From the NCBI RefSeq assembly GCF_004010195.1, contig NC_057753.1, forward strand, positions 9,634,622 through 9,698,621: a stretch of 64,000 nt of DNA, in the 5' to 3' direction. Source of the stretch: Chiloscyllium plagiosum (Eukaryota). The notes under the pieces are model-generated. The model had not been told where the DNA came from. It searched no databases and was given only the letters and a program-made list of their open reading frames with translations. Of this stretch, positions 1 to 64,000 are shown in pieces (the stretch's first letter is position 1; each line of letters begins with the position of its first letter). Position numbers and translations under genes: made by a program.

Positions 1-930
1 GATCTGTTATATGAGGCACAGAAAGTGTATGTGAAAAGGGAAGAGGAGAAACAAAAACAAAAACAAAAAGCTAAAATAATGGTTGCAGCAGTTGAAGAAA
101 TTACGATAGACAATGTCCAAGGTTAGGACGACAAAGAGAAGCGGTACCATCGGGGATTTTTGATAAATTTAAAGGTGGGAACTGAAGGAGAGGAAACAGT
201 GTTTTTAGTGGATATGGGAGCAGCACGATCATCCCTAAGCTTTAGACCTAGCGGTATTAAATTAACTAACAAAGGTCTCAAGGTTTCTGGAGTAAAACGC
301 AAAGAATTCTTAAATCAGAATGCAGGACAATGGCTCACAGACTCGAGGATCTTGAAATATGAGACAATCTTAATAGAATAGGATGACCTTGTGTTAGTCA
401 CAGACAGTTGCTTGAATCCAGCTGCATTTCTGTGGCGAAGAGAGGGGGGTGGCCCCTGGCAATCCAGAACATGACTGCTTTGATATTACAGAATATCAGA
501 CTAAAGTGCGAGTGAACTTAAGAGACGTACCGTTGCATGCGCGGGCTCGGTTGTTTATCGATGGGTCCTCCCGGCTGATTGAGGGTAAAAAGCACAATGA
601 ATATACTGTAGTAGACGGGATAGAGAGAAGCATTATCGAGGCTGAAAGACTGCCTAACGGCTGGTCAGAGTTCAATGATAAGTTTTTAAAGAACTATACT
701 GTGGCGCTCGGCTCTTCTTTGTCTATTCTTAGGAACAGACACTGCCACTCGAGTTTGCAGTACATTGAATACAACTGGGTGATTGGGTCCTGATCAAGAC
801 CTGGAAAGATACCAAACTGCACCCGAGCTGGAAGGGACCATTCCTAACCCTCCTGACTACTGAGACAGCTATTCGGACTGCTGAGAAAGGGTGGAGTCAT
901 CACACTCACGTTAAAGGTCCTGTGAACGCC
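1..930 (+). pseudogene. gag-pro-pol remnant with large internal deletions
   Basis: No NC zinc knuckle after the gag motif. Protease DTG reads DMG. Protease joins the tether directly at ~308, so the RT core is absent. RNase H joins the integrase C-terminus at ~667. Stops and frameshifts are present. Confidence 0.88.
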
Positions 931-1182
931 CCATTGGTGGAGTGGCATCCTCATCCTACAGAAAGTTAAGCTGAGAAAGAAAGAATGAACTGAGACAAAA
1001 GACTCTTGTAACATTTGCTGATATATAATTAATATATACTGTTAAAGGTCCTGTGAACGCCCCAAAGGCGGAGTGGCACGTTCATCCTACAGACAACCGT
1101 CTGAAAGTTAAGCTGAGAAAGAAAGAATGAACTGAGACAAAAGACTCTTGTAACATTTGCTGATATATAATTAATATATACT
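910..1182 (+). repeat. Tandem duplication (~130-140 bp) between pol and env
   Basis: gttaaaggtcctgtgaacgccc...atatataattaatatatact occurs at 910-1040 and 1041-1182. Confidence 0.9.
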
Positions 1183-1236
1183 CACCTCTCCCTGACACCT
1201 AAAAGGTTAAGACAGGACGGTAGGCAGGGTTCAGAG

Positions 1237-2975
1237 ATGGGTAGATACTGGTATAGTATTGTAATGTTAGTAATACTAACTATTCAAGGAAATGCGAAAA
1301 ATTACTTCAATACGCTGTGCCAGAATTATGCTAAACAAGAGGGACTTGCCGACTGTTGGGTCTGTGCAGAGGTCCCACCCCATGGCGAATCTGGAATCCC
1401 CACCTCGGTAATATTGCTCACTAAAAAAAAAAATACGATGTACAATAATTTGATGTGGGTTCAAATAATACAAAGTGCAGATCTGAAAGGAGCAAATATA
1501 ACTTTGCGGGATGGTTCCCAAGGCCAGCCCCGAAAAATCAGAGCGCTATTGATAGTCTTAGAATTTCCCCACCGAAAGGAGCAGTGAATACCACCGGTTT
1601 CTGTAATCAGAATGATGCTACACCTTTCCAACTGGGAAAATCATCTTGTGTCCACACCAGTCAAGCCACTGTCACGACCACTCCTCGAATATTAAATGGA
1701 ACATATTGGTTATGCGGTCTGAAGGCCTATCCATTTATTCCCGGGGAAAAATATGTTCGTGTGATCGAATGTGTCATGTTATGAAGTTGACAAAAGGTTG
1801 GAGTGGCTGCTATTACCTCGCTTATATAGTCCCTCACCTCCGAATAGAAAAGCATGAGCCCAACCTGAGAAAGGAGGGGGGTTTAAGACATAAGACCCAA
1901 GAGGTCTCTGAAGGAGACCGTCTACTGTGGACACTCCTCCCAAACTACGGCACTACAAGGGCAGGGGTAGTAATACAGAAACTGGCGGCTGCCTTTGAAA
2001 ATTTAATTAATGATACCACCAGCGCAATGGGGGAAACTCAATCCCAAATATCGGCCATAACCACTGAAATGATTGCCACGAGACTAACAGCTTTACAAAA
2101 TCGAATGGCTTTAGACTATTTTTTGGTCGAAAAAGGGGGAGCTTGTGCTCTGATTGGTAAAGAATGTTGCACCTTCATCCCAGACACTTCTTCCATAGTG
2201 GAAGATAAGGCAGAAATAGTAAAGACTATCCATTTATTCCCGGGGAAAAATATGTTCGTGTGATCGAATGTGTCATGTTATGAAGTTGACGAAAGGTTGG
2301 AGTGGCTGCTGTTACCTCGCTTATATAGTCCCTCACCTCCGAATAGAAAAGCATGAGCCCAACCTGAGAAAGGAAGGGGGGTTTAAGACATAAGACCCGA
2401 GAGGTCTCAGAAGGAGACCGTCTGCTGTGGACACTCCTCCCAAACTACGGCACTACAAGGGCAGGGGTGAAAATACAGAAACTGGTGGCTGCCCTTGAAA
2501 ATTTAATTAATGATACCACCGGTGCGATGGGAGAAACTCAATCTCAAATATCGGCCATAACCACCGAAATGATTGCCACAAGACTAACAGCTTTACAAAA
2601 TCGAATGGCTTTAGACTATTTTTTGGTCGAAAAAGGGGGAACCTGTGCTCTGATTGGTAAAGAATGTTGCACCTTCATCCCAGACACTTCTTCCATAGTG
2701 GAAAATAAGGCAGAAATAGTAAAGAAAAAGATAAGCAATATAAGAGAAATTGGAGATGAAGTCTGAAAAGATTGGGGATGGGGATGGGGATGGGGATGGG
2801 GGATGGGGATGGGGTAACTGGAGATTGACCAGGTGGGAAAATGGTTAGTGAATTTAGGCATTTATGTGCTACTAATAATTGTAGGTTTACCGATGGGGAT
2901 TAATGTGTTAAAATGGATAATGACTAAGCTGGTAATGTCTTTGGGAGGACAACAGTCAATAATGGTACAAACTTA
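1237..2975 (+). pseudogene. env: Gamma-type env pseudogene with internal tandem duplication
   Basis: Signal peptide (MGRYWYSIVMLVILTIQG), SU CWVC motif, immunosuppressive domain LQNRMALDYFL and CX6CC (CALIGKECC) present twice, and a hydrophobic anchor WLVNLGIYVLLIIVGL from 2842. Frameshifts, including one in the A-run at ~1423-1432, and a TGA at 2764. Confidence 0.92.
1727..2725 (+). repeat. ~500-bp tandem duplication of the env SU end and TM ectodomain
   Basis: ctatccatttattcccgggg starts at both 1727 and 2226. The copies are near-identical, and copy 2 has a 1-nt insertion (aaggaagggggg). Confidence 0.95.
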
Positions 2976-3082
2976 GAAGGACAGAAATGACTAGATTGTG
3001 AACCTCGACACCATAGGGTGAAAAGAGGTCAGAAAATAAGATTGCAAAAACAACAAATGGTTAAGAAAAGAAATGGGGGAAT

Positions 3083-3681
3083 TGTTAGAAATGGGGTAAA
3101 GTGTTGTTTTTGCAGATGTAGAAAAAGCATACAGGAAAGGGGTGCAGCAAGAGAACTATTAACCCTGCAGGTATTTAGGGACTTTTCAGTGTATAATTGT
3201 GGTTAATTAAATACTAACTTTGGCGTGTAATTACTTTAACAAAAAGTTCTTTTTGTAAAATTATGCTTTCAGCAAAAAGCTGAGGTAACCAAAATGCTTG
3301 AGCTACACAAAATGATACAAGTTAATGAAATGTCCGAGGATGGAATGTACCAGCAGAATTGATACAAAATGTTAAACCAGATCTTGACAAAATAAATGTA
3401 TGTGTCAGCATTTACAGAAAGGAAGGTTGCCAACCTGGGGAAAGGGGAAGTAATAAGGGTGGAGTGCAACTGGGTAGTGGTCTGGTACAGTAAGAGAGAT
3501 TGGGTAATTAGGAGTCTGGAGAGATGACCTCACTCAGCTCAAACGGTATAACTGTACACTAAGTTCTAATTTGCTCATTTGCTTCTGCATTTGATGCCCT
3601 TTCTTGCAAGATCGTAGAATAAATTGTCTTGTTTCCAGTTTTGGTGGTCTCGTCTAAATTTTATTAAACTTGTTTCTAACA
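3083..3681 (+). mobile_element. ERV 3' LTR (~600 bp)
   Basis: Preceded by the polypurine tract aagaaaagaaatggggga (3063-3080). Bounded by the perfect inverted ends tgttagaaa...tttctaaca. TATAA at 3547 and AATAAA at 3618. Confidence 0.92.
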
Positions 3682-3734
3682 ATGCTGTTAACAGGCCCAT
3701 ACTCAGGGGAATCTAATTGAAATAAACAGAATAC

Positions 3735-4390
3735 TCAATGGCCTGAACGAGTTGATGTTGGGAAGATGTTTCCATTGGAAGGAGAGACTAACAGCCGAGG
3801 GCACAGCCTTGGAGTAAAGGGAAGACCTTTCAGAATGGAGATTAGGAGACATTTCTTCAGCCAGGGAGTGGTGAACCGATGGAATTCATTGCCACAGAAG
3901 GCTGTGGAGGCCAGGTAACTGAGGATATTTAACTGTAACTGAGACAAACAGTTCTTGAGTATCAAGGGGATCGAGGGTTACAGGGAGAAAGCAGGAGAAT
4001 GGGGTTGAGACACTTATCAGCCACGATTGAATGGTACAGGCAGACTAGATGGGGTGAATGGCTTAATTTTTGCTCCTATGGATAAGTACATGAATAGGAA
4101 AGGTTCAGAGATATATAGCTGAAAATGTGTTGCTGGAAAAGCGCAGCAGGTCAGGCAGCATCCAAGGAACAGGAGAATCGACGTTTCGGGCATAAGTCGA
4201 TTCTCCTGTTCCTTGGATGCTGCCTGACCTGCTGCGCTTTTCCAGCAACACATTTTCAGCTCTGATCTCCAGCATCTGCAGACCTCACTTTCTCCTCAGA
4301 GATATATAGGCCAAACAAGGTAGGACTAGTTTAGTTTGTGAATATAGTTAGCATGAAATCAAGTATCTGTTTCTGTGCTGTACGATTCTG
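3735..4390 (+). mobile_element. CR1-clade LINE 3' fragments
   Basis: Matches the CR1-type RT C-terminus (FFSQGVVNRWNSLP) and 3' UTR repeated many times in the window. Confidence 0.8.
4119..4295. mobile_element. Penelope-like family 1 terminal fragment with inverted 5' arm
   Basis: Near-perfect palindrome (agctgaaaatgtgttgctgg...ccagcaacacattttcagct) flanked by the 14-bp TSD tcagagatatatag at 4105-4118 and 4296-4309. Confidence 0.8.
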
Positions 4391-4640
4391 TAACTGTTCT
4401 TAAAACCATTTTTTCTGTTCCCTCATAACCATCAACTTCATTGTTGTTCAAAAATCAGATGAACTCAGCCTTGAATATATTCAATGACCCCCTAACCGCT
4501 GGAAGGCCCCACTCCACTTCAGAACTCAATTCCTCTTGCTAATACACCACTTGCCTTGTTTCTTACTTTCTGCACCTGTCTGACAACTGGCATTGACTGG
4601 AGTAGAAGGACACTGAAACCTCTTTGTACATCCACATAAC

Positions 4641-4770
4641 ATTCCTGATGAACGGCTCATGTCCAAAACATCGACTCTCCTGGTCCTCGGATGCTTTCTG
4701 ACCTGCTGTTCTTTTCCAGGACCACACTTGTCAACTCTGATCTCCAGCATCTGCACTCCTCACTTTCTCC
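4641..4770 (+). mobile_element. Penelope-like family 1 terminal fragment with degenerate hammerhead core
   Basis: ctgatga at 4645 followed by the family 3' end (...gcatctgcactcctcactttctcc). Confidence 0.7.
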
Positions 4771-4901
4771 ATATCCCAACATAACACCATTAAGACAATG
4801 CACCTCCTTTCTGCTTTTTATCCCCCACAGCAAAGGCTATATTACCACATTTGCCATTTGTTTGCCAATTGAGACACAGATCTGGACCAACATTTCTAGA
4901 C

Positions 4902-5082
4902 AAAAGTGAGTCCTGCAGATGCCGAAGATTAGAGTCGAGAGTGTGGTGCTGGAAAAGCACGCAGGTCAGGCTGCATCCGAGGAGCAGGAAAATTCCTGAT
5001 GAAGGACTTTTGCCCGAAACGTCGATTTTCCTGCTCCTCCGATGCTGCCTGACCTGCTATGCTTTTCCAGCACCACACTCTC
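4902..5082. mobile_element. Penelope-like family 1 inverted fragment
   Basis: Inverted arms surround ctgatga...gaaacgtc (4996-5023). Diverged TSD gaccaacatttctagac / gaccaatattgctacac. Confidence 0.72.
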
Positions 5083-5189
5083 GACCAATATTGCTACACT
5101 CTGTCCCCTCCCTGAATTCACTCCCTTTCCTTTCAGTTGTTGCAAGTCAACAATGAAAAAAAAAGTGGAATAGGTGGCGAGAAAAGAGA

Positions 5190-5520
5190 GTGCCGTACTC
5201 ACAGTTGTTGGACAGAGGAAGAAAGTTGCAGTTTGAGGTAAAGCTCAATCTTCATTCAGAGAGACAGGAGCAGCAGCAGGGGCTTCAGAAGCTCATTGTC
5301 CAACTTCCGCATTCAGACAATAGCGGTGTTCTGATTGGCAGGAGGACAAGACACCTTCCCGTCCTCCCGAGTTCTCTATTGGTCCATCAAAAGTAGGTCA
5401 TGAATCGTTTGTGTGTACAACCAGGAGCATGCACAGTCTTTTGCTGACACCAGCCGACATGCGCAGTGCTTGCTGACACCGAGGGACATGCGCATTATGC
5501 TCTTCAGAGATGCTCACGTT
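5190..5520 (-). promoter_or_regulatory. ZNF-family promoter and non-coding exon 1 module, copy 1
   Basis: Minus-strand splice donor GTGAGT (actcac 5197-5202), ETS-like acttccgc, CCAAT boxes (gattgg, tattgg) and repeated catgcgca. Homologous to 11640, 16955, 42240 and 51979. Confidence 0.7.
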
Positions 5521-5629
5521 ACTGACAGATTTGAAGTGTCCAAATGCCAATCGGAGGAAAAAAAAAGTAGAACCACAATTTTTTCCCCCCTGTGGCTTTT
5601 GCATTTTGGCTGGCTGCTCAACTTTTGTA

Positions 5630-6025
5630 TTTCTTTTCCCTCGGTTAGGGGAGTCACAAACTGGAGGGCATAGGTTTAGGTTGAGTGGGGAAAGATGAGG
5701 GACCAAAGGATGAGAAAAAACGTGTGACATTTAATTTGCGTCAAGAAATGCCAGAACTAGAAGACATTAGTTTTGGGTGATTGGGGAAAGGTTGAAAAGG
5801 GACCTAAGGGGTAACTTGTTTCACGCAGAGGATGGTAAATGTATTGAATGAGCTACCGGAGTGGAGGCTGGTACAATTACAACTTTTAAAAGGCATCTGG
5901 ATGGGTGTATGAATAGGAAGGTTTAAAGGGGTTTGGGCCAAGTGTTGGCAAATAGGAGTAGATTAATTTAGGATATCTGATCGGCACAGACCAAACTGTT
6001 TCATTCCATGCTCCATGACTCTATT
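5630..6025 (+). mobile_element. CR1 LINE 3' end fragments
   Basis: RT C-terminus and 3' UTR motifs (gggacctaaggggtaac..., ggcatctggatggg...). Confidence 0.75.
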
Positions 6026-6509
6026 TCTTCATAGTCAGAACCAATTTGACAATATTAGAATGGGCAACTCACCCCTTACAGCCTGTCTTCAACTGTGGCC
6101 AGACTGCACATTTTTCAACGCAAGTTTCAGAAAGATGCCTGCAGCTTTTTTTTTAAAATAGAATTGAACATGCTTCAATGTTGTTTCTGAGGAGCTATTC
6201 TCAATGTTAAAGATCAGCCATTTCTCGTGCACCCCCATCTCCCAGGTAGAGTCATCACCATCTGTCTCTCTCCTCTTAGAAGGGCTTGATACAGCCATCA
6301 AAGAAGGATGGAGGTATGAGAAATAACAGGTGGTGGGGGAAAGAGAATGGTTGAGGTGGGGGGGGGAAAAGAGGAGCTGAGAGTGGGTGTCAAGAGAGAG
6401 AAAATGGACAGGGAGACAGAAAGAGAATGGACGGAGTGCAGTGACACTACAAATCCCACCTTCCCCAGCACCACAGTAATCATTTCTCAATATACAAATG
6501 GCTAAAGCA

Positions 6510-6810
6510 GTAGAATCACATAATCCCTACAGGCCATTCACCTCCAAACAGCATCCCACCAGACCAACCCACTTACCATACAACCCTGCAGTTCCCCATG
6601 GCTTACGCACCCGAAAATGCACATCCCTAGACAACTCAGCACAGCTGATCCACCCTAAACTGCAGACCTTTGGACTGTGGGAGGAAACCGGAGCACCCAG
6701 AGGAAACCCATGCAAACACAAGGGGGACAATGTACTAAAGTCACCTGAGGCTGGAATCAAACCCAGCACTGTGAGGCAACAGTACTCACCACTGAGCCAC
6801 TGTGCCACCC
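6510..6810 (-). mobile_element. tRNA-derived HE1-like SINE, diverged
   Basis: A/B box-like head (tggcacagtggctcagtgg) and core ggtttcctcccacagtccaaag on the minus strand. Confidence 0.75.
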
Positions 6811-7383
6811 AGAGCTTTGATGTTCTGCTTTGTCTTCATAGCTTCTGACTTCTCATGCGCCCTCAGCAGAGGCTCTCTCCTCCTGAGATTTGTGGACCAC
6901 ACCCACTGCAGCCTCCTTTTCCCATTTCTCCTGCCCTGAGCACGTCAGTTCCTGAACCTGGCGCCAGACAGACACCGATACCATCTGGCCTCCTGCTGTT
7001 AGCTGCAGAGAAAGAAGACAATCACCTGTCATTATTCTGCCCCTTCCTCCCAGCGCCCCCCCCGCCAACGTTGTTCTTCCTCCCACCACTCAGCCAGTTA
7101 GCTCCTCCCCCTGCTGCCCAATCTCAGATCCCCTTTACTTGTGTGATTCACACTCACACCCTTCTGACCCCATCCACTGACCCAATCCAGAGGGGAATGA
7201 CCATCTCCTGCAATAAAGTGTCCGGTTAACTTTCCCCGTGACGTGTCTGCAGCCTGGCTTCCAACTCCATCTCTCTGAGCCAAAGGTCTTCCAGTGTGTG
7301 TTTACCCTGAATCACAGCATCCAAAACCTCCCACCTTCTGCAAAGTGAAAGACAAGTCTCACCCTGCCCTCTTCAATGTGTGT

Positions 7384-8040
7384 AGATTAGATTAGATTCC
7401 CTACAGTATGGAAACTGGCCCTTTGGCCCAAAATGTCCACACTGATCCTCCAAAGAGTAAACCACCCAGACCCGTTCCCCTACCTTATATTTACCCCTGA
7501 CTAATGCACCAAACACTATGTGGAATTTAGCATGGCCAATTCACCTGACCTGCACATCTTTTGGATTGTGGGAGGAGACTGGAGCACCTGGAGGAAACCC
7601 ACGCAGATATTAGATTAGATTAGATTACTTACAGTGTGGAAACAGGCCCTTCGGCCCAACAAGTCCACACCGACCCGCCGAAGCGCAACCCACCCATACC
7701 CCTACATTTACCCCTTACCTAACACTACGGGCAATTTAGCATGGCCAATTCACCTGACCTGCACATCTTTGGACTGTGGGAGGAAACCGGAGCACCCGGA
7801 GGAAACCCACGCAGACACGGGGAGAATGTGCAAACTCCACACAGTCAGTCGCCTGAGGCGGGTATTGAACCCGGGTCTCTGGCGCTGTGAGGCAGCAGTG
7901 CTAACCACTGTGCCACCGTGCCGCCCACATGCGGAGAATGTGAAAATTCCACATAGACAGTTGCCCGAGGCAGGAATCGAACCTGGATCCCTGGTCCTGT
8001 GAGGCAGCACTGCTGACCACTGAGCTACCATGCCACCCAA
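7384..8040 (-). mobile_element. Two nested HE1-like SINEs (young copy ~7610-7928 inside an older copy)
   Basis: Two (tagat)n tails at 7384 and 7610 and two tRNA-like heads ending at ~7926 and ~8038. Confidence 0.88.
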
Positions 8041-8059
8041 TAACTACTTAATTGTTTCT

Positions 8060-8885
8060 ATTGGTCAAGCAGAGGCAATAACCAAGTTTGGAACCCACGA
8101 GGGTGGTCTCAATCGGGACCTTGGGTGATCACACTACACTTAACAACTGCCTCTCACTTCCACACGCATACATACACACCCAGTCACACAGACCCTCTCT
8201 CATACACATGCTCTCTCTGACACACCCCCTACACTCAAATCCATGCATACACTCTCTCACAGGTTAATACTCCAGTGCATCGACACACTTTATCAAGCAT
8301 GCACATACAAACACTCACTCACTCTCTCATGCGTGCGCGCACACACACACCCACACACACACACACACACCCCCCTATACGGTGAATTTGCATTTGCAGA
8401 ATCATTTGCAAATACATTGTGCTTTTTGAGCAAAATACAATCTGCAGGCAGTCAATCTATGTAATATTGTATAAATTCCTACTTTGGAAATAGAACAAGT
8501 GTGACTCAGGACTGGGATACAGACAGACTTGAACCTCACACCTTTCTTGCATTGTCTGAGCTGAGATGTCACCTATTTTTATAAAATCTTAAGTCATCGG
8601 GAGAATGTGACTTAAAAGTAGTTCTGGGATATACATGTTAATGAATCGAAACCTGCAACCCATTCTAAAAGAAGAAAGACTGAACTGCAACTGGACTTGT
8701 TCAGGAAATCTTATCAACTGCATGACACTGTAATGTTTTGCGATAAATTCTATGTCTTATGATCCTGCTCAACAGCTACGCGATGAACGAGTAGCGCTTC
8801 CAAATAAATCTGTTGGGACTATAACCTGGAGTTGTGTAGATTTTAACTTTATCCACCTCAGTCCAACACCGGCACCTCCACATCA
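8060..8885 (+). mobile_element. Penelope-like family 2 3' fragment
   Basis: Degenerate endonuclease C-terminus (KFGTHEGGLNRDLG), CA-rich UTR and a decayed hammerhead at ~8780. Homologous to 34700-35770 and 53310-54140. Confidence 0.7.
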
Positions 8886-9844
8886 TTTCTAATTAACACA
8901 GCCCACACCTCCTGGCGCTGCCAGTAAACTTTACAATACCGATAAAACGACACAGTACCCGCACTCCTGAAATATTTGCAATTTCCAACGATACTAGCTA
9001 CTCATTCACTGCTCCATCTGATACACGACATTGGAAACTTAGTGCAGGAGGCTGAAAGAAATCAACAGGTTTAAAACAAAAACCATTTGAAGCTCAAAGC
9101 CTTCAATGAGAGTCTGAGCCTGGCGGTAAGTTCAGGTAACCCTTTATTGTGACCCAACTTTGTTACAGCTTCAGATTTCCCCCCCAGCAAAAAGGCATAG
9201 AAAAAGTAGCTTTTTTTAAAAAAAAACAGCTCAAGGTCAAAGCGCACACACTCCCCTCCTTAACCTGTAGGAAGTATTGCCTCACTCAGCAATTTCAACG
9301 TATACTCTGTATCTAAGTAGGTTTCTCCCTACTCATTTGCTGGGGAGAGGGAGGGGCCCAGTGGAGGAGAGAACAGGGGGATGGGGGGGCAGTGTAGAGT
9401 CAACCACAGGCTAGACAGAGTAAAGGATGCAGCTGGGACGACTGAGTGAATCCTTTCCACAACAGCAGTTTCCTTCCCTAAAAATGATGTGAATGTATCA
9501 GAATGCAGTATTATTAGATATAGGGCTCTTGTGAGCAGGTTACAAAAGACTTATGAATGAGTAAATAGAAAGTGTTTGTGAGTAGGTTAGTAAAGAGACC
9601 TATAATACAATATCTCACACCATGTTATCGTCCTGGCAGTCTCATGGGGAAGGGAGAAACCAGAGCCAATCTTTACACATGGTAGATTTCTTCACAGAGT
9701 CAAACATGACATGTATACACCTCCCGACTCCATTGCGTATTCCAAATCAGTAAGTGTGTCTTAAACAGATGCTCAACTCACCAGTGAATGTGTGCCCTCT
9801 TAAATACTCATAGAATTCACATCCACAAAGAATCCAAACGTTCT

Positions 9845-10606
9845 CTACTCGGTGTGACTGGATTGGTGTCTGAACAGATGGGATGACTGACTGAATGCCT
9901 TCCCACAGACAGAGCAGCTGAATGGTCTCTCCTTGGTGTGGACAGGCTGGTGTCTCCGCAGGGAAGACCAATCAATGAATCCCTTCCCACACACTGAGCA
10001 GGTGAACGGTCTCTCCCCGGTGTGGACCCGCTGGTGACTCTGCAGGTTGGAGGACTGAATGAATGCTTTCCCACACACGGAGCAGGTGAACGGTCTCTCC
10101 CCAGTGTGGACCCGCTGGTGGCTCTGCAGGTTGGAGGATTGAACAAACGCCTTCCCGCAGATGGAGCAGGTGAACGGCCTCTCCCCAGTGTGGACCCGCT
10201 GGTGTCTCTGCAGGTTGGAGGACTGAACAAACCCCCTCCCGCAGACAGAGCATGTGAACGGCTTCTCCATGGTGTGGACCCGCTGGTGGGTCACCAGGGT
10301 GGATGAATGAGTAAACCTCTTCCCGCACATGGAGCAGGTAAATGGCCTCTCCCCGGTGTGGACCCGCTCGTGGATCACCAGGGCAGATGAATGGGTGAAC
10401 CCCTTCTCACACACAGAGCAGGTGAACGGCTTCTCCCCGGTATGGACCTGCTGGTGGGTCACCAGGGCGGATGTATGGGTGAACCCCTTCCCACACACGG
10501 AGCACGTGAACGGTCTCTCCCCAGTGTGACAGCGACGATGGCTTTCAAGCAAGGACGGGAATTTGAATTCCTTCCCGCAGTCCCCACATTTCCACGGTTT
10601 CTCCAT
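9845..10606 (-). CDS. C2H2 tandem zinc-finger protein, 9 fingers, no effector domain seen
   Basis: Open frame with nine CX2C...HX3H units joined by TGE(R/K)PF-type linkers. The first ATG ([12 protein letters not shown]) is at 10606; the ORF track extends to a non-ATG start at 10660. Confidence 0.9.
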
Positions 10607-11144
10607 TACGTGGGAATCCCTGCCGCTCCCCAGCTTCGACAATCCGTTGAAAATCCACACACATGGAACATGTTCTGTCTCTCGCTGCTGTGAATGGGGT
10701 GTTGCTACTTCAGGCTGCGTAGCCAGTTAAAGGTCTTCCCACAGTCAGTTCACTGGGGACACTCTCATTGAGGTCTGCGTTCTTCAGTCTCACTGAGGTT
10801 TGAAACCTTTCAAACAGACAGGACAGAAGAGAAATAAAAAATCCTGTGAGATTCAAAGGCTGATGATATTCCCATGCCAATGAAATTGTTGTCTATATCA
10901 TATCTTATTTTGAGATTTCTGGCTGCAATTCCTTCCTTTCTCATATTGTGAAAAAAGAGATTACATGAGCCATCACTGTCTACACAGAATAGAAATTCCA
11001 AACAGACAATTCTGGTTCCTGTGGAATATTCTTTCTTCTCTCCTTTCCCCTCAAAATGTCAATCTCAATGCCACAATCTCCCTCCAGTCTCACTCTGCTG
11101 GAGGTGAGGGTAGACTTAACAAAATCTATTGGGCAATCTTTTTT

Positions 11145-11370
11145 ACAAAGAGGGTGGTTCACATACAAAATGAACTTCCTGAGGAAGAAGTGGATGTGGA
11201 GACAATTTCAACGTTTAAAAGACATTTGGATGGGGAAGTGATTAAGAAAGGATTGTTGGGATATTGGCCAGGAGCAGGCAGGTGGGGACGAGTTAGTTTA
11301 GGATCAAATTCAGCATGGACTGGTTGGATTAAAGTGTCTGTCTTCATGCTATATAACTATGACTCTACAA
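11145..11370 (+). mobile_element. CR1 LINE 3' end
   Basis: FFTKRVVHIQNELPEEEV...TFKRHLD motif plus 3' UTR. Confidence 0.75.
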
Positions 11371-11639
11371 GTGTACAGCCAAGTAGCTAGTGATAATATG
11401 CCATCCTGGAAAATGCTAACCGTCTCCTGGCGAAGCCCATCCCCAAATTAACAACAAATTAGCCAAACAAATAAATTTACCAAGTTAAGGAAGCAAAGCC
11501 TGTCAATGTTCTCAACAGAGACCAAGTTAACCTTCCCAGAGTCTGCCCCCTCCCTGGTTTCATTTCCTTTCAGTTCATGAAACTGAGAAGTTTAACCCCA
11601 GAATGGAAAAGGAAATCAAAAAGGGGCCGAGAAAAGAGA

Positions 11640-12085
11640 GTGCCGTACTCACAGATGCTGAACAGAAGAAAGAAGTTGCAGTCTGAGATGAAGATCAATC
11701 TTCATTCGGAGTGAAGCAGCAGCAACTTCAGAAGCTCATGGTCCAACTTCCGCATTCAGACATGGGGGGGCCTCTGATTGACGGGAGGACCAGACTACTT
11801 CCGGTACTCAAGGGATTCTAATTGGCTCACGATGGTCTGGTCTGACACAATGGCGATTGGCCAATAGTAGACAAGGGGTTTGGAACGTGGGTTCGTCATC
11901 GGCCGGATCTGCAGAAAGTCCCTGCCCCTTGTGTTGGACGTCACAATGCGGAAGAAGGCCCGTCAGTTTCAGACTGAAAACCCCTCCCTCTGGGCATTAT
12001 TTCTCCCTTGCCATGGGGAGGGGTGGGAGTGTACAGGGAATGTGCACTTGTGGCAACTGGAGGCGGAGAGTGTGAGTCTAAGGGA
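11640..12085 (-). promoter_or_regulatory. ZNF promoter and exon 1 module, copy 2 (probable promoter of the 9-finger gene)
   Basis: Donor actcac at 11647-11652, ETS acttccggt at ~11797, several ATTGG/CCAAT boxes and a CRE-like ggacgtca at ~11937. Locally CpG-rich. Confidence 0.72.
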
Positions 12086-12329
12086 AGGTGTTTCAGATTC
12101 TCTCTCTCTGTGAAGGCTTTATGATCCTCATGGCATTTCGAAGGACTAGAACGTGAGATGGTACAGAGATCTGTCTAGTGTAATTAAATGGTTAAACATT
12201 CAACGTGGTATTTGTGGTTCTGTAAGATGCGATTGTAATTATTTGTTGTAAAATTATGTTGTAGCTATGTCATATACTTCCAATTATGCTGTTATTGAAG
12301 GGGCTGGTAAGTGGGCATTGGACAGAGTT

Positions 12330-12505
12330 TCATAGAGATGTCCCTCGGTCTAACTTGTTCATGCTGATCAGTTTTCTGGATAGATTGTGTCCCATTTCCC
12401 AGCACTTGACACATATCCCTCTAAATCCTTCCTAATTCTTACACCCATCCAGATGTCTTTTAAATGTAATTGTACCAGCCTCCACTGCTTCCTCTGGCAG
12501 ATCAT
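12330..12505 (-). mobile_element. CR1 LINE 3' end
   Basis: NDLPEEAVEAGTITFKRHLDG on the minus strand. Confidence 0.75.
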
Positions 12506-12509
12506 TCCG

Positions 12510-12900
12510 TGCGTATGTAGAGAGTTCAGTCATCGGTCTAACAATGGCAGGGAAGAAGCTCTTTCTGAACCTGTTGGTGCGTGATTCAAGATGCTGTATC
12601 TTCTGCCTGACCAAAGAGGTTGTAAAAGAGCATTACCAGGGTAGGAGGGCACTTTGATTTTGTTGGCAGCCTTTCCGCAACAATGAGAAGTGCAGATGGA
12701 GATTGTGCATGATAGGTTGGCTTCCGTGATGGTCTGAGCTGTGCATAAAACCTTCTGTAGTTTCTTCCGGTCCTGGGCAGAGCATTTGCCACACCAGGTT
12801 GTTACGCACCCAGATCGAACACTTTCTATGGCGCATCCGTAAAGGTTGTTATGAACATGCCTCCTGAAGGAAAGAGGTGTTGTTGAGCTTTCTTGACTGA
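12510..12900 (-). mobile_element. Rex1/Babar-clade LINE 3' fragment
   Basis: YGCAIESVRSGCVTTWCGKCSAQDRKKLQKV and TNRFRKSFFPAIVR resemble the Rex1 RT C-terminus. Confidence 0.75.
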
Positions 12901-13769
12901 GATTGCCCCCATCATTATTCCAGATGGTGAGAACACAAACAACCCCCTGTGGAGTTTTCTTTGCTGGCAGAAAGCAGTTTATGTTCAGCAGCAGCTCAGT
13001 CACTTGGGCATTAGGTGCTGTGAGACTAAAAGTACAGAGGACCATGAGGAACCAGGGTGTTTCCAACCAACATTCAAACTAATCAGTCTAAACCTTTGAA
13101 GTTTCCAAGTTCACTTAGCCAAAAGCTAATGGAGGCATCCTGATGAAATGACCAGGAATACTTGGAATCCTGAAAAGGATTCAAGTGAATCCTAGAGAGA
13201 TGTTGCATGCCTTGGAGTATTCCTAGGAAGTGAATGAAATATCAAGATTCATATAAAGATTTGTGGGAACTCCTGCAGGGCAGTAAAGAAAATTTAATTT
13301 ACATTTAAGGCCATACATGCTATTCTGCTAAGTTACTCCGATTAATTGGTCATTTTTCTTTGTTTAAAAATGTGAAATGTTAAGGAACAGTTTTTCTCGT
13401 TAATCACTGGATATTCAAATTTCTCTTCAGAATTAAAGGTCATATCAAAACTGAGTCTCATTGTGGGATTTTTAATCTGTAGTGTGTGCTTGGTAAAGTT
13501 TTAACGAACAATATTTCATAGTGAATTTTATCATGTTAAGTACTGAGACTTTCTGGAGAGGAAAGATTTGCCCTTGTGTGTTTTGCAACACTTAATCAAG
13601 GTCTGTTCAATAGAATAAGCAGAGAGGTTGACGCTAGACTTGAGAGCTGCAGGCAGGAGCACAGCAATTAGGGTTAGAAGGTTAGCCAAAAATATAAAAC
13701 CGGTTGGAAACTTGCGTCAGCTTTTTAAAAATACATTAACAAAATAAGTGTTGGCTTTGTGGAAAATGA

Positions 13770-14262
13770 GCATTCAGTAACAGAGGATAAAGAGGTAGCA
13801 GATGTATTGAAAAGAGCTTGAATCTGTCTTCACTGGAGAGGATACAAGTAACATCCTAGAACTAGCTGTAAATCAGGAATTGAAAGGGAAGGAGGAACTG
13901 AAGAAAATGACAATTACCAGGGAAGTAGTACTGAGTAAACTATCGGAACTGCGAGTTGCCAAGTCCCAGATTTTATCCTAGACGCTTAAAGAAAAACTAG
14001 CTAGTGAAACAGTTAATGCATTGGTTTTAATTTTCCAAACCCCATTAGATTCAGGGAAGGTATCTTTAGATTGGTAGACACCTTTCTTCAAAAAGGGAGA
14101 TGCAGAACAGGAAACTGCAGACCTTTTTACTTAACATATGTCAGGGGGAAAATGTTACAAACTATTATTAAAGATGTTATGGCAGGGCACTTGTATAAGT
14201 TCAAAGTAATCAGGCAGCGTGAATGTGTTTTAGTCAATTGGAAATAATGTGTAATTTTTTTG
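13770..14262 (+). mobile_element. CR1 ORF2 internal fragment
   Basis: Degenerate pre-RT region (SVFTGED, KSP, LVLIFQ, PFFKKG). Confidence 0.65.
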
Positions 14263-14470
14263 AAGGACGGCCTCTCCCCAACTGCGACTGAGCTGGTGAA
14301 TCTCCAGTGCCGACAGGGAATGGAATCTCTTCCCTCAGTCCCCACATTCCCACAGCTTCTCCACAGTTCTGGTGTTCCTTTGGCTCTCTGTTTTTGATGA
14401 ACAATTGAAACTGTGACCACACTCAGGAAACGTGTACAGTCACTCCCTGCTGTGAACAGTGTAATGTTTC
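14263..14470 (-). pseudogene. Truncated ZNF pseudogene
   Basis: VEKLWECGD*GKRFHSLSALEIHQ: the start is lost, there is an in-frame stop, and it is cut off by a LINE after one finger. Confidence 0.8.
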
Positions 14471-14473
14471 TTC

Positions 14474-15990
14474 AGTCTGTGTAACTGGTAAAAGCTCCTT
14501 CCCATAGTAAGCTCACTGGGACTCTCTCTATTTAACTTTCTCTCTCAGTCTCAAAGAATGTGCAACTGGTTAAAACACATCCTACACTCAGCTCACTGGG
14601 ACACATTGTCTCAGTCTGTGCAATGGGTTAAATCTCTTCCCATAGTCAGCTCAGTGGACCACACACTCTCTCTGTTTGTGTAACTGGTGAAAGCTCTTCC
14701 ACAGTGAGCTAACATGGAACAAAGTTTCTCGCTCAGACTGTGTAACTGGGTAAAGCTCTTCTAACAGTCAGTTCACTGTGTAATGTTAAAAGATTAAATG
14801 GGAACATCCTTCTGGATATGAATGTAATATTAAAAGGTTAAACTAACTGAGTGAACATTCTGGAAGTGGGTGGGGATGACAGTTATGCAGGAATGCGAAT
14901 GCCTCCCACTCCATTTAGACAGTCATTTGCTACTACTCCCCTACTATTTTCAAATTAAACTATCATTCACTCTCGTCCAAAGATACTTCCATAGCCATCC
15001 TCTGAAGCTAGGTATATCACACCTACAATGTCTTGAGGAAATCACTTGCATTATCTGCGAGAATGATCTCACCCTTCCACTGGACTAACTTGTGACTGTG
15101 AGTGACTGGGTGGTCTTAGTGGTGTGGAGGCATGGCCAGAGTATCTGTGAGCATGACCAGCTGACCTATATAAAGGGGATGTGCTTTCTTTGTTCAGGGC
15201 CTCACTTTGACTCGATTTCACATGCTGGCATGGCGGGGTCACCCAGCTTGTACAGGTGTTAATAAACTTTAACTGTTTGGAGAAGTTAGTGTGTGCAAAT
15301 TGCATCTCGTGTGTGAAACCTCGGGAAAAGAGCCCAACACTGGAACACACTCTCTCTGTCTGTGTAACTGGTTAAAGCTCATCCCACAGTCAGCTCACTG
15401 GGACACACTGTCTCTCAAGTCTGTGTAACTGGTGAAAGCTCTTCCACAGTGAGCTCACTAGGACAAACTCTCTTTTACTCAGACTGTGTAACTGGTTAAA
15501 ACTCTTCCCACAGTCAACTTCCTGGGATACAGTCTCTCTCTCTCTCTCTCTCTCTGTCGATGTGACTGGTTAAAGCTCATCCCACAGTCAGCTCTCGGGG
15601 ATAGAGGCTCTCTCTGCCTGTGTAACTGGGTAAAGCACTTCCCACAGTCAGCTCTCTCTCAGTCTAACTAACTGGTTAAAGCTCTTCCCACAGTTAACTC
15701 ACTAAGACACCCTGTCTCTCAGTCTAAGTGCGTAAAGCTTTTCCCCATAATCAGTTCACTGGGACACTCACTTTCCCAGACTGGGTAACCAGTTAAAACA
15801 CTTCCCGCAGTCAACTCATGATGAAACACTCTCTCTGTGTAACCGTGTAAAGCTCTTCTCACGATCAGCTCACTGGGACACTCGCTCTCACTCAATCTGT
15901 GTAACTGATTAAAGCTCTTCCCACAGTCAGCTCACTGGAACAGTCTCTCCCTCAGTCTGTGTAATTGGTTAAAGTTCAGTTCACTGGTGT
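14474..15990. repeat. Minisatellite of ~16 units (~55-60 bp) derived from a half zinc finger
   Basis: Unit tctgtgtaactggttaaagctcttcccacagtcagctcactgggacac(tc)n. The minus strand reads Q*ADCGKSFNQLH. Five units lie left and about eleven right of an LTR insertion. Confidence 0.88.
14779..15339 (+). mobile_element. Solo LTR inserted in the minisatellite
   Basis: TG(taatg)...(ccaa)CA ends, TATA at ~15167, AATAAA at 15261. It splits a repeat unit with a short (a)ctg duplication. Confidence 0.8.
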
Positions 15991-16389
15991 GTTCCTGTCT
16001 GAGTGCTTTTCTGGTCACATTGATGCCCAGTATCTTTTGAAGCAGGTAGAATGGATTTGTCCTTCCAGATTCAAACATCCAATGATATTGATTGGTCTTG
16101 TTATGGCATTTCTTCCAAAATTTATGTCTGCAGATCCTCCCCTTCTCATACCTTGTAAACAAAGTTGAAACAAGTCATCATTGTCTGTACTGAATAGAAA
16201 TTCTATTACATTATATTTGTCTTTTGTTTATAGTATTAAACCAGTAATGTACAACCTGTATTATTTACTTAAAACACACAGGAGATGTGATGAAGGTTGT
16301 GTCAGGACCTGAAACTCTCTGAACCCTAACAGGGTGTTGCAAATTGAAGTGAAAGATTTGAAAATGAAGTGGATGATCATTGAGTTATA

Positions 16390-16825
16390 CACCATAGAAA
16401 CAGACCCTTCAGTCCAACTTGTCTGTGCTGACCAGATATCCTAAATTAATCTTGTCACATTTTCCAGCATTTGGCCCGTATCTCTCCAAACTCTTCCTAT
16501 TCATGTAGCCATTCCAGACGCCTTTTAAATGTTGTAATTGTAGCAGCCTCCACCAATTCCCCTCGCAGCTTATTCCACACATGCACCACTCTCTGCGTGA
16601 AAAAGTTATTCCTGAGGTCCCTTTTAAATCTTTGCCCCTTCTCACCCTAAACCTATGCCCTCCAGTTTTGGACACCCACACCCCAGGGACACCTTGTCTA
16701 TTTACCCTGTTCGTGCCCTTCATGATTTGATCAACCCATCAGCCTCCGATGCTCCAGGGAAATAGCCTCAGTCTATTCATCCTCTTCCTATAGCTCAAAC
16801 CCTCCAACCCCGATAGCATCCTTAA
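16390..16825 (-). mobile_element. CR1 LINE 3' end
   Basis: SKTGGHRFRVR motif and 3' UTR. Confidence 0.8.
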
Positions 16826-16954
16826 AACAGAGAGACACGGACCTACCTATCCAGAGTTTGTCCCCTCCCTGGATTCACTTACGTTCCTGCAAATCCACAG
16901 TTTAATTCCAGAACGTGAGAAGAAATGGAAAGGGAGAAAGTAAAGAAAAGAGAG

Positions 16955-17340
16955 TATAGTGCACACAGATATTGAACAGAAGAAGGAAGTTGCAGTCTGA
17001 AGTGAAGCTCAATCTTCCTTCAGAGAGAGGAGCAAGTTTCAGAAGCTCATCGTCTAACTTCCGCATTCAGACAAGAGGCGGACTGTGATTGGCAGAAGGG
17101 CCAGGCTGCTTCCAGTCCTCCAAGGCTTCCGATTGGTCAATCCGCATCAGTCGATCCGGGGACTCTCGCCCTCAATTGTTGACGTCACAACGCGGAAGCA
17201 GCCCAATTCTCATTTCAAGGTGAAACTCTCTCTCTGGGCAACGTCTGGGAGCAAAGCAATGTCTCCCCTTTCCATTCCTCAACCTGGAAGGAAGAGAGAG
17301 GAGGGGAAACATTGTTCACTTATAGTAAGTGGAGGTCGGG
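16955..17340. promoter_or_regulatory. ZNF promoter module, copy 3, apparently bidirectional
   Basis: Minus-strand exon 1 homolog, gattgg boxes, perfect CRE tgacgtca at 17180-17187, gcggaag, and a plus-strand donor gtaagt at ~17325. Confidence 0.62.
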
Positions 17341-17859
17341 GTTGTGAATCCTGGGAGCAAGCGGACTCTGCCAAGGTTAGTTTCAGCTTCTGGCTCTATT
17401 GTTAAAAATGTTGAGATTCAGTGTGACCGAAAAGAACTGAAAATCACGATAGGACAAAAAAATGCTTCCTGCCATTTATTTCGTGGAAGACTGGATGTAT
17501 TTTCCAGTAACAGAGTCTGTAGGACACAGCAGGATTCTAAAAAGATGGATTCTTTCCCCACATACACACTTGAAGTGGGATCTTTCCCAGAAGAAGACTG
17601 CTATTTAAGAGAACCGTTTGTTAACACAAGACAGGGATTAGTGTAGGTTATGTGCTGCATACTGTATTTGGTGTTGTATTTATGGTTCCAGAAGCTTTAT
17701 TTGTAATTACTTCTGACTTTGTAATATCCTACAGTAGATACATTTTATATAATCTTCAGTAAGAGAGTTAATACTGCACAAAAGATGACTTTAAGCATTG
17801 GCCCCATTAGCCTTGGGGATTGAGAGGAACAAATGATCCACAGAAACTCTAATTGTGTG

Positions 17860-18125
17860 TTCTGAATTTATATCGTGGACTGGCAGTGACAACATCTTCA
17901 AACCTCTTTTGCAGGATAACAGAAAAGAAGAATTTGGAAGCAGAAATCTCAAACTAAACTTCACGTCAGTGTCTGGTAGTTAGTTGATTCACCCAAGATG
18001 TCAATATCGACGGCTTTGAAAACAAGGAGGGGAAACGAGGTCTGTCTCCTTCGCTCGTTTTGAAATCTGTGTGATTGGAAAAATCACCAAATGTCTCTCA
18101 CTGAGTGAGAGTATCCCAGTGGGCA
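17860..18125 (+). pseudogene. 5' remnant of a divergently oriented ZNF exon (no fingers left)
   Basis: Reverse-complement similarity to 10750-11000. Acceptor ttttgcag at ~17914. Ends at gagagtatcccagtg, where the first degenerate finger would begin. Confidence 0.5.
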
Positions 18126-18521
18126 GTCGTTCTCTCCCTCCCCCTCTCCGGGACAGCCGGGGGGATGAGTCTTAAAATAGTGTGTGCGTGTGCACAGACA
18201 CACTACTTTTTACCTGTACAGGACAATGTTAGAGAGATTATCTGGAGAAGGGAAGTTTAGGGTATATCCCTGTATAGAACTCTGGGGGAAGTGTGGGGAG
18301 AGAGGGCAGGTGGTCGGTCATTTGGAGACTGTGCCTGGGCTCCTTTTGATGTCCAGGACTGTTCTCGACAGCATTTCAGTAAGCCGAGTGCACTTTTAAT
18401 CAATGTTAAAACATCTCTATGTTTCTATCGGGACCGTGATCTTCTTTTGGATAATCCGAAATTCAGCTTATTGATATTCAGATAGTCGAGGTTCCTCTGT
18501 ACTCTACCCAACTTCACAACA

Positions 18522-18828
18522 CACGGTGGCGCAGTGGTTAGCACTGCTGCCTCACAGCGCCAGAGACCTGGGTTCAATTCCCACCTCAGGCGACTATCTG
18601 TGTGGAGTTTGCACATTCTCTCCGTGCCTGCATGGGTTTCCTCCAAACAGTCCAAAAATGTGCAGGTTAGATAAATTGGCCGTGCTAAATTGCCCGTAGT
18701 GTTAGGTGAAGGGGTAAATGTAGGGGAATGGGTCTGGGTGGGTTGCGCTTCGGTGGGTCGGTGTGAACTTGTTGGGCCGAAGAGCCTGTTTCCACACTGT
18801 AAGTAATTAATTTCTAATCTAATCTAAC
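18522..18828 (+). mobile_element. HE1-like SINE
   Basis: A box tggcgcagtgg, B box ggttcaattcc, (taatc)n tail. Confidence 0.9.
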
Positions 18829-19083
18829 ATCACATCTGGAAGATGAATGCTTCACATCTGCCTTTAAATTAAGGAAGAGATAAGTTTAGACTACTTTCTC
18901 AAAGTCTTTTGAAGGGGGGGTGGGCATGGGTCTGGTCTGGTCCATAACAACTGTCACTAACTTGTTACCCACTGCCATCAGCGTATAGTACCCAGTGGCT
19001 GCCAATTATGGCCACAGTGATGTGCTTTCTTGGCTCAAACACCACAGAGTAGGATATGGTCTGAATGCTTCTCTGTTACATAC

Positions 19084-19687
19084 CGTTAAGGACCAGGCCA
19101 GACCCCCTCAAAACATTTGAAGAATGTAGGCCAAACCCTAACTTTAAAAATTTTTTTTAAACATTTGTGAAGTGGCTATTCCAGGACTGGTGCAGCTGGT
19201 CAAACCACTTAGACAAAACAATTTATTTACACACTGCAGATGAAACACAAACAAAAGAAAACCAAATTGAGAATATCTTGTATGAAAACTCAACTGACTA
19301 TTGCAACTTAATAAAGCTGTTCCAATTCTGCAATATCCTGTGAACGCACCCCATGGCGAAAGGTAAATTTGAACACAGGTTCTTACAGGCAGGAGAGATT
19401 TCAGAGAGTGGAGTCAGGCAAGAAAACCTCTATTAAAGCAAGTTTCATTGTAGCTGCTTCTCTAGGACCCCTGCTAAAACTAAACCAAACTGGGAAAACA
19501 AAACTGAGCTGGGAGAACGATCTGCTCCCCTTTCATTGTTCAACTGTGTTTTTAAAAAAAAACCCTAAAGGCTTCCTCTATTGACTCAGGCAGTGTCTGT
19601 TAACCATTTTGACACCACTGCTTTTAAAACCCCTCTTGAAAATAACCAGGGACAATATAACCTTGTTAAAGGGGCAGGATCGTCCCG
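19084..19687. mobile_element. Solo LTR
   Basis: Flanked by the 4-bp direct repeat atac (19080-19083, 19688-19691). Ends read cg...cg, read as decayed TG...CA. A related end occurs inverted at ~18870-18949. Confidence 0.5.
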
Positions 19688-20711
19688 ATACCATGTGGTT
19701 TGGGTTCTTGTGGAGGCAGATGTCTTGACATTTATTAACAACACTCATTATGTACACCGTTACATGACCTCAGGCTGAGACACTACCATACATCAGGAGC
19801 ATCTCGGAACTGACAGCCAGACTACTGCGACTCCTAGGACTCATAACGGCACACAAACCAACAGCCACGCTCAGAAAAACAACTCACCAGAACGAAGGAC
19901 CCGATACCCAACATGAGCAAAACGAATGTAGTGTACAAAATCCCATGCAAGGACTGCACAAAACGCTATATAGGACAAACAGGAAGACAGCTAACAATCC
20001 GCATACATGAACATCAACTAGCCACGAAACGACGCGACCAGCTATCCTTAGTAGCCACACACGCAGACAACAAGCAACATGAATTCGACTGGGACAACAC
20101 TACTATCATAGGGCAAGCCAGACAGAGAACAGCCAGGGAATTCCTACAGGCATGGCATTCATCCACAAACTCCATCAACAAACACATCGACCTCGACCCA
20201 ATATACCAACCACTACAGCGGACAGCTGAAACTGACAACCGGAAACGGCAGGGACAGACCACTATAAACACCGGAGGAAACACCAAAGAAGCGCTTCGCA
20301 GGAGGCTCCCAAGCACTGATGATGTCGCCTAGCCAAGGGACGAAACAAGAAAACCTCTATTAAAGCAAGTTTCATTGTAGCTGCTTCTCTAGGACCCCTG
20401 CTAAAACTAAACCAAACTGGGAAAACAAAACTGAGCTGGGAGAACGATCTGCTCCCCTTTCATTGTTCAACTGTGTTTTTAAAAAAAAACCCTAAAGGCT
20501 TCCTCTGTTGACTCAGGCAGTGTCTGTTAACCATTTTGACACCACTGCTTTTAAAACCCCTCTTGAAAATAACCAGGGACAATATAACCTTGTTAAAGGG
20601 GCAGGATCGTCCCGATACCATGTGGTCTGGGTTCTTGTGGAGGCAGATGTCTTGACATTTATTAACAACACTCATTATGTACACCGTTACATGATCTCAG
20701 GCTGGGACACT
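19419..20711 (+). repeat. 366-bp direct repeats (19419-19784 and 20346-20711) flanking the Penelope fragment
   Basis: Copies are identical apart from about four substitutions seen by eye. Confidence 0.93.
19785..20345 (+). mobile_element. Penelope-like family 3 fragment with GIY-YIG endonuclease domain
   Basis: ORF 19913-20332 (NVVYKIPCKDCTKRYIGQTGRQLTIRIHEH) followed by the hammerhead core ctgatga...gaaac (20316-20346), truncated there. Confidence 0.9.
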
Positions 20712-21199
20712 GTGCTTATTGATGCATCACATAACTAGAACACAACATGTGGCTGAGTGACCACATATCTCACTGACTACTGAGATGAGGGAATGGCCTT
20801 TGTTGTGGAATGCCACATTGTGAGGTGATCCAACTGCCCGAAATATGCAAGGTCTTTCTGCAATCCATGCAAAGCTACAAGAGACTTCATCCTCTCATCT
20901 TCAAAAAGGAAAGTGCCGGAACTTCATTTTTAATCTTCCAACATGTCCTAGGTTCTGAAACAGCCACAGCAGACTGCAGGATATTCCTCTCTTCATGGAA
21001 GTAGGGATACAAAAGGCAGGAATGGAGAGGCTGCTTGGTTTAACATCAGTCAAAGGGAGAAATCTGCAGTCAGTTATTAAGGAAGATAAATTGTGACATT
21101 TATAAAATCTTGTTGCAATCGGGCAGAGTCGACAAAGGTTTATGAAATTGACTCATCATTGGGAGATCTATTTTAAGAAAATAACAAGCAATGTGGATC

Positions 21200-21735
21200 A
21201 TTCAATTTTATTTTCTTTACTTTATTATTGTCACATGTACCTAAGTACAGTGAAAGGTTTTGTGTGCAGTATAGGCAGATTATACCACACAAGGTTCATC
21301 AGAGTAACAGAACTGAGTGAGAATACAATGTAACGGCTGCAGAGAAGGTGCAGAAAGACTGACATCGTCATTAAATTTGAAGTGTCCATTCAGCGGTCTA
21401 GTAACAGCAGGGAAGAAGCTGTTCTTGAATCTGTTGGTCAATCAATTTAAGCTTCTGTGTCTTTTGCCAAACGGAAGAGATTAAAACCGGGTGGGAGGCA
21501 TCTTTGATGTTGGCTGCCTTGCTGAGGCAGCAGGAAGTACACATGGAATCAATGGTTGGAAGGTTGGCTTGTGTGATGGACTGGGCTGTGTTGGCAACGG
21601 TCTGTAGTTTCTTATGATCCTGGGCACAGCAGTTGCCGTACCAAGCCACGATGCATCCAGAAAGAATGCTTCCAACGGTGCATGTATAAAAATTGGTAAG
21701 TTTTTACAGATATGCAGAATTGCCTTAGCCTCCTG
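21200..21735 (-). mobile_element. Rex1-clade LINE 3' fragment
   Basis: AWYGNCCAQDHKKLQTVANTAQSIT. Confidence 0.78.
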
Positions 21736-22207
21736 ATATCGTTTAAGTGAGTGCACAAAAGTCTGGCAGTTGAAGTAAAATGTTTATAAATATGAAGTCA
21801 TCCATTTTTGTTGGAATAACAGTAAAAAGGATTATTACTTGAATGGTAAAAGTAATTGCAACATGCTGCTGTGCAGAGGGACCTGGGTGTGCTTGTGCAT
21901 GAATCACAGAAGGTTAGTCTGCAGGCGCGAAAGGTAATTAAGGCAAATGGAATTTTGCCCTTCATTGCTAAAGGGATTGAGTTTAAAAGCAGGGAGGTTA
22001 TGTTGCAGCTGTACAGGGTACTGGTGAGACCACACTTGGAGTACTATGCGCAGTTTTAGTCTCCTTATTTAAGAAAGGATGTACTGGCACTAGAGTGGGT
22101 GCACAAGAAGTTCAATAAGTTGATTCCAGAGGTGAGGAGATTGATTTATGAGGAGAGACTGAGTAGACTGCGATTATGTTAATTGGTATTTAGAAGAATG
22201 AGGTGGG

Positions 22208-22503
22208 ATTAGTTAGATTACCTACAGTGTTGAAACAGGCCCTTTGGCCCAACAAGTCCACACCGACCCTCCGAAGAGCAACCCATCCAGACCCATTCTC
22301 CTAACTAATACACCTAACACTACGGGCAATTTAGTCTGGCCAATTCACCTAACCTGCACTTCTTTGGACTGTGGGAGGAAACCGACACAGACACTGGGAG
22401 AATGTGCAAACTTCACACAGGCAGTTGCCCGAGGTGGGAATTGAACCCAGGTCCCTGGCGCTGTGAGGCAGCAGTGCTAACCACTGAGCCACCATGCCAC
22501 CCC
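22208..22503 (-). mobile_element. HE1-like SINE
   Basis: tRNA-like head, core and tagat tail. Confidence 0.85.
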
Positions 22504-23569
22504 TCTTATAGAAACATATAAAATGATGAAAGAAGTAGCTGAGACAGACCTAGAGAGGATGTTTCCACTGGCCGCTCATTTAAGAGAGGAGAGTTATGTT
22601 TTTCTCTGAAGGCTTCCTGAGTTTTTAAAATTCACTTCAGGGACCTGAGTTTAATTCCACCCTTAGATGACTGCCTGGGTTGAGTTTGCACATTCTCCCC
22701 TGGTGTCTGTTTGGATCTCCTCCAGGTGCTCCAGCTTCCTCCTTCCAGGACAGGGACAGCGTGGGATTACAATCGGAATAACGCTACCTCTACTTTTAAA
22801 TTGAAAGTGAAGCTACCTCGACACTGTCCCAAACAAATACTGCCAAGACAGGCACAGCATTGGCTTGGATACAGAGTAAACTCCCTCTACGCTCTCCCAT
22901 TCAAAACACTCCTAGGACAATGACAGCAGAGGATTAAATAAACAGTAGAGCTTCTTCCATTCTGACTGACACTTGGTATGTTCTACACCAATCCTCACGG
23001 ATAATTCAGAAGTGAGACTATTATCTGGCACTGAATTCACACTTCCTAATGGGAATGACAGGTCGTGAAAATCATCTAGTGAAACATAGATAAAACACAC
23101 ACAATGCACAACAGAACCAGAATTTTATTGGGATCAAAGACTTTTAAATAAGAGAAGACACGGTCCTTGTAACAATCCGAATGTGAGCTGGACAATTTTC
23201 TCACTCTCATCAGTTTCTCTGCGGATACAGAGTCCACCTCACTGCTGTCCGGTCAGTTCATCTGCTCTCATTCAGAGTGAGTTGTAGCTGACCACATGGT
23301 GGCCTAGGGTCAAGAGGTTAGAGGGGAAAGGTCAACTTGGATTGAGGGCATGTGTCATGCTACTGAGGTCGGGTGTTGCTGATTTACTCAACTTATAATA
23401 ATCAGGGACAAGGGGATGTCAGGCTGGGCTTGTATCAGTTCAAGCTTAGAAGAACCAGATGATCTGATGGAGGTGTATGACATCCGCAGAAGACTTAATG
23501 TGAATGTAATGTCCACTCATTTCTAACCAGACACTAGCCTCTCATTTAAGATAAGAGAGTTTTGTTTTG

Positions 23570-23845
23570 GGGTAGTGGTACAGTGGTTAGCACTGCTGCC
23601 TCATGGCATCAGTGACCCCGGTGTGATTCTACCCTCGGGCCGACTGTGTGGAGCTTGCACATTCTCCCCCTGTGTGGGTTTTCTCTGGTGCTCTGGCTTC
23701 CTCCCACAAGATGTGCAGGTGGGGGTGGATTGGCCATGGGAAATGCACAGTTACAGGGATAGGATAGCAGAGTGGGTCTGGGTGGGACAGTCAGTGCTGA
23801 TTCGATGGGCTGAATGGCCTGCTTGCACACTGTAGGGATTCTAGA
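23570..23845 (+). mobile_element. HE1-like SINE, diverged (paralogous copy at 29148-29395)
   Basis: tggtacagtggttagcactgctgcc head and core. Confidence 0.8.
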
Positions 23846-24627
23846 ACTACCTGGAGCCTGTAACTGACCAGCTGACACGTGGACACTTTTCTTACACTGC
23901 TTTTATTCAAGCCTGCAGAGCCATTTCCACAAGACTGCAACAAACTCCCCAAATACTAAAATACATCAGTTTGATATACTGTTGTTATTTTAAGAGCAGT
24001 TTACATGTACCAATCAATAGGATACAGTTGTTTTATGGTTATCAATATTCAGTTAGTGGTTCTGGTTATTTCATCTGCCTTATCTTATCGTACTCAACCA
24101 ACTACAGCATCTAGACACTTGCCAAATTACAATATCCAATGTTTGCAGAGTATTTTTCTTTTTGTCATGACTGTTACCTTGAACACTGATTTGTGACCTC
24201 CTCGTTGCTCTCAAAGTTCCTCATTCGTCCCTACATTGTGAAGGTTTTACTTTGTCGAATGTTTTCCTGGCTTTTTTGCAGTTAGCACCCTACCTTCTGC
24301 CCTGGTCAACATTTTCCCTTCCAGGTCTGTACTGAGGATTTCATGAGAAACCTCAGAATGTGGTGAGACTGTGGAACTCACTACCATCGCAACAGGTTGG
24401 GGTGAAAGGCATTACAAGCAAGGGTAAGCCAGCCAGTACAAAGGAGTGTCACTGTCACCAGATTCACAACACAGTGAAATTAAAACATGCAAAAATCCCT
24501 CAGAATTTCTCAACTGTTCCGAACCAGGCTTGATGAAGAACAGATCTCGCACACCAAAACTATAATTTAAACAAAAAACAAACAATTATAAATGCTGCAA
24601 CTTTGCTAGGGCAATGTTAACCAAGAA

Positions 24628-24900
24628 TAGCTGAAGGTCTTCCCGCACTCGGGGCAGGAGAACCGCCTCTCCCCAGTGTGACTGTGCCGATGAGTGTCGA
24701 GGTGAAACGGGAAATTGAAGCCTTTCCCGCAGTCGCCACACTTCCACGGTTTCTCCACAGGGTGGGATTCCTTGGGTATCTCCGTGACCGAAGCTTCATC
24801 CACACACAAAAGCACGTACCGCCCCTCCCCGCCATGAATTCCTCTTCCCAGGCCGTGTAACTGTTTCAGGCTCCATACTCAGAGCAATGCAACAGTAGGG
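24628..24900 (-). pseudogene. Truncated ZNF pseudogene (1.5 fingers)
   Basis: [43 protein letters not shown], then a deletion junction into 3' flank sequence. Confidence 0.85.
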
Positions 24901-24914
24901 TCTCTCATCTAATC

Positions 24915-25045
24915 GGAGGAAAACGTGAGGACTGCAGATGCTGGAGATCAGAGCTGAAAATGTGTTGCTGGAAAAGCGCAGCAGGTCAGGCAGCATCTAA
25001 GGATGAGAATCGACATTTCGGGCATGAGCCCTTCTTCAGGAATCC
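24915..25045 (-). mobile_element. Penelope-like family 1 terminal fragment
   Basis: Minus strand reads ctgaagaagggctcatgcccgaaatgtc plus the family 3' end. Confidence 0.78.
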
Positions 25046-25839
25046 CACTGATTCAGGAATCATCTAATCCCACTGATGCTGAAAATGTACTGAAACAGGA
25101 ACGAAAAAGCTTTGTTCCTTCTCACAGAATCATAGTCGAAAATTGTTGCAGTCCCGATGGATTGACTGACGGTCATTCATTGACATGAAAGTGAGGACTG
25201 CAAATGCTGAAGAGTCAGAGTTGAAAAGTGCGATGCTGGAAAAGCACAGCAGGTCAGGCAGCATCTGAGGAGCAGTAGAGTTGATGTTTCGGGCATAAGC
25301 CCTGCATCTGTTGATTTTGAAACTTCTATCTTCAGATCTTCAAATACTCTAAAAAGAGATTACAAAAGTCATCATTGTCAGTCCAGGGTAGAAATTCAGA
25401 ACAAGCACTTCTACTTTCTGCAGAACATGCTTTTCTTTTTCCACAAAACTGAAAGCACTATCCCACTCTCTCTCTCTCTCCTCCAGTTCTCACTCCACTC
25501 AAACTAAACCATTTGACGGTGCTGATTTAGGATCGCACAGGGACAGAAAAGTAAAAACATCAAGACTGATATCTCTTTAGAGTTTTGGATACCTCCACCT
25601 GAAAGTTATTATCCTTCACAATGTTGGGATACTGCTGACAGTGAGCAAGTCTGATTTGGGAAGCAAAAAAAATGTCAATTCACAAATGAATCTACAACGC
25701 AGCTTCTGGAGAAACAACGAGACACAAAATGGTTAACATTCGGGAAGGTGGTGAGGAGGGAAAGAGACATCAAGGCATTGACACCAACACCAGAGAAAAA
25801 CTGAACATACTGATGTAGTAAATATTAGTGGCAAGCCGG

Positions 25840-26415
25840 AGTCATAGAGATAAACAGCACAGCAACAAGTCCTTCGGTCCAACTAGTCCATGCTGACTAG
25901 ATATCCTAAATTAATCTAGTCCCATTTGATAGCACTTGTCCCATATCCCTCTAAACCCTTCCTATTCGTATAACCATCCAGATGCCTTTTAAATGTTGTA
26001 ATTGTACCAGCCTCCACCACTTCCTCTGGCAGCTCATTCCTTGCACGCACCACCTTCTGCATGAAAACGTTGCACCTTAGGCCCCTTTTAAATCTCCCCC
26101 CCATCTCACCCTAACCCTATTACCGTCTAATTCTGGACTACCCCATTTCCACACCTTGCCATACCCGATCTATGCCCCTTGTTATTTTATAAACTTGTAT
26201 AAGGTCACCCCTCAGCCTCCGGTACCCTTGGGTAAACAATCCCAGCCTATTCAGCTCAAACCCTGGCAACATCCTTGTAAATATTTTCTGAACCCTTTCA
26301 GGTTTCACAACATCCTTCCGAAAGGAAGGAGACCAGAATTGCACACAATATTCCAAATGTGGCCTAACAATGTCCTGTACAGCCACAACATAACGGCCCA
26401 ACCCCTATACTCAGA
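25840..26415 (-). mobile_element. CR1 LINE 3' fragment
   Basis: VRPHLEYCVQFWSP...RLRGDLIQVYK. Confidence 0.88.
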
Positions 26416-26919
26416 GGATTAGGAATATTTTCAAACCGCACAAAGACACAACCAGGAAAGAATGAACTTTTGAGGGTCAGCTTGGAACCATCAATGCCTC
26501 AGGGTGACCAAAATAATTGGATTTGTAATTACTGACACCAGATATTGTCATCCTCTCAGGCAAGAACACACCCAATTTTTTTTCAGACAGTATATGTACA
26601 TGATTCGATACAATTCCCTATTCCTTACTTTAGCAGAACAATACCGGGACTGGAGGGTTTGAATTATAAGGGGAGGCGGGATAGGCTGGGACGTTTATCC
26701 ACTGGAGCCTAGAAAATTGAGAGGTGACGTTGTAGAGGTTTGGAAAATCGTAAGAGTATAGATAAGGTGTCTTTTCCCGAGGGTTGGCAGAAAAGATGCT
26801 CATAAAGTCAGTACCGTGTGGAAACAGGCCCTTCAGTCCAACAAGTCCACACCGAGCCCGGAAGAGTAACCCACCCAGACGTATTACCCAATATTTACCC
26901 CTGATTAATGCACCTAACC

Positions 26920-27175
26920 CGCACATCCACCCACGCCCAAGCTGTATTCCATACCAGGCTCCGCCCCCACGCTGCATTCTCCCCCAGGCCCCGCCCACAC
27001 ACTGCCGTCTCGCCCACGTGGGGACTCCATCCAGCAGCGGGCCTCTCAAGTTCAATGTGAGTTCCGGGGCGGTACACGGGCTATCGCGACCGCCCCTGTA
27101 CTCACCCGCAACCTCTGTCTCCGACAACAAAACTCGGACCGACCTCGCCTTCATTCCAGCTTCTGACTCAAAGTA
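26920..27175 (-). promoter_or_regulatory. CpG-rich segment with a candidate first exon
   Basis: GC boxes (ccgccc), E-box cacgtg and a minus-strand donor gtgagt (actcac ~27100-27105), upstream of the 24.7-kb ZNF pseudogene. Confidence 0.45.
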
Positions 27176-28137
27176 GACAGGCAGGAGGCTGAAAGAACAC
27201 AGCGAGCCAGGCAGCAGCAGGAGGGGAAGAAGTCGACGTTTCTGGTGTAACTCTTCCTCAGGTTTGGGGGTGGGTATCGGGGAAGATGCAGATAAAGGGG
27301 GTCTGGGGAAAGGGTGGCGGAGTGGGGATTGGTGTAGACGGGTAGAGGGTATTTCGTGGTTGGCCAATTGGAGAAATGAATCCGGTTGGTGGCCGGGGGA
27401 GAAGGAGGTTATTTGAAATTGGAGAACTCACTGGTGAGTCCTCCAGGCTGAAGGCTGCCCAAGCGGAAGTTGAGGTGTGGTTTGTTATGGCAATGGAGGA
27501 GTCTGAGGATGGTCATGTTGGAAAGGGAGTGGGAAAGGGAATTAAAATTGGCGGTGACGGGGAGGTCCTGTCGGCCCCGCTGAGATGGTTGGAGAACTTT
27601 CCCTCAGTTTATGTTTTGTCTCCCCGATGTAGAAAAGACCACATCAGGAGCATCTGATATAGTAAACTGGGTTGGAGTTCATCTCTTGTGGTTGGAGGGT
27701 TCCCAGGCGGAAGATGAGGCGCTCTTCCTCCAGCCGTCGTATTGCTATGGTCTGGCGATGGAGGAGTCCAAGGACCTGCATGTCCTTGGTGGAGTGGGAG
27801 GAGGAGTTGAAGTGTTGAGCCACGAAATCCCTCGAACTCAGCACCGCCTTCCTAACCTGCAATCTTCTTCCTGACCTCTCTGACCCCACCCCACTCCGGT
27901 CTATCACCCTCACCTTGACCTCCCTCCACCTATCGCATTTCCAACGTCCCTCCCCCAAGTCCCTCCTCCCTACCCCTTATCTTAGCCTGCTGGACACACT
28001 TTCCTCATTCCTGAAGAAGGGCTTATGCCCGAAACGTTGATTCTCCTGTTCCTTGGATGCTGCCTGACCTGCTACGCTTTTCCAGCAACACACTTTCAGC
28101 TCTGATCTCCAGCATCTGCAGTCCTCACTTTCTCCTC
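27175..28137. mobile_element. Penelope-like fragments (minus 27175-27820, plus 27820-28137)
   Basis: Endonuclease C-terminus HFNSSSHS...LEEERLIFRLGTLQP. Hammerhead core ctgaaga...gaaacgtt at 28011-28038. Confidence 0.8.
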
Positions 28138-29584
28138 CACTCCTACCGCCAAGTCTGCATTCACTGCAATTACAGATGTCTTCATGACAGATGGAACAGC
28201 TCTCTCCATCAGCACTCTGTCCCATCTAAAACTCCCAGGACAGGGACAGCATGGGAATACAATCATAATAAAGCCTCCTCTACCCTTTTTAGTTGAAAGT
28301 GAAGCTACCATGACACTGTCCCGAACAAACAGTGCCAAGAAAGACACAGCATTGGATTAGATACCGAGTAAAACTCCCTCTAACGTTCCCATTCAAACAC
28401 TCCCAGGACGGGGACAGCAGAGGGTTAAATAGAGAGTAGAGCTTCTTCCATTCTGACTGACACTTGGCATGTTCTACACCAATCCTAAACAATAATTTCA
28501 GAATTGAGACTATAATCTGGTACTGAATTCACACTTCCTAATGGGAATGACAGGAATAGGAAATCATCTAGTGAAACACAGATCGATAAAACACACACAA
28601 TGCGCAACAGAACCAGAACTTATATTGGGATCAAAGACATTTAAATGACAGGAGATATTGTTCCTGAAACGATCCAAATGGGAGCTGAAAAACTTTCACA
28701 CTCGAATCGGTTTCTCCTGGGATGCAGTATCCACCTCACCGCTGTCTAGTCAGTTCCTCTGCTCCAGTTCAGAGCTGACTTGTAGCTGACCACATGCTGG
28801 CCTGGAGTCAAGATGTTAGAGGGTAAAGGTCAACTTGGATTGAGGGCATCCTGTGTCATGTCAGTGAGGTCAATAGTCACTGCCTTATTCAACTTATAAT
28901 TGGGGTCAGGGGGATATTGGGCTGGGCTTGTATCAATTTGAGCTTAGAAGAATTAGATGATCTGATGCAAGTTTCTAACATCCTGAGAGGACTTAACAAT
29001 GTGAATGTATGAATCCCTTTGTGCCAGAGACTAGAAATGAGTGGACACAGTTAACAAATAAGTGGCATCTCATTGAAGATGGGAGAGTTTTGCTTTTCTC
29101 TCAAAGATTCCTGAGTCTTTGAAATTCACTCCCTCATAGAGCAGCACAGGGTGGTGGCTCAGTGGTTAGCACTGCTGCCTCACAGCATCAGGGACCCAGG
29201 TTTGATTCCACCCTCAGCCGACTATTTGTGTGGAGTTTGTACATTCTCCCCGTGTCTGTGTGAGTTTCCTCCCACAGTCCAAATGATGTGCAGATTAGGA
29301 TGGATTGGCCATGGGAAATGCAGGGTTACAAGGATGTGATGGTCAGTGTCAACTTGATGGGCTGAACAGCCTATTGCATGCTGTGGGGATTCTAGAACTG
29401 CCTGGAGGCTGTAATTTACCAGATGATACGTGGACACTTTTCGTACACTGCTTTTATTCAAGCCTGCAGAGCCAATTTGACAAGTCAGCAACAAACCCCC
29501 CAAATGATCAAGTACATCTGTTTGATATACTGTTCAATTATTTTAAGAGCAGCTTACCTATACCAATCAACAGTGTACGCTTGT

Positions 29585-30915
29585 CATAGAACATAGAAGA
29601 ATACAGCGCAGTACAGGCCCTTCGGCCCTCGATGTTGCGCCGATCCAAGCCCACCTAACCTACACTAGCCCACTATCCTCCATATACCTATCCAATGCCC
29701 ACTTAAATGCCCATAATGAGGGAGAGGAGAAAGTGAGGTCTGCAGATGCTGGAGATCAGAGCTGNNNNNNNNNNNNNNNNNNNNNNNNNNNNNNNNNNNN
29801 NNNNNNNNNNNNNNNNNNNNNNNNNNNNNNNNNNNNNNNNNNNNNNNNNNNNNNNNNNNNNNNNNNNNNNNNNNNNNNNNNNNNNNNNNNNNNNNNNNNN
29901 NNNNNNNNNNNNNNNNNNNNNNNNNNNNNNNNNNNNNNNNNNNNNNNNNNNNNNNNNNNNNNNNNNNNNNNNNNNNNNNNNNNNNNNNNNNNNNNNNNNN
30001 NNNNNNNNNNNNNNNNNNNNNNNNNNNNNNNNNNNNNNNNNNNNNNNNNNNNNNNNNNNNNNNNNNNNNNNNNNNNNNNNNNNNNNNNNNNNNNNNNNNN
30101 NNNNNNNNNNNNNNNNNNNNNNNNNNNNNNNNNNNNNNNNNNNNNNNNNNNNNNNNNNNNNNNNNNNNNNNNNNNNNNNNNNNNNNNNNNNNNNNNNNNN
30201 NNNNNNNNNNNNNNNNNNNNNNNNNNNNNNNNNNNNNNNNNNNNNNNNNNNNNNNNGTAGTAGCTGACTCCATACGTGGAAAAAGGTTCTCATGGTCAAC
30301 CCCTAATCATCTTGTACACCTCTATCAAGTCACCCCTAAACCTTCTTTTCTCTAGTGAAAACAGCCCCAAGTGCCTCAGTCTTTCCTCATACGGTTTTCC
30401 TTCCATACCAGGCAACATCCTGGTAAACCTCCTCTGCACCCGTTCCAGTGCCTCCACATCCTTCCTATAGTATGGCGACCAAAACTGCACACAATATTCC
30501 AGATGTGGCCGCACCAGAGTTTTATACAACTGCATCATGACCTCAGGACTCCGGAACTCAATTCCTCTACCAATAAAAGCCAGTACGGCTTATGCCTTCT
30601 TCACCGCACTATTTACCTGGGTGGCAACTTTCAAAGATTTGTGTACATGGACACCAAGATCCCTCTGCTCATCCACACTACCAAGTATCCGACCATTAGC
30701 CCAGTACCCCATCTTTTTGTTACTCTTACCAAAGTGAATCACCTCACACTTAGCTACATTGAACTCCATTTGCCACCTTTCTGCCCAGCTCTGCAGCTTA
30801 TCTATATCCCGCTGTAACCTGCCACGTCCTTCCTCACTGTCTACAACTCCTCCGACTTTCGTATCATCTGCAAACTTGCTCACCCAACCTTCTAACCCCT
30901 CCTCGAGGTCATATA
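29585..30915 (-). mobile_element. CR1 LINE (RT), spanning an assembly gap
   Basis: SKFADDTKVGG and LVRPHLEYCVQFWSP motifs; (catagaa)n tail at ~29585. Confidence 0.88.
29765..30256. other. Assembly gap
   Basis: Run of N. Confidence 1.
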
Positions 30916-30982
30916 TATCTTAGGGATACCAATTATGATTAGTAGTTCTGGTTATTTTATTTGTCTTACCTTATTGTATTTA

Positions 30983-31188
30983 GAGCTTAAAAATGTGTTG
31001 CTGGAAAAGCGCAGCAGGTCAGGCAGCATCAAAGGAGCAGGAGAATCGACGTTTTGGGAATCCTGAAGAAGGGCTTATGCCCGAAACGTCGATTCTCCTG
31101 CTCCTTTGATGCTGCCTGACCTGCTGCGCTTTTCCAGCAACACATTTTTAAGCTCTGATCTCCAGCATCTGCAGTCCTCACTTTCTCC
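30983..31188. mobile_element. Penelope-like family 1 inverted fragment
   Basis: Palindromic arms with TSD ttattgtattta at 30971-30982 and 31189-31200. Confidence 0.82.
31058..31095 (+). ncRNA. Minimal type I hammerhead ribozyme motif
   Basis: gaatc CTGAAGA a gggc-ttat-gccc GAA ACGT C gattc: stem I, catalytic core, stem II, palindromic stem III substitute and GUC triplet. Confidence 0.72.
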
Positions 31189-31518
31189 TTATTGTATTTA
31201 ACCAACCACAGCATCTCGACACTTGCCTAATTACAATATCCAATGTCAATAGAGTACAGTTTTTTGTCATGACTGTTATCTTGAACACTGACTTGTGATC
31301 TCTGCATTGTTGTCAAAGTTCCTTATTTGTCTCTACATTGTCAAAGTTTTACTTTGTCGAATATCTTTCTGGCTTTTTGCAGTTAGCATCCTGTATTCTG
31401 CTCTTGTCAACATTTTCTCTTCCAAGTCTGTGCTGAGGATTTCATGAGAAACTTCAAGAGTGTGGTGAGACTGTGGAACTCACTATCGTAGTGAGTGGTT
31501 GGGGTGATAAGAAGGTTA

Positions 31519-31713
31519 GCTGAAAATGTGTTGCTGGAAAAGCGCAGCAGGTCAGGCAGCATCCAAGGAGCAGGAGAATCGACGTTTCGGGCATGAGCCC
31601 TCATGCCCGAAATGTCGATTCTTCTGCTCCTTGGATGCTGCCTGACCTGCTGCGCTTTTCCAGCAACACATTTTCAACTCTGATCTCCAGCATCTGCAGT
31701 CCTCACTTTCTCC
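31519..31713. mobile_element. Penelope-like family 1 inverted fragment
   Basis: Palindromic arms of the same family. Confidence 0.8.
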
Positions 31714-31749
31714 TAGAAGGTGATAATGAGGGTAAGCAAGCCAATACAA

Positions 31750-32395
31750 ATAGAACATAGAACATAGAACATAGAACAATACAGCACAGAACAGGCCCTT
31801 CGGCCCACGATGTTGTGCCGAACTTCTAACCTAGATTAAGTACCCATCCATGTACCTATCCAAATGCCGCTTAAAGGTCGCCAATGATTCCGACTCTACC
31901 ACTCCCACGGGCAGCGCATTCCAAACATTAACCACCCTCTGTGTGAAAACGTTGCCCCTTAGATCTTTTTTATATCTTTCCCCTCTCACCCTAAACCTAT
32001 GCTCTCTAGTTCGGCGACCAGAACTGCACACAGTACTCCAACTGTGGCCTAACCAAAGTCCTGTACAGCTGCAACATCACTTCACGACTCTTGAATTCAA
32101 TCCCTCTGCTAATGAACGATAATACTCCATAGGCCTTCTTACAAACTCTATCCACCTGAGTGGCAACCTTCAAAGATCTATGTACATAGACCCCAAGATC
32201 CCTCTGTTCCTCCACCTGACTAAGAACCCTACCATTAACCCTGTATTCCGCATTCTTATTTGTTCTTCCAAAATGGACAACCTCACACTTGGCAGGGTTG
32301 AACTCCATCTGCCACTCCTCAGCCCAGCTCTGCATCATATCTAAGTCCCTCTGCAGCCGACAACAGCCCTCCTCACTGTCCACAACTCCACCTAT
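31750..32395 (-). mobile_element. CR1 LINE 3' fragment with internal deletion
   Basis: WQMEFNPAKC...RDLGV...LVRPQLEYCVQFWSP; (catagaa)n tail. Confidence 0.88.
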
Positions 32396-32748
32396 GATTG
32401 TCATTATCACCAGATTCACAGCACAGTGAAATTAAAACACACAATGTCCCTCAGAATTTCTCAACTCTTCCTAGTCGGACTTGAAGAACAGATCTTGCAC
32501 ACCAAAACCATAATTTAAACAAAAATTAACAATTTTAATACTGCAACTTTACTCAGGCAAAGTTAAACAAGATAATCTAATTAATAGCAATGATTTAAAC
32601 TATTATGCCCCCACCATCTCACAGACAGAGACTTAAGGGGTAAATTAAAAAAGAAAATAAAGAAATGACCAATTCAACCAGCTTCCAACAATCGATTCCC
32701 AAGTTTTTGTGCAATTCTTGGACGATGAGTCGTTCACACGCACATAAC

Positions 32749-33179
32749 TGTATATCTAATTTCAAAGTCACTGCCGAATGCGAATGGTTGTCCCAATGCA
32801 CTCAAATACTTCTTACAGAGTGCGACTCATTCTCAGAAAAAGCCAACAGTTCTTTAACTGGACAGAAAAAACTAGAGAGTAGTAGCTTCTGGGCTCAACA
32901 TGCCGCAGCTCCCACTGGAAGCAAAGTTGGATGGAGGGAAGTTCAGCAGAAAACAAAAATAGCTTGTATATCTATTTCAAAGTCACTGCCGAATGCGAAT
33001 GGTTGTCCCAATGCACTCAAATACTTCTTACAGACTGCGACTCATTCTCAGAAAAAGCCAACAGTTCTTTAACTGGACAGAAAAAACTAGAGAGTAGCAG
33101 CTTCTGGGCTCAACATGCTGCAGCTCCCACTGGAAGCAAAGTTGGATGGAGGGAAGTCCAGCAGAAAACAAAAATAGCT
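32749..33179 (+). repeat. ~215-bp tandem duplication in a ZNF 3' region
   Basis: 32749-32964 and 32965-33179 are near-identical. Confidence 0.93.
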
Positions 33180-33325
33180 CACCGACTGTCCCACTGCACC
33201 CACTGTCAGAACGGGCGGGAGTTTCAGTCCTGAGGGTGACCCACAACAGCATCACCAGTGGAATCCGATTGTTGGGAGCACTGGTGCCCCCGCAAGTTGC
33301 AGGTCAACAAAAACCTTCACCTGCA

Positions 33326-33797
33326 CTAGGGGCTGGCAAATGGCCTCTCAACAGTGTGGATCCGCCAGTGCCTCAGGAGATGGGAAGAATTGCTGAAGGC
33401 CTTCCTGCACTCGGGGCAGGGGAAGGGCCTCTCCCCAGTGTGGACCCGCCGATGCCTCAGGAGATGGGAAGAATTGCTGAAGTCCTTCCTGCATTCGGGG
33501 CAGGGGAAGGACTTCTCCCCAGTGTGGACCCGCCGATGCCTCAGCAGGGTGGAGGAATGGCTGAAGGCCTTCCCGCCCTCGGGGCAGGGGATGGGTCTCT
33601 CCCCCGTGTGGACCCACCGGTGGGTCAGTATGGTGGAGGAATCACTGAAGGTGTTCCTGCACTCGAGGCAGGTGAACGGTCTCTCCCTGGTGTGACTGCG
33701 CCGATGAGTCTCCAGGACAGATGGGACACAAGCCTTTCCTGCAGTCACCACACTTCCACGGTTTCTCCACGTGGCAGAATTCCTCGGGTTTCTCCAT
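33326..33797 (-). pseudogene. Frameshifted ZNF gene (~5 fingers)
   Basis: [22 protein letters not shown], then a frame change at ~33730 into ETHRRSHTRERPF.... One finger has Cys replaced by Gly, and a stop at 33326 falls in the sixth finger. Confidence 0.85.
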
Positions 33798-34699
33798 GGC
33801 CGAAGTTTCAGCCGCACACAAATGTGTGTGCAGCCGCTGCCGTGAATTCCTCTTTCCAGGCCGTATAACTGTTAAAGGCTCCACACTCAGGGCGCTGCAA
33901 AGATAAGGTGTCATCTAGTCCCACTGATGCTGAAAACGTACTAGAACAGGGACCAAAAAGCTTGGCTCCTTCTCACAGAATCATAGTCGAAAATTATTGC
34001 GGTCACAATGGATTGATTGACTGTTAGACATTGAAGTGAAAGTGAGGACTGCAGCTGCTGGAGAGTCAGAGTCGAAAGGTGTGGCGCTAGAAAAGCACCA
34101 CGGATCAGGCAACATCCGAGGAGCAGGAGAGTCAACGTTTTGGGCATTAGCCCTTCATTTGTTGATTTTTAAATTTTCGTCTTCAGATCTCCAAATACTC
34201 TGTACAAAGTGATTACAAAAGTCATCACTGTCAGTCCATGGTAGAAATTATATTTTCTGCAGAACTTTTTATTTGCCGTTGCACAAAAGAAAGCACCATC
34301 CCACTTTCTCTTTTCCTCTGTTCTCACAGATCCTGACTGTGATACTTCAGGATCTTACAGGAATAGGAAAGCCAAACGTCAAGACTGACATCTCTTTGAA
34401 TTTTGGATAATTCCACCTGAAAGTTAATATCTTTCACGACATTGGCGATACTGCTGAGAGTGAGCATGTCTGATTTTGTGAAGCAAAAACAAAGTGTGTT
34501 AATTCAGGATGAACCTACAATGCAGCTTCTTGAGAAATAACCAGACATGAAATGGTTAATGTCGGGGGGTGGGGAGGCTTTTTGATCGTTCAGATGCTCT
34601 GTCTTTCATCACCATCCATGGCTGATCATTCATCTAAATTATCTTTCCTGCACATTTTTTTCATGACTTCACCTGATGAAAGGGCTTGTGATTTCAAAC

Positions 34700-35770
34700 A
34701 AACCTGATTTGAAGATGCCAATGTTGAACTAGGGTGTACAAAGTTAAAAATCACACAACACCAGGTTATAGTCCAACAGATTTAATTGGAAGCTCGAGCT
34801 TTCGGAGCACTGCTCCTTCATCAGGTGGTTATCGAGTATAAGATCGTAGGACACAATTTATAGCAAAAGTTTATAGTGTGATATAACTGAAATTATATAT
34901 TGAAAAAGACCTAGGTTGTTTAAGTCTTTTAGAATGGGCATGTTGGTTTCAGGTCTTTCATATGTAAATCCCAGAACTTCCTTAAAGTTACATTCTCAAG
35001 TGGGCTTTAACAATAGGTGTCATGTTGGCCCAGATAGTGCATTGAAGGTGCACTGTGTGAGGCTGTCTGTGCCCCAATGTTCCGACTGATTCTAATCCAA
35101 AAAAGGATTTATAGAATCTTACATGGATTCATGCAGTTTTTGAGCAAAATAAAATGTAATTCTGCAAGTACAAATTCACCCCACAAACTTATATGAGTGT
35201 TAAAAATCACACACCAGTTTATAGTCCAACAGGTTTAATTGGAAGCACACTAGCTTTCAGAGTGACGCTCCTTTCGAGCCCTCCACTATCACCTGATGAA
35301 GGAGCGTCGCTCCGAAAGCTAGTGTGCTTCCAATTAAACCTGTTCGACACCCCAGTCGAACACCGGCATCTCCAAATTATATGAGTGTGTGTGTGTGTTG
35401 GGGGTGGGGAAGATGGGTGTTGTGAGAGAATATGTGTATGTGTGAGTGTAAAAACACATAAGTCTGTGAGAGGTTGCGTGTGCATGTGGAAGTGGATGTG
35501 TGTGTATGAGAGAGGGTCTGCATGAGTGTCTGTAGGTGTGTATGTATCTGTAGGTGTGCCTGTGTGCAGCGCAGTGGGGTCACCTGTAGTGTGACTTGAA
35601 CCCAAGGTACCGGTTGATGCTATCCCCATGGACACCGAACTTGGCATATCAGCCTCTGCTCGCCTACTTTGCATTGTTGCCTGTCCTGATGTCCGCTTGG
35701 AGGATGGCCACCTGGAGGTCCGAGGTGGAATGCCCCGGACCGCTCAAGTGTTCTCGGACTGGGTCTTTTA
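34700..35770 (-). mobile_element. Penelope-like family 2 3' fragment with a nested family 2 inverted insert (35201-35376)
   Basis: Degenerate endonuclease end and hammerhead core at 34793-34827 (minus). The nested insert has TSD ttatatgagtgt at 35189-35200 and 35377-35388. Confidence 0.78.
35290..35324 (+). ncRNA. Minimal type I hammerhead ribozyme motif (family 2)
   Basis: cac CTGATGA a ggagc-gtc-gctcc GAA AGCT A gtg. Confidence 0.72.
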
Positions 35771-35839
35771 AAATTTATAATTTCAGTTAAATCAGACGGA
35801 AACCTTTTGCTATAAATTCCGTGTCCTATGATCCACAAT

Positions 35840-36200
35840 CTACCACGGTATCCCTCGAGCCCATTGTAGTAAATCGGGTCCTCTCCTGTTGAATGAATGA
35901 ATGAATGAATGGGAGCGGAAAGGGGCGGAGACTCTGACGTTTGTGCGAACCTCTCCGCCAATCCCAAAGTTCGGTGCGGAGGAATCGGTGAACGACAATC
36001 TGGGGAGTGTGTCAATGCCGGCCGCCATTGGTCAGGTGGAGTAAGGTGCGCTCTGATTGGAGGGAGCGTGGATGACGCGCGTCACTGAAGGAGGAGACGG
36101 AAAGAAGAAGAAAAACAAAGATGGCGGCGCGAGGCTGCGGTTTTCTCATCGACTCAGCGGGCGGTTTCTGACGGAGGGAGGGGGGCAGACAGGCATCGTT
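35840..36200. promoter_or_regulatory. CpG-island promoter, probably bidirectional
   Basis: CpG-rich, with GC box ggggcgg, CCAAT/ATTGG boxes, tgacgc and the YY1 motif aagatggcggc at 36118-36128. Confidence 0.72.
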
Positions 36201-37189
36201 TACCTCAGAAAATACCTTTAAATACATTTCAAATTAAAGCCGGAACTTTTCAAACAAAAGTTGTGAAGTAAAGGAGAGAGTCCCCGTTGGGGTTAATTGT
36301 TTATTTTTGTATAATTCCCGGGGCCCGGGAAGGGGGAGGTGACGGTTATTTACATTAAAACCGGAGGGTCATGTCAGAGTGTTTGTTTATATTGAGCAGG
36401 TGTAGGTAAAATACACTCCCTGGAGGGGCACCTTCTGTGATGCTGCATTTCTTGCCTTCTGCCCTTCCCCCATTTGTTATCTCCCATCCTGATTTTACAT
36501 TCTTTTTGGTCAAATTTAATTTCATATTAATCAGCCTTGGTATTCACTGTGTGTTATTAACTAATCTGTTGGATTATTGTAAGACAAAATTAATGGTGTA
36601 TTTTCATTTCTGATGTCTGAGTTTGACATTGAATGTGCTGGTGTGAATACCAGTCAGTTTTGAAAATAAATCAAGAACTTGTGCTTTTTAACAAAAAGAG
36701 TTTACTGATATTGATGGCATTGCCTCCTTTTGAGGAGGATGATTCCAGTCTGACCAACAAACCATTTCATGCAGTCACCCACTTTAATTAAAGTTTTTTA
36801 AAAAATAATTCTGGCAGGCTAAGATTTATACAACCCAAAATATGGTTGGTAATCATGTGTATTCTTACTGTAACAGAAGGCATTGTGTGGCAGTTTGAGA
36901 CTGAAACTTTGTTGGAAAGAATGTAGATTGATGAGGAAAGTCAAAATGGCAGAGTCTGAGGCCACATTCTATCAGCCTGGCTTGATTGCATGAGTCGTCG
37001 TTCTTCAAAAGCGCCTTCCAAGCCATGACCTCAATCACCAAGAACAGACACATGTGAGCACAGCATTCCGACTGCAAAATATATTGCATTGTTTCTTTGT
37101 TATTGACCAAAATGCTGGAACTCACTTCTGAACATTGTTGCAGACCACATTTTATTTGTGAAGCATTTTAAGAGGCAGCTCAGCACCAC

Positions 37190-38270
37190 TTTTTCCAAGG
37201 TCAGTTTGGGAAGAGTTGTTGGCACAACCAATGATATTCACATCTCATGAAATAATAAGCAAAGACCCCAGGCTGTTGGAGGCTGTTAGCGTGGATCAAG
37301 GATTGGCTAACTAATGACACAGTTGTGATAAGGGGCATAATCAGGATGGCAACTTGTAACTGGTGGTGTACCACAGGGATCAGCGCTGGGGCCAATATTA
37401 TTTACAATATGTATATGAATTACTTGGATAAGTAAAGTGAATGTACTATTGCCAAATTTGCAGAAGAGACAGTTGATGGGGAAGGCAGGTGATGAGGATG
37501 ACATGAAATATCTGGAGAGGGATGTTGACAGGTTAAGCAAATGATCGAAAGCTTGGCAGATGGGAAAATGAGGTTATGCAGTTTGCCAGGAGGTGAAGAA
37601 CTGAATATTAAATGGAGAAAGCTGCAGAATAGAGGGATTTGGAAACTCGCATCCACGAATCACTTCATCCAGGTTCAGTGAGTAATAGGGAAGGCAAATG
37701 GGAGGTTGGCCTTTTCAGTCGAGTATAAAAGTAGGGAGGTTATAGTGAACCTATGTCAGCCACCAGTCAGTCCACAACTGAATACTGTGAACAGTTTAGG
37801 GCCCTTTACCTAAGGAAAGATATATTGGCATTGGAGGCAGTCCATAGAAGGTTGACTGTGATGATATCAGGTATGGAAAGAATGTTTTATGAGGAGAAGT
37901 GAATAGGTTGGGTCTGTGCTTGTTAGAAGAATTACAGGTAACCTTATTGTCATGTACAAGATTCTGAGGACACTTGACAGGCCAGATGTGAAAAAGTGCA
38001 TGAGTCGAGGACCAGAGGAAAAAAACCTCCAAATAAGGGATTGCATTTTAGGAAAGATAGGAATTTCTCCTGAAGGCAGTCAATCTGTGGAACTTGTTAG
38101 TACAGAGGGCTGTTGAGCCTGGGTGCATTCAAGGCTGAGATAGTTTTTTTTTAAATCAGTAAGCAAATTGAGGATTATGGGACAATGGCAGGAAAGTGGA
38201 GTTGATGTTTACCAGAATAATCATGATCTGAGTAAATGGCAGAGTTGACTCAATGGGCTGAATTGAATAG
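37190..38270 (+). mobile_element. Old CR1 LINE RT and 3' end
   Basis: GVPQGSALGP and AKFA-like motifs, heavily decayed. Confidence 0.78.
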
Positions 38271-38684
38271 TAAATGATAAAGGGGAAAAGGATACAACTG
38301 GCAATTACGGGCCATTCAGTGTTGGGAAACTTAGAGATTGGAGGGAGTTGGTGGCATTTTGGCCTTGTTACTGGAATTAATATCTGGAGTTTCAAATTGA
38401 TACTGCTATGGCCCCGATACTACATGCCCGCCTCGATATTCAGGATGCAATCCTTGTCATCCTGAAGCCATACCTCTGTAAGGAGTCTCAGATCATAATT
38501 ATTCTCTTCAACCTGTGCAGCAGATTCATTCACTTTTGTTACGATGCAGCACACATTTAAATACTGACCTTTTATTTTTTGTGATCTTTAGAATCTAGCT
38601 TTGATTGCTGTTACATTTATTCTCCTTGTCCCTTTCTATCGTTCTCTGACGTTCAGTTTCCACATCACTACATTGTTCACCTTG

Positions 38685-39115
38685 ATTTGGGTTGGCCATG
38701 CTAAATTTCCCATTGTATCCAAGAATGTGCAGGTTAGGTCGGTTAGCCATGGGAAGTGCAGGGCTATAGTTTCACAGAAATAGAAGGACTAAGCTATGCT
38801 CCTCCTACCTGCATTATCTCGATGACCTTTAATTCCCCTATCCTGCAAAAACCACCGAACTGTGTCTTGAATATACTTAATGATGCTGACTCTACTGCTT
38901 CTTTGGGCAGAGAATTCCATCGATTCACTACTGTTCGGGAAAAGCAGTTCCCCCTCATCTCTGTCCTAAATCTCCTCCCCTTAATCTTGAGGCCTAGTCT
39001 CAGCCACCAGCAGAAATAACCTGATAGGGTGGGTCTGTGTGGCATGCTCTTCGGAGTGGTCAGTGTGGACTTGATGGGCTGAATGGCCTGCTTGCACACT
39101 GTAGGGATTCTATGA
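38685..39115. mobile_element. SINE 3' part interrupted by a minus-strand LINE tail (38770-39020)
   Basis: ggccatgctaaatt core. The insert reads FRTEMRGNCFSRTVVNRWNSLP. Confidence 0.65.
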
Positions 39116-39669
39116 TTTACTGCACTTGTGCTTGCCCTGGATCACAGCAGCCAGAACCTGCCACCTTCTGCAGATTGAAAGACAAGTCCCACCCTGTCCT
39201 CTAGTATGTGTTATCTAACTGCTTGATCGTTTCTAGTAAATACAGCCCACACCACCTGCTGCTGCCAGTAACCTTTACAATGCTGATGAAACAATGCAAT
39301 ACCTGCAGTGCTGAAAATGGTAAGGCTTCTAACGACATCAGTTACTGATTTACCGCTTCTTCTGATGCACAGCATTGGAAATACAATGTTGGACGCTCAA
39401 AGAAATGAGAAGTTTAAAACAAAAACCCATCAAACACTTCACTAGGCTCCCCACTCAGCACATATCACCTACCACCGTTAACATTAAAGCACTTCAACCC
39501 CACAGTGCAATGAAGTCCCACTTTCCACCAAAATCACAGATGTACTCTCAGTTGTCTCACAAATGAAAGATTTCATTGCAACTTCTACTCCCAGTAAGGG
39601 TAAAACATCTTTGAAAGCTGCTCTGAAAGTCCAGTCTTCACAATAATACTTCTGCTTTCACTGAAGATG

Positions 39670-40470
39670 ATTAGAGTCATACAACCCGGAAACAGACCCT
39701 TCGGTCCAACTCATCTACGCCAACTAGATATTCTAAATTAATCTAGTCCCATTTGCCAGCACTTGGCAAATGGGACTAGATTATCCCTCTAAACTCTTCC
39801 CATTCATGAAACCATCCAATGCCTTTAAAATGATGTAATTGCACCAGCCTCTTGGCAGCTCATTCCATATACGCACCATTCTCTGTGTTAAAATGTTGCC
39901 CTTCAGGTCCCTTTTTAAATCTTTCTGCTCTCACCATAAACCTATATCCTCTTGTTTTGGACTCCACTACATTGGTGGAAAAGATCTTGGCTATTTACCC
40001 TACTATGCAACTTCTTTTAGGTCACCCCTCAGCCTCTGATGGCCCAGGGAAAATATCACCAACCTATTCAGCCTCTCCCTCTAGCTCAAATCCTCCAACT
40101 CTGGCAAAAGCCTTGCAAATCTTTTCCAAACACTTTCAAGTTTCACAACTTCTTTCCTATAGCAGGGAGACCAAAACTGAATACAGTATTCCAAAAGTGG
40201 CCTAACGAATGTCCTGTACAGCCACAACAGAACTTCCCAACTCCTATACTCAGTGCTCTGACCAAGAAAGGAAAGCATACCAAATGCCTTCTTCACTATC
40301 CTGTCTACCTGCAACTCCACTTTCAAGGTCACTCTAGGGTCTCTTTGTTCAGCAACACTATCAAGGACCTTACCATTAAGTGTAAGCATCCTATCCTGAT
40401 TTGCCTTTCCAAAATGTAACATCTCATATTTATCTAAATTATACTCAATCTGCCACTACCTGGTTCATCA
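39670..40470 (-). mobile_element. CR1 LINE 3' fragment
   Basis: LYRTFVRPLLEYCIQFWSP. Confidence 0.88.
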
Positions 40471-40607
40471 GCCCATCCAATCAATTCTAATTTATATTGA
40501 ACTTTCTTTCCTCTCTCCATTCCCTAAAAGCTGAAAATCTCCACCTCACACATTCTCACTTTGTTGAACCTAATCCCTGCTGTACCACATCCTGAAGGGT
40601 CTGGTTC

Positions 40608-42760
40608 ATGCTGATTAACAGGCCCACACTCCGGAGGGATCAAATTGAAACATACAGAATACTGAACGGCCTGGACAGATAGGATGTTAAGAAGATGTTT
40701 CCATTGAATGGATAGACTCGAACTTGAAGGCTTAGCCTTAGAGTAAAGCCTTAGACCTTCTGGAATGGAAATAAGGAGAAACGTCTTCAGCCCGAGAGTG
40801 GAAAATCTGTGGAATTCACTGCTTCAGAAGGTTGTGGAGGCCGGTTCACTGAGTATACTTAAGACTGAGATAGATAGGTTCTTGAGTATCAAGGGGATCA
40901 ATGGTTACGGAAATAAACCAGGAGAATGGGGTTGAGAAACTTATCAGCCATGATTGAATGGAGGAGACCTGATGGGCTGAAGGCCGAATTTCTGCTACTA
41001 CGTCTTATGGGTCTCTTGCTTTACTGGACACTGAGAGAATTGGGAGCAGGAGTAGGCTATTTGATCTTTCGAGCCTGCACCAACATTGAACAGATCATAA
41101 CTGGATATGAATATGCCTCCATCTAGGTGGAGAGGCTGGGACATATTTCACTGGAGCATAGGAGTTTGAGAGGAGATCTTACAGAGCTTTATAAAATCCT
41201 GAGGGGTATAGATGAGATGAATGGCAGGTCCTTCCCCTTGGGTGGGGGTTTCAAGATTAGGGAGCAAATTTTGAAGGTAAGAGGAAAAATATTTTTAAAA
41301 GACATGAGGTGCTCCTTTGTTTTGAAACACAGAGTGGTTTGTGTGTGGAACCAATGTCAAGAGGAAGTGGTGGATGCAGGTACAGTTACAAAATTTCAAA
41401 GACATTTGGATAACTACATGAATAGGAAAGGTTCAGAGGCATATGAACCAAACACAGGCTGGTGGGACTAGTTTGGTTTCAGAACATAGTCAGCATGGAC
41501 TAATTGGACTGAAGGGTCTGTTTCTGTGCTGTATGACTCTGTAACTGTTCTATACTGGTTTTAAAACCATTTTCTTGCCTTTCTCCATAACCATCCACTT
41601 CTTTCTTGTTCAAAAATCAGATGAACTCAGCATTGAATATATTTAATGACCCCCAAACTGGAAGAGATCCCTACTTCTGAACTCAATTCCTCTTGCTATA
41701 ACATTCCACTTGCCTTGCTCATTGCTGCATCTGTCTGACAACTGGCATTGACTGGTGTAGGACACTGAGGACCCTTTGTACATCCACACATCATTCCTGA
41801 CGAAGGGCTCGTGCCCGAAATGTCACTCTCCTGCTCCTCAGATGCTGCCTGACCTGCTGTGTTTTTCCAGCGCCACACTTTTTGACTCTGATCTCTAGCA
41901 TCTGCAGTCCTCACTTTCTCCACATCCCAATATATTCCCATTTAAACCATGCGCTTTCTTTCTGCCTTTATTTTCCACAGCAAGGACTATAATTTCACAT
42001 TGTGGTACTGCATTTTCCATGTGTTTGCCAATTGAAGCACAGTCCTGGACCAAATTTTCCAGAGTCTGTCCCCTCCCTGGATTCACTCCGTTTCCCTTCC
42101 GTTACTGGCATTGACTGGTGGAGAAGGACACTGAGGACCCTTTGTACATCCGCACAGCATTCCTGACGAAGGGCTCGTGCCCGAAACGTCACTCTCCTGC
42201 TCCTCAGAACCCCAGAATGAAAAAAAGAGGGTAAGAAAAGAGTGCCGTACTCATAGATGTAGGACAAAGGAAAGCAGTTTCAGTCTGGGGTGAAACTCAA
42301 TCTTCATTCTGAGAAAGGAACCGCAGCAACTTCATAAACTAATGATCAAATTTCCACATTTCAGACAATGGTGGGGAGTCTCTGATTGTCAGGAGGACCA
42401 AGCTCCTTCCGGTTCTCCAGGGCTCCCCATTGGTCCAATCAAAGTTGCATGCAGTTTCCTTGAATACCAAGGGGATACGCAGATTTTTGCTGACACCAGT
42501 GAACATGCGCAATTCTTGTGGACACTGAGGAACATGCGCAATATACTCTCTGTGGTTGACGGTGTTGACGATAGATGACCTCAGGAGAAAAAAGGCTCGA
42601 GCGACATTTTTTTTCCTTTTGCATTTTGTCTGGATACTCAACTTTTGTTGATCTTTTTCCCGTGTAGAGAACTCCCACACTGGAGGGGATAGGTTTCGGG
42701 TGAGAGGGGAAAGATTTAAAAGGGTCCTAACGATTTAGAAAAAGAATGTGAAAGTTAATT
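40608..42760 (+). repeat. Segmental duplication paralogous to 3682-5760
   Basis: Same order of flank, two LINE ends, Penelope fragment, intron sequence and promoter module. Confidence 0.88.
42240..42550 (-). promoter_or_regulatory. ZNF promoter and exon 1 module, copy 4 (donor mutated)
   Basis: actcat at 42249-42254, so the GT donor has become AT. cttccggt, ccattgg/ccaat and two catgcgca motifs. Confidence 0.65.
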
Positions 42761-42929
42761 CCCCTCAAAAATTGCCCTCTTTTATGGCCTGAACAAAATA
42801 TATTGTTCACAGACTATTAATCACTGAGTAGGAAGGATGTTGTGAAACTTGAAAGGCTTCAGAAACGATTTGTAAGGATGTTGCTTGGGTTGGAAGGTTT
42901 GAGCTTCAAGAAGAGGCTGACCATAATTC

Positions 42930-44011
42930 AGTTACATTTAGTTTAGCGATGGAAAGGGAGAGGTACATGTCACAGGGCAAGAGTTATAGATGGGGAAGGG
43001 CAATTATAATGCCACTAGGCAAGACTTAGGCATGGAATGGAATAGCAAAATGTAGGGGACGGGGACAATCAAACTGTGGAGCTGCTTTAAGGAACAAATA
43101 TTGCGTGTCTTTGATAGGTATGTCCCTATAGAGTGGTGGACAGTGTGGAAGAATGTTGCAGGTTGCAGGAGGACTTGGATAAACTGCAGAATTGGGCTGA
43201 GAGGTGGTAAATGGACTTCAATGCAGATAAATGTGAGGTGATTCACTTTGGGAAGAATCAAACAGGAAGGCAGAATACCAGATCAATGGAAAGATTCTTG
43301 GTACTGTGGATGTGCAGAGGGAACTTTGTGTCCACATTCATAGATTCCTGAAAGTTACCACCCAGGTTGATAGTGCTGTTAAGAAGGCATACGGTGTGTG
43401 AGGTTTTATTGATACAGCGATTGAGTTCCGGAGCCGTGATGTCATGCTGCAACTATACAAAATGCTAGTGTGGCCTCACTTGGAATACTGTGTATAGTTC
43501 TGGTCACTCCATTACAGGAAAGACGTGGAAGCATTGGAAAAGGTGCAGAGGAGATATACCAGATTTTGTCTGGTCTGGAGAGAGGTCTTATGAGAAAAGG
43601 CTGAGAGACTTGGGTCTGTTCTCATTGGAGAGAAGGCGGCTAAGAGGGGATTTAATAGAGACATACAACATGATCAGAGGATTAGATAGGGTGCACAGTG
43701 AGTGTCTTTTTCCTAGGATGATGATGTTGGCTTGTACGAGGAGGCGTACCTGTAAATTCAGGGATGATAGATTTAAGACAAATGCCAGAGGAAGATTCTT
43801 TACGCAGAGTAATAAGGGCGTGGAATGCCCTGCCTGCCAATTGTAGTTAACTCAGCCACATTAGTGCCATTTAAACATTCTTTGGATAAGCACATGGATG
43901 ATGATAGGATAGTGTAGGGGGATGGGCTTAGATTAGTTCATAGGTCGGCGCAACATCATCGAGGGCCGAAGGGCCTTTTCTGCGCTGTATTGTTCTATGT
44001 TCTATATTCTA
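42930..44011 (+). mobile_element. CR1 LINE with complete 3' tail
   Basis: RT C-terminus (LGLFSLERRRLRGDLIETY) and (ttctatg)n tail ending at 44011. Confidence 0.88.
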
Positions 44012-44950
44012 CTCCCCCTGCGATGGCACGTGAACTCGCTGGTGCCTCTGCAGGTGGGAGGAGCGGGTGAATCCCTTCCCACACTGAGAGCAGGTGAACA
44101 GCCTCTCTCTGGTGTGAACCAGCTGGTGGGTCCGCAGGCCGGAAGAATCAATGAATCCCTTCCCGCACATGGAGCAGGTGAATGGCCTCTCCCCAGTGTG
44201 AACACGCTGGTGGGTCAGCAGGATGGAAGACTTGATGAATCCCTTCCCGCACTGAGAACAGGTGAACGGCCTCTCCCCTGTGTGGACCCGCTGGTGGGTC
44301 AACAGGGTGGAAGAATTGATGAATCCCTTCCCACACTGTGAGCAGGTGAATGGCCTCTCCCCGGTGTGGACCCGCTGGTGGGTCAGGAGTGCAGCTGACT
44401 GAGCGAACCCCTTCCCACACACTGAGCAGGTGAACAGCTTCTCTCCTGTGTGGAGGCGCTGGTGCGTCTGCAGGTTTCCCATCTGACTGAATCCCTGCCC
44501 ACACACTGAGCAGGTGAATGGCTTCTCCCCAGTGTGGACCCGCTGGTGGATCAGGAGAGTAGATGATTGAGTGAATCCCTTCCCGCACACATGGCAGGTG
44601 AACAGCCTCTCCCCAGTGTGTACCCGCTGATGGATCAACAGTCCAGATGACTGAGCAAACCCCTTCCCGCACACAGGGCACATGAATGGCTTCTCTCCCG
44701 TGTGGACCCGCTGGTGCGTTTGCAGGTTGCCCATCCGACTGAATCCCTTCCCGCACATGGAGCAGGTGAATGGCCTCTCCCCAGTGTGAACACGCTGGTG
44801 TCTCACGAGGTGGGATGCTTCAGTGAATCTCTGCCCACACTGAGAGCAGGTGAACGGCCTCTCCCCGGTGTGAATGCGTCTGTGGTTTTCCAGTGCCGAT
44901 GGGGAAGGGAATCCTTTCCCACAGTCTCCACATTTCCACGGTTTTCCCAT
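44009..44950 (-). CDS. C2H2 tandem zinc-finger protein, 11 fingers, no effector domain seen
   Basis: 313-aa open frame from [12 protein letters not shown] with eleven intact fingers and TGE(R/K)PF linkers. Upstream acceptor ttttcacag ends at 45260. Confidence 0.92.
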
Positions 44951-45709
44951 GGGGGAAGCTTTACTTGTGTTGCCCAGGGTTTGAAATTACAAACAGAACG
45001 GGTACACAGTCTCTCCCCACCGTGAGGAGTGAGATTTTTATTCCCCAAGCTGAGGAAATGGCGTGAAGCACTTTTCACAGTCAGCACACTGAATCTCCCT
45101 CACTCAGTTGTCTCCGTATTCTTCCTGCCACACCAGTGTCCAAAACCTCTCAAGCAGACAAAAGCAAACATTTCTTCTTGATTCGAATCCCAATGAATCA
45201 AGTGGCTCTGTCAGAAGTCGATGTATCAATTGCTTTCAAATTTCTTTCCACGTGACGTCCTGTGAAAAAAAAATCACTAAAGTAAGTGATCACGGTCAGT
45301 ACTGTTAAATGAACACAACATAGTTGGCAATTCCTGTAGATTGCTAGATGCCTGCTGATCACATATTATCCAGGACACAGAAACCTGAAAATCCTCATGC
45401 AGCCAGATAGGCTTAAGTGTGAATGGAGGAAAACTTCATTTAGGTGACAATAACATGGAATAAACTGCCTACAAAAGGTGCTGGAAATGGAGCTGAATCA
45501 AGGACATGATAATGAAATATCAAGACTGTTTAAGAAAGCCAGTAAAGTTGCTGAATGACTTCCTGCTATCCTAATAAATTTTAAAAATGACAAGAAATAA
45601 AGGACGTAACTCCATTACTACATTAGAAGATGAAGAATAATTTTATATCAATGTGCCAATCCCTTAAATACTGCTCAGTTCCATGAGAAACTACCCCTTT
45701 AATTGCGAA

Positions 45710-46830
45710 CATAGAGTCATGGAAACAGACTTTTTGGTCCACCTTGTCCATGCCAACCCGATATTCCAACCCAATCTGGTCCCACCTGCCAGCACCCGGC
45801 CCAAAATGCGTTTTAAATGTTGCAATTGTACTAGCCTCCACCATTTCCTCTAGCAGCTCATTCCATACATGTTCCACCCTCTGCATAAAAAAGGTGCCCC
45901 TTAGGTCGCTTTTATATCTTGCCCCTCTCTCCTTAAACCTATGCCCTCTAGTTCTGGACTGCCCCCACCACAGGGAAAATACTTTGTCCATTTACCCTGT
46001 CCATGCCCCTCATGATTTTACAAACATCTATTAGGGTCACTCATTAGCCTCCAATGCTCCAAGAAATGTTCCACACTGTAAGTAATCTAATCTAATCTAA
46101 TCTTAAAAAAAAACAGCCCCAGTCTATTCAACCTCTCCCTATAGCTCAAATCCTCCAACCCTGGCAACATCCTTGTAAATCTTTTCTACCCCTTTCAAGT
46201 TCCACAACATCTTTCCGATAGGAAGACCAGAATCGCACGCAGCATTCCAACAGTGGCCGCAACATGACCTTGCACATCCTGTACTCAATACTCTGACTAA
46301 TAAAGGAAAGCATACCAAACGCCTTCTTCACGATCCGATCTACCTGCAACCTGAGTAAAACAAAACTTTCACCTCATTGTGTGCCTAAGTGGTTTGCCAT
46401 TACTTTTAAATTCTGGTCCCTGGTTCTAAAATCCCAAAACAGGAAACATCTTATCTGAACCCACCCTGTGAACTCCTTTAAATATTTTGTGGGTTTCATT
46501 GAGTCTAAAGACTGTCTGAGGACAGCCCTGCCAGCCTGAGAACAAGTCTGGTGAACCTTCATCACATTTCTCTGTGCGAACCAAGACTGCACATAGTAAT
46601 TCAGGTGCAGTGCAACCAAGCTACAATACAATTGATGCAAGACTCCATTACCTCTCCACTCAAATCCTCTTGTGGTAAATACCAAAATAGATTGATGTAC
46701 CTGCATAATAACCCTCAGTGACTTATCAACAAGGAAACCTTTGATGCCTTTGTATACCTACACTTTTCAGCCTCTTCCAAAAAGTGGATAATCCCACATC
46801 TGCCACATTATATTCCATGTTTTCAATTGA
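45710..46830 (-). mobile_element. CR1 LINE fragments
   Basis: QSRTRGHRFK...WNELLEE and RPLLECCVRFWS. Confidence 0.8.
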
Positions 46831-47809
46831 TTTCATTGCTCACCATCACAAGTGTGATTCAGCGCCATTATTGACTAAGCTGACCAACTCAGTGTCAGGG
46901 AGCAAGACTTTGCCACATGACTTTGCCCTCACCAGTCTACCTGTCAGAGGCACACATCCACACCTGAGATGAGTCGGATAGATTTCAAATAGATACATCA
47001 ACTCAAAACAAGGTATCATGATGAGTTGATGAGCGTCAGCAGCAATACTGGACTTAATTATCATCTAAGATAAAGCTGCTGATTTGATTGTCACCCCATC
47101 CACCATCTTCAACATCCACTCTCTCTGCCATTGATGCTCATTTATAGGAACATGTATTACCCTACAAGATTCAAAGCAGAAATTCACCATGGCACCTCAG
47201 CGAATACCTTCCAAACCCATGAACACTTCCATCTGGAAGGACAAGGGCAGCAGGTGCATAAGAATACCATCACATGCAGGTTCCCCTCCAATCCCCATAC
47301 CAGTCTGACTTAGAAATTTAGCACTGGGTCAAATTCTGTAACTCCCTCAATAACGGCATTGTGGGTCTACAGACAGCACGGAAATACCAATACTGTGTTG
47401 CGGTCCTTCGAGACCGTCAAAATGCATTCTTGAAGGTAGTTTGAGTTTGCATATGCCTATAGCCAGGACTGTCCAGCAAGACTTCAACAGTCCTGATAGT
47501 AACCATAAAATAGAGAGGGGACCCAGCTTGGAAAAATGTTGGTATTGACTGGAAGAAGTCAGCTTGGAGTCTTAACATGTAGATGCCCTGGTGTGGAGGC
47601 CAAGGAGGAGCTTACAAAAGCTGTCTGATTTGCAGGAGACTGATGGAGCCTACAGGCGCACACAATCAAAATGGAGAAGGAAACAGGTTCATAACTCAGT
47701 TAAATACAACTGCTTAGGATACAACAGCCACTCAGGAGTGAGGAAGAAGAAAGAGTTCATAATTGGAGGCCTGACCCGGACAGAGGAAGAAAGGGGGTCA
47801 TGACTTTTT

Positions 47810-48000
47810 TGTTAAAATATTCATTCAAGGGACGAGTGTGTCACTGGCTGGACCATTTATTATCCATCCCTACCTGCCCAGAGGTCAATTAAGAATCAAC
47901 TACACCATTAGTGGTCTGGAGTCACATGTAGGCCAGACCAGGTAAGAATGGCAGATTTCCTTCCCGAAAAGACATTAGCAAACCAGGCAGGTTTTTTTGA
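47810..48000 (-). mobile_element. Deu-domain SINE fragment (SacSINE1/AmnSINE1-like)
   Basis: Minus strand reads cttacctggtctggcctacatgtgactccagacc, resembling the Deu core. Similar pieces at ~61380-61720 and ~62390-62600. Confidence 0.6.
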
Positions 48001-48099
48001 TCAAAGAATCCTTTTCTAGGGTGCAAACTGTATACATGCCAAACTGAAGTAATACACAAGGAAAATATCTTTAAGAGGGACAAGAGAGCATCTGAGCAC

Positions 48100-48360
48100 C
48101 TTTCGATAGTCTGCTCCCTCCCTGGATTCACTCCAGTTGCTACAAGTGAAAAATGCTTCCCCCCCCTTCTCGCTCCCTCCCAGGGTGAGGAATGGAAAGG
48201 GTGACACATTGCTTTGCTCCCAGATATTGCCCAGGGGGAGGGAATTTCATCAAACTGACAGGGCTATTTCTGTATTGTGACATCCACAATGGGGGGGGGT
48301 GGGGCAGACAGCGGGCCCGCACTGCACCTGTGTTGCCTTGCAGCTGAGGCACGTGGGGAG
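48100..48360 (-). promoter_or_regulatory. Second type of ZNF exon 1/promoter module (inverted homolog of 17215-17375)
   Basis: The reverse complement aligns to ctgggcaacgtctgggagcaaagcaatgtc.... GC box and cacgtg lie upstream. Confidence 0.5.
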
Positions 48361-48619
48361 GGGAAGCCACTTTGCAAACTCCCTTTGCTCTTCTCCAAGT
48401 CAATGCAGTTTGAGTTCATGGGTTTAACTTTAACTTTAGCCTCACACTCACAGAAAATCTCCTCCTCTGTGAATCCAACACTTTACTCCCCCCTACAATC
48501 CATGAAAATAGCGATTTGAGCAACTCCAGAGTTGGAGATGCTCCCATACCTGCTCTCAGGGGTTTGTAAAAACAATTTATTTTATGAACCATTTCAATTC
48601 AACCCCATCCTTGCCATTC

Positions 48620-49630
48620 AAATACTAATTTTACACAGAGGGTGGTTCATGTGTGGAATGAACTGCCTGAGGAAGTGGAGGATGCGAGTACAATTAAAAG
48701 ACATTTGGATAAGTACATTAATAGGAAAGGTTTGCAGGGATACAAGCCAGGAGCAGGCAGGAGAGACTGGTCTAATTTGGGATAATGATTGGTACGGACT
48801 GGACTGAAGGTCTGTTTCCATGCTGTATGACGCATTGGCAGATCCATAGTTCCTTGAAAGTTGAGTCGCAGGTAGACAGGGTAGTGAAGATGTTTGATAC
48901 ACTTCACAGGACATTAGTTAGGCCATTTGTGCAATTCTTCTACCAGTGATCCCACCCTCACACACCATACAACATAGACGGTGACTAAAATTGATGGGAC
49001 ACAATTAAATCATAAAATATTTGAAATGCAGAAAGAGGCCATTTGGCCCATTGAATGCATTGAGTATAGGGGTTGGGAGGTCATGTTGCAACTGTACAGG
49101 ACCTTGACAAGGTTACTTTTGGAATATTGCATTCGATTCTGGTGTCCCTGCTATAGCATAGGAAGGATGTTATGAAACTTGAGAGGGTGCAGAAAAGATT
49201 GACAAGGATGTTGCCGGGGTTAGAGGTATAAGTAGAGGCTGAATAGAATGGAATGGGGCTGATTTCTCTGGAGCGTTGGAGGCTGACGGATGACCTTATG
49301 AAGGTTTATAAACTCACAAGGGGCATGGATAGGATAAATAAGCAAGGTGTTTTCTCCAGGATGGGGATGTTCACACCCCTAACCTATGCTCCCTGGTTGA
49401 TTTAAAAGGGATCTAAAGGGCAACCTTTTCACACAGAAGGTGAGCTGCCAGAGGAAGCGACCAATAAAATACATTTAAAAAGGCACCTGGATGGGTATGC
49501 GAATATGAAGAGAGATGGGCATGCGAATATGAAGAGAGATGGGCTAAATGATGGCAAATGGAAGTAGACTTCCCAAAAGATATCTTGCCAGCATGGAATG
49601 TGTTGGATTGAAAACTCTATTTCCATCCTG
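48620..49630 (+). mobile_element. CR1 LINE fragments
   Basis: LYRTLTRLLLEYCIRFW and 3' UTRs. Confidence 0.78.
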
Positions 49631-49684
49631 TCTATCTCTTTGTCTACTTGATAACATATGCTTTATTTCCGTTGATGTAAATAC

Positions 49685-51415
49685 AGTCATAGAGATGTAC
49701 AGCATGTAAACAGACCCTTCGGACCAACCCGTCCATGCCGACCAGATATCCCAACCCAATCTAGTCCCACCTGCCAACACGCAGCCCATATCCCTCCAAA
49801 CCCTTCCAATTCACACACCCATCCAAATGCCCCTTAAATGTTGCAATTGTACCAGCCTCCACCACTTCCTCTGGCAGCTCATTCCATACACGTACCACTC
49901 GGTGTGTGAAAAAGTTGCCCCTTAGGTCTCTTTTATATCTTTCCCCTCTCACCCTAAACCTATGGCCTCTAGTTCTGGACTCCCCAACCCCAGGGAAAAG
50001 ACTTTGTCTATTTATCCTATCCATGCCCCTCATAATTTTGTAAACCTCTATAAGGTCACCCCTCAGCCTCTGACCCCAGGGAAAACAGCCCAAGCCTGTT
50101 CAGCCTCTCCCTATAGCTCAAATCCTCCAACCCTGGCAACATCCTTGTAAGTCTTTTCTGAAGCCTGTCAAGTTTCACAACATCTTTCTGATAGGAACGA
50201 GACCAGAATTGCATGCAATATTCCAACAGTGGCCTCACCGATGTCCTGTACAGCCGCAACATGACCTCCCAACACCCATACTCAATACTCTCACCAATAA
50301 AAGAAAGCATACCAAACGCCTTCTTCACTATCCTATCTACCTGCGACTCCACTTTCAAGGAGCTATGAACCTGCATGTTGGCAGCCGCTCTACGAGAACT
50401 GACGGCTCCCAGTTCCGGTAACATGTAGAGTGAGTATAAGCCAGACCCGTTGTAAGTATGAGACCTGGTTGTGGCGGCGCTGCGGGGAATAAAATGCTCA
50501 TATTCTAGCAGACTCGCCTCTTGGTCGTTTGTTCTGTGTCAGACTACTCTCCTACGAACCTGACCTTGAGAATTTTTTAAAACAGTGTATAAGTCCTACT
50601 AAGATTTGCTTTCCCAAAATGCAGCACCTCGCATTTATCGGAATTAAACTCCATCTGCCACTTCTCAGCCTATTGGCCGATCTGGTCAAGATCCTGTTGT
50701 AATCTGAGGTAACCTTCTTCACTGTCCACTACACCTCCAACTTTGGTGTCATCTGCAAACTTACTAACTGTACCTCTTATGCGCGCATCCAAATAATTTA
50801 TGTAAATGACAAAAAGTAGAGGACCCAGCACCAATCCTTGTGACACTCCACTGGTCAAAGGCCTCTAGTCTGAAAAACAACCCTCCACCACCACCCTCTC
50901 TTATACCTTTGAGCCAGGTCTGTATCCAAATGGCTAGTTCTCCCTGTATTCCATGGGATCTAACCTTGCTAATAGTCTCCAACCTTATCAAACACCTTAC
51001 TGAAGTCCATATAGATCACATCTACTGCTCTGCCTGCAACAATCCTTTTTGTTACTTCTTCAAAAAACTCAATCAAGTTTGTGAGACATGATTTCCCATG
51101 CACAAAGCCATGTTGACTATCCCTAATCAGTCCTTGCCTTTCCAAATACATGTACATCCTGTCCCTCATGATTCCCTCCAACAACTTGCCCACCACCGAC
51201 GTCAGGCTCACTGGTCTATAGTTCCCTGGTTTGTCCTTACAACCCTTCTTAAACACGTTTGCCAACTTCTAGTCTTCCGGCACCTCACCTGTGACTATCG
51301 ATGATACAAATACCTCAGCAAGAGGCGCAGCAATCACTTCTCTAGCTTCCCACAGAGTTCTCGGGTACACCTGATCAGGTCCTGGGGATTTATCCATCTT
51401 TACCCATTTCAAGCT
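49685..51415 (-). mobile_element. CR1 LINE ORF2 (RT) with 3' end
   Basis: PGNYRPVSLTSVVGK, YMDFSKVFD, GVSQGLVLGP, KFADDTK. Confidence 0.92.
50376..50556 (+). mobile_element. Short solo LTR-like insert in the LINE
   Basis: Starts tgttgg, contains tataag and aataaa, and is CpG-rich relative to its flanks. gaacctg occurs near both ends. Confidence 0.45.
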
Positions 51416-51978
51416 GGGCACTAATAGTTAGATGTAAGAGAGAGAGAATTCCTCAAGTCGGGCAATATAATAATCCTGGGAGACTCCTATTTCTGGTTTA
51501 CTTCCTAATGAACAGACATCAAGCACAAGCATTATTTATTTCTAATTTTATTTCATTCTTCTTGTTTTATTCCCTGCTACGATGACACTGTGTCTGGATG
51601 GTTGACAGGCTGGGAGATTGTGGGTTAGGCCTTGACTGAATGTTTTATTGCCTCGGAAGGTGTAAAAAGGGGGTCAAAGTTTAGCAGAAATCCAGTAGAG
51701 CCGAGAACAGGCCGACATCTTACTCTGTGGGAAAAGGGAGATTAGAGGACAGAGAAATCAGGACCTGAAATCCGAGCTGACACTAGACTATCGTGTGATC
51801 AATGCTTTGATGAGCAGTACCAACCCTCTGCCTTTACCGGAGCTTCCCATTTGACTACCCCCTCGATATTCAGGAGCCAATTCTAGTCATCCTGAAGCCA
51901 TGTCTCTGTAAGGAGTCTCAGATCATAATTATTCTCTTCAATGTGTGCAGTCAATTCATTCACTTTGCAGCACATTGA

Positions 51979-52290
51979 GTGCCATACTCACAGATGTTGG
52001 ACAGAGGAAAGATATTGCAATCTGGACTGAAGCTCAATCTTCATTCAGAGAGAGAGAGGAGCAGCAGCTGCAGACGCTCGTCGCCCAACTTCCGCATTCG
52101 GACAAAGGGTAATTCTGATTGGCAGCACTACCAGCTTCTTCCGGTCCGTCCAGGGCTCCCCATTGGTTCATGAGAAGGTCGCAGTCGTATCAGCGGACAG
52201 CTAAGAGCATGCGCAGGTTGTTTTGCTGACAACGGCGCACATGCGCTGTGTTTACTGACACCGAGAAGCATGCGCAGTATGCTCTGTGGA
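51979..52290 (-). promoter_or_regulatory. ZNF promoter and exon 1 module, copy 5
   Basis: Intact donor actcac at 51986-51991, acttccgc, cttccggt, gattgg/cattgg and three catgcgc motifs. Confidence 0.7.
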
Positions 52291-52296
52291 GGCACT

Positions 52297-52570
52297 CGTG
52301 TAACTTTAGATTACATTACAGTGTGGAAACAGGCCCGTCGGCCCAACAAGTCCACACCGACCTGCCGAAGCGCAACCCACCCATACCCCTACATTTACCC
52401 CTTACCTAACACTACGGGCAATTTAGCATGGCCAATTCACCTGACCTGCACATCTTTGGACCGTGGGAGGAAACCAGAGCACCCGGAGGAAACCCACGCA
52501 GACACGGGGAGAACGTGCAAACTCCACACAGTCGCCTGAGGCGGGAATTGAACCCGGGTCTCCGGCGCTA
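52297..52570 (-). mobile_element. HE1-like SINE, 5'-truncated
   Basis: Nearly identical to 7610-7890. Confidence 0.88.
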
Positions 52571-54569
52571 GCAGGAGGGGAAAAAAAAAGGCTGGAATCA
52601 GACTTTTATTTTTTTCAATTTGTATTTTGTCTTTTCTCCAGGGTAGAGGTAGTCCAAAACTAGAGGGTGGGGGAAGACTTAAAAGGAACCTAAGTGGTAA
52701 CTTTTGCATGTCGAGGGTGGGTGCGTGTTTGGAATAACCGGTCAGAGGAAGTGGTGGAGGCTGGTACAATGACAACATTTATAAGGCATCTGGATGGTAC
52801 ATGAATAGAAACGGCCGAGAGAGATATGGATCAAACGCTGCCAAATAGATCACTCGGTTAATTTAGGATATCTGGTCGACACGGACCGAAGGGTTTGTTT
52901 CAGTGCCCTACAACTCTATTTCTCCATTGTCGGAGTCAATTTCACAAGACTACAAATAGGCAATTCACCCATTAAAGCCTGTCCTCAAATGTGGCCTAAC
53001 CATGCATATTTGAATGCAGATTTTTTTAAAAATTGAACATGATTTCAGACTTTAATGATGTTTCTGAATATGTCATTTGAGGTATTCTCAATTTCTTGAG
53101 TACCCCCATGTCTCAGGGAGAGTCATCACCATTCTCTCTCTCTCTCTCTGAAGGACTTGATACAGCTGCAACCTCCCTTTCCAGCTTCTCCAGTCCTGAG
53201 CACATCGGTTCCCAAGTCTTCGCATCAGATACACACTGATGCCATCTGGCCTCCTGCTGCCAACTGCACAGAATGGAGACAGTAATGGTAACTGCTTAAT
53301 CATTTCTAGTGGCTGAGCAGAGACTGATAGCCAAGTTCGGTCCCCATGAGAATGGCCTCAACCAGGATTTTGAGTTCATGTCACACTACAGGTGACCCCA
53401 CTAGACTATACACTCACACTAAGCACACATACTCTCTTACATTCTCACAATCACGCAGACTCTCTCCGACACATGCACAGATGTACCTACCCCACACTCC
53501 CCCATGCAAACTCCCTCTTTATATTTATATTATATCTTATATTTCATCACACACACACACACACAACCAAGCATGCACATTCTCTCTCTGCTGAACGCTA
53601 ACATACATAAGTGTGTGGGATGAAGTAGCATTTACCGAATAACTTTTGCAGACATTTTATTTTGTTCAAAAAGTGCACAATCTGCAGCAGTTAATGCAGG
53701 CAGTCAGTCAGTCAATGTAATATTTTACAAATTCATACTTTGGAAATAAAACCAGTCTGACTCAAGGTTGGGATACACACAATGCATTGTCTGAGCTGTA
53801 ATAACCTTTTTGAAAATATATAAAACCTTAGGTTACATCAAGAATGTGACTTAAAAGAAGTTCTGGGTTTTACATATTAATGAACCAAAACCTGCAACCC
53901 AATCTAAAAATTGAAAGACCTAACAGCAATCAAGGTTTGTTCAATAGATACTTTCAGCTGCATGAAACTATGGTCTTGTGACATAAATTCTATGTCTTAT
54001 GATCCTGGTCCACAGCTACCCAAGGAAGGAGCAGCGCTCCGAAAGCTCATGCTTCCGAATAAACCTACAGAACGATAACCTAGTGTTATGTGATTTTTTA
54101 GCTTTGTCCACTTCACTCCAACACCAGCTTCTCCACATCATTTCTAGGGAATACAGCTCACACGTGCCAGTGGTGCCAGTAAACTTTACAATGCGGATAA
54201 AACGATGCAGTTAAAACATAACACTGATACCTATAAGCTAAACTAACTAGGTTTTAATAACCCAGGAGTAGGATATCAGCTCTTCAAGAGCCCTCTCAGG
54301 CTACTCTGCTGTACTGTCACAAAGTGGCTTCCTTTATACAAAAAGTTTACAAAAACACCATGTTCTTAGATAGATAACAGTGAAAGACAATCATTCATAA
54401 GGAAGAGAAATTAATTGACAGGTCTGTGCGCGCTTGATTGATCACTCCTACAGGCCCTGAGCCATTCATTAGGTGGGAAAAACAAATCCAGCCGAGTAAG
54501 GAGTCTGCTTGGTGAGATAAGTTCCTATCATAAAGAGGTACCAGACTGAGCTAATTGAAGAGTTCATAA

Positions 54570-56950
54570 GGTAACTGGGTCTGTAGATCATGAAGGAACA
54601 AAAATGGCCTTTGCAGTGATATATACTTCTTGTCAGATGTGAGAGTTTAAAGAGAGTTTAAGGGTTACTGCGGATTATATCTGCCATAAATGCTGCTGGA
54701 TGTGAATCTTATCAAATCGAATGGATCGGTTGGAGAGACAGTTAGAAGCGATGAGGAATTTGCAACAGCAACAGTATGTGATGGATGGCAGTTATAGGAA
54801 GGGGGGAAAGTCTCAGATACAGTCACATAGATGGGTTAACTCCAGGAAGAGTAAGAAAGGTAGGCCCTTTAGGGCAGGAGTCTTTTGTGGATATACCCAT
54901 TTCAAACAGGTATGCTGTTTTGGAAAATGTAGGGGGTGATGGATTCTCAGGGGAACGTAGCACGAACAGCCAAGTTTCTGGTATTGAGACTGGCTCTAAT
55001 GCATCGAGGGGTACGCTGCAGCTTCTAAGAGATCAATTGTGTTAGGGGATTCCAAACATTGACTGGGACTGCCATAGTGTTAAAGGTTTAGATGGGAGAG
55101 GAATTTCTTAAGTGCGTACAAGACAATTTTCTGATTCAGTATGTGAATGTACCTACTAGAGAAGGTGCAAAACCTGACCTACTCTTGGGAAATAAGGCAG
55201 GGCAGGTGACTGAGGGATCAGTGGGGGGAGTACTTTGGGGCCAGTGACTATAATTCTATTCGTTTTAAAATAGTGATGGAAAAGGATAGNNNNNNNNNNN
55301 NNNNNNNNNNNNNNNNNNNNNNNNNNNNNNNNNNNNNNNNNNNNNNNNNNNNNNNNNNNNNNNNNNNNNNNNNNNNNNNNNNNNNNNNNNNNNNNNNNNN
55401 NNNNNNNNAAGGCTGGTAGGTATAGGGAATGCTGGATGACTAAAGAAATTGAGGGTTTGGTTAAAAAAAAGAAGGAAGCATATGTCAGGTATAGACAGGA
55501 TAGATCGAGTGAATCCTTAGAAGAGTATAAAGGAAGTAGGAGTGTACTTAAGAGGGAAATCAGCAGGGCAAAACGGGGACATGAGGTAGCTTTGGAAAAC
55601 ATATTTGGATTATCCTTAATTCTGTTAAGGACAAAGAAAACATATTTGGATTATCCTTAATTCTGTTAAGGACAAAATGGTAACTAGGGAGAGAATAGGG
55701 CCCCTCAAAGATCAGCAAGGCGACCTTAGTGTGGAGCCACAGAAAATGGAGGAGATACTAAATGAATATTTTTCATCAGCATTTACTGTGGAAAAGAATA
55801 TGGAAGATTTAGACGTAGGGAAATAGATGGTGACATCTTGCAAAATGTCCAGATTACAGAGGAGGAAGTGCTGGATGTCTTGAAACGGTTAAAGGTGGAT
55901 AAATCCCCAGGACCTGATCAGGTGTATCCAAGGACTCTGTGGGAAGCTAGAGAAGTGATTGCTACACCTCTTGCTGAGGTATTTTTATCATTGATAGTCA
56001 CAGGTGAGGTGGCGGAAGACTAGAGGTTGGCAAACGTGGTACCACTGTTTAAGAATAGCAGTAAAGACAAGCCTGGGAACTATAAACCGGTGAGCCTGAC
56101 CTCGGTGGTGGGCAAGTTTTAGATTAGATTAGATTAGATTACTTTACAGTGTGGAAACAGGCCCTTCGGCCCAACAAGTCTACACCGCTCCACCGAAGTG
56201 CAAACCCAACCATACCCCTATTCCTAACACTACGGGCAATTTAGCAAGGCCAATTCACCTGACCTGCACATCTTTGGACTGTGGGAATCTATATGGACTT
56301 CAGTAAGGCGTTCGACAAGGTTTCCCATGGGAGAGTGATTAGATCTCATGGAATACAGGGAGAACTAGCCATTTGGATACAGAACTGGCTCAAAGGTAGA
56401 AAACAGAGGGTAGTAGTGGAGGGTTGTTTTTCAGACTGGAGGTCTGTGATCAGTGGAGTACCACAAGGATCGGTGCTGGGTCCTCTATTTTTTATCATTT
56501 ACCTAAATGATTTTGGATGTAAGCATAAGAGGAACAGTTAGTAAGTTTGCAGATGACACCAAAATTGGAGGTGTAGTGAACAGCGAAGAGAGTTACCTCA
56601 GATTACAAGAGGATCTGGACCAGATGGGCCAATGGGCTGAGAAGTGGCAGATGGAGTTTAATTCCGATAAATGAGAGGTACTGCATTTTGGGAAAGTAAG
56701 GAGGACTTATGCACTTAATGGTAAGGTCCTCGGGTGTGTTGCTGAACAAAGAGACCTTGGAGTGCAGGTTCATAGCTCGTTGAAAGTGGAGTCACAGGTA
56801 GATAGGATAGTGAAGAAGGCGTTTGGTATATTTTCCTTTATTGGTCAGAGTATTGACTATAGGAGTTGGGAGGTCATGTTGCGGCTGTATAAGACATTGG
56901 TGAGGCCACTGTTGGAATATTTTGTGCAGTTCTGGTCTCCTTCCTATTGA
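54570..56950 (+). mobile_element. CR1 LINE with ORF1 remnant and ORF2
   Basis: ORF1-like Cys motifs (SCQM...YICHKC) and IPISNRYAVL. ORF2 motifs KSPGPD, YMDFSKAFD, GVPQGSVLGP. A SINE is inserted at 56119-56286. Confidence 0.88.
55290..55408. other. Assembly gap
   Basis: Run of N. Confidence 1.
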
Positions 56951-57484
56951 AAGCTCGGAGCAGACTCCTGCTTTTTATCTGAATCATTCTGTACCGGAGG
57001 CTGAGATGTTACTTTAAGGTTGCATTTAAATTGAATCAATGGACTTGAATTAAACATGCTTTCTTTTCAGGGTTGTGATTCAAATTCAAATAAGATTTAC
57101 AATCTGATTAATTAACATTAACAGTGGGGCAGTCTGTAAGGTCTGCAAGAACAGCAAGTTAGTTAAAGCTCATCAGTATTACCTTTTACAGAGTTTACAG
57201 AGTTTGCATTTCATAACCAGTAATGGCTACTCAATCATCATAAAGTCTCAAAAACTCAATTAAGTTCAATCCATAGCAAGTAAGCGTAAAAAGTTAATTT
57301 TCTATTGGATTCGGCAGTCCCAGTACTAAAAGGCTATCTGTCTCTCTCTCTCTCTTGTCCTTTTGTACTCTCAAGTTAGGGACTTGTAACAGAAACGATG
57401 TTTTTCCCTCTGTGTCTGCCTAGCTTGCAAGGGGTAATAAGAATAATAATTGATAGGCCCTGACTATCACTTACAAGGTTTCGT

Positions 57485-57894
57485 TTCAAGGTCAGAATCA
57501 AACACTGTCATTAATTTCACAAGGCCACAGCCGTGAATATCATCATTCGGTGTCTTGTTTACACAGATTCACTGATATTAAAGCAAATGTTCTTAACTGC
57601 CTTAGAGCATCCTCTTATCACTTGGCAAGAACAGATGTTTTTATCTTCTGCATAACTTGGGTTCCCCCCCCCACCAAGTCTCCCTGCCTGTTGGCTTCTT
57701 TTCTAGTGTGCAGCAAATGTGTTCTATAATTCAGTATTACATTTTAGTCTAAATGCTTAAGGACAAGTTTTAAGGCTATACTTTCTCAGAACATTTGCCT
57801 TAACATCAGTGAATCGGTGTAAGCAGGACACCGAGTGATAACATTCACGGCTGTTCCCTTGTGAAATTAATAACTGTTTGATTCTGACCTTGAA
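57485..57894. repeat. Long imperfect inverted repeat (arms 57485-57593 and 57788-57894)
   Basis: ttcaaggtcagaatcaaaca...gcaaatgttct is the reverse complement of agaacatttgc...tgtttgattctgaccttgaa, with scattered mismatches. Confidence 0.92.
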
Positions 57895-58311
57895 GTAATA
57901 CCTCGGTATCAATTAACTTCTCTCCCAAATTATTGTCCTTCACTGTTATCTGTCTGATTAAGAACATCCTTTTATATAAAGGAAGCCAGTTTGTGATAGT
58001 ACAAGAGTAGTCTGAATGGGCTCTTGAAAGAGCTGACATCCTACTCTGCTGGGTTATTAGAATCCAGCTAGCGTAGCTTATAGGTATTAGTGTTGTGTTG
58101 TAACAGTGATGCTATGAGTAAATAAAGGGGATGACTAAAATTAAATTAAACTGTCTTAAAGATTTTTTATTCCAGACTACTAAAAGTACAATCTCCAATG
58201 CGAAACCAAGAGAGCCTTACAGGTCGAGTCCACAAGGGATTCCCTGGGCCATCTCAAATCTGTACTTTAACAGAGGTCAGAGGTTCACCAGAAAAGTATT
58301 AAGCGACATAG

Positions 58312-59437
58312 GTAAGAATACACATGATTAATAACTGTATTTTGGGTTGCATAAATCTTAGCCTGCCAGAGTTATTTTCTTAAAAGATTTTAACTAATTT
58401 GAGTGACTGCATGAAACGGTTTGTTGGTCAGACTTGAATCATCTCCCTCCAATTAGACAATTACATTAATATCAGTGAACTGCGTTTTTGTTAAAAAGGA
58501 CAAGTTCTTGATTTATTTTCACAACTCACTGGTATTCACAACTGCACGTTCAATGTCAAACTCAGACATCAGAAATGACATTACACCATTAATTTTGTTT
58601 TACAATAATCCAATATACAAATTAATAGTACACAGTGAATACCAAGTCTGATTAATACGAAATTAAATTTGACCATAAAATAATGCAAAATCAGGATGGG
58701 AGATAACAAATGGGGGAAGGGCAGAAGGCAAGAAATGCAGCATCATAGAAGGTGCTCCTCCAGGGAGTGTAATATACAAATTAATAGTACACAGTGAATA
58801 CCAAGTCTGATTAATATGAAATCAAACTTGACCAAAAAAAATATAAAATCAAGATGGGAGATTACAAATGGGGGAAGGGCAGAAGGCAAGAAATGCAGCA
58901 TCATAGAAGGTGCTCCTCCAGGGAGTGTATTTTACCAACTACAACTGCTCAATATAAACAAACACTCTGACATGATCCTCCGGTTTTAATGTAAACCATA
59001 GCCCCATACAGTAGGTACCATTTAAATAAGTTAATAGATACAAGCCTTGAGCAAATCCAGCCTCCAGCCGGACCCCCCGCTTCTTGGAGCTCGGACCTTC
59101 CTCCAGCTCCGGGCGGTTGTTGAGCTCCTGGGCTCCGGCCGCTGCCGAAGAAGCCGCGGGCGCTGGCTCTCTCTCCTCCACCGCCGACATTTTTAATTTG
59201 TTTTCTCGTTCACCCGGTAACCGTCACCTCCCCCTTCCCAGGCCCCAGAAATTATACAAAAATAAACAATAAACCCCAACGGGGACTATTTCCTTTTCTT
59301 CACAACTTTTGTTTAAAAAGTTCGGGCTTTAATTTGAAATGTCTTTTAAAGGTATTTTCTGAGGTAAACGATGCCTGTCTGCCCCTCTCCCTCCGTCAGA
59401 AACCGCCCGCTGAGTCGATGAGAAAACCGCAGCCTCT
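58312..59437 (-). repeat. Inverted paralog of 36131-36868
   Basis: Long near-identical runs in reverse complement, with an internal ~158-bp tandem duplication at 58612-58929. Confidence 0.9.
59040..59190 (-). CDS. Candidate first coding exon of an unidentified gene (possibly an orphan duplicate)
   Basis: ATG with A at -3, then GC/CpG-rich codons MSAVEEREPAPAASSAAAGAQELNNRPELEEGPSSKKRGVRLEAG, with an abrupt switch to AT-rich sequence. The donor site is not clear. Confidence 0.5.
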
Positions 59438-59882
59438 ACACATTTTCAGCTCTGATCTCCAGCATCTGCAGTCCTCACTTTCTCCTAGAAGATTTTAACC
59501 TACTGCGAATCCTCTTGCAAGGATGCCTTCCTTGAAGAAGCTCTCTTCCTCCCTCTACAAAGATTTCAGTGAGTCCCTCTCTCACTGCACACCCCAGGTC
59601 ATCTCCTCTGCTCAGAAGCTACCTCTCTTCCCCCACCCCCACTCCAGCCTATCACCCTCACCTTAACCTCCTTCCACCTATCGCATTTCCAACGCCCCTC
59701 CCCCAATCCCTCCTCCCTACCTTTTATTTTAGCTTGCTTGGCACATTTTCCTCATTCCTGAAGAAGGGCTCATGCCTGAAACGTCGATTCTTCTGCTCCT
59801 TGGATGTTGCCTGACCTGCTGCGCTTTTCCAGCAACACATTTTCTGCTCTGATCTCCAGCATCTGCAGTCCTCACTTTCTCC
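59438..59882 (+). mobile_element. Penelope-like family 1 fragment with tandem terminal repeats
   Basis: The family 3' end occurs twice (59438-59485 and 59755-59882). Hammerhead core at 59758. Confidence 0.8.
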
Positions 59883-59989
59883 ACCTGACCAATGGTTGTT
59901 ACTGACAGAGTTTGTGTCCAATTGCCAATTTGGGATATAAAAGGCGGGAGCCACATTTTTTTTCCCTGTGACTGCACATCTCATTCCTT

Positions 59990-60610
59990 TTGCCTGTCTC
60001 TTCCCCAGGGTAGGGGGAAATCTCAAACTAGAGGGTTTAGGGTAGGAGAGGAAAATTTAAAACGGTCCTAAGGATTACAAAAAAAAAATGTGTGAACATT
60101 AATTCGCCTCAAGAAAAGCCCCCTCTTACAACCTGAACAAAATAGATTGTTCACAGCCTATTACTCACTAAACAGGAAGGATGTTGTGAAACTTAAAAGG
60201 GTTCAGAAATTATTTATAAGAACGTTGCTAGGGTTGGAAGGGTTGAACTACAGGGGGAGAGTTTGAGCTACAGGAAGAGGCTGAATTGGCTGGGGCTGTT
60301 TTCCCTGGAGCTTTGGAGAATGACAGGCATGGGTAGGTCAAACAGATAAAGGTCTTATCCCTGTGGCGGGGGAGTCTAGTACAAGAGGGCATTATTTTCG
60401 GATGAGTGGGGAAAGATTTAAAAGGGACCTAAGGGGCAACCTTTTCACGTATAGATTGGTGTGTGTACTGAATGAGCTGCCAGAGGCGGCTGGTATAATT
60501 ACAGCATTTAAAAGGCATCTGGATAGGTATATGAATAGGAAGGTTTTAGAGGGATATAATGAGCAAAGTGCTGACAAATACGACTAGATTAATACCGAAG
60601 GGTGTTTTTG
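59990..60610 (+). mobile_element. CR1 LINE 3' fragments
   Basis: GESSTRGHYFR...FKRHLDRYM. Confidence 0.78.
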
Positions 60611-60871
60611 AGCTCAACAACTCAATGGTTCTATTTCTACAAGTCAAAACCAATTTCACAAGACTAGGAATTCACCCTGAACAGCCTGTCCTCAACTGTA
60701 GCCTAACTGAGCATATTTCAATTCAAGTTTCAGAAAGATGTCCACAACTTTTCTTTTACAAAATTGATGTGTTTTCAAACTTTCATGATATTTCTGAATA
60801 TTATTATTTCAGCTATTCTTAACTTTAAAGATTAGCCATTTCTTGTGCACCCCTATCTACCAAGTAGAGTT

Positions 60872-61340
60872 ATTAGATTAGATTCCCTACAGCATGGAAA
60901 CAGGCCCTTAGGCCTAACAAGTCCACACTGACCCTCCGAAGAGTAATCCACCCAGACCCATTTCCCTCTGACTAATGCACCGAACACTATGGGCAATTTA
61001 GCATGGCCAATTCACCTGGCCTGTACATCTTTGGACTGTGGGAGGGAACCAGAGCACCTGGACGAAACACACACAGAAATCCCCCAAAGAGCACCCACAC
61101 AGACCCACCCCATATCCCTGCATTCCCCATGGCTAATCCACCCAACCTGTACATTTTGGCCAGTTTAGCATAGCCAACCCACCTAATCCCAATATTGCTG
61201 AATTGTGGGAGGAAATAGGAGCACCTGGAGGAAACCACACAGACACAGGGAGAACGTGCAACTCCATATAGCGTCACCAGAGGTTGGAATCAAACCCAGG
61301 TCCCCAGAGCTGAGAGGCAGCAGTGCTAACCACTGGGTCA
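60872..61340 (-). mobile_element. HE1-like SINE(s), composite
   Basis: tagat tail, two cores and one tRNA-like head. Confidence 0.8.
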
Positions 61341-61458
61341 TCATGGAGTTCTTTGAATCCAGCAATTTGTGTGAAAGCTACTCAAACACTGACCATGAAT
61401 CATTACTAGACTGTCATTAAAAACTCAACTAGTTGACAAATGTCCTTCAGGGAAAGGA

Positions 61459-61667
61459 GAAAGTGAGGTCTGCACATGCTGGAGATCAAAGTTGAAACTT
61501 TATTGCTGGAACAGCACAGCAGGTCAGGCAGCATCCAGGGAACAGGAGATTCGACGTTTCGGGCACAGGCCCTTCTTCAGGAAGAAGGGCCTGTGCCCGA
61601 AACGTCGAATCTCCTGTTCCCTGGATGCTGCCTGACCTGCTGTGCTGTTCCAGCAATAAAGTTTCAA
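61459..61667. mobile_element. Penelope-like perfect palindromic fragment with a minus-strand hammerhead (61550-61583)
   Basis: Arms are perfectly complementary by eye. Flanking direct repeat ccttcagggaaagga at 61444-61458 and 61668-61682. Minus strand: ttc CTGAAGA a gggc-ctgt-gccc GAA ACGT C gaa. Confidence 0.82.
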
Positions 61668-61899
61668 CCTTCAGGGAAAGGACCTACCACCTGTTCTAGG
61701 CCTCCACAAAGACTCACCCCTCAATGAGAGCAGAGACAGTGAAAGTAGTGGGATACTCAAAGACCGTTTCCTCCATCTCCATCACAGGAATAACTGAGAT
61801 CATCCCTTCAAGAAGATCAAGATCAGAGTGTATGGAGAACCATCACCTATAACCTCCTGTAGATACATGTCACTGTCTATTTAGACAGAGGGAGAGAGA

Positions 61900-62230
61900 A
61901 TTGCAGCTCACTTACCTTCAAGAACCAGCCGCTCCAAAACCTCTCCTTCTCAGTGTAGGAGACAAATATTTCTCTTGGTTTGAGATTGCTGTGGGTAAAT
62001 TCTTCCACTCTAACCTCCAGGGTTCAGTACTAACTCGAATACAAACACTTCCCAACAGATTATTCCTGAACCCATCCAGTCCTTTCTTCCAGCGCATGCT
62101 CTATCAACAACGCGGCGCTGCTTTTTTTCACTCTGATTGGCGAGGGGTCCAGTCAATCCCAGAATGTCATTCCGAGCTGCTCCACTTTCTATTGGGCAGG
62201 GCATGCCGTCAATCACACAAGAGCTGAAGC
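61900..62230. promoter_or_regulatory. Candidate divergent promoter and first exon
   Basis: Minus-strand donor gtaagt (acttac ~61910-61915), gcgcatgc, and gattgg, tattgg and gtcaatca boxes. Confidence 0.45.
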
Positions 62231-62903
62231 ATGCTCCCAGGAAGAATGATGAAGGAGCGTCGCTCCGAAAGCTAGTGTGCTTCATATTAAACCTGTTGGA
62301 CTGGTGTTGTGTGATTTTTAACTTTGTACATCCCAGGAAGAAGGGAGAGATTTTTACTTAAAAAAAGATATGTTGTCATATCTGAGCGGGCGTGTGTTTA
62401 TTGTCCATCCCTCGTTGTCGGAGGGCGGTGAAGAGTCAATCACAATGTTGTAGGTCTGGAGTCACATGGAGGTTTAACCGGAGAAAAGTGAGCCCAATGG
62501 TATTTTACAATAATTAACGGTCCAGATATTTAATAACTTAACGGATCGCCCCTATCTGGCCTACTAGGATTTGAACGCCTCTCATAGAACGTTAGCCAGG
62601 GCTAGCCAAGACTCGACCAGTTACATCGAGAGCTGAAAAATGTGTTGCTGGAAAAGCGCAGCAGGTTAGTTACATTGAGACAATTCCTGGCACAGGAATT
62701 TCCAACTTTGGTCAACAAGAGGAAACATTTGGTCAATAATGTTTCAGGGAAACCAGAATTATCTATTCAGAAATTCCATTCTGAACTCACAGGAATAACT
62801 TCTGTAAAACTCCCTCACAGGATTTTAGGGAGAAGATTTATGTATGAAAAGAAGAATCATAATCTATAAATCCATGTGTGAGTAAGAATAATACTTATTG
62901 TTA

Positions 62904-63634
62904 TGTCATGGAGATCAAACCCTGTTAATTAAACCAAATGCTCAGAAAAGCTCACCTTGCCACGTAACCTGTTAAAATGTGAGTGACAGAATTCCTAAAT
63001 TCCACTATTTAAATAAAATATTTTTTCTAACTCTAATAGTGAACATTAAACAAACCCTATTCACAAATCCAACACAACCTTTGATTAACTGCTTACTATC
63101 TGACCCCAACTCGACACAAATTAATATGCTATTCCAATAACATATTTATTAAACATTACATTAGCTTATTGTCAAGACCACACAATCTCCTCTTCATTGA
63201 TGTTTTCACTTTTCCAGCTGATCTTCCTGGGTACTCTTATTTTTACTGTATGTTTCACGTGAACCTTTGATAGAGAGTGTTTTCAATTTCTCTGAGAGCA
63301 AAGTATTAGATTGGCAGTTGCTCTCCCTCTAACTTTCAAAATGCTAGGTTTATATACCCCACAGGTTACATTAAATTCTTATAATTTGATTAGTTTCCAG
63401 GGGTCAAAACAATAAAATTCAAATCTCATTGGCTTCTGGTATCCTGGGCATAGCTTAAATTAATTAATTAAAATCGAATTGTTGTCAAAACATCAAACAG
63501 AACTCGGGTATCCATTTAACAGCCAATTGCTGCATTTGAAACAGCCCGACCTTTTGCTGGCAGCTGTGGCTGTACTTTAAGTTGAGAAAAGCACTCTATC
63601 TGAAAGTGACCATACATGCTTTCACTTCATGACA
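62904..63634 (-). mobile_element. Solo LTR inserted in a ZNF exon
   Basis: Inverted ends tgtcatg...catgaca. TATA-like tatataaa and AATAAA on the minus strand. TSD not clean. Confidence 0.68.
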
Positions 63635-63678
63635 TTGAGTGATCATTTGTCCTGGACGAACACGAAGACGCCAACATC

Positions 63679-64000
63679 ATGATGAAATCATGTAAATATG
63701 GAGACTATGGGAAGAGATTGTAGTTACCCTTTCCAGCTGGAAATTGATTGATACAGTCACACTGGAGATAGACTGGTTCCCTGCTCTACATGTGGGAAGG
63801 GATTCATAGTGTTATCCACCTCCAGAAACATCTGCTTATCACACTGAGGAGATACCGTTTAGCTGAACTTCCTGTGGAAAATGTTTCACACAGTCAGTCA
63901 ACCTCACTGCACACCAATGAGTTCACACTGGGGACAGGCTGTTTATGTGCCCTGTATGTGGGAAGGAATTTGCATGGACTTCAAACTTGTTGCAACACCA
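63679..64000 (+). pseudogene. ZNF pseudogene running off the window end
   Basis: MMKSCKYGDYGK (decayed [12 protein letters not shown]), HTGDRL linkers, CPVCGKEF, with stops and frameshifts. Acceptor ctcacag at 62820. Confidence 0.85.

What the first reader, a model, noticed from the sequence alone, without database searches (positions are those of the whole stretch)
9845..44950. Birth-and-death cluster of effector-less ('naked') tandem zinc-finger genes
Seen: both intact ORFs, and the pseudogenes as far as they survive, begin at or just before a stereotyped (M/V)(E/G)[10 protein letters not shown] finger. The intact proteins consist only of fingers. The sequence between the upstream acceptor and the ATG has stops or frameshifts, and the recurring exon 1 shows no evident coding frame. 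Known: tetrapod ZNF clusters silence transposons through KRAB-TRIM28, and cyprinid fish ZNFs use a FiNZ domain. Inference: this TE-saturated shark-like locus could be a separate expansion. Its proteins might act by occluding DNA, or the conserved first finger might serve as a protein-interaction module. The constant first-finger prefix contrasts with variable helices in later fingers.
Basis: partly seen in the sequence, partly recalled or inferred. Interest (0 to 1): 0.72.

Follow-up and report, generated by a model that had tools for sequence, protein, structure and literature searches.

The report
Truncated shark zinc-finger gene family
This is a piece of a large shark-and-ray family of DNA-binding zinc-finger genes whose two intact members here carry no known silencing domain, apparently because the front end of an older, longer gene decayed, and one unusually constant finger near the new start may do the recruiting job instead.

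Summary
The cluster is real: two intact finger-only ORFs (9 and 11 fingers) and five broken copies in retroelement-rich shark DNA. No KRAB, SCAN or BTB was found in 288 stop-free stretches around them, nor in 19 chondrichthyan hits.

Two corrections. (1) The 'first' finger is not ancestrally first. The leader upstream is a decayed coding region (a peptide of about 36 aa plus remains of up to three fingers), also seen in horn-shark gene models, and the start Met sits in an old inter-finger linker. (2) Exon 1 does hold an open ATG frame up to its donor, in the leader's phase, but with no coding signature and no in-frame route into either intact ORF.

Expression is suggested, not shown; no splice joint was seen. 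Shark ZNF expansions (475-3,586 ORFs) are already counted in print. I found no description of this architecture. Protein docking and transposon targeting are inference.

The parts
9845..10606 (-). Gene A ORF: 253 aa, 9 C2H2 fingers, first finger = signature finger (10526-10606)
10607..10946 (-). Gene A leader: decayed N-terminal peptide and remains of upstream fingers; 6 in-frame stops; homologous acceptor lacks AG at about 10947
11520..11990 (-). Promoter/exon-1 element of gene A; ATG frame 11705-11653 open to a GT donor in phase 2
14270..16151 (-). Pseudogene P14: leader, one fossil finger amplified into a ~60-bp minisatellite (14.56-15.97 kb), two fossil fingers, broken signature finger (14284-14364), truncated
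16845..17232 (-). Exon-1 element of P14 (ATG changed to AGG at 17019)
17166..18130 (+). Divergent unit P18: second type of upstream element (17166-17382) and a leader-only exon-2 remnant from the acceptor at 17914
24620..25348 (-). Pseudogene P24: leader with repeat insertions, signature finger 24678-24758, truncated in the next finger
33275..34199 (-). Pseudogene P33 (78% like P24): own ATG at 33797 nine codons before VEKPWK, frameshift inside the signature finger, then four fingers (one with a lost Cys) and a partial one
42208..42437 (-). Exon-1 copy, ATG frame 42307-42255, donor changed to AT; partner exon not identified
44009..44950 (-). Gene B ORF: 313 aa, 11 C2H2 fingers, signature finger 44870-44950
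44951..45259 (-). Gene B leader from an intact acceptor (AG ends 45260); decayed peptide and fingers; 4 in-frame stops
48098..48296 (-). Second-type upstream element, like 17166-17382; possible alternative first exon of B (untested)
51973..52341 (-). Exon-1 element, likely first exon of gene B (inferred); ATG frame 52044-51992, intact GT donor
5091..5386 (-). Orphan exon-1 copy (ATG frame 5255-5203); no zinc-finger exon found downstream in the window
62821..64000 (+). Pseudogene P63: acceptor at 62820, broken signature finger near 63690 and broken fingers running off the window end

Best explanation
This is one cluster of an elasmobranch birth-and-death family of finger-only C2H2 proteins. Each unit is copied as a cassette: promoter and short exon 1, intron, then one large exon. 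That exon once began with a peptide of about 36 aa and up to three more fingers. In genes A and B this front part has decayed into 5' leader, and the reading frame now opens at a Met lying in the old linker before the signature finger (shown at sequence level). The later fingers read DNA, with a conserved framework and freely changing base-contact residues (pattern shown; DNA binding inferred from the fold family). The signature finger keeps one helix surface (xPSxLE) across sharks and a skate. Most likely it is a fixed docking site for a partner protein, standing in for the missing KRAB/FiNZ-type domain, so that the family can bring a cofactor to repeats such as retroelements (inferred, not shown).
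For: Finger-only intact ORFs with in-frame upstream stops. Fossil fingers upstream of A, B and P14 (nhmmer E 0.0023-4.3 for single units; tblastn with horn-shark pieces E 1.5e-8 for A, 4e-8 for B, 8e-9 for P14, alignments that include part of the signature finger; upstream-only pieces E 0.002 for A and 7e-4 for B). In horn-shark models the finger follows a half finger or whole fingers, with an ordinary TGEKP/TGKKP linker in 4 of 25 cases and Met at that linker site in 12 of 25. A/B leader: 63% identity, score 153.5 against a shuffle maximum of 101.5, but 15 gaps in 295 nt against 2 in 331 nt of coding sequence (binomial p 0.0009). Framework pN/pS 0.30-0.34, base-contact positions 0.82-0.88, signature-finger framework 0.20. 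Helix P+1 in 25 of 25, E+5 in 23 of 25, Y-1 in 19 of 25. Signature in 22 of 324 chondrichthyan fingers, 19 array-first and 3 second, against 3 of 2,900 other fingers. No KRAB/SCAN/BTB in 288 stop-free stretches or 19 chondrichthyan proteins. No pyrimidine-rich acceptor puts exon 1 in open frame with A or B.
Against: No binding, target or partner data. Transcript structure not shown: no exon-1/exon-2 joint among the 15 of 287 joints displayed, and the two contig runs are only guessed to be RNA and also cover non-exonic DNA. Position +3 of the signature helix varies almost as much as in other fingers (entropy 2.26 against 2.72 bits), as a DNA-reading finger's would. The pN/pS values come from non-independent pairs of paralogous fingers, and only 3 pairs for the signature finger; the broken P33 array also gives 0.46, so the framework signal is partly inherited. 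Base-contact ratios stay below 1, so positive selection is not shown. 18 of the 25 signature fingers come from one species (Heterodontus), mostly from chimeric gene models. Both leaders hold upstream ATGs (4-9 for A, 1-2 for B by splice model), which could lower translation. Human finger-only ZNF146 binds LINE-1 but its loss did not derepress L1 in HEK293 (PMC8896011, passages).
Confidence: 0.5

Rival explanations
1. Hidden N-terminal effector. The exon-1 ATG frame (17 codons plus 2 nt) spliced to the ~36-aa exon-2 leader makes a FiNZ-like N-terminal peptide that is still translated in other paralogs. A and B are derived members that lost it.
For: The layout (small first exon, large finger exon) matches KZNF and FZNF genes (PMC10547256 section 4). 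The exon-1 frame is open and indel-free in 5 of 5 copies, with ATG in 4. Its donor is phase 2, and the phase-2 frame after the acceptor gives the leader peptide start in P18, P24, P33 and P63. One horn-shark model (P0175, residues 882-917) has the leader open and in frame with the array. PMC2604467 names unannotated small N-terminal exons as a cause of apparent nakedness (passage).
Against: No coding signature in exon 1 (pN/pS 0.8). A phase match has a 1-in-3 chance. 0 of 19 chondrichthyan proteins contain MKI[DE]. The leader is broken in all 7 window copies. The P0175 gene with the open leader has a broken signature finger. No Pfam family matches the leader. An X4 contig runs unspliced over 10582-10742, across the in-frame stop of gene A, if that run is RNA.
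Confidence: 0.2
2. Passive binders. The proteins recruit nothing. The signature finger is a structural cap or reads a fixed triplet, and the proteins act, if at all, by occupying DNA (competition or occlusion), like human ZNF146/OZF.
For: Finger-only proteins. Variable +3 position in the signature helix. ZNF146 has only fingers, binds thousands of L1 copies, and its loss changes no gene expression in HEK293 (PMC8896011, passages).
Against: The non-contact helix positions +1 and +5 are the most constant (25 of 25 and 23 of 25), and the helix is kept in a skate protein whose hairpin has changed. This points to a conserved surface, not only a base read-out.
Confidence: 0.2
3. Mostly neutral debris. 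The cluster is a by-product of segmental duplication in repeat-rich DNA, and A and B are just young enough to be intact.
For: 5 of 7 exon-2 copies are broken, plus orphan first exons. The acceptor of gene A lacks AG and its leader is rich in upstream ATGs. Expression is not shown.
Against: Indels are concentrated upstream of the ATG in the same exon (15 in 295 nt against 2 in 331 nt). A and B are about 75% identical in DNA, so not young, yet both are open. Framework pN/pS is about 0.3. The signature helix is shared with sawshark-, catshark-, houndshark- and skate-labelled proteins.
Confidence: 0.1

Closest known systems
Tetrapod KRAB-ZNF clusters (KRAB-TRIM28)
   Same: Tandem C2H2 arrays in one exon, clustered duplicates with pseudogenes, conserved framework with variable base-contact residues, TE-rich setting.
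   Different: No KRAB (PF01352) in the window or in 19 chondrichthyan hits; 0 of 223 non-chondrichthyan proteins carry the signature motif. The whale shark paper lists the KRAB box among domains enriched in families lost in cartilaginous fishes (PMC8455134, passage).
Cyprinid FiNZ-ZNFs (Wells et al. 2023, PMC10547256)
   Same: Lineage-specific expansion with a small, conserved upstream exon and a large finger exon.
   Different: FiNZ is a conserved, translated 28-aa domain reported only in cyprinids. Here exon 1 shows no coding constraint and does not join A or B in frame. No FiNZ profile was available to test directly.
Human ZNF146/OZF (Only Zinc Fingers; PMC8896011)
   Same: A protein of 10 C2H2 fingers with no identifiable effector domain that binds LINE-1.
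   Different: A single conserved gene, not an expanding family. No fossil leader or signature finger is reported in the passages read. No silencing effect in HEK293.
Auto-annotated shark 'zinc finger protein 239/271/721/850-like' models (P0001, P0068, P0131, P0153, P0163 and others)
   Same: Same signature finger; 4 of these models start exactly at the same linker Met.
   Different: Names are by similarity to mammalian genes only. Many long models join neighbouring genes through retroelement-derived exons. A second subtype keeps one intact finger ahead of the signature finger (P0147, P0151, P0174, P0225).

Membership tests
KRAB-ZNF | KRAB domain in an upstream coding exon | tested here: not met
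   0 KRAB hits in 268 minus-strand and 20 plus-strand stop-free stretches of 42 aa or more; a broken or shorter exon would be missed. 0 of 19 chondrichthyan hits carry PF01352.
KRAB-ZNF | Tandem C2H2 array in a single exon | tested here: met
   9 and 11 uninterrupted fingers.
KRAB-ZNF | TRIM28 recruitment and H3K9me3 silencing | not testable with these tools
   No interaction or chromatin data.
SCAN- or BTB-ZNF | SCAN or BTB domain N-terminal to the array | tested here: not met
   Same scans; none in the precomputed Pfam lists of the 19 chondrichthyan hits.
FiNZ-ZNF | Conserved 28-aa acidic FiNZ domain in coding exon 1 | tested here: inconclusive
   No FiNZ sequence was fetched for direct comparison. 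The exon-1 frame is 17 codons with one acidic residue and no coding signature; FiNZ is described as cyprinid-specific.
FiNZ-ZNF | Expression at zygotic genome activation and repression of TEs | not testable with these tools
   Expression of gene A only suggested.
Elasmobranch signature-finger ZNF family (as seen in public gene models) | First or second finger with helix P+1, L+4, E+5 | tested here: met
   A and B have it; 22 of 324 chondrichthyan against 3 of 2,900 other fingers.
Elasmobranch signature-finger ZNF family (as seen in public gene models) | Homologous leader (peptide plus fossil fingers) upstream of that finger | tested here: met
   Horn-shark pieces align to the leaders of A, B, P14 and P18: finger remnants E 0.002 or better for A, B and P14; peptide part only E 0.9-2.3 singly but at the homologous site in four copies.
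Finger-only TE-binding proteins (ZNF146/OZF type) | Protein made only of C2H2 fingers | tested here: met
   For the predicted ORFs; depends on the unproven transcript structure.
Finger-only TE-binding proteins (ZNF146/OZF type) | Binding to TE sequences | not tested
   No motif prediction or ChIP was run.

The most novel reading that the evidence does not exclude
Sharks and rays run a transposon-matched zinc-finger system of hundreds to thousands of genes whose 'effector domain' is itself a zinc finger. The founder shed an N-terminal peptide and up to three fingers, gained a start codon in a linker, and the fixed xPSxLE finger became the cofactor-docking module. This would be a third solution beside KRAB and FiNZ, with the discarded domain still readable as a fossil in the 5' leaders.
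Probability: 0.25. Interest if true: 0.8.

Novelty: new variant of a known kind. Interest (0 to 1): 0.5.

Why it matters
Chondrichthyan genomes carry 475-3,586 multi-finger ORFs (PMC10547256 supplementary file 2, 8 species rows seen), as many as or more than mammals, yet KRAB-ZNFs appear absent. [quoted passage not shown] This locus turns that into two simple tests: tether or delete one 27-residue finger, and count how often the exon-1 plus leader frame is open across the genome. The shared exon 1 also offers a single knock-down target for much of the family, as was done for FiNZ genes in zebrafish.

Tried and rejected
No own genome is held, so no genome-wide census was possible. An exact DNA pattern for the signature finger found 0 matches in metagenome and viral contigs. 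No tRNA or Rfam family in the window.

The full HMMER search with a 41-column profile of broken leader pieces returned 3 hits, all repetitive unrelated proteins. The profile was poor, so this blank says nothing about intact leaders elsewhere. ESM Atlas gave generic C2H2 clusters for protein A and only scores of 0.82-0.83, chance level, for the P0175 leader. Proteins A and B are not in the exact-match collection; the Atlas holds A from its Met, possibly from this same assembly. The PDB search gave only generic fingers.

Sequencing runs: no listed holder is on record as RNA; the lay was swamped by repeats and paralogs and displayed no informative joint. Earlier scan notes held nothing on this family.

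Rejected: the idea that broken copies simply lack the start codon. P33 has its own ATG nine codons upstream and P63 keeps ATGs at the site. No complex or structure prediction was run, as there is no candidate partner.
Full report
What is in the window. Six-frame scanning finds two intact C2H2 arrays on the minus strand: gene A (9845-10606; 253 aa; 9 fingers) and gene B (44009-44950; 313 aa; 11 fingers). Both start at a Met two residues before [10 protein letters not shown] and end 2 and 6 residues after the last finger. Pfam sees zinc-finger families as the top hits (best 25 of 30 and 39 families shown). A DNA profile of the intact fingers also finds broken arrays at about 14.3 kb (P14), 24.7 kb (P24), 33.3-33.8 kb (P33) and, on the plus strand, 63.7-64.0 kb (P63). 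A leader-only remnant lies at 17.9-18.1 kb on the plus strand (P18). A promoter/exon-1 element occurs five times on the minus strand (5.2, 11.7, 17.0, 42.3, 52.0 kb). Of the window, 59% is covered by matches to elsewhere in the window, finger arrays included, with four reverse-transcriptase remnants and an env remnant. The origin is a shark: every database protein found with the same finger is from a shark.

No known effector domain. I listed stop-free stretches of 42 aa or more outside the arrays and scanned 288 of the 397 listed: 268 on the minus strand from 10.7 to 58.1 kb and 20 on the plus strand upstream of P18 and P63. The only hits were RVT_1. A broken or shorter exon would be missed. 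The 19 proteins labelled as chondrichthyan in three searches (2 of 2, 3 of 120 listed, 14 of 120 listed) have no KRAB, SCAN or BTB among their precomputed Pfam families, whereas most tetrapod rows in the same lists do.

First correction: the 'first' finger was not first. Single decayed finger units sit directly upstream of the signature finger in A, B and P14 (weak singly, E 0.0023-4.3). The leaders of A, B, P14, P18, P24, P33 and P63 are homologous to each other. Horn-shark models settle the point. The signature finger there follows a half finger (for example SSNLERHKDTRT in P0158), two recognisable fingers (P0175 N-terminus), or one intact finger with an ordinary TGEKP/TGKKP linker (P0147, P0151, P0174, P0225). 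These pieces align to the window leaders at the expected places: E 0.002 for A and 7e-4 for B with upstream-only sequence; E 4e-8 or better for A, B and P14 when part of the signature finger is included. At the linker position where other fingers have Gly (182 of 257), signature fingers have Met in 12 of 25, Gly in 4, Thr in 4, and Val, Arg or Ala in the rest. So the start codon of A and B is a linker variant. Caveat: most long horn-shark models join neighbouring genes through retroelement exons. They show what DNA lies upstream, not what is translated.

The leader is decaying while the array is not. A and B leaders are 63% identical (score 153.5; 300 shuffles: mean 59, maximum 101.5) but carry 15 alignment gaps in 295 nt, against 0 in 81 nt of signature finger and 2 in 250 nt of the next three fingers (binomial p 0.0009; gap counts depend on alignment settings). 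They hold 6 and 4 in-frame stops. The break in constraint falls at the ATG, as expected if translation starts there.

Second correction: exon 1 has a frame. All five copies have a 53-nt, gap-free, stop-free stretch ending at the donor position. Four begin with ATG and read MKI(E/D)...; the donor is GT in four. The donor is in phase 2, and the phase-2 frame after the acceptor gives the start of the leader peptide in P18, P24, P33 and P63. One horn-shark model, P0175, has this leader (residues 882-917) open and in frame with its array; it matches A, B, P14 and P18 only weakly (E 0.9-2.3) but at the homologous site each time. This suggests an ancestral N-terminal peptide of about 54 aa. Against present-day coding: pN/pS is 0.8 and variation is even over codon positions (8/7/7) in exon 1; a phase match has a 1-in-3 chance; 0 of 19 chondrichthyan proteins contain MKI[DE]; and the P0175 gene itself has a broken signature finger. 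In A and B none of 5 and 5 pyrimidine-rich acceptors gives an open fusion: the exon-1 frame closes after 19-99 codons. The only in-phase AGs inside the open stretches have purine-rich context. The homologous acceptor of A lacks AG, so its real acceptor is unknown.

The signature finger. Among 25 such fingers (3 from the window, 18 from Heterodontus), selected by hairpin and not by helix, the helix has P at +1 in 25, E at +5 in 23, Y at -1 in 19 and S at +2 in 20. Position +3 varies (E, Q, L, K; 2.26 bits against 2.72 in other fingers). The P+1/L+4/E+5 pattern is in 3 of 2,900 fingers of 223 non-chondrichthyan proteins. P+1/E+5 is in 22 of 324 chondrichthyan fingers, 19 array-first and 3 second, never deeper. 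A skate protein (P0210) has the helix PSELE with a different hairpin, so the helix is the older constant. Among A, B and P24 the framework pN/pS of this finger is 0.20 (3 pairs). For later fingers it is 0.30-0.34 at framework and 0.82-0.88 at positions -1, 2, 3, 6 (pairs not independent; broken P33 gives 0.46 and 0.95; no ratio exceeds 1). A fixed, acidic helix face on a finger kept at the array's front fits a protein-docking role. That is inference; the variable +3 keeps a DNA-reading role open.

Expression. For 9700-12100 no listed holder is on record as RNA. On 9300-18400, contigs of run X4 (RNA is a guess) tile 9997-10742 in five pieces with 0-4 other letters and no gaps at depth 3.4-6.3, one spanning 10582-10742 across the in-frame upstream stop. 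Run X1 has ORF pieces at depth 7.6 and 16.9. Both runs also hold near-identical non-exonic pieces (depth 2-4.9), so DNA or pre-mRNA is present. In the true RNA run X12 (about 2% read), 849 of 935 laid reads were only 90-95% alike, mostly repeats and paralogs. Exon-1-like paralog contigs reach depth 155 (X1) and 53 (X4). No exon-1/exon-2 joint is among the 15 of 287 joints shown. Expression is suggested, not shown.

What is known. Wells et al. (PMC10547256; I read the abstract, sections 4 and 10, term searches, and a term search of 7 supplementary files, with files 3-5 not searched) link ZNF number to retroelement number across animals. The main text has 0 hits for shark, chondrichth, catshark, cartilaginous or Scyliorhinus, but supplementary file 2 counts 475 (Callorhinchus) to 3,586 (Scyliorhinus canicula) ORFs with five or more fingers in the 8 chondrichthyan rows seen. 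Emerson and Thomas (PMC2604467, passages) note many poly-ZF predictions without N-terminal domains and list four possible causes. ZNF146/OZF is a finger-only LINE-1 binder without a silencing phenotype in HEK293 (PMC8896011, passages). KRAB loss in cartilaginous fishes is noted in PMC8455134 (passages). PMC11603059, PMC11620358 and PMC10380595 (passages) add nothing on shark ZNFs beyond PRDM9. Nine full-text searches listed no paper describing this family's leader, linker start or signature finger; the library lacks most subscription journals.

Verdict. A real, ordinary-looking birth-and-death ZNF cluster, belonging to an expansion already counted in print and auto-annotated in databases. Its architecture appears undescribed in what I could search: secondary loss of an N-terminal region, a linker-derived start, and one helix held constant across sharks and a skate. 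It resembles a KRAB- or FiNZ-type system only by analogy and fails membership of KRAB-ZNF. New variant of a known kind; interest 0.5.

Noticed in passing
window 416-2766 (+): Broken endogenous retrovirus remnant: pol-like piece at 416-790 (no Pfam hit) and env pieces with TLV_coat hits (E 1.5e-9, 2.2e-7); part of env lies in a 500-bp tandem duplication (1727-2725, 95%).
   Followed up: partly
window 14560-15975 (-): A ~60-bp minisatellite in pseudogene P14 is built from one fossil zinc finger (units read CGKSFNQLH-like): a decayed finger turned tandem repeat.
   Followed up: partly
window 11911-12105, 17166-17382 (+) and 48098-48296 (-): A second type of upstream element lies back to back with exon-1 copies at 11.9 and 17.2 kb, suggesting bidirectional promoters; it shares a downstream motif with exon-1 introns.
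   Followed up: partly
window 19419-19784 and 20346-20711: Two 366-bp direct repeats (98.9%) flank a Penelope-like piece (19847-20329, GIY-YIG only E 0.017); either a recent insertion with target duplication or an assembly artefact.
   Followed up: no
window 36131-36868 and 58312-59436: Inverted duplicate (88-94%) beside a CpG-rich promoter-like region (CpG observed/expected 1.08 at 35850-36200 against 0.36 for the window); may be a different first exon for P33.
   Followed up: no
window 27050-27150 (-): Another short ATG frame (MKARSVRVLLSETEVA) ends at a GTGAGT donor in phase 1 upstream of P24, in CpG-rich DNA; a possible third exon-1 type.
   Followed up: no
window 33770-33797 (-): P33 has a second MEKP nine codons ahead of VEKPWK, with its own ATG; P24 has ACG at the matching site. 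This subfamily seems to have gained a start independently of A and B.
   Followed up: partly
window 16022, 18067, 10796, 45136: One site in the most upstream fossil finger reads TGA in P14 and P18, AGA in A and TGG in B; a stop there may predate several duplications.
   Followed up: partly
window 9648-9999: Run X1 holds a 352-nt contig with 32 differences (91%), including the 3' untranslated part: a recent paralog of gene A outside the window or in a related organism.
   Followed up: no
window 22742-23508 and 28232-29009: An ~780-bp duplicate (82%) with no Pfam or Rfam match.
   Followed up: no
P0180, P0085 (database proteins): A separate shark ZNF type with long Pro-rich spacers and no signature finger is shared by Pristiophorus and Scyliorhinus, so not all shark ZNFs belong to this family.
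   Followed up: no
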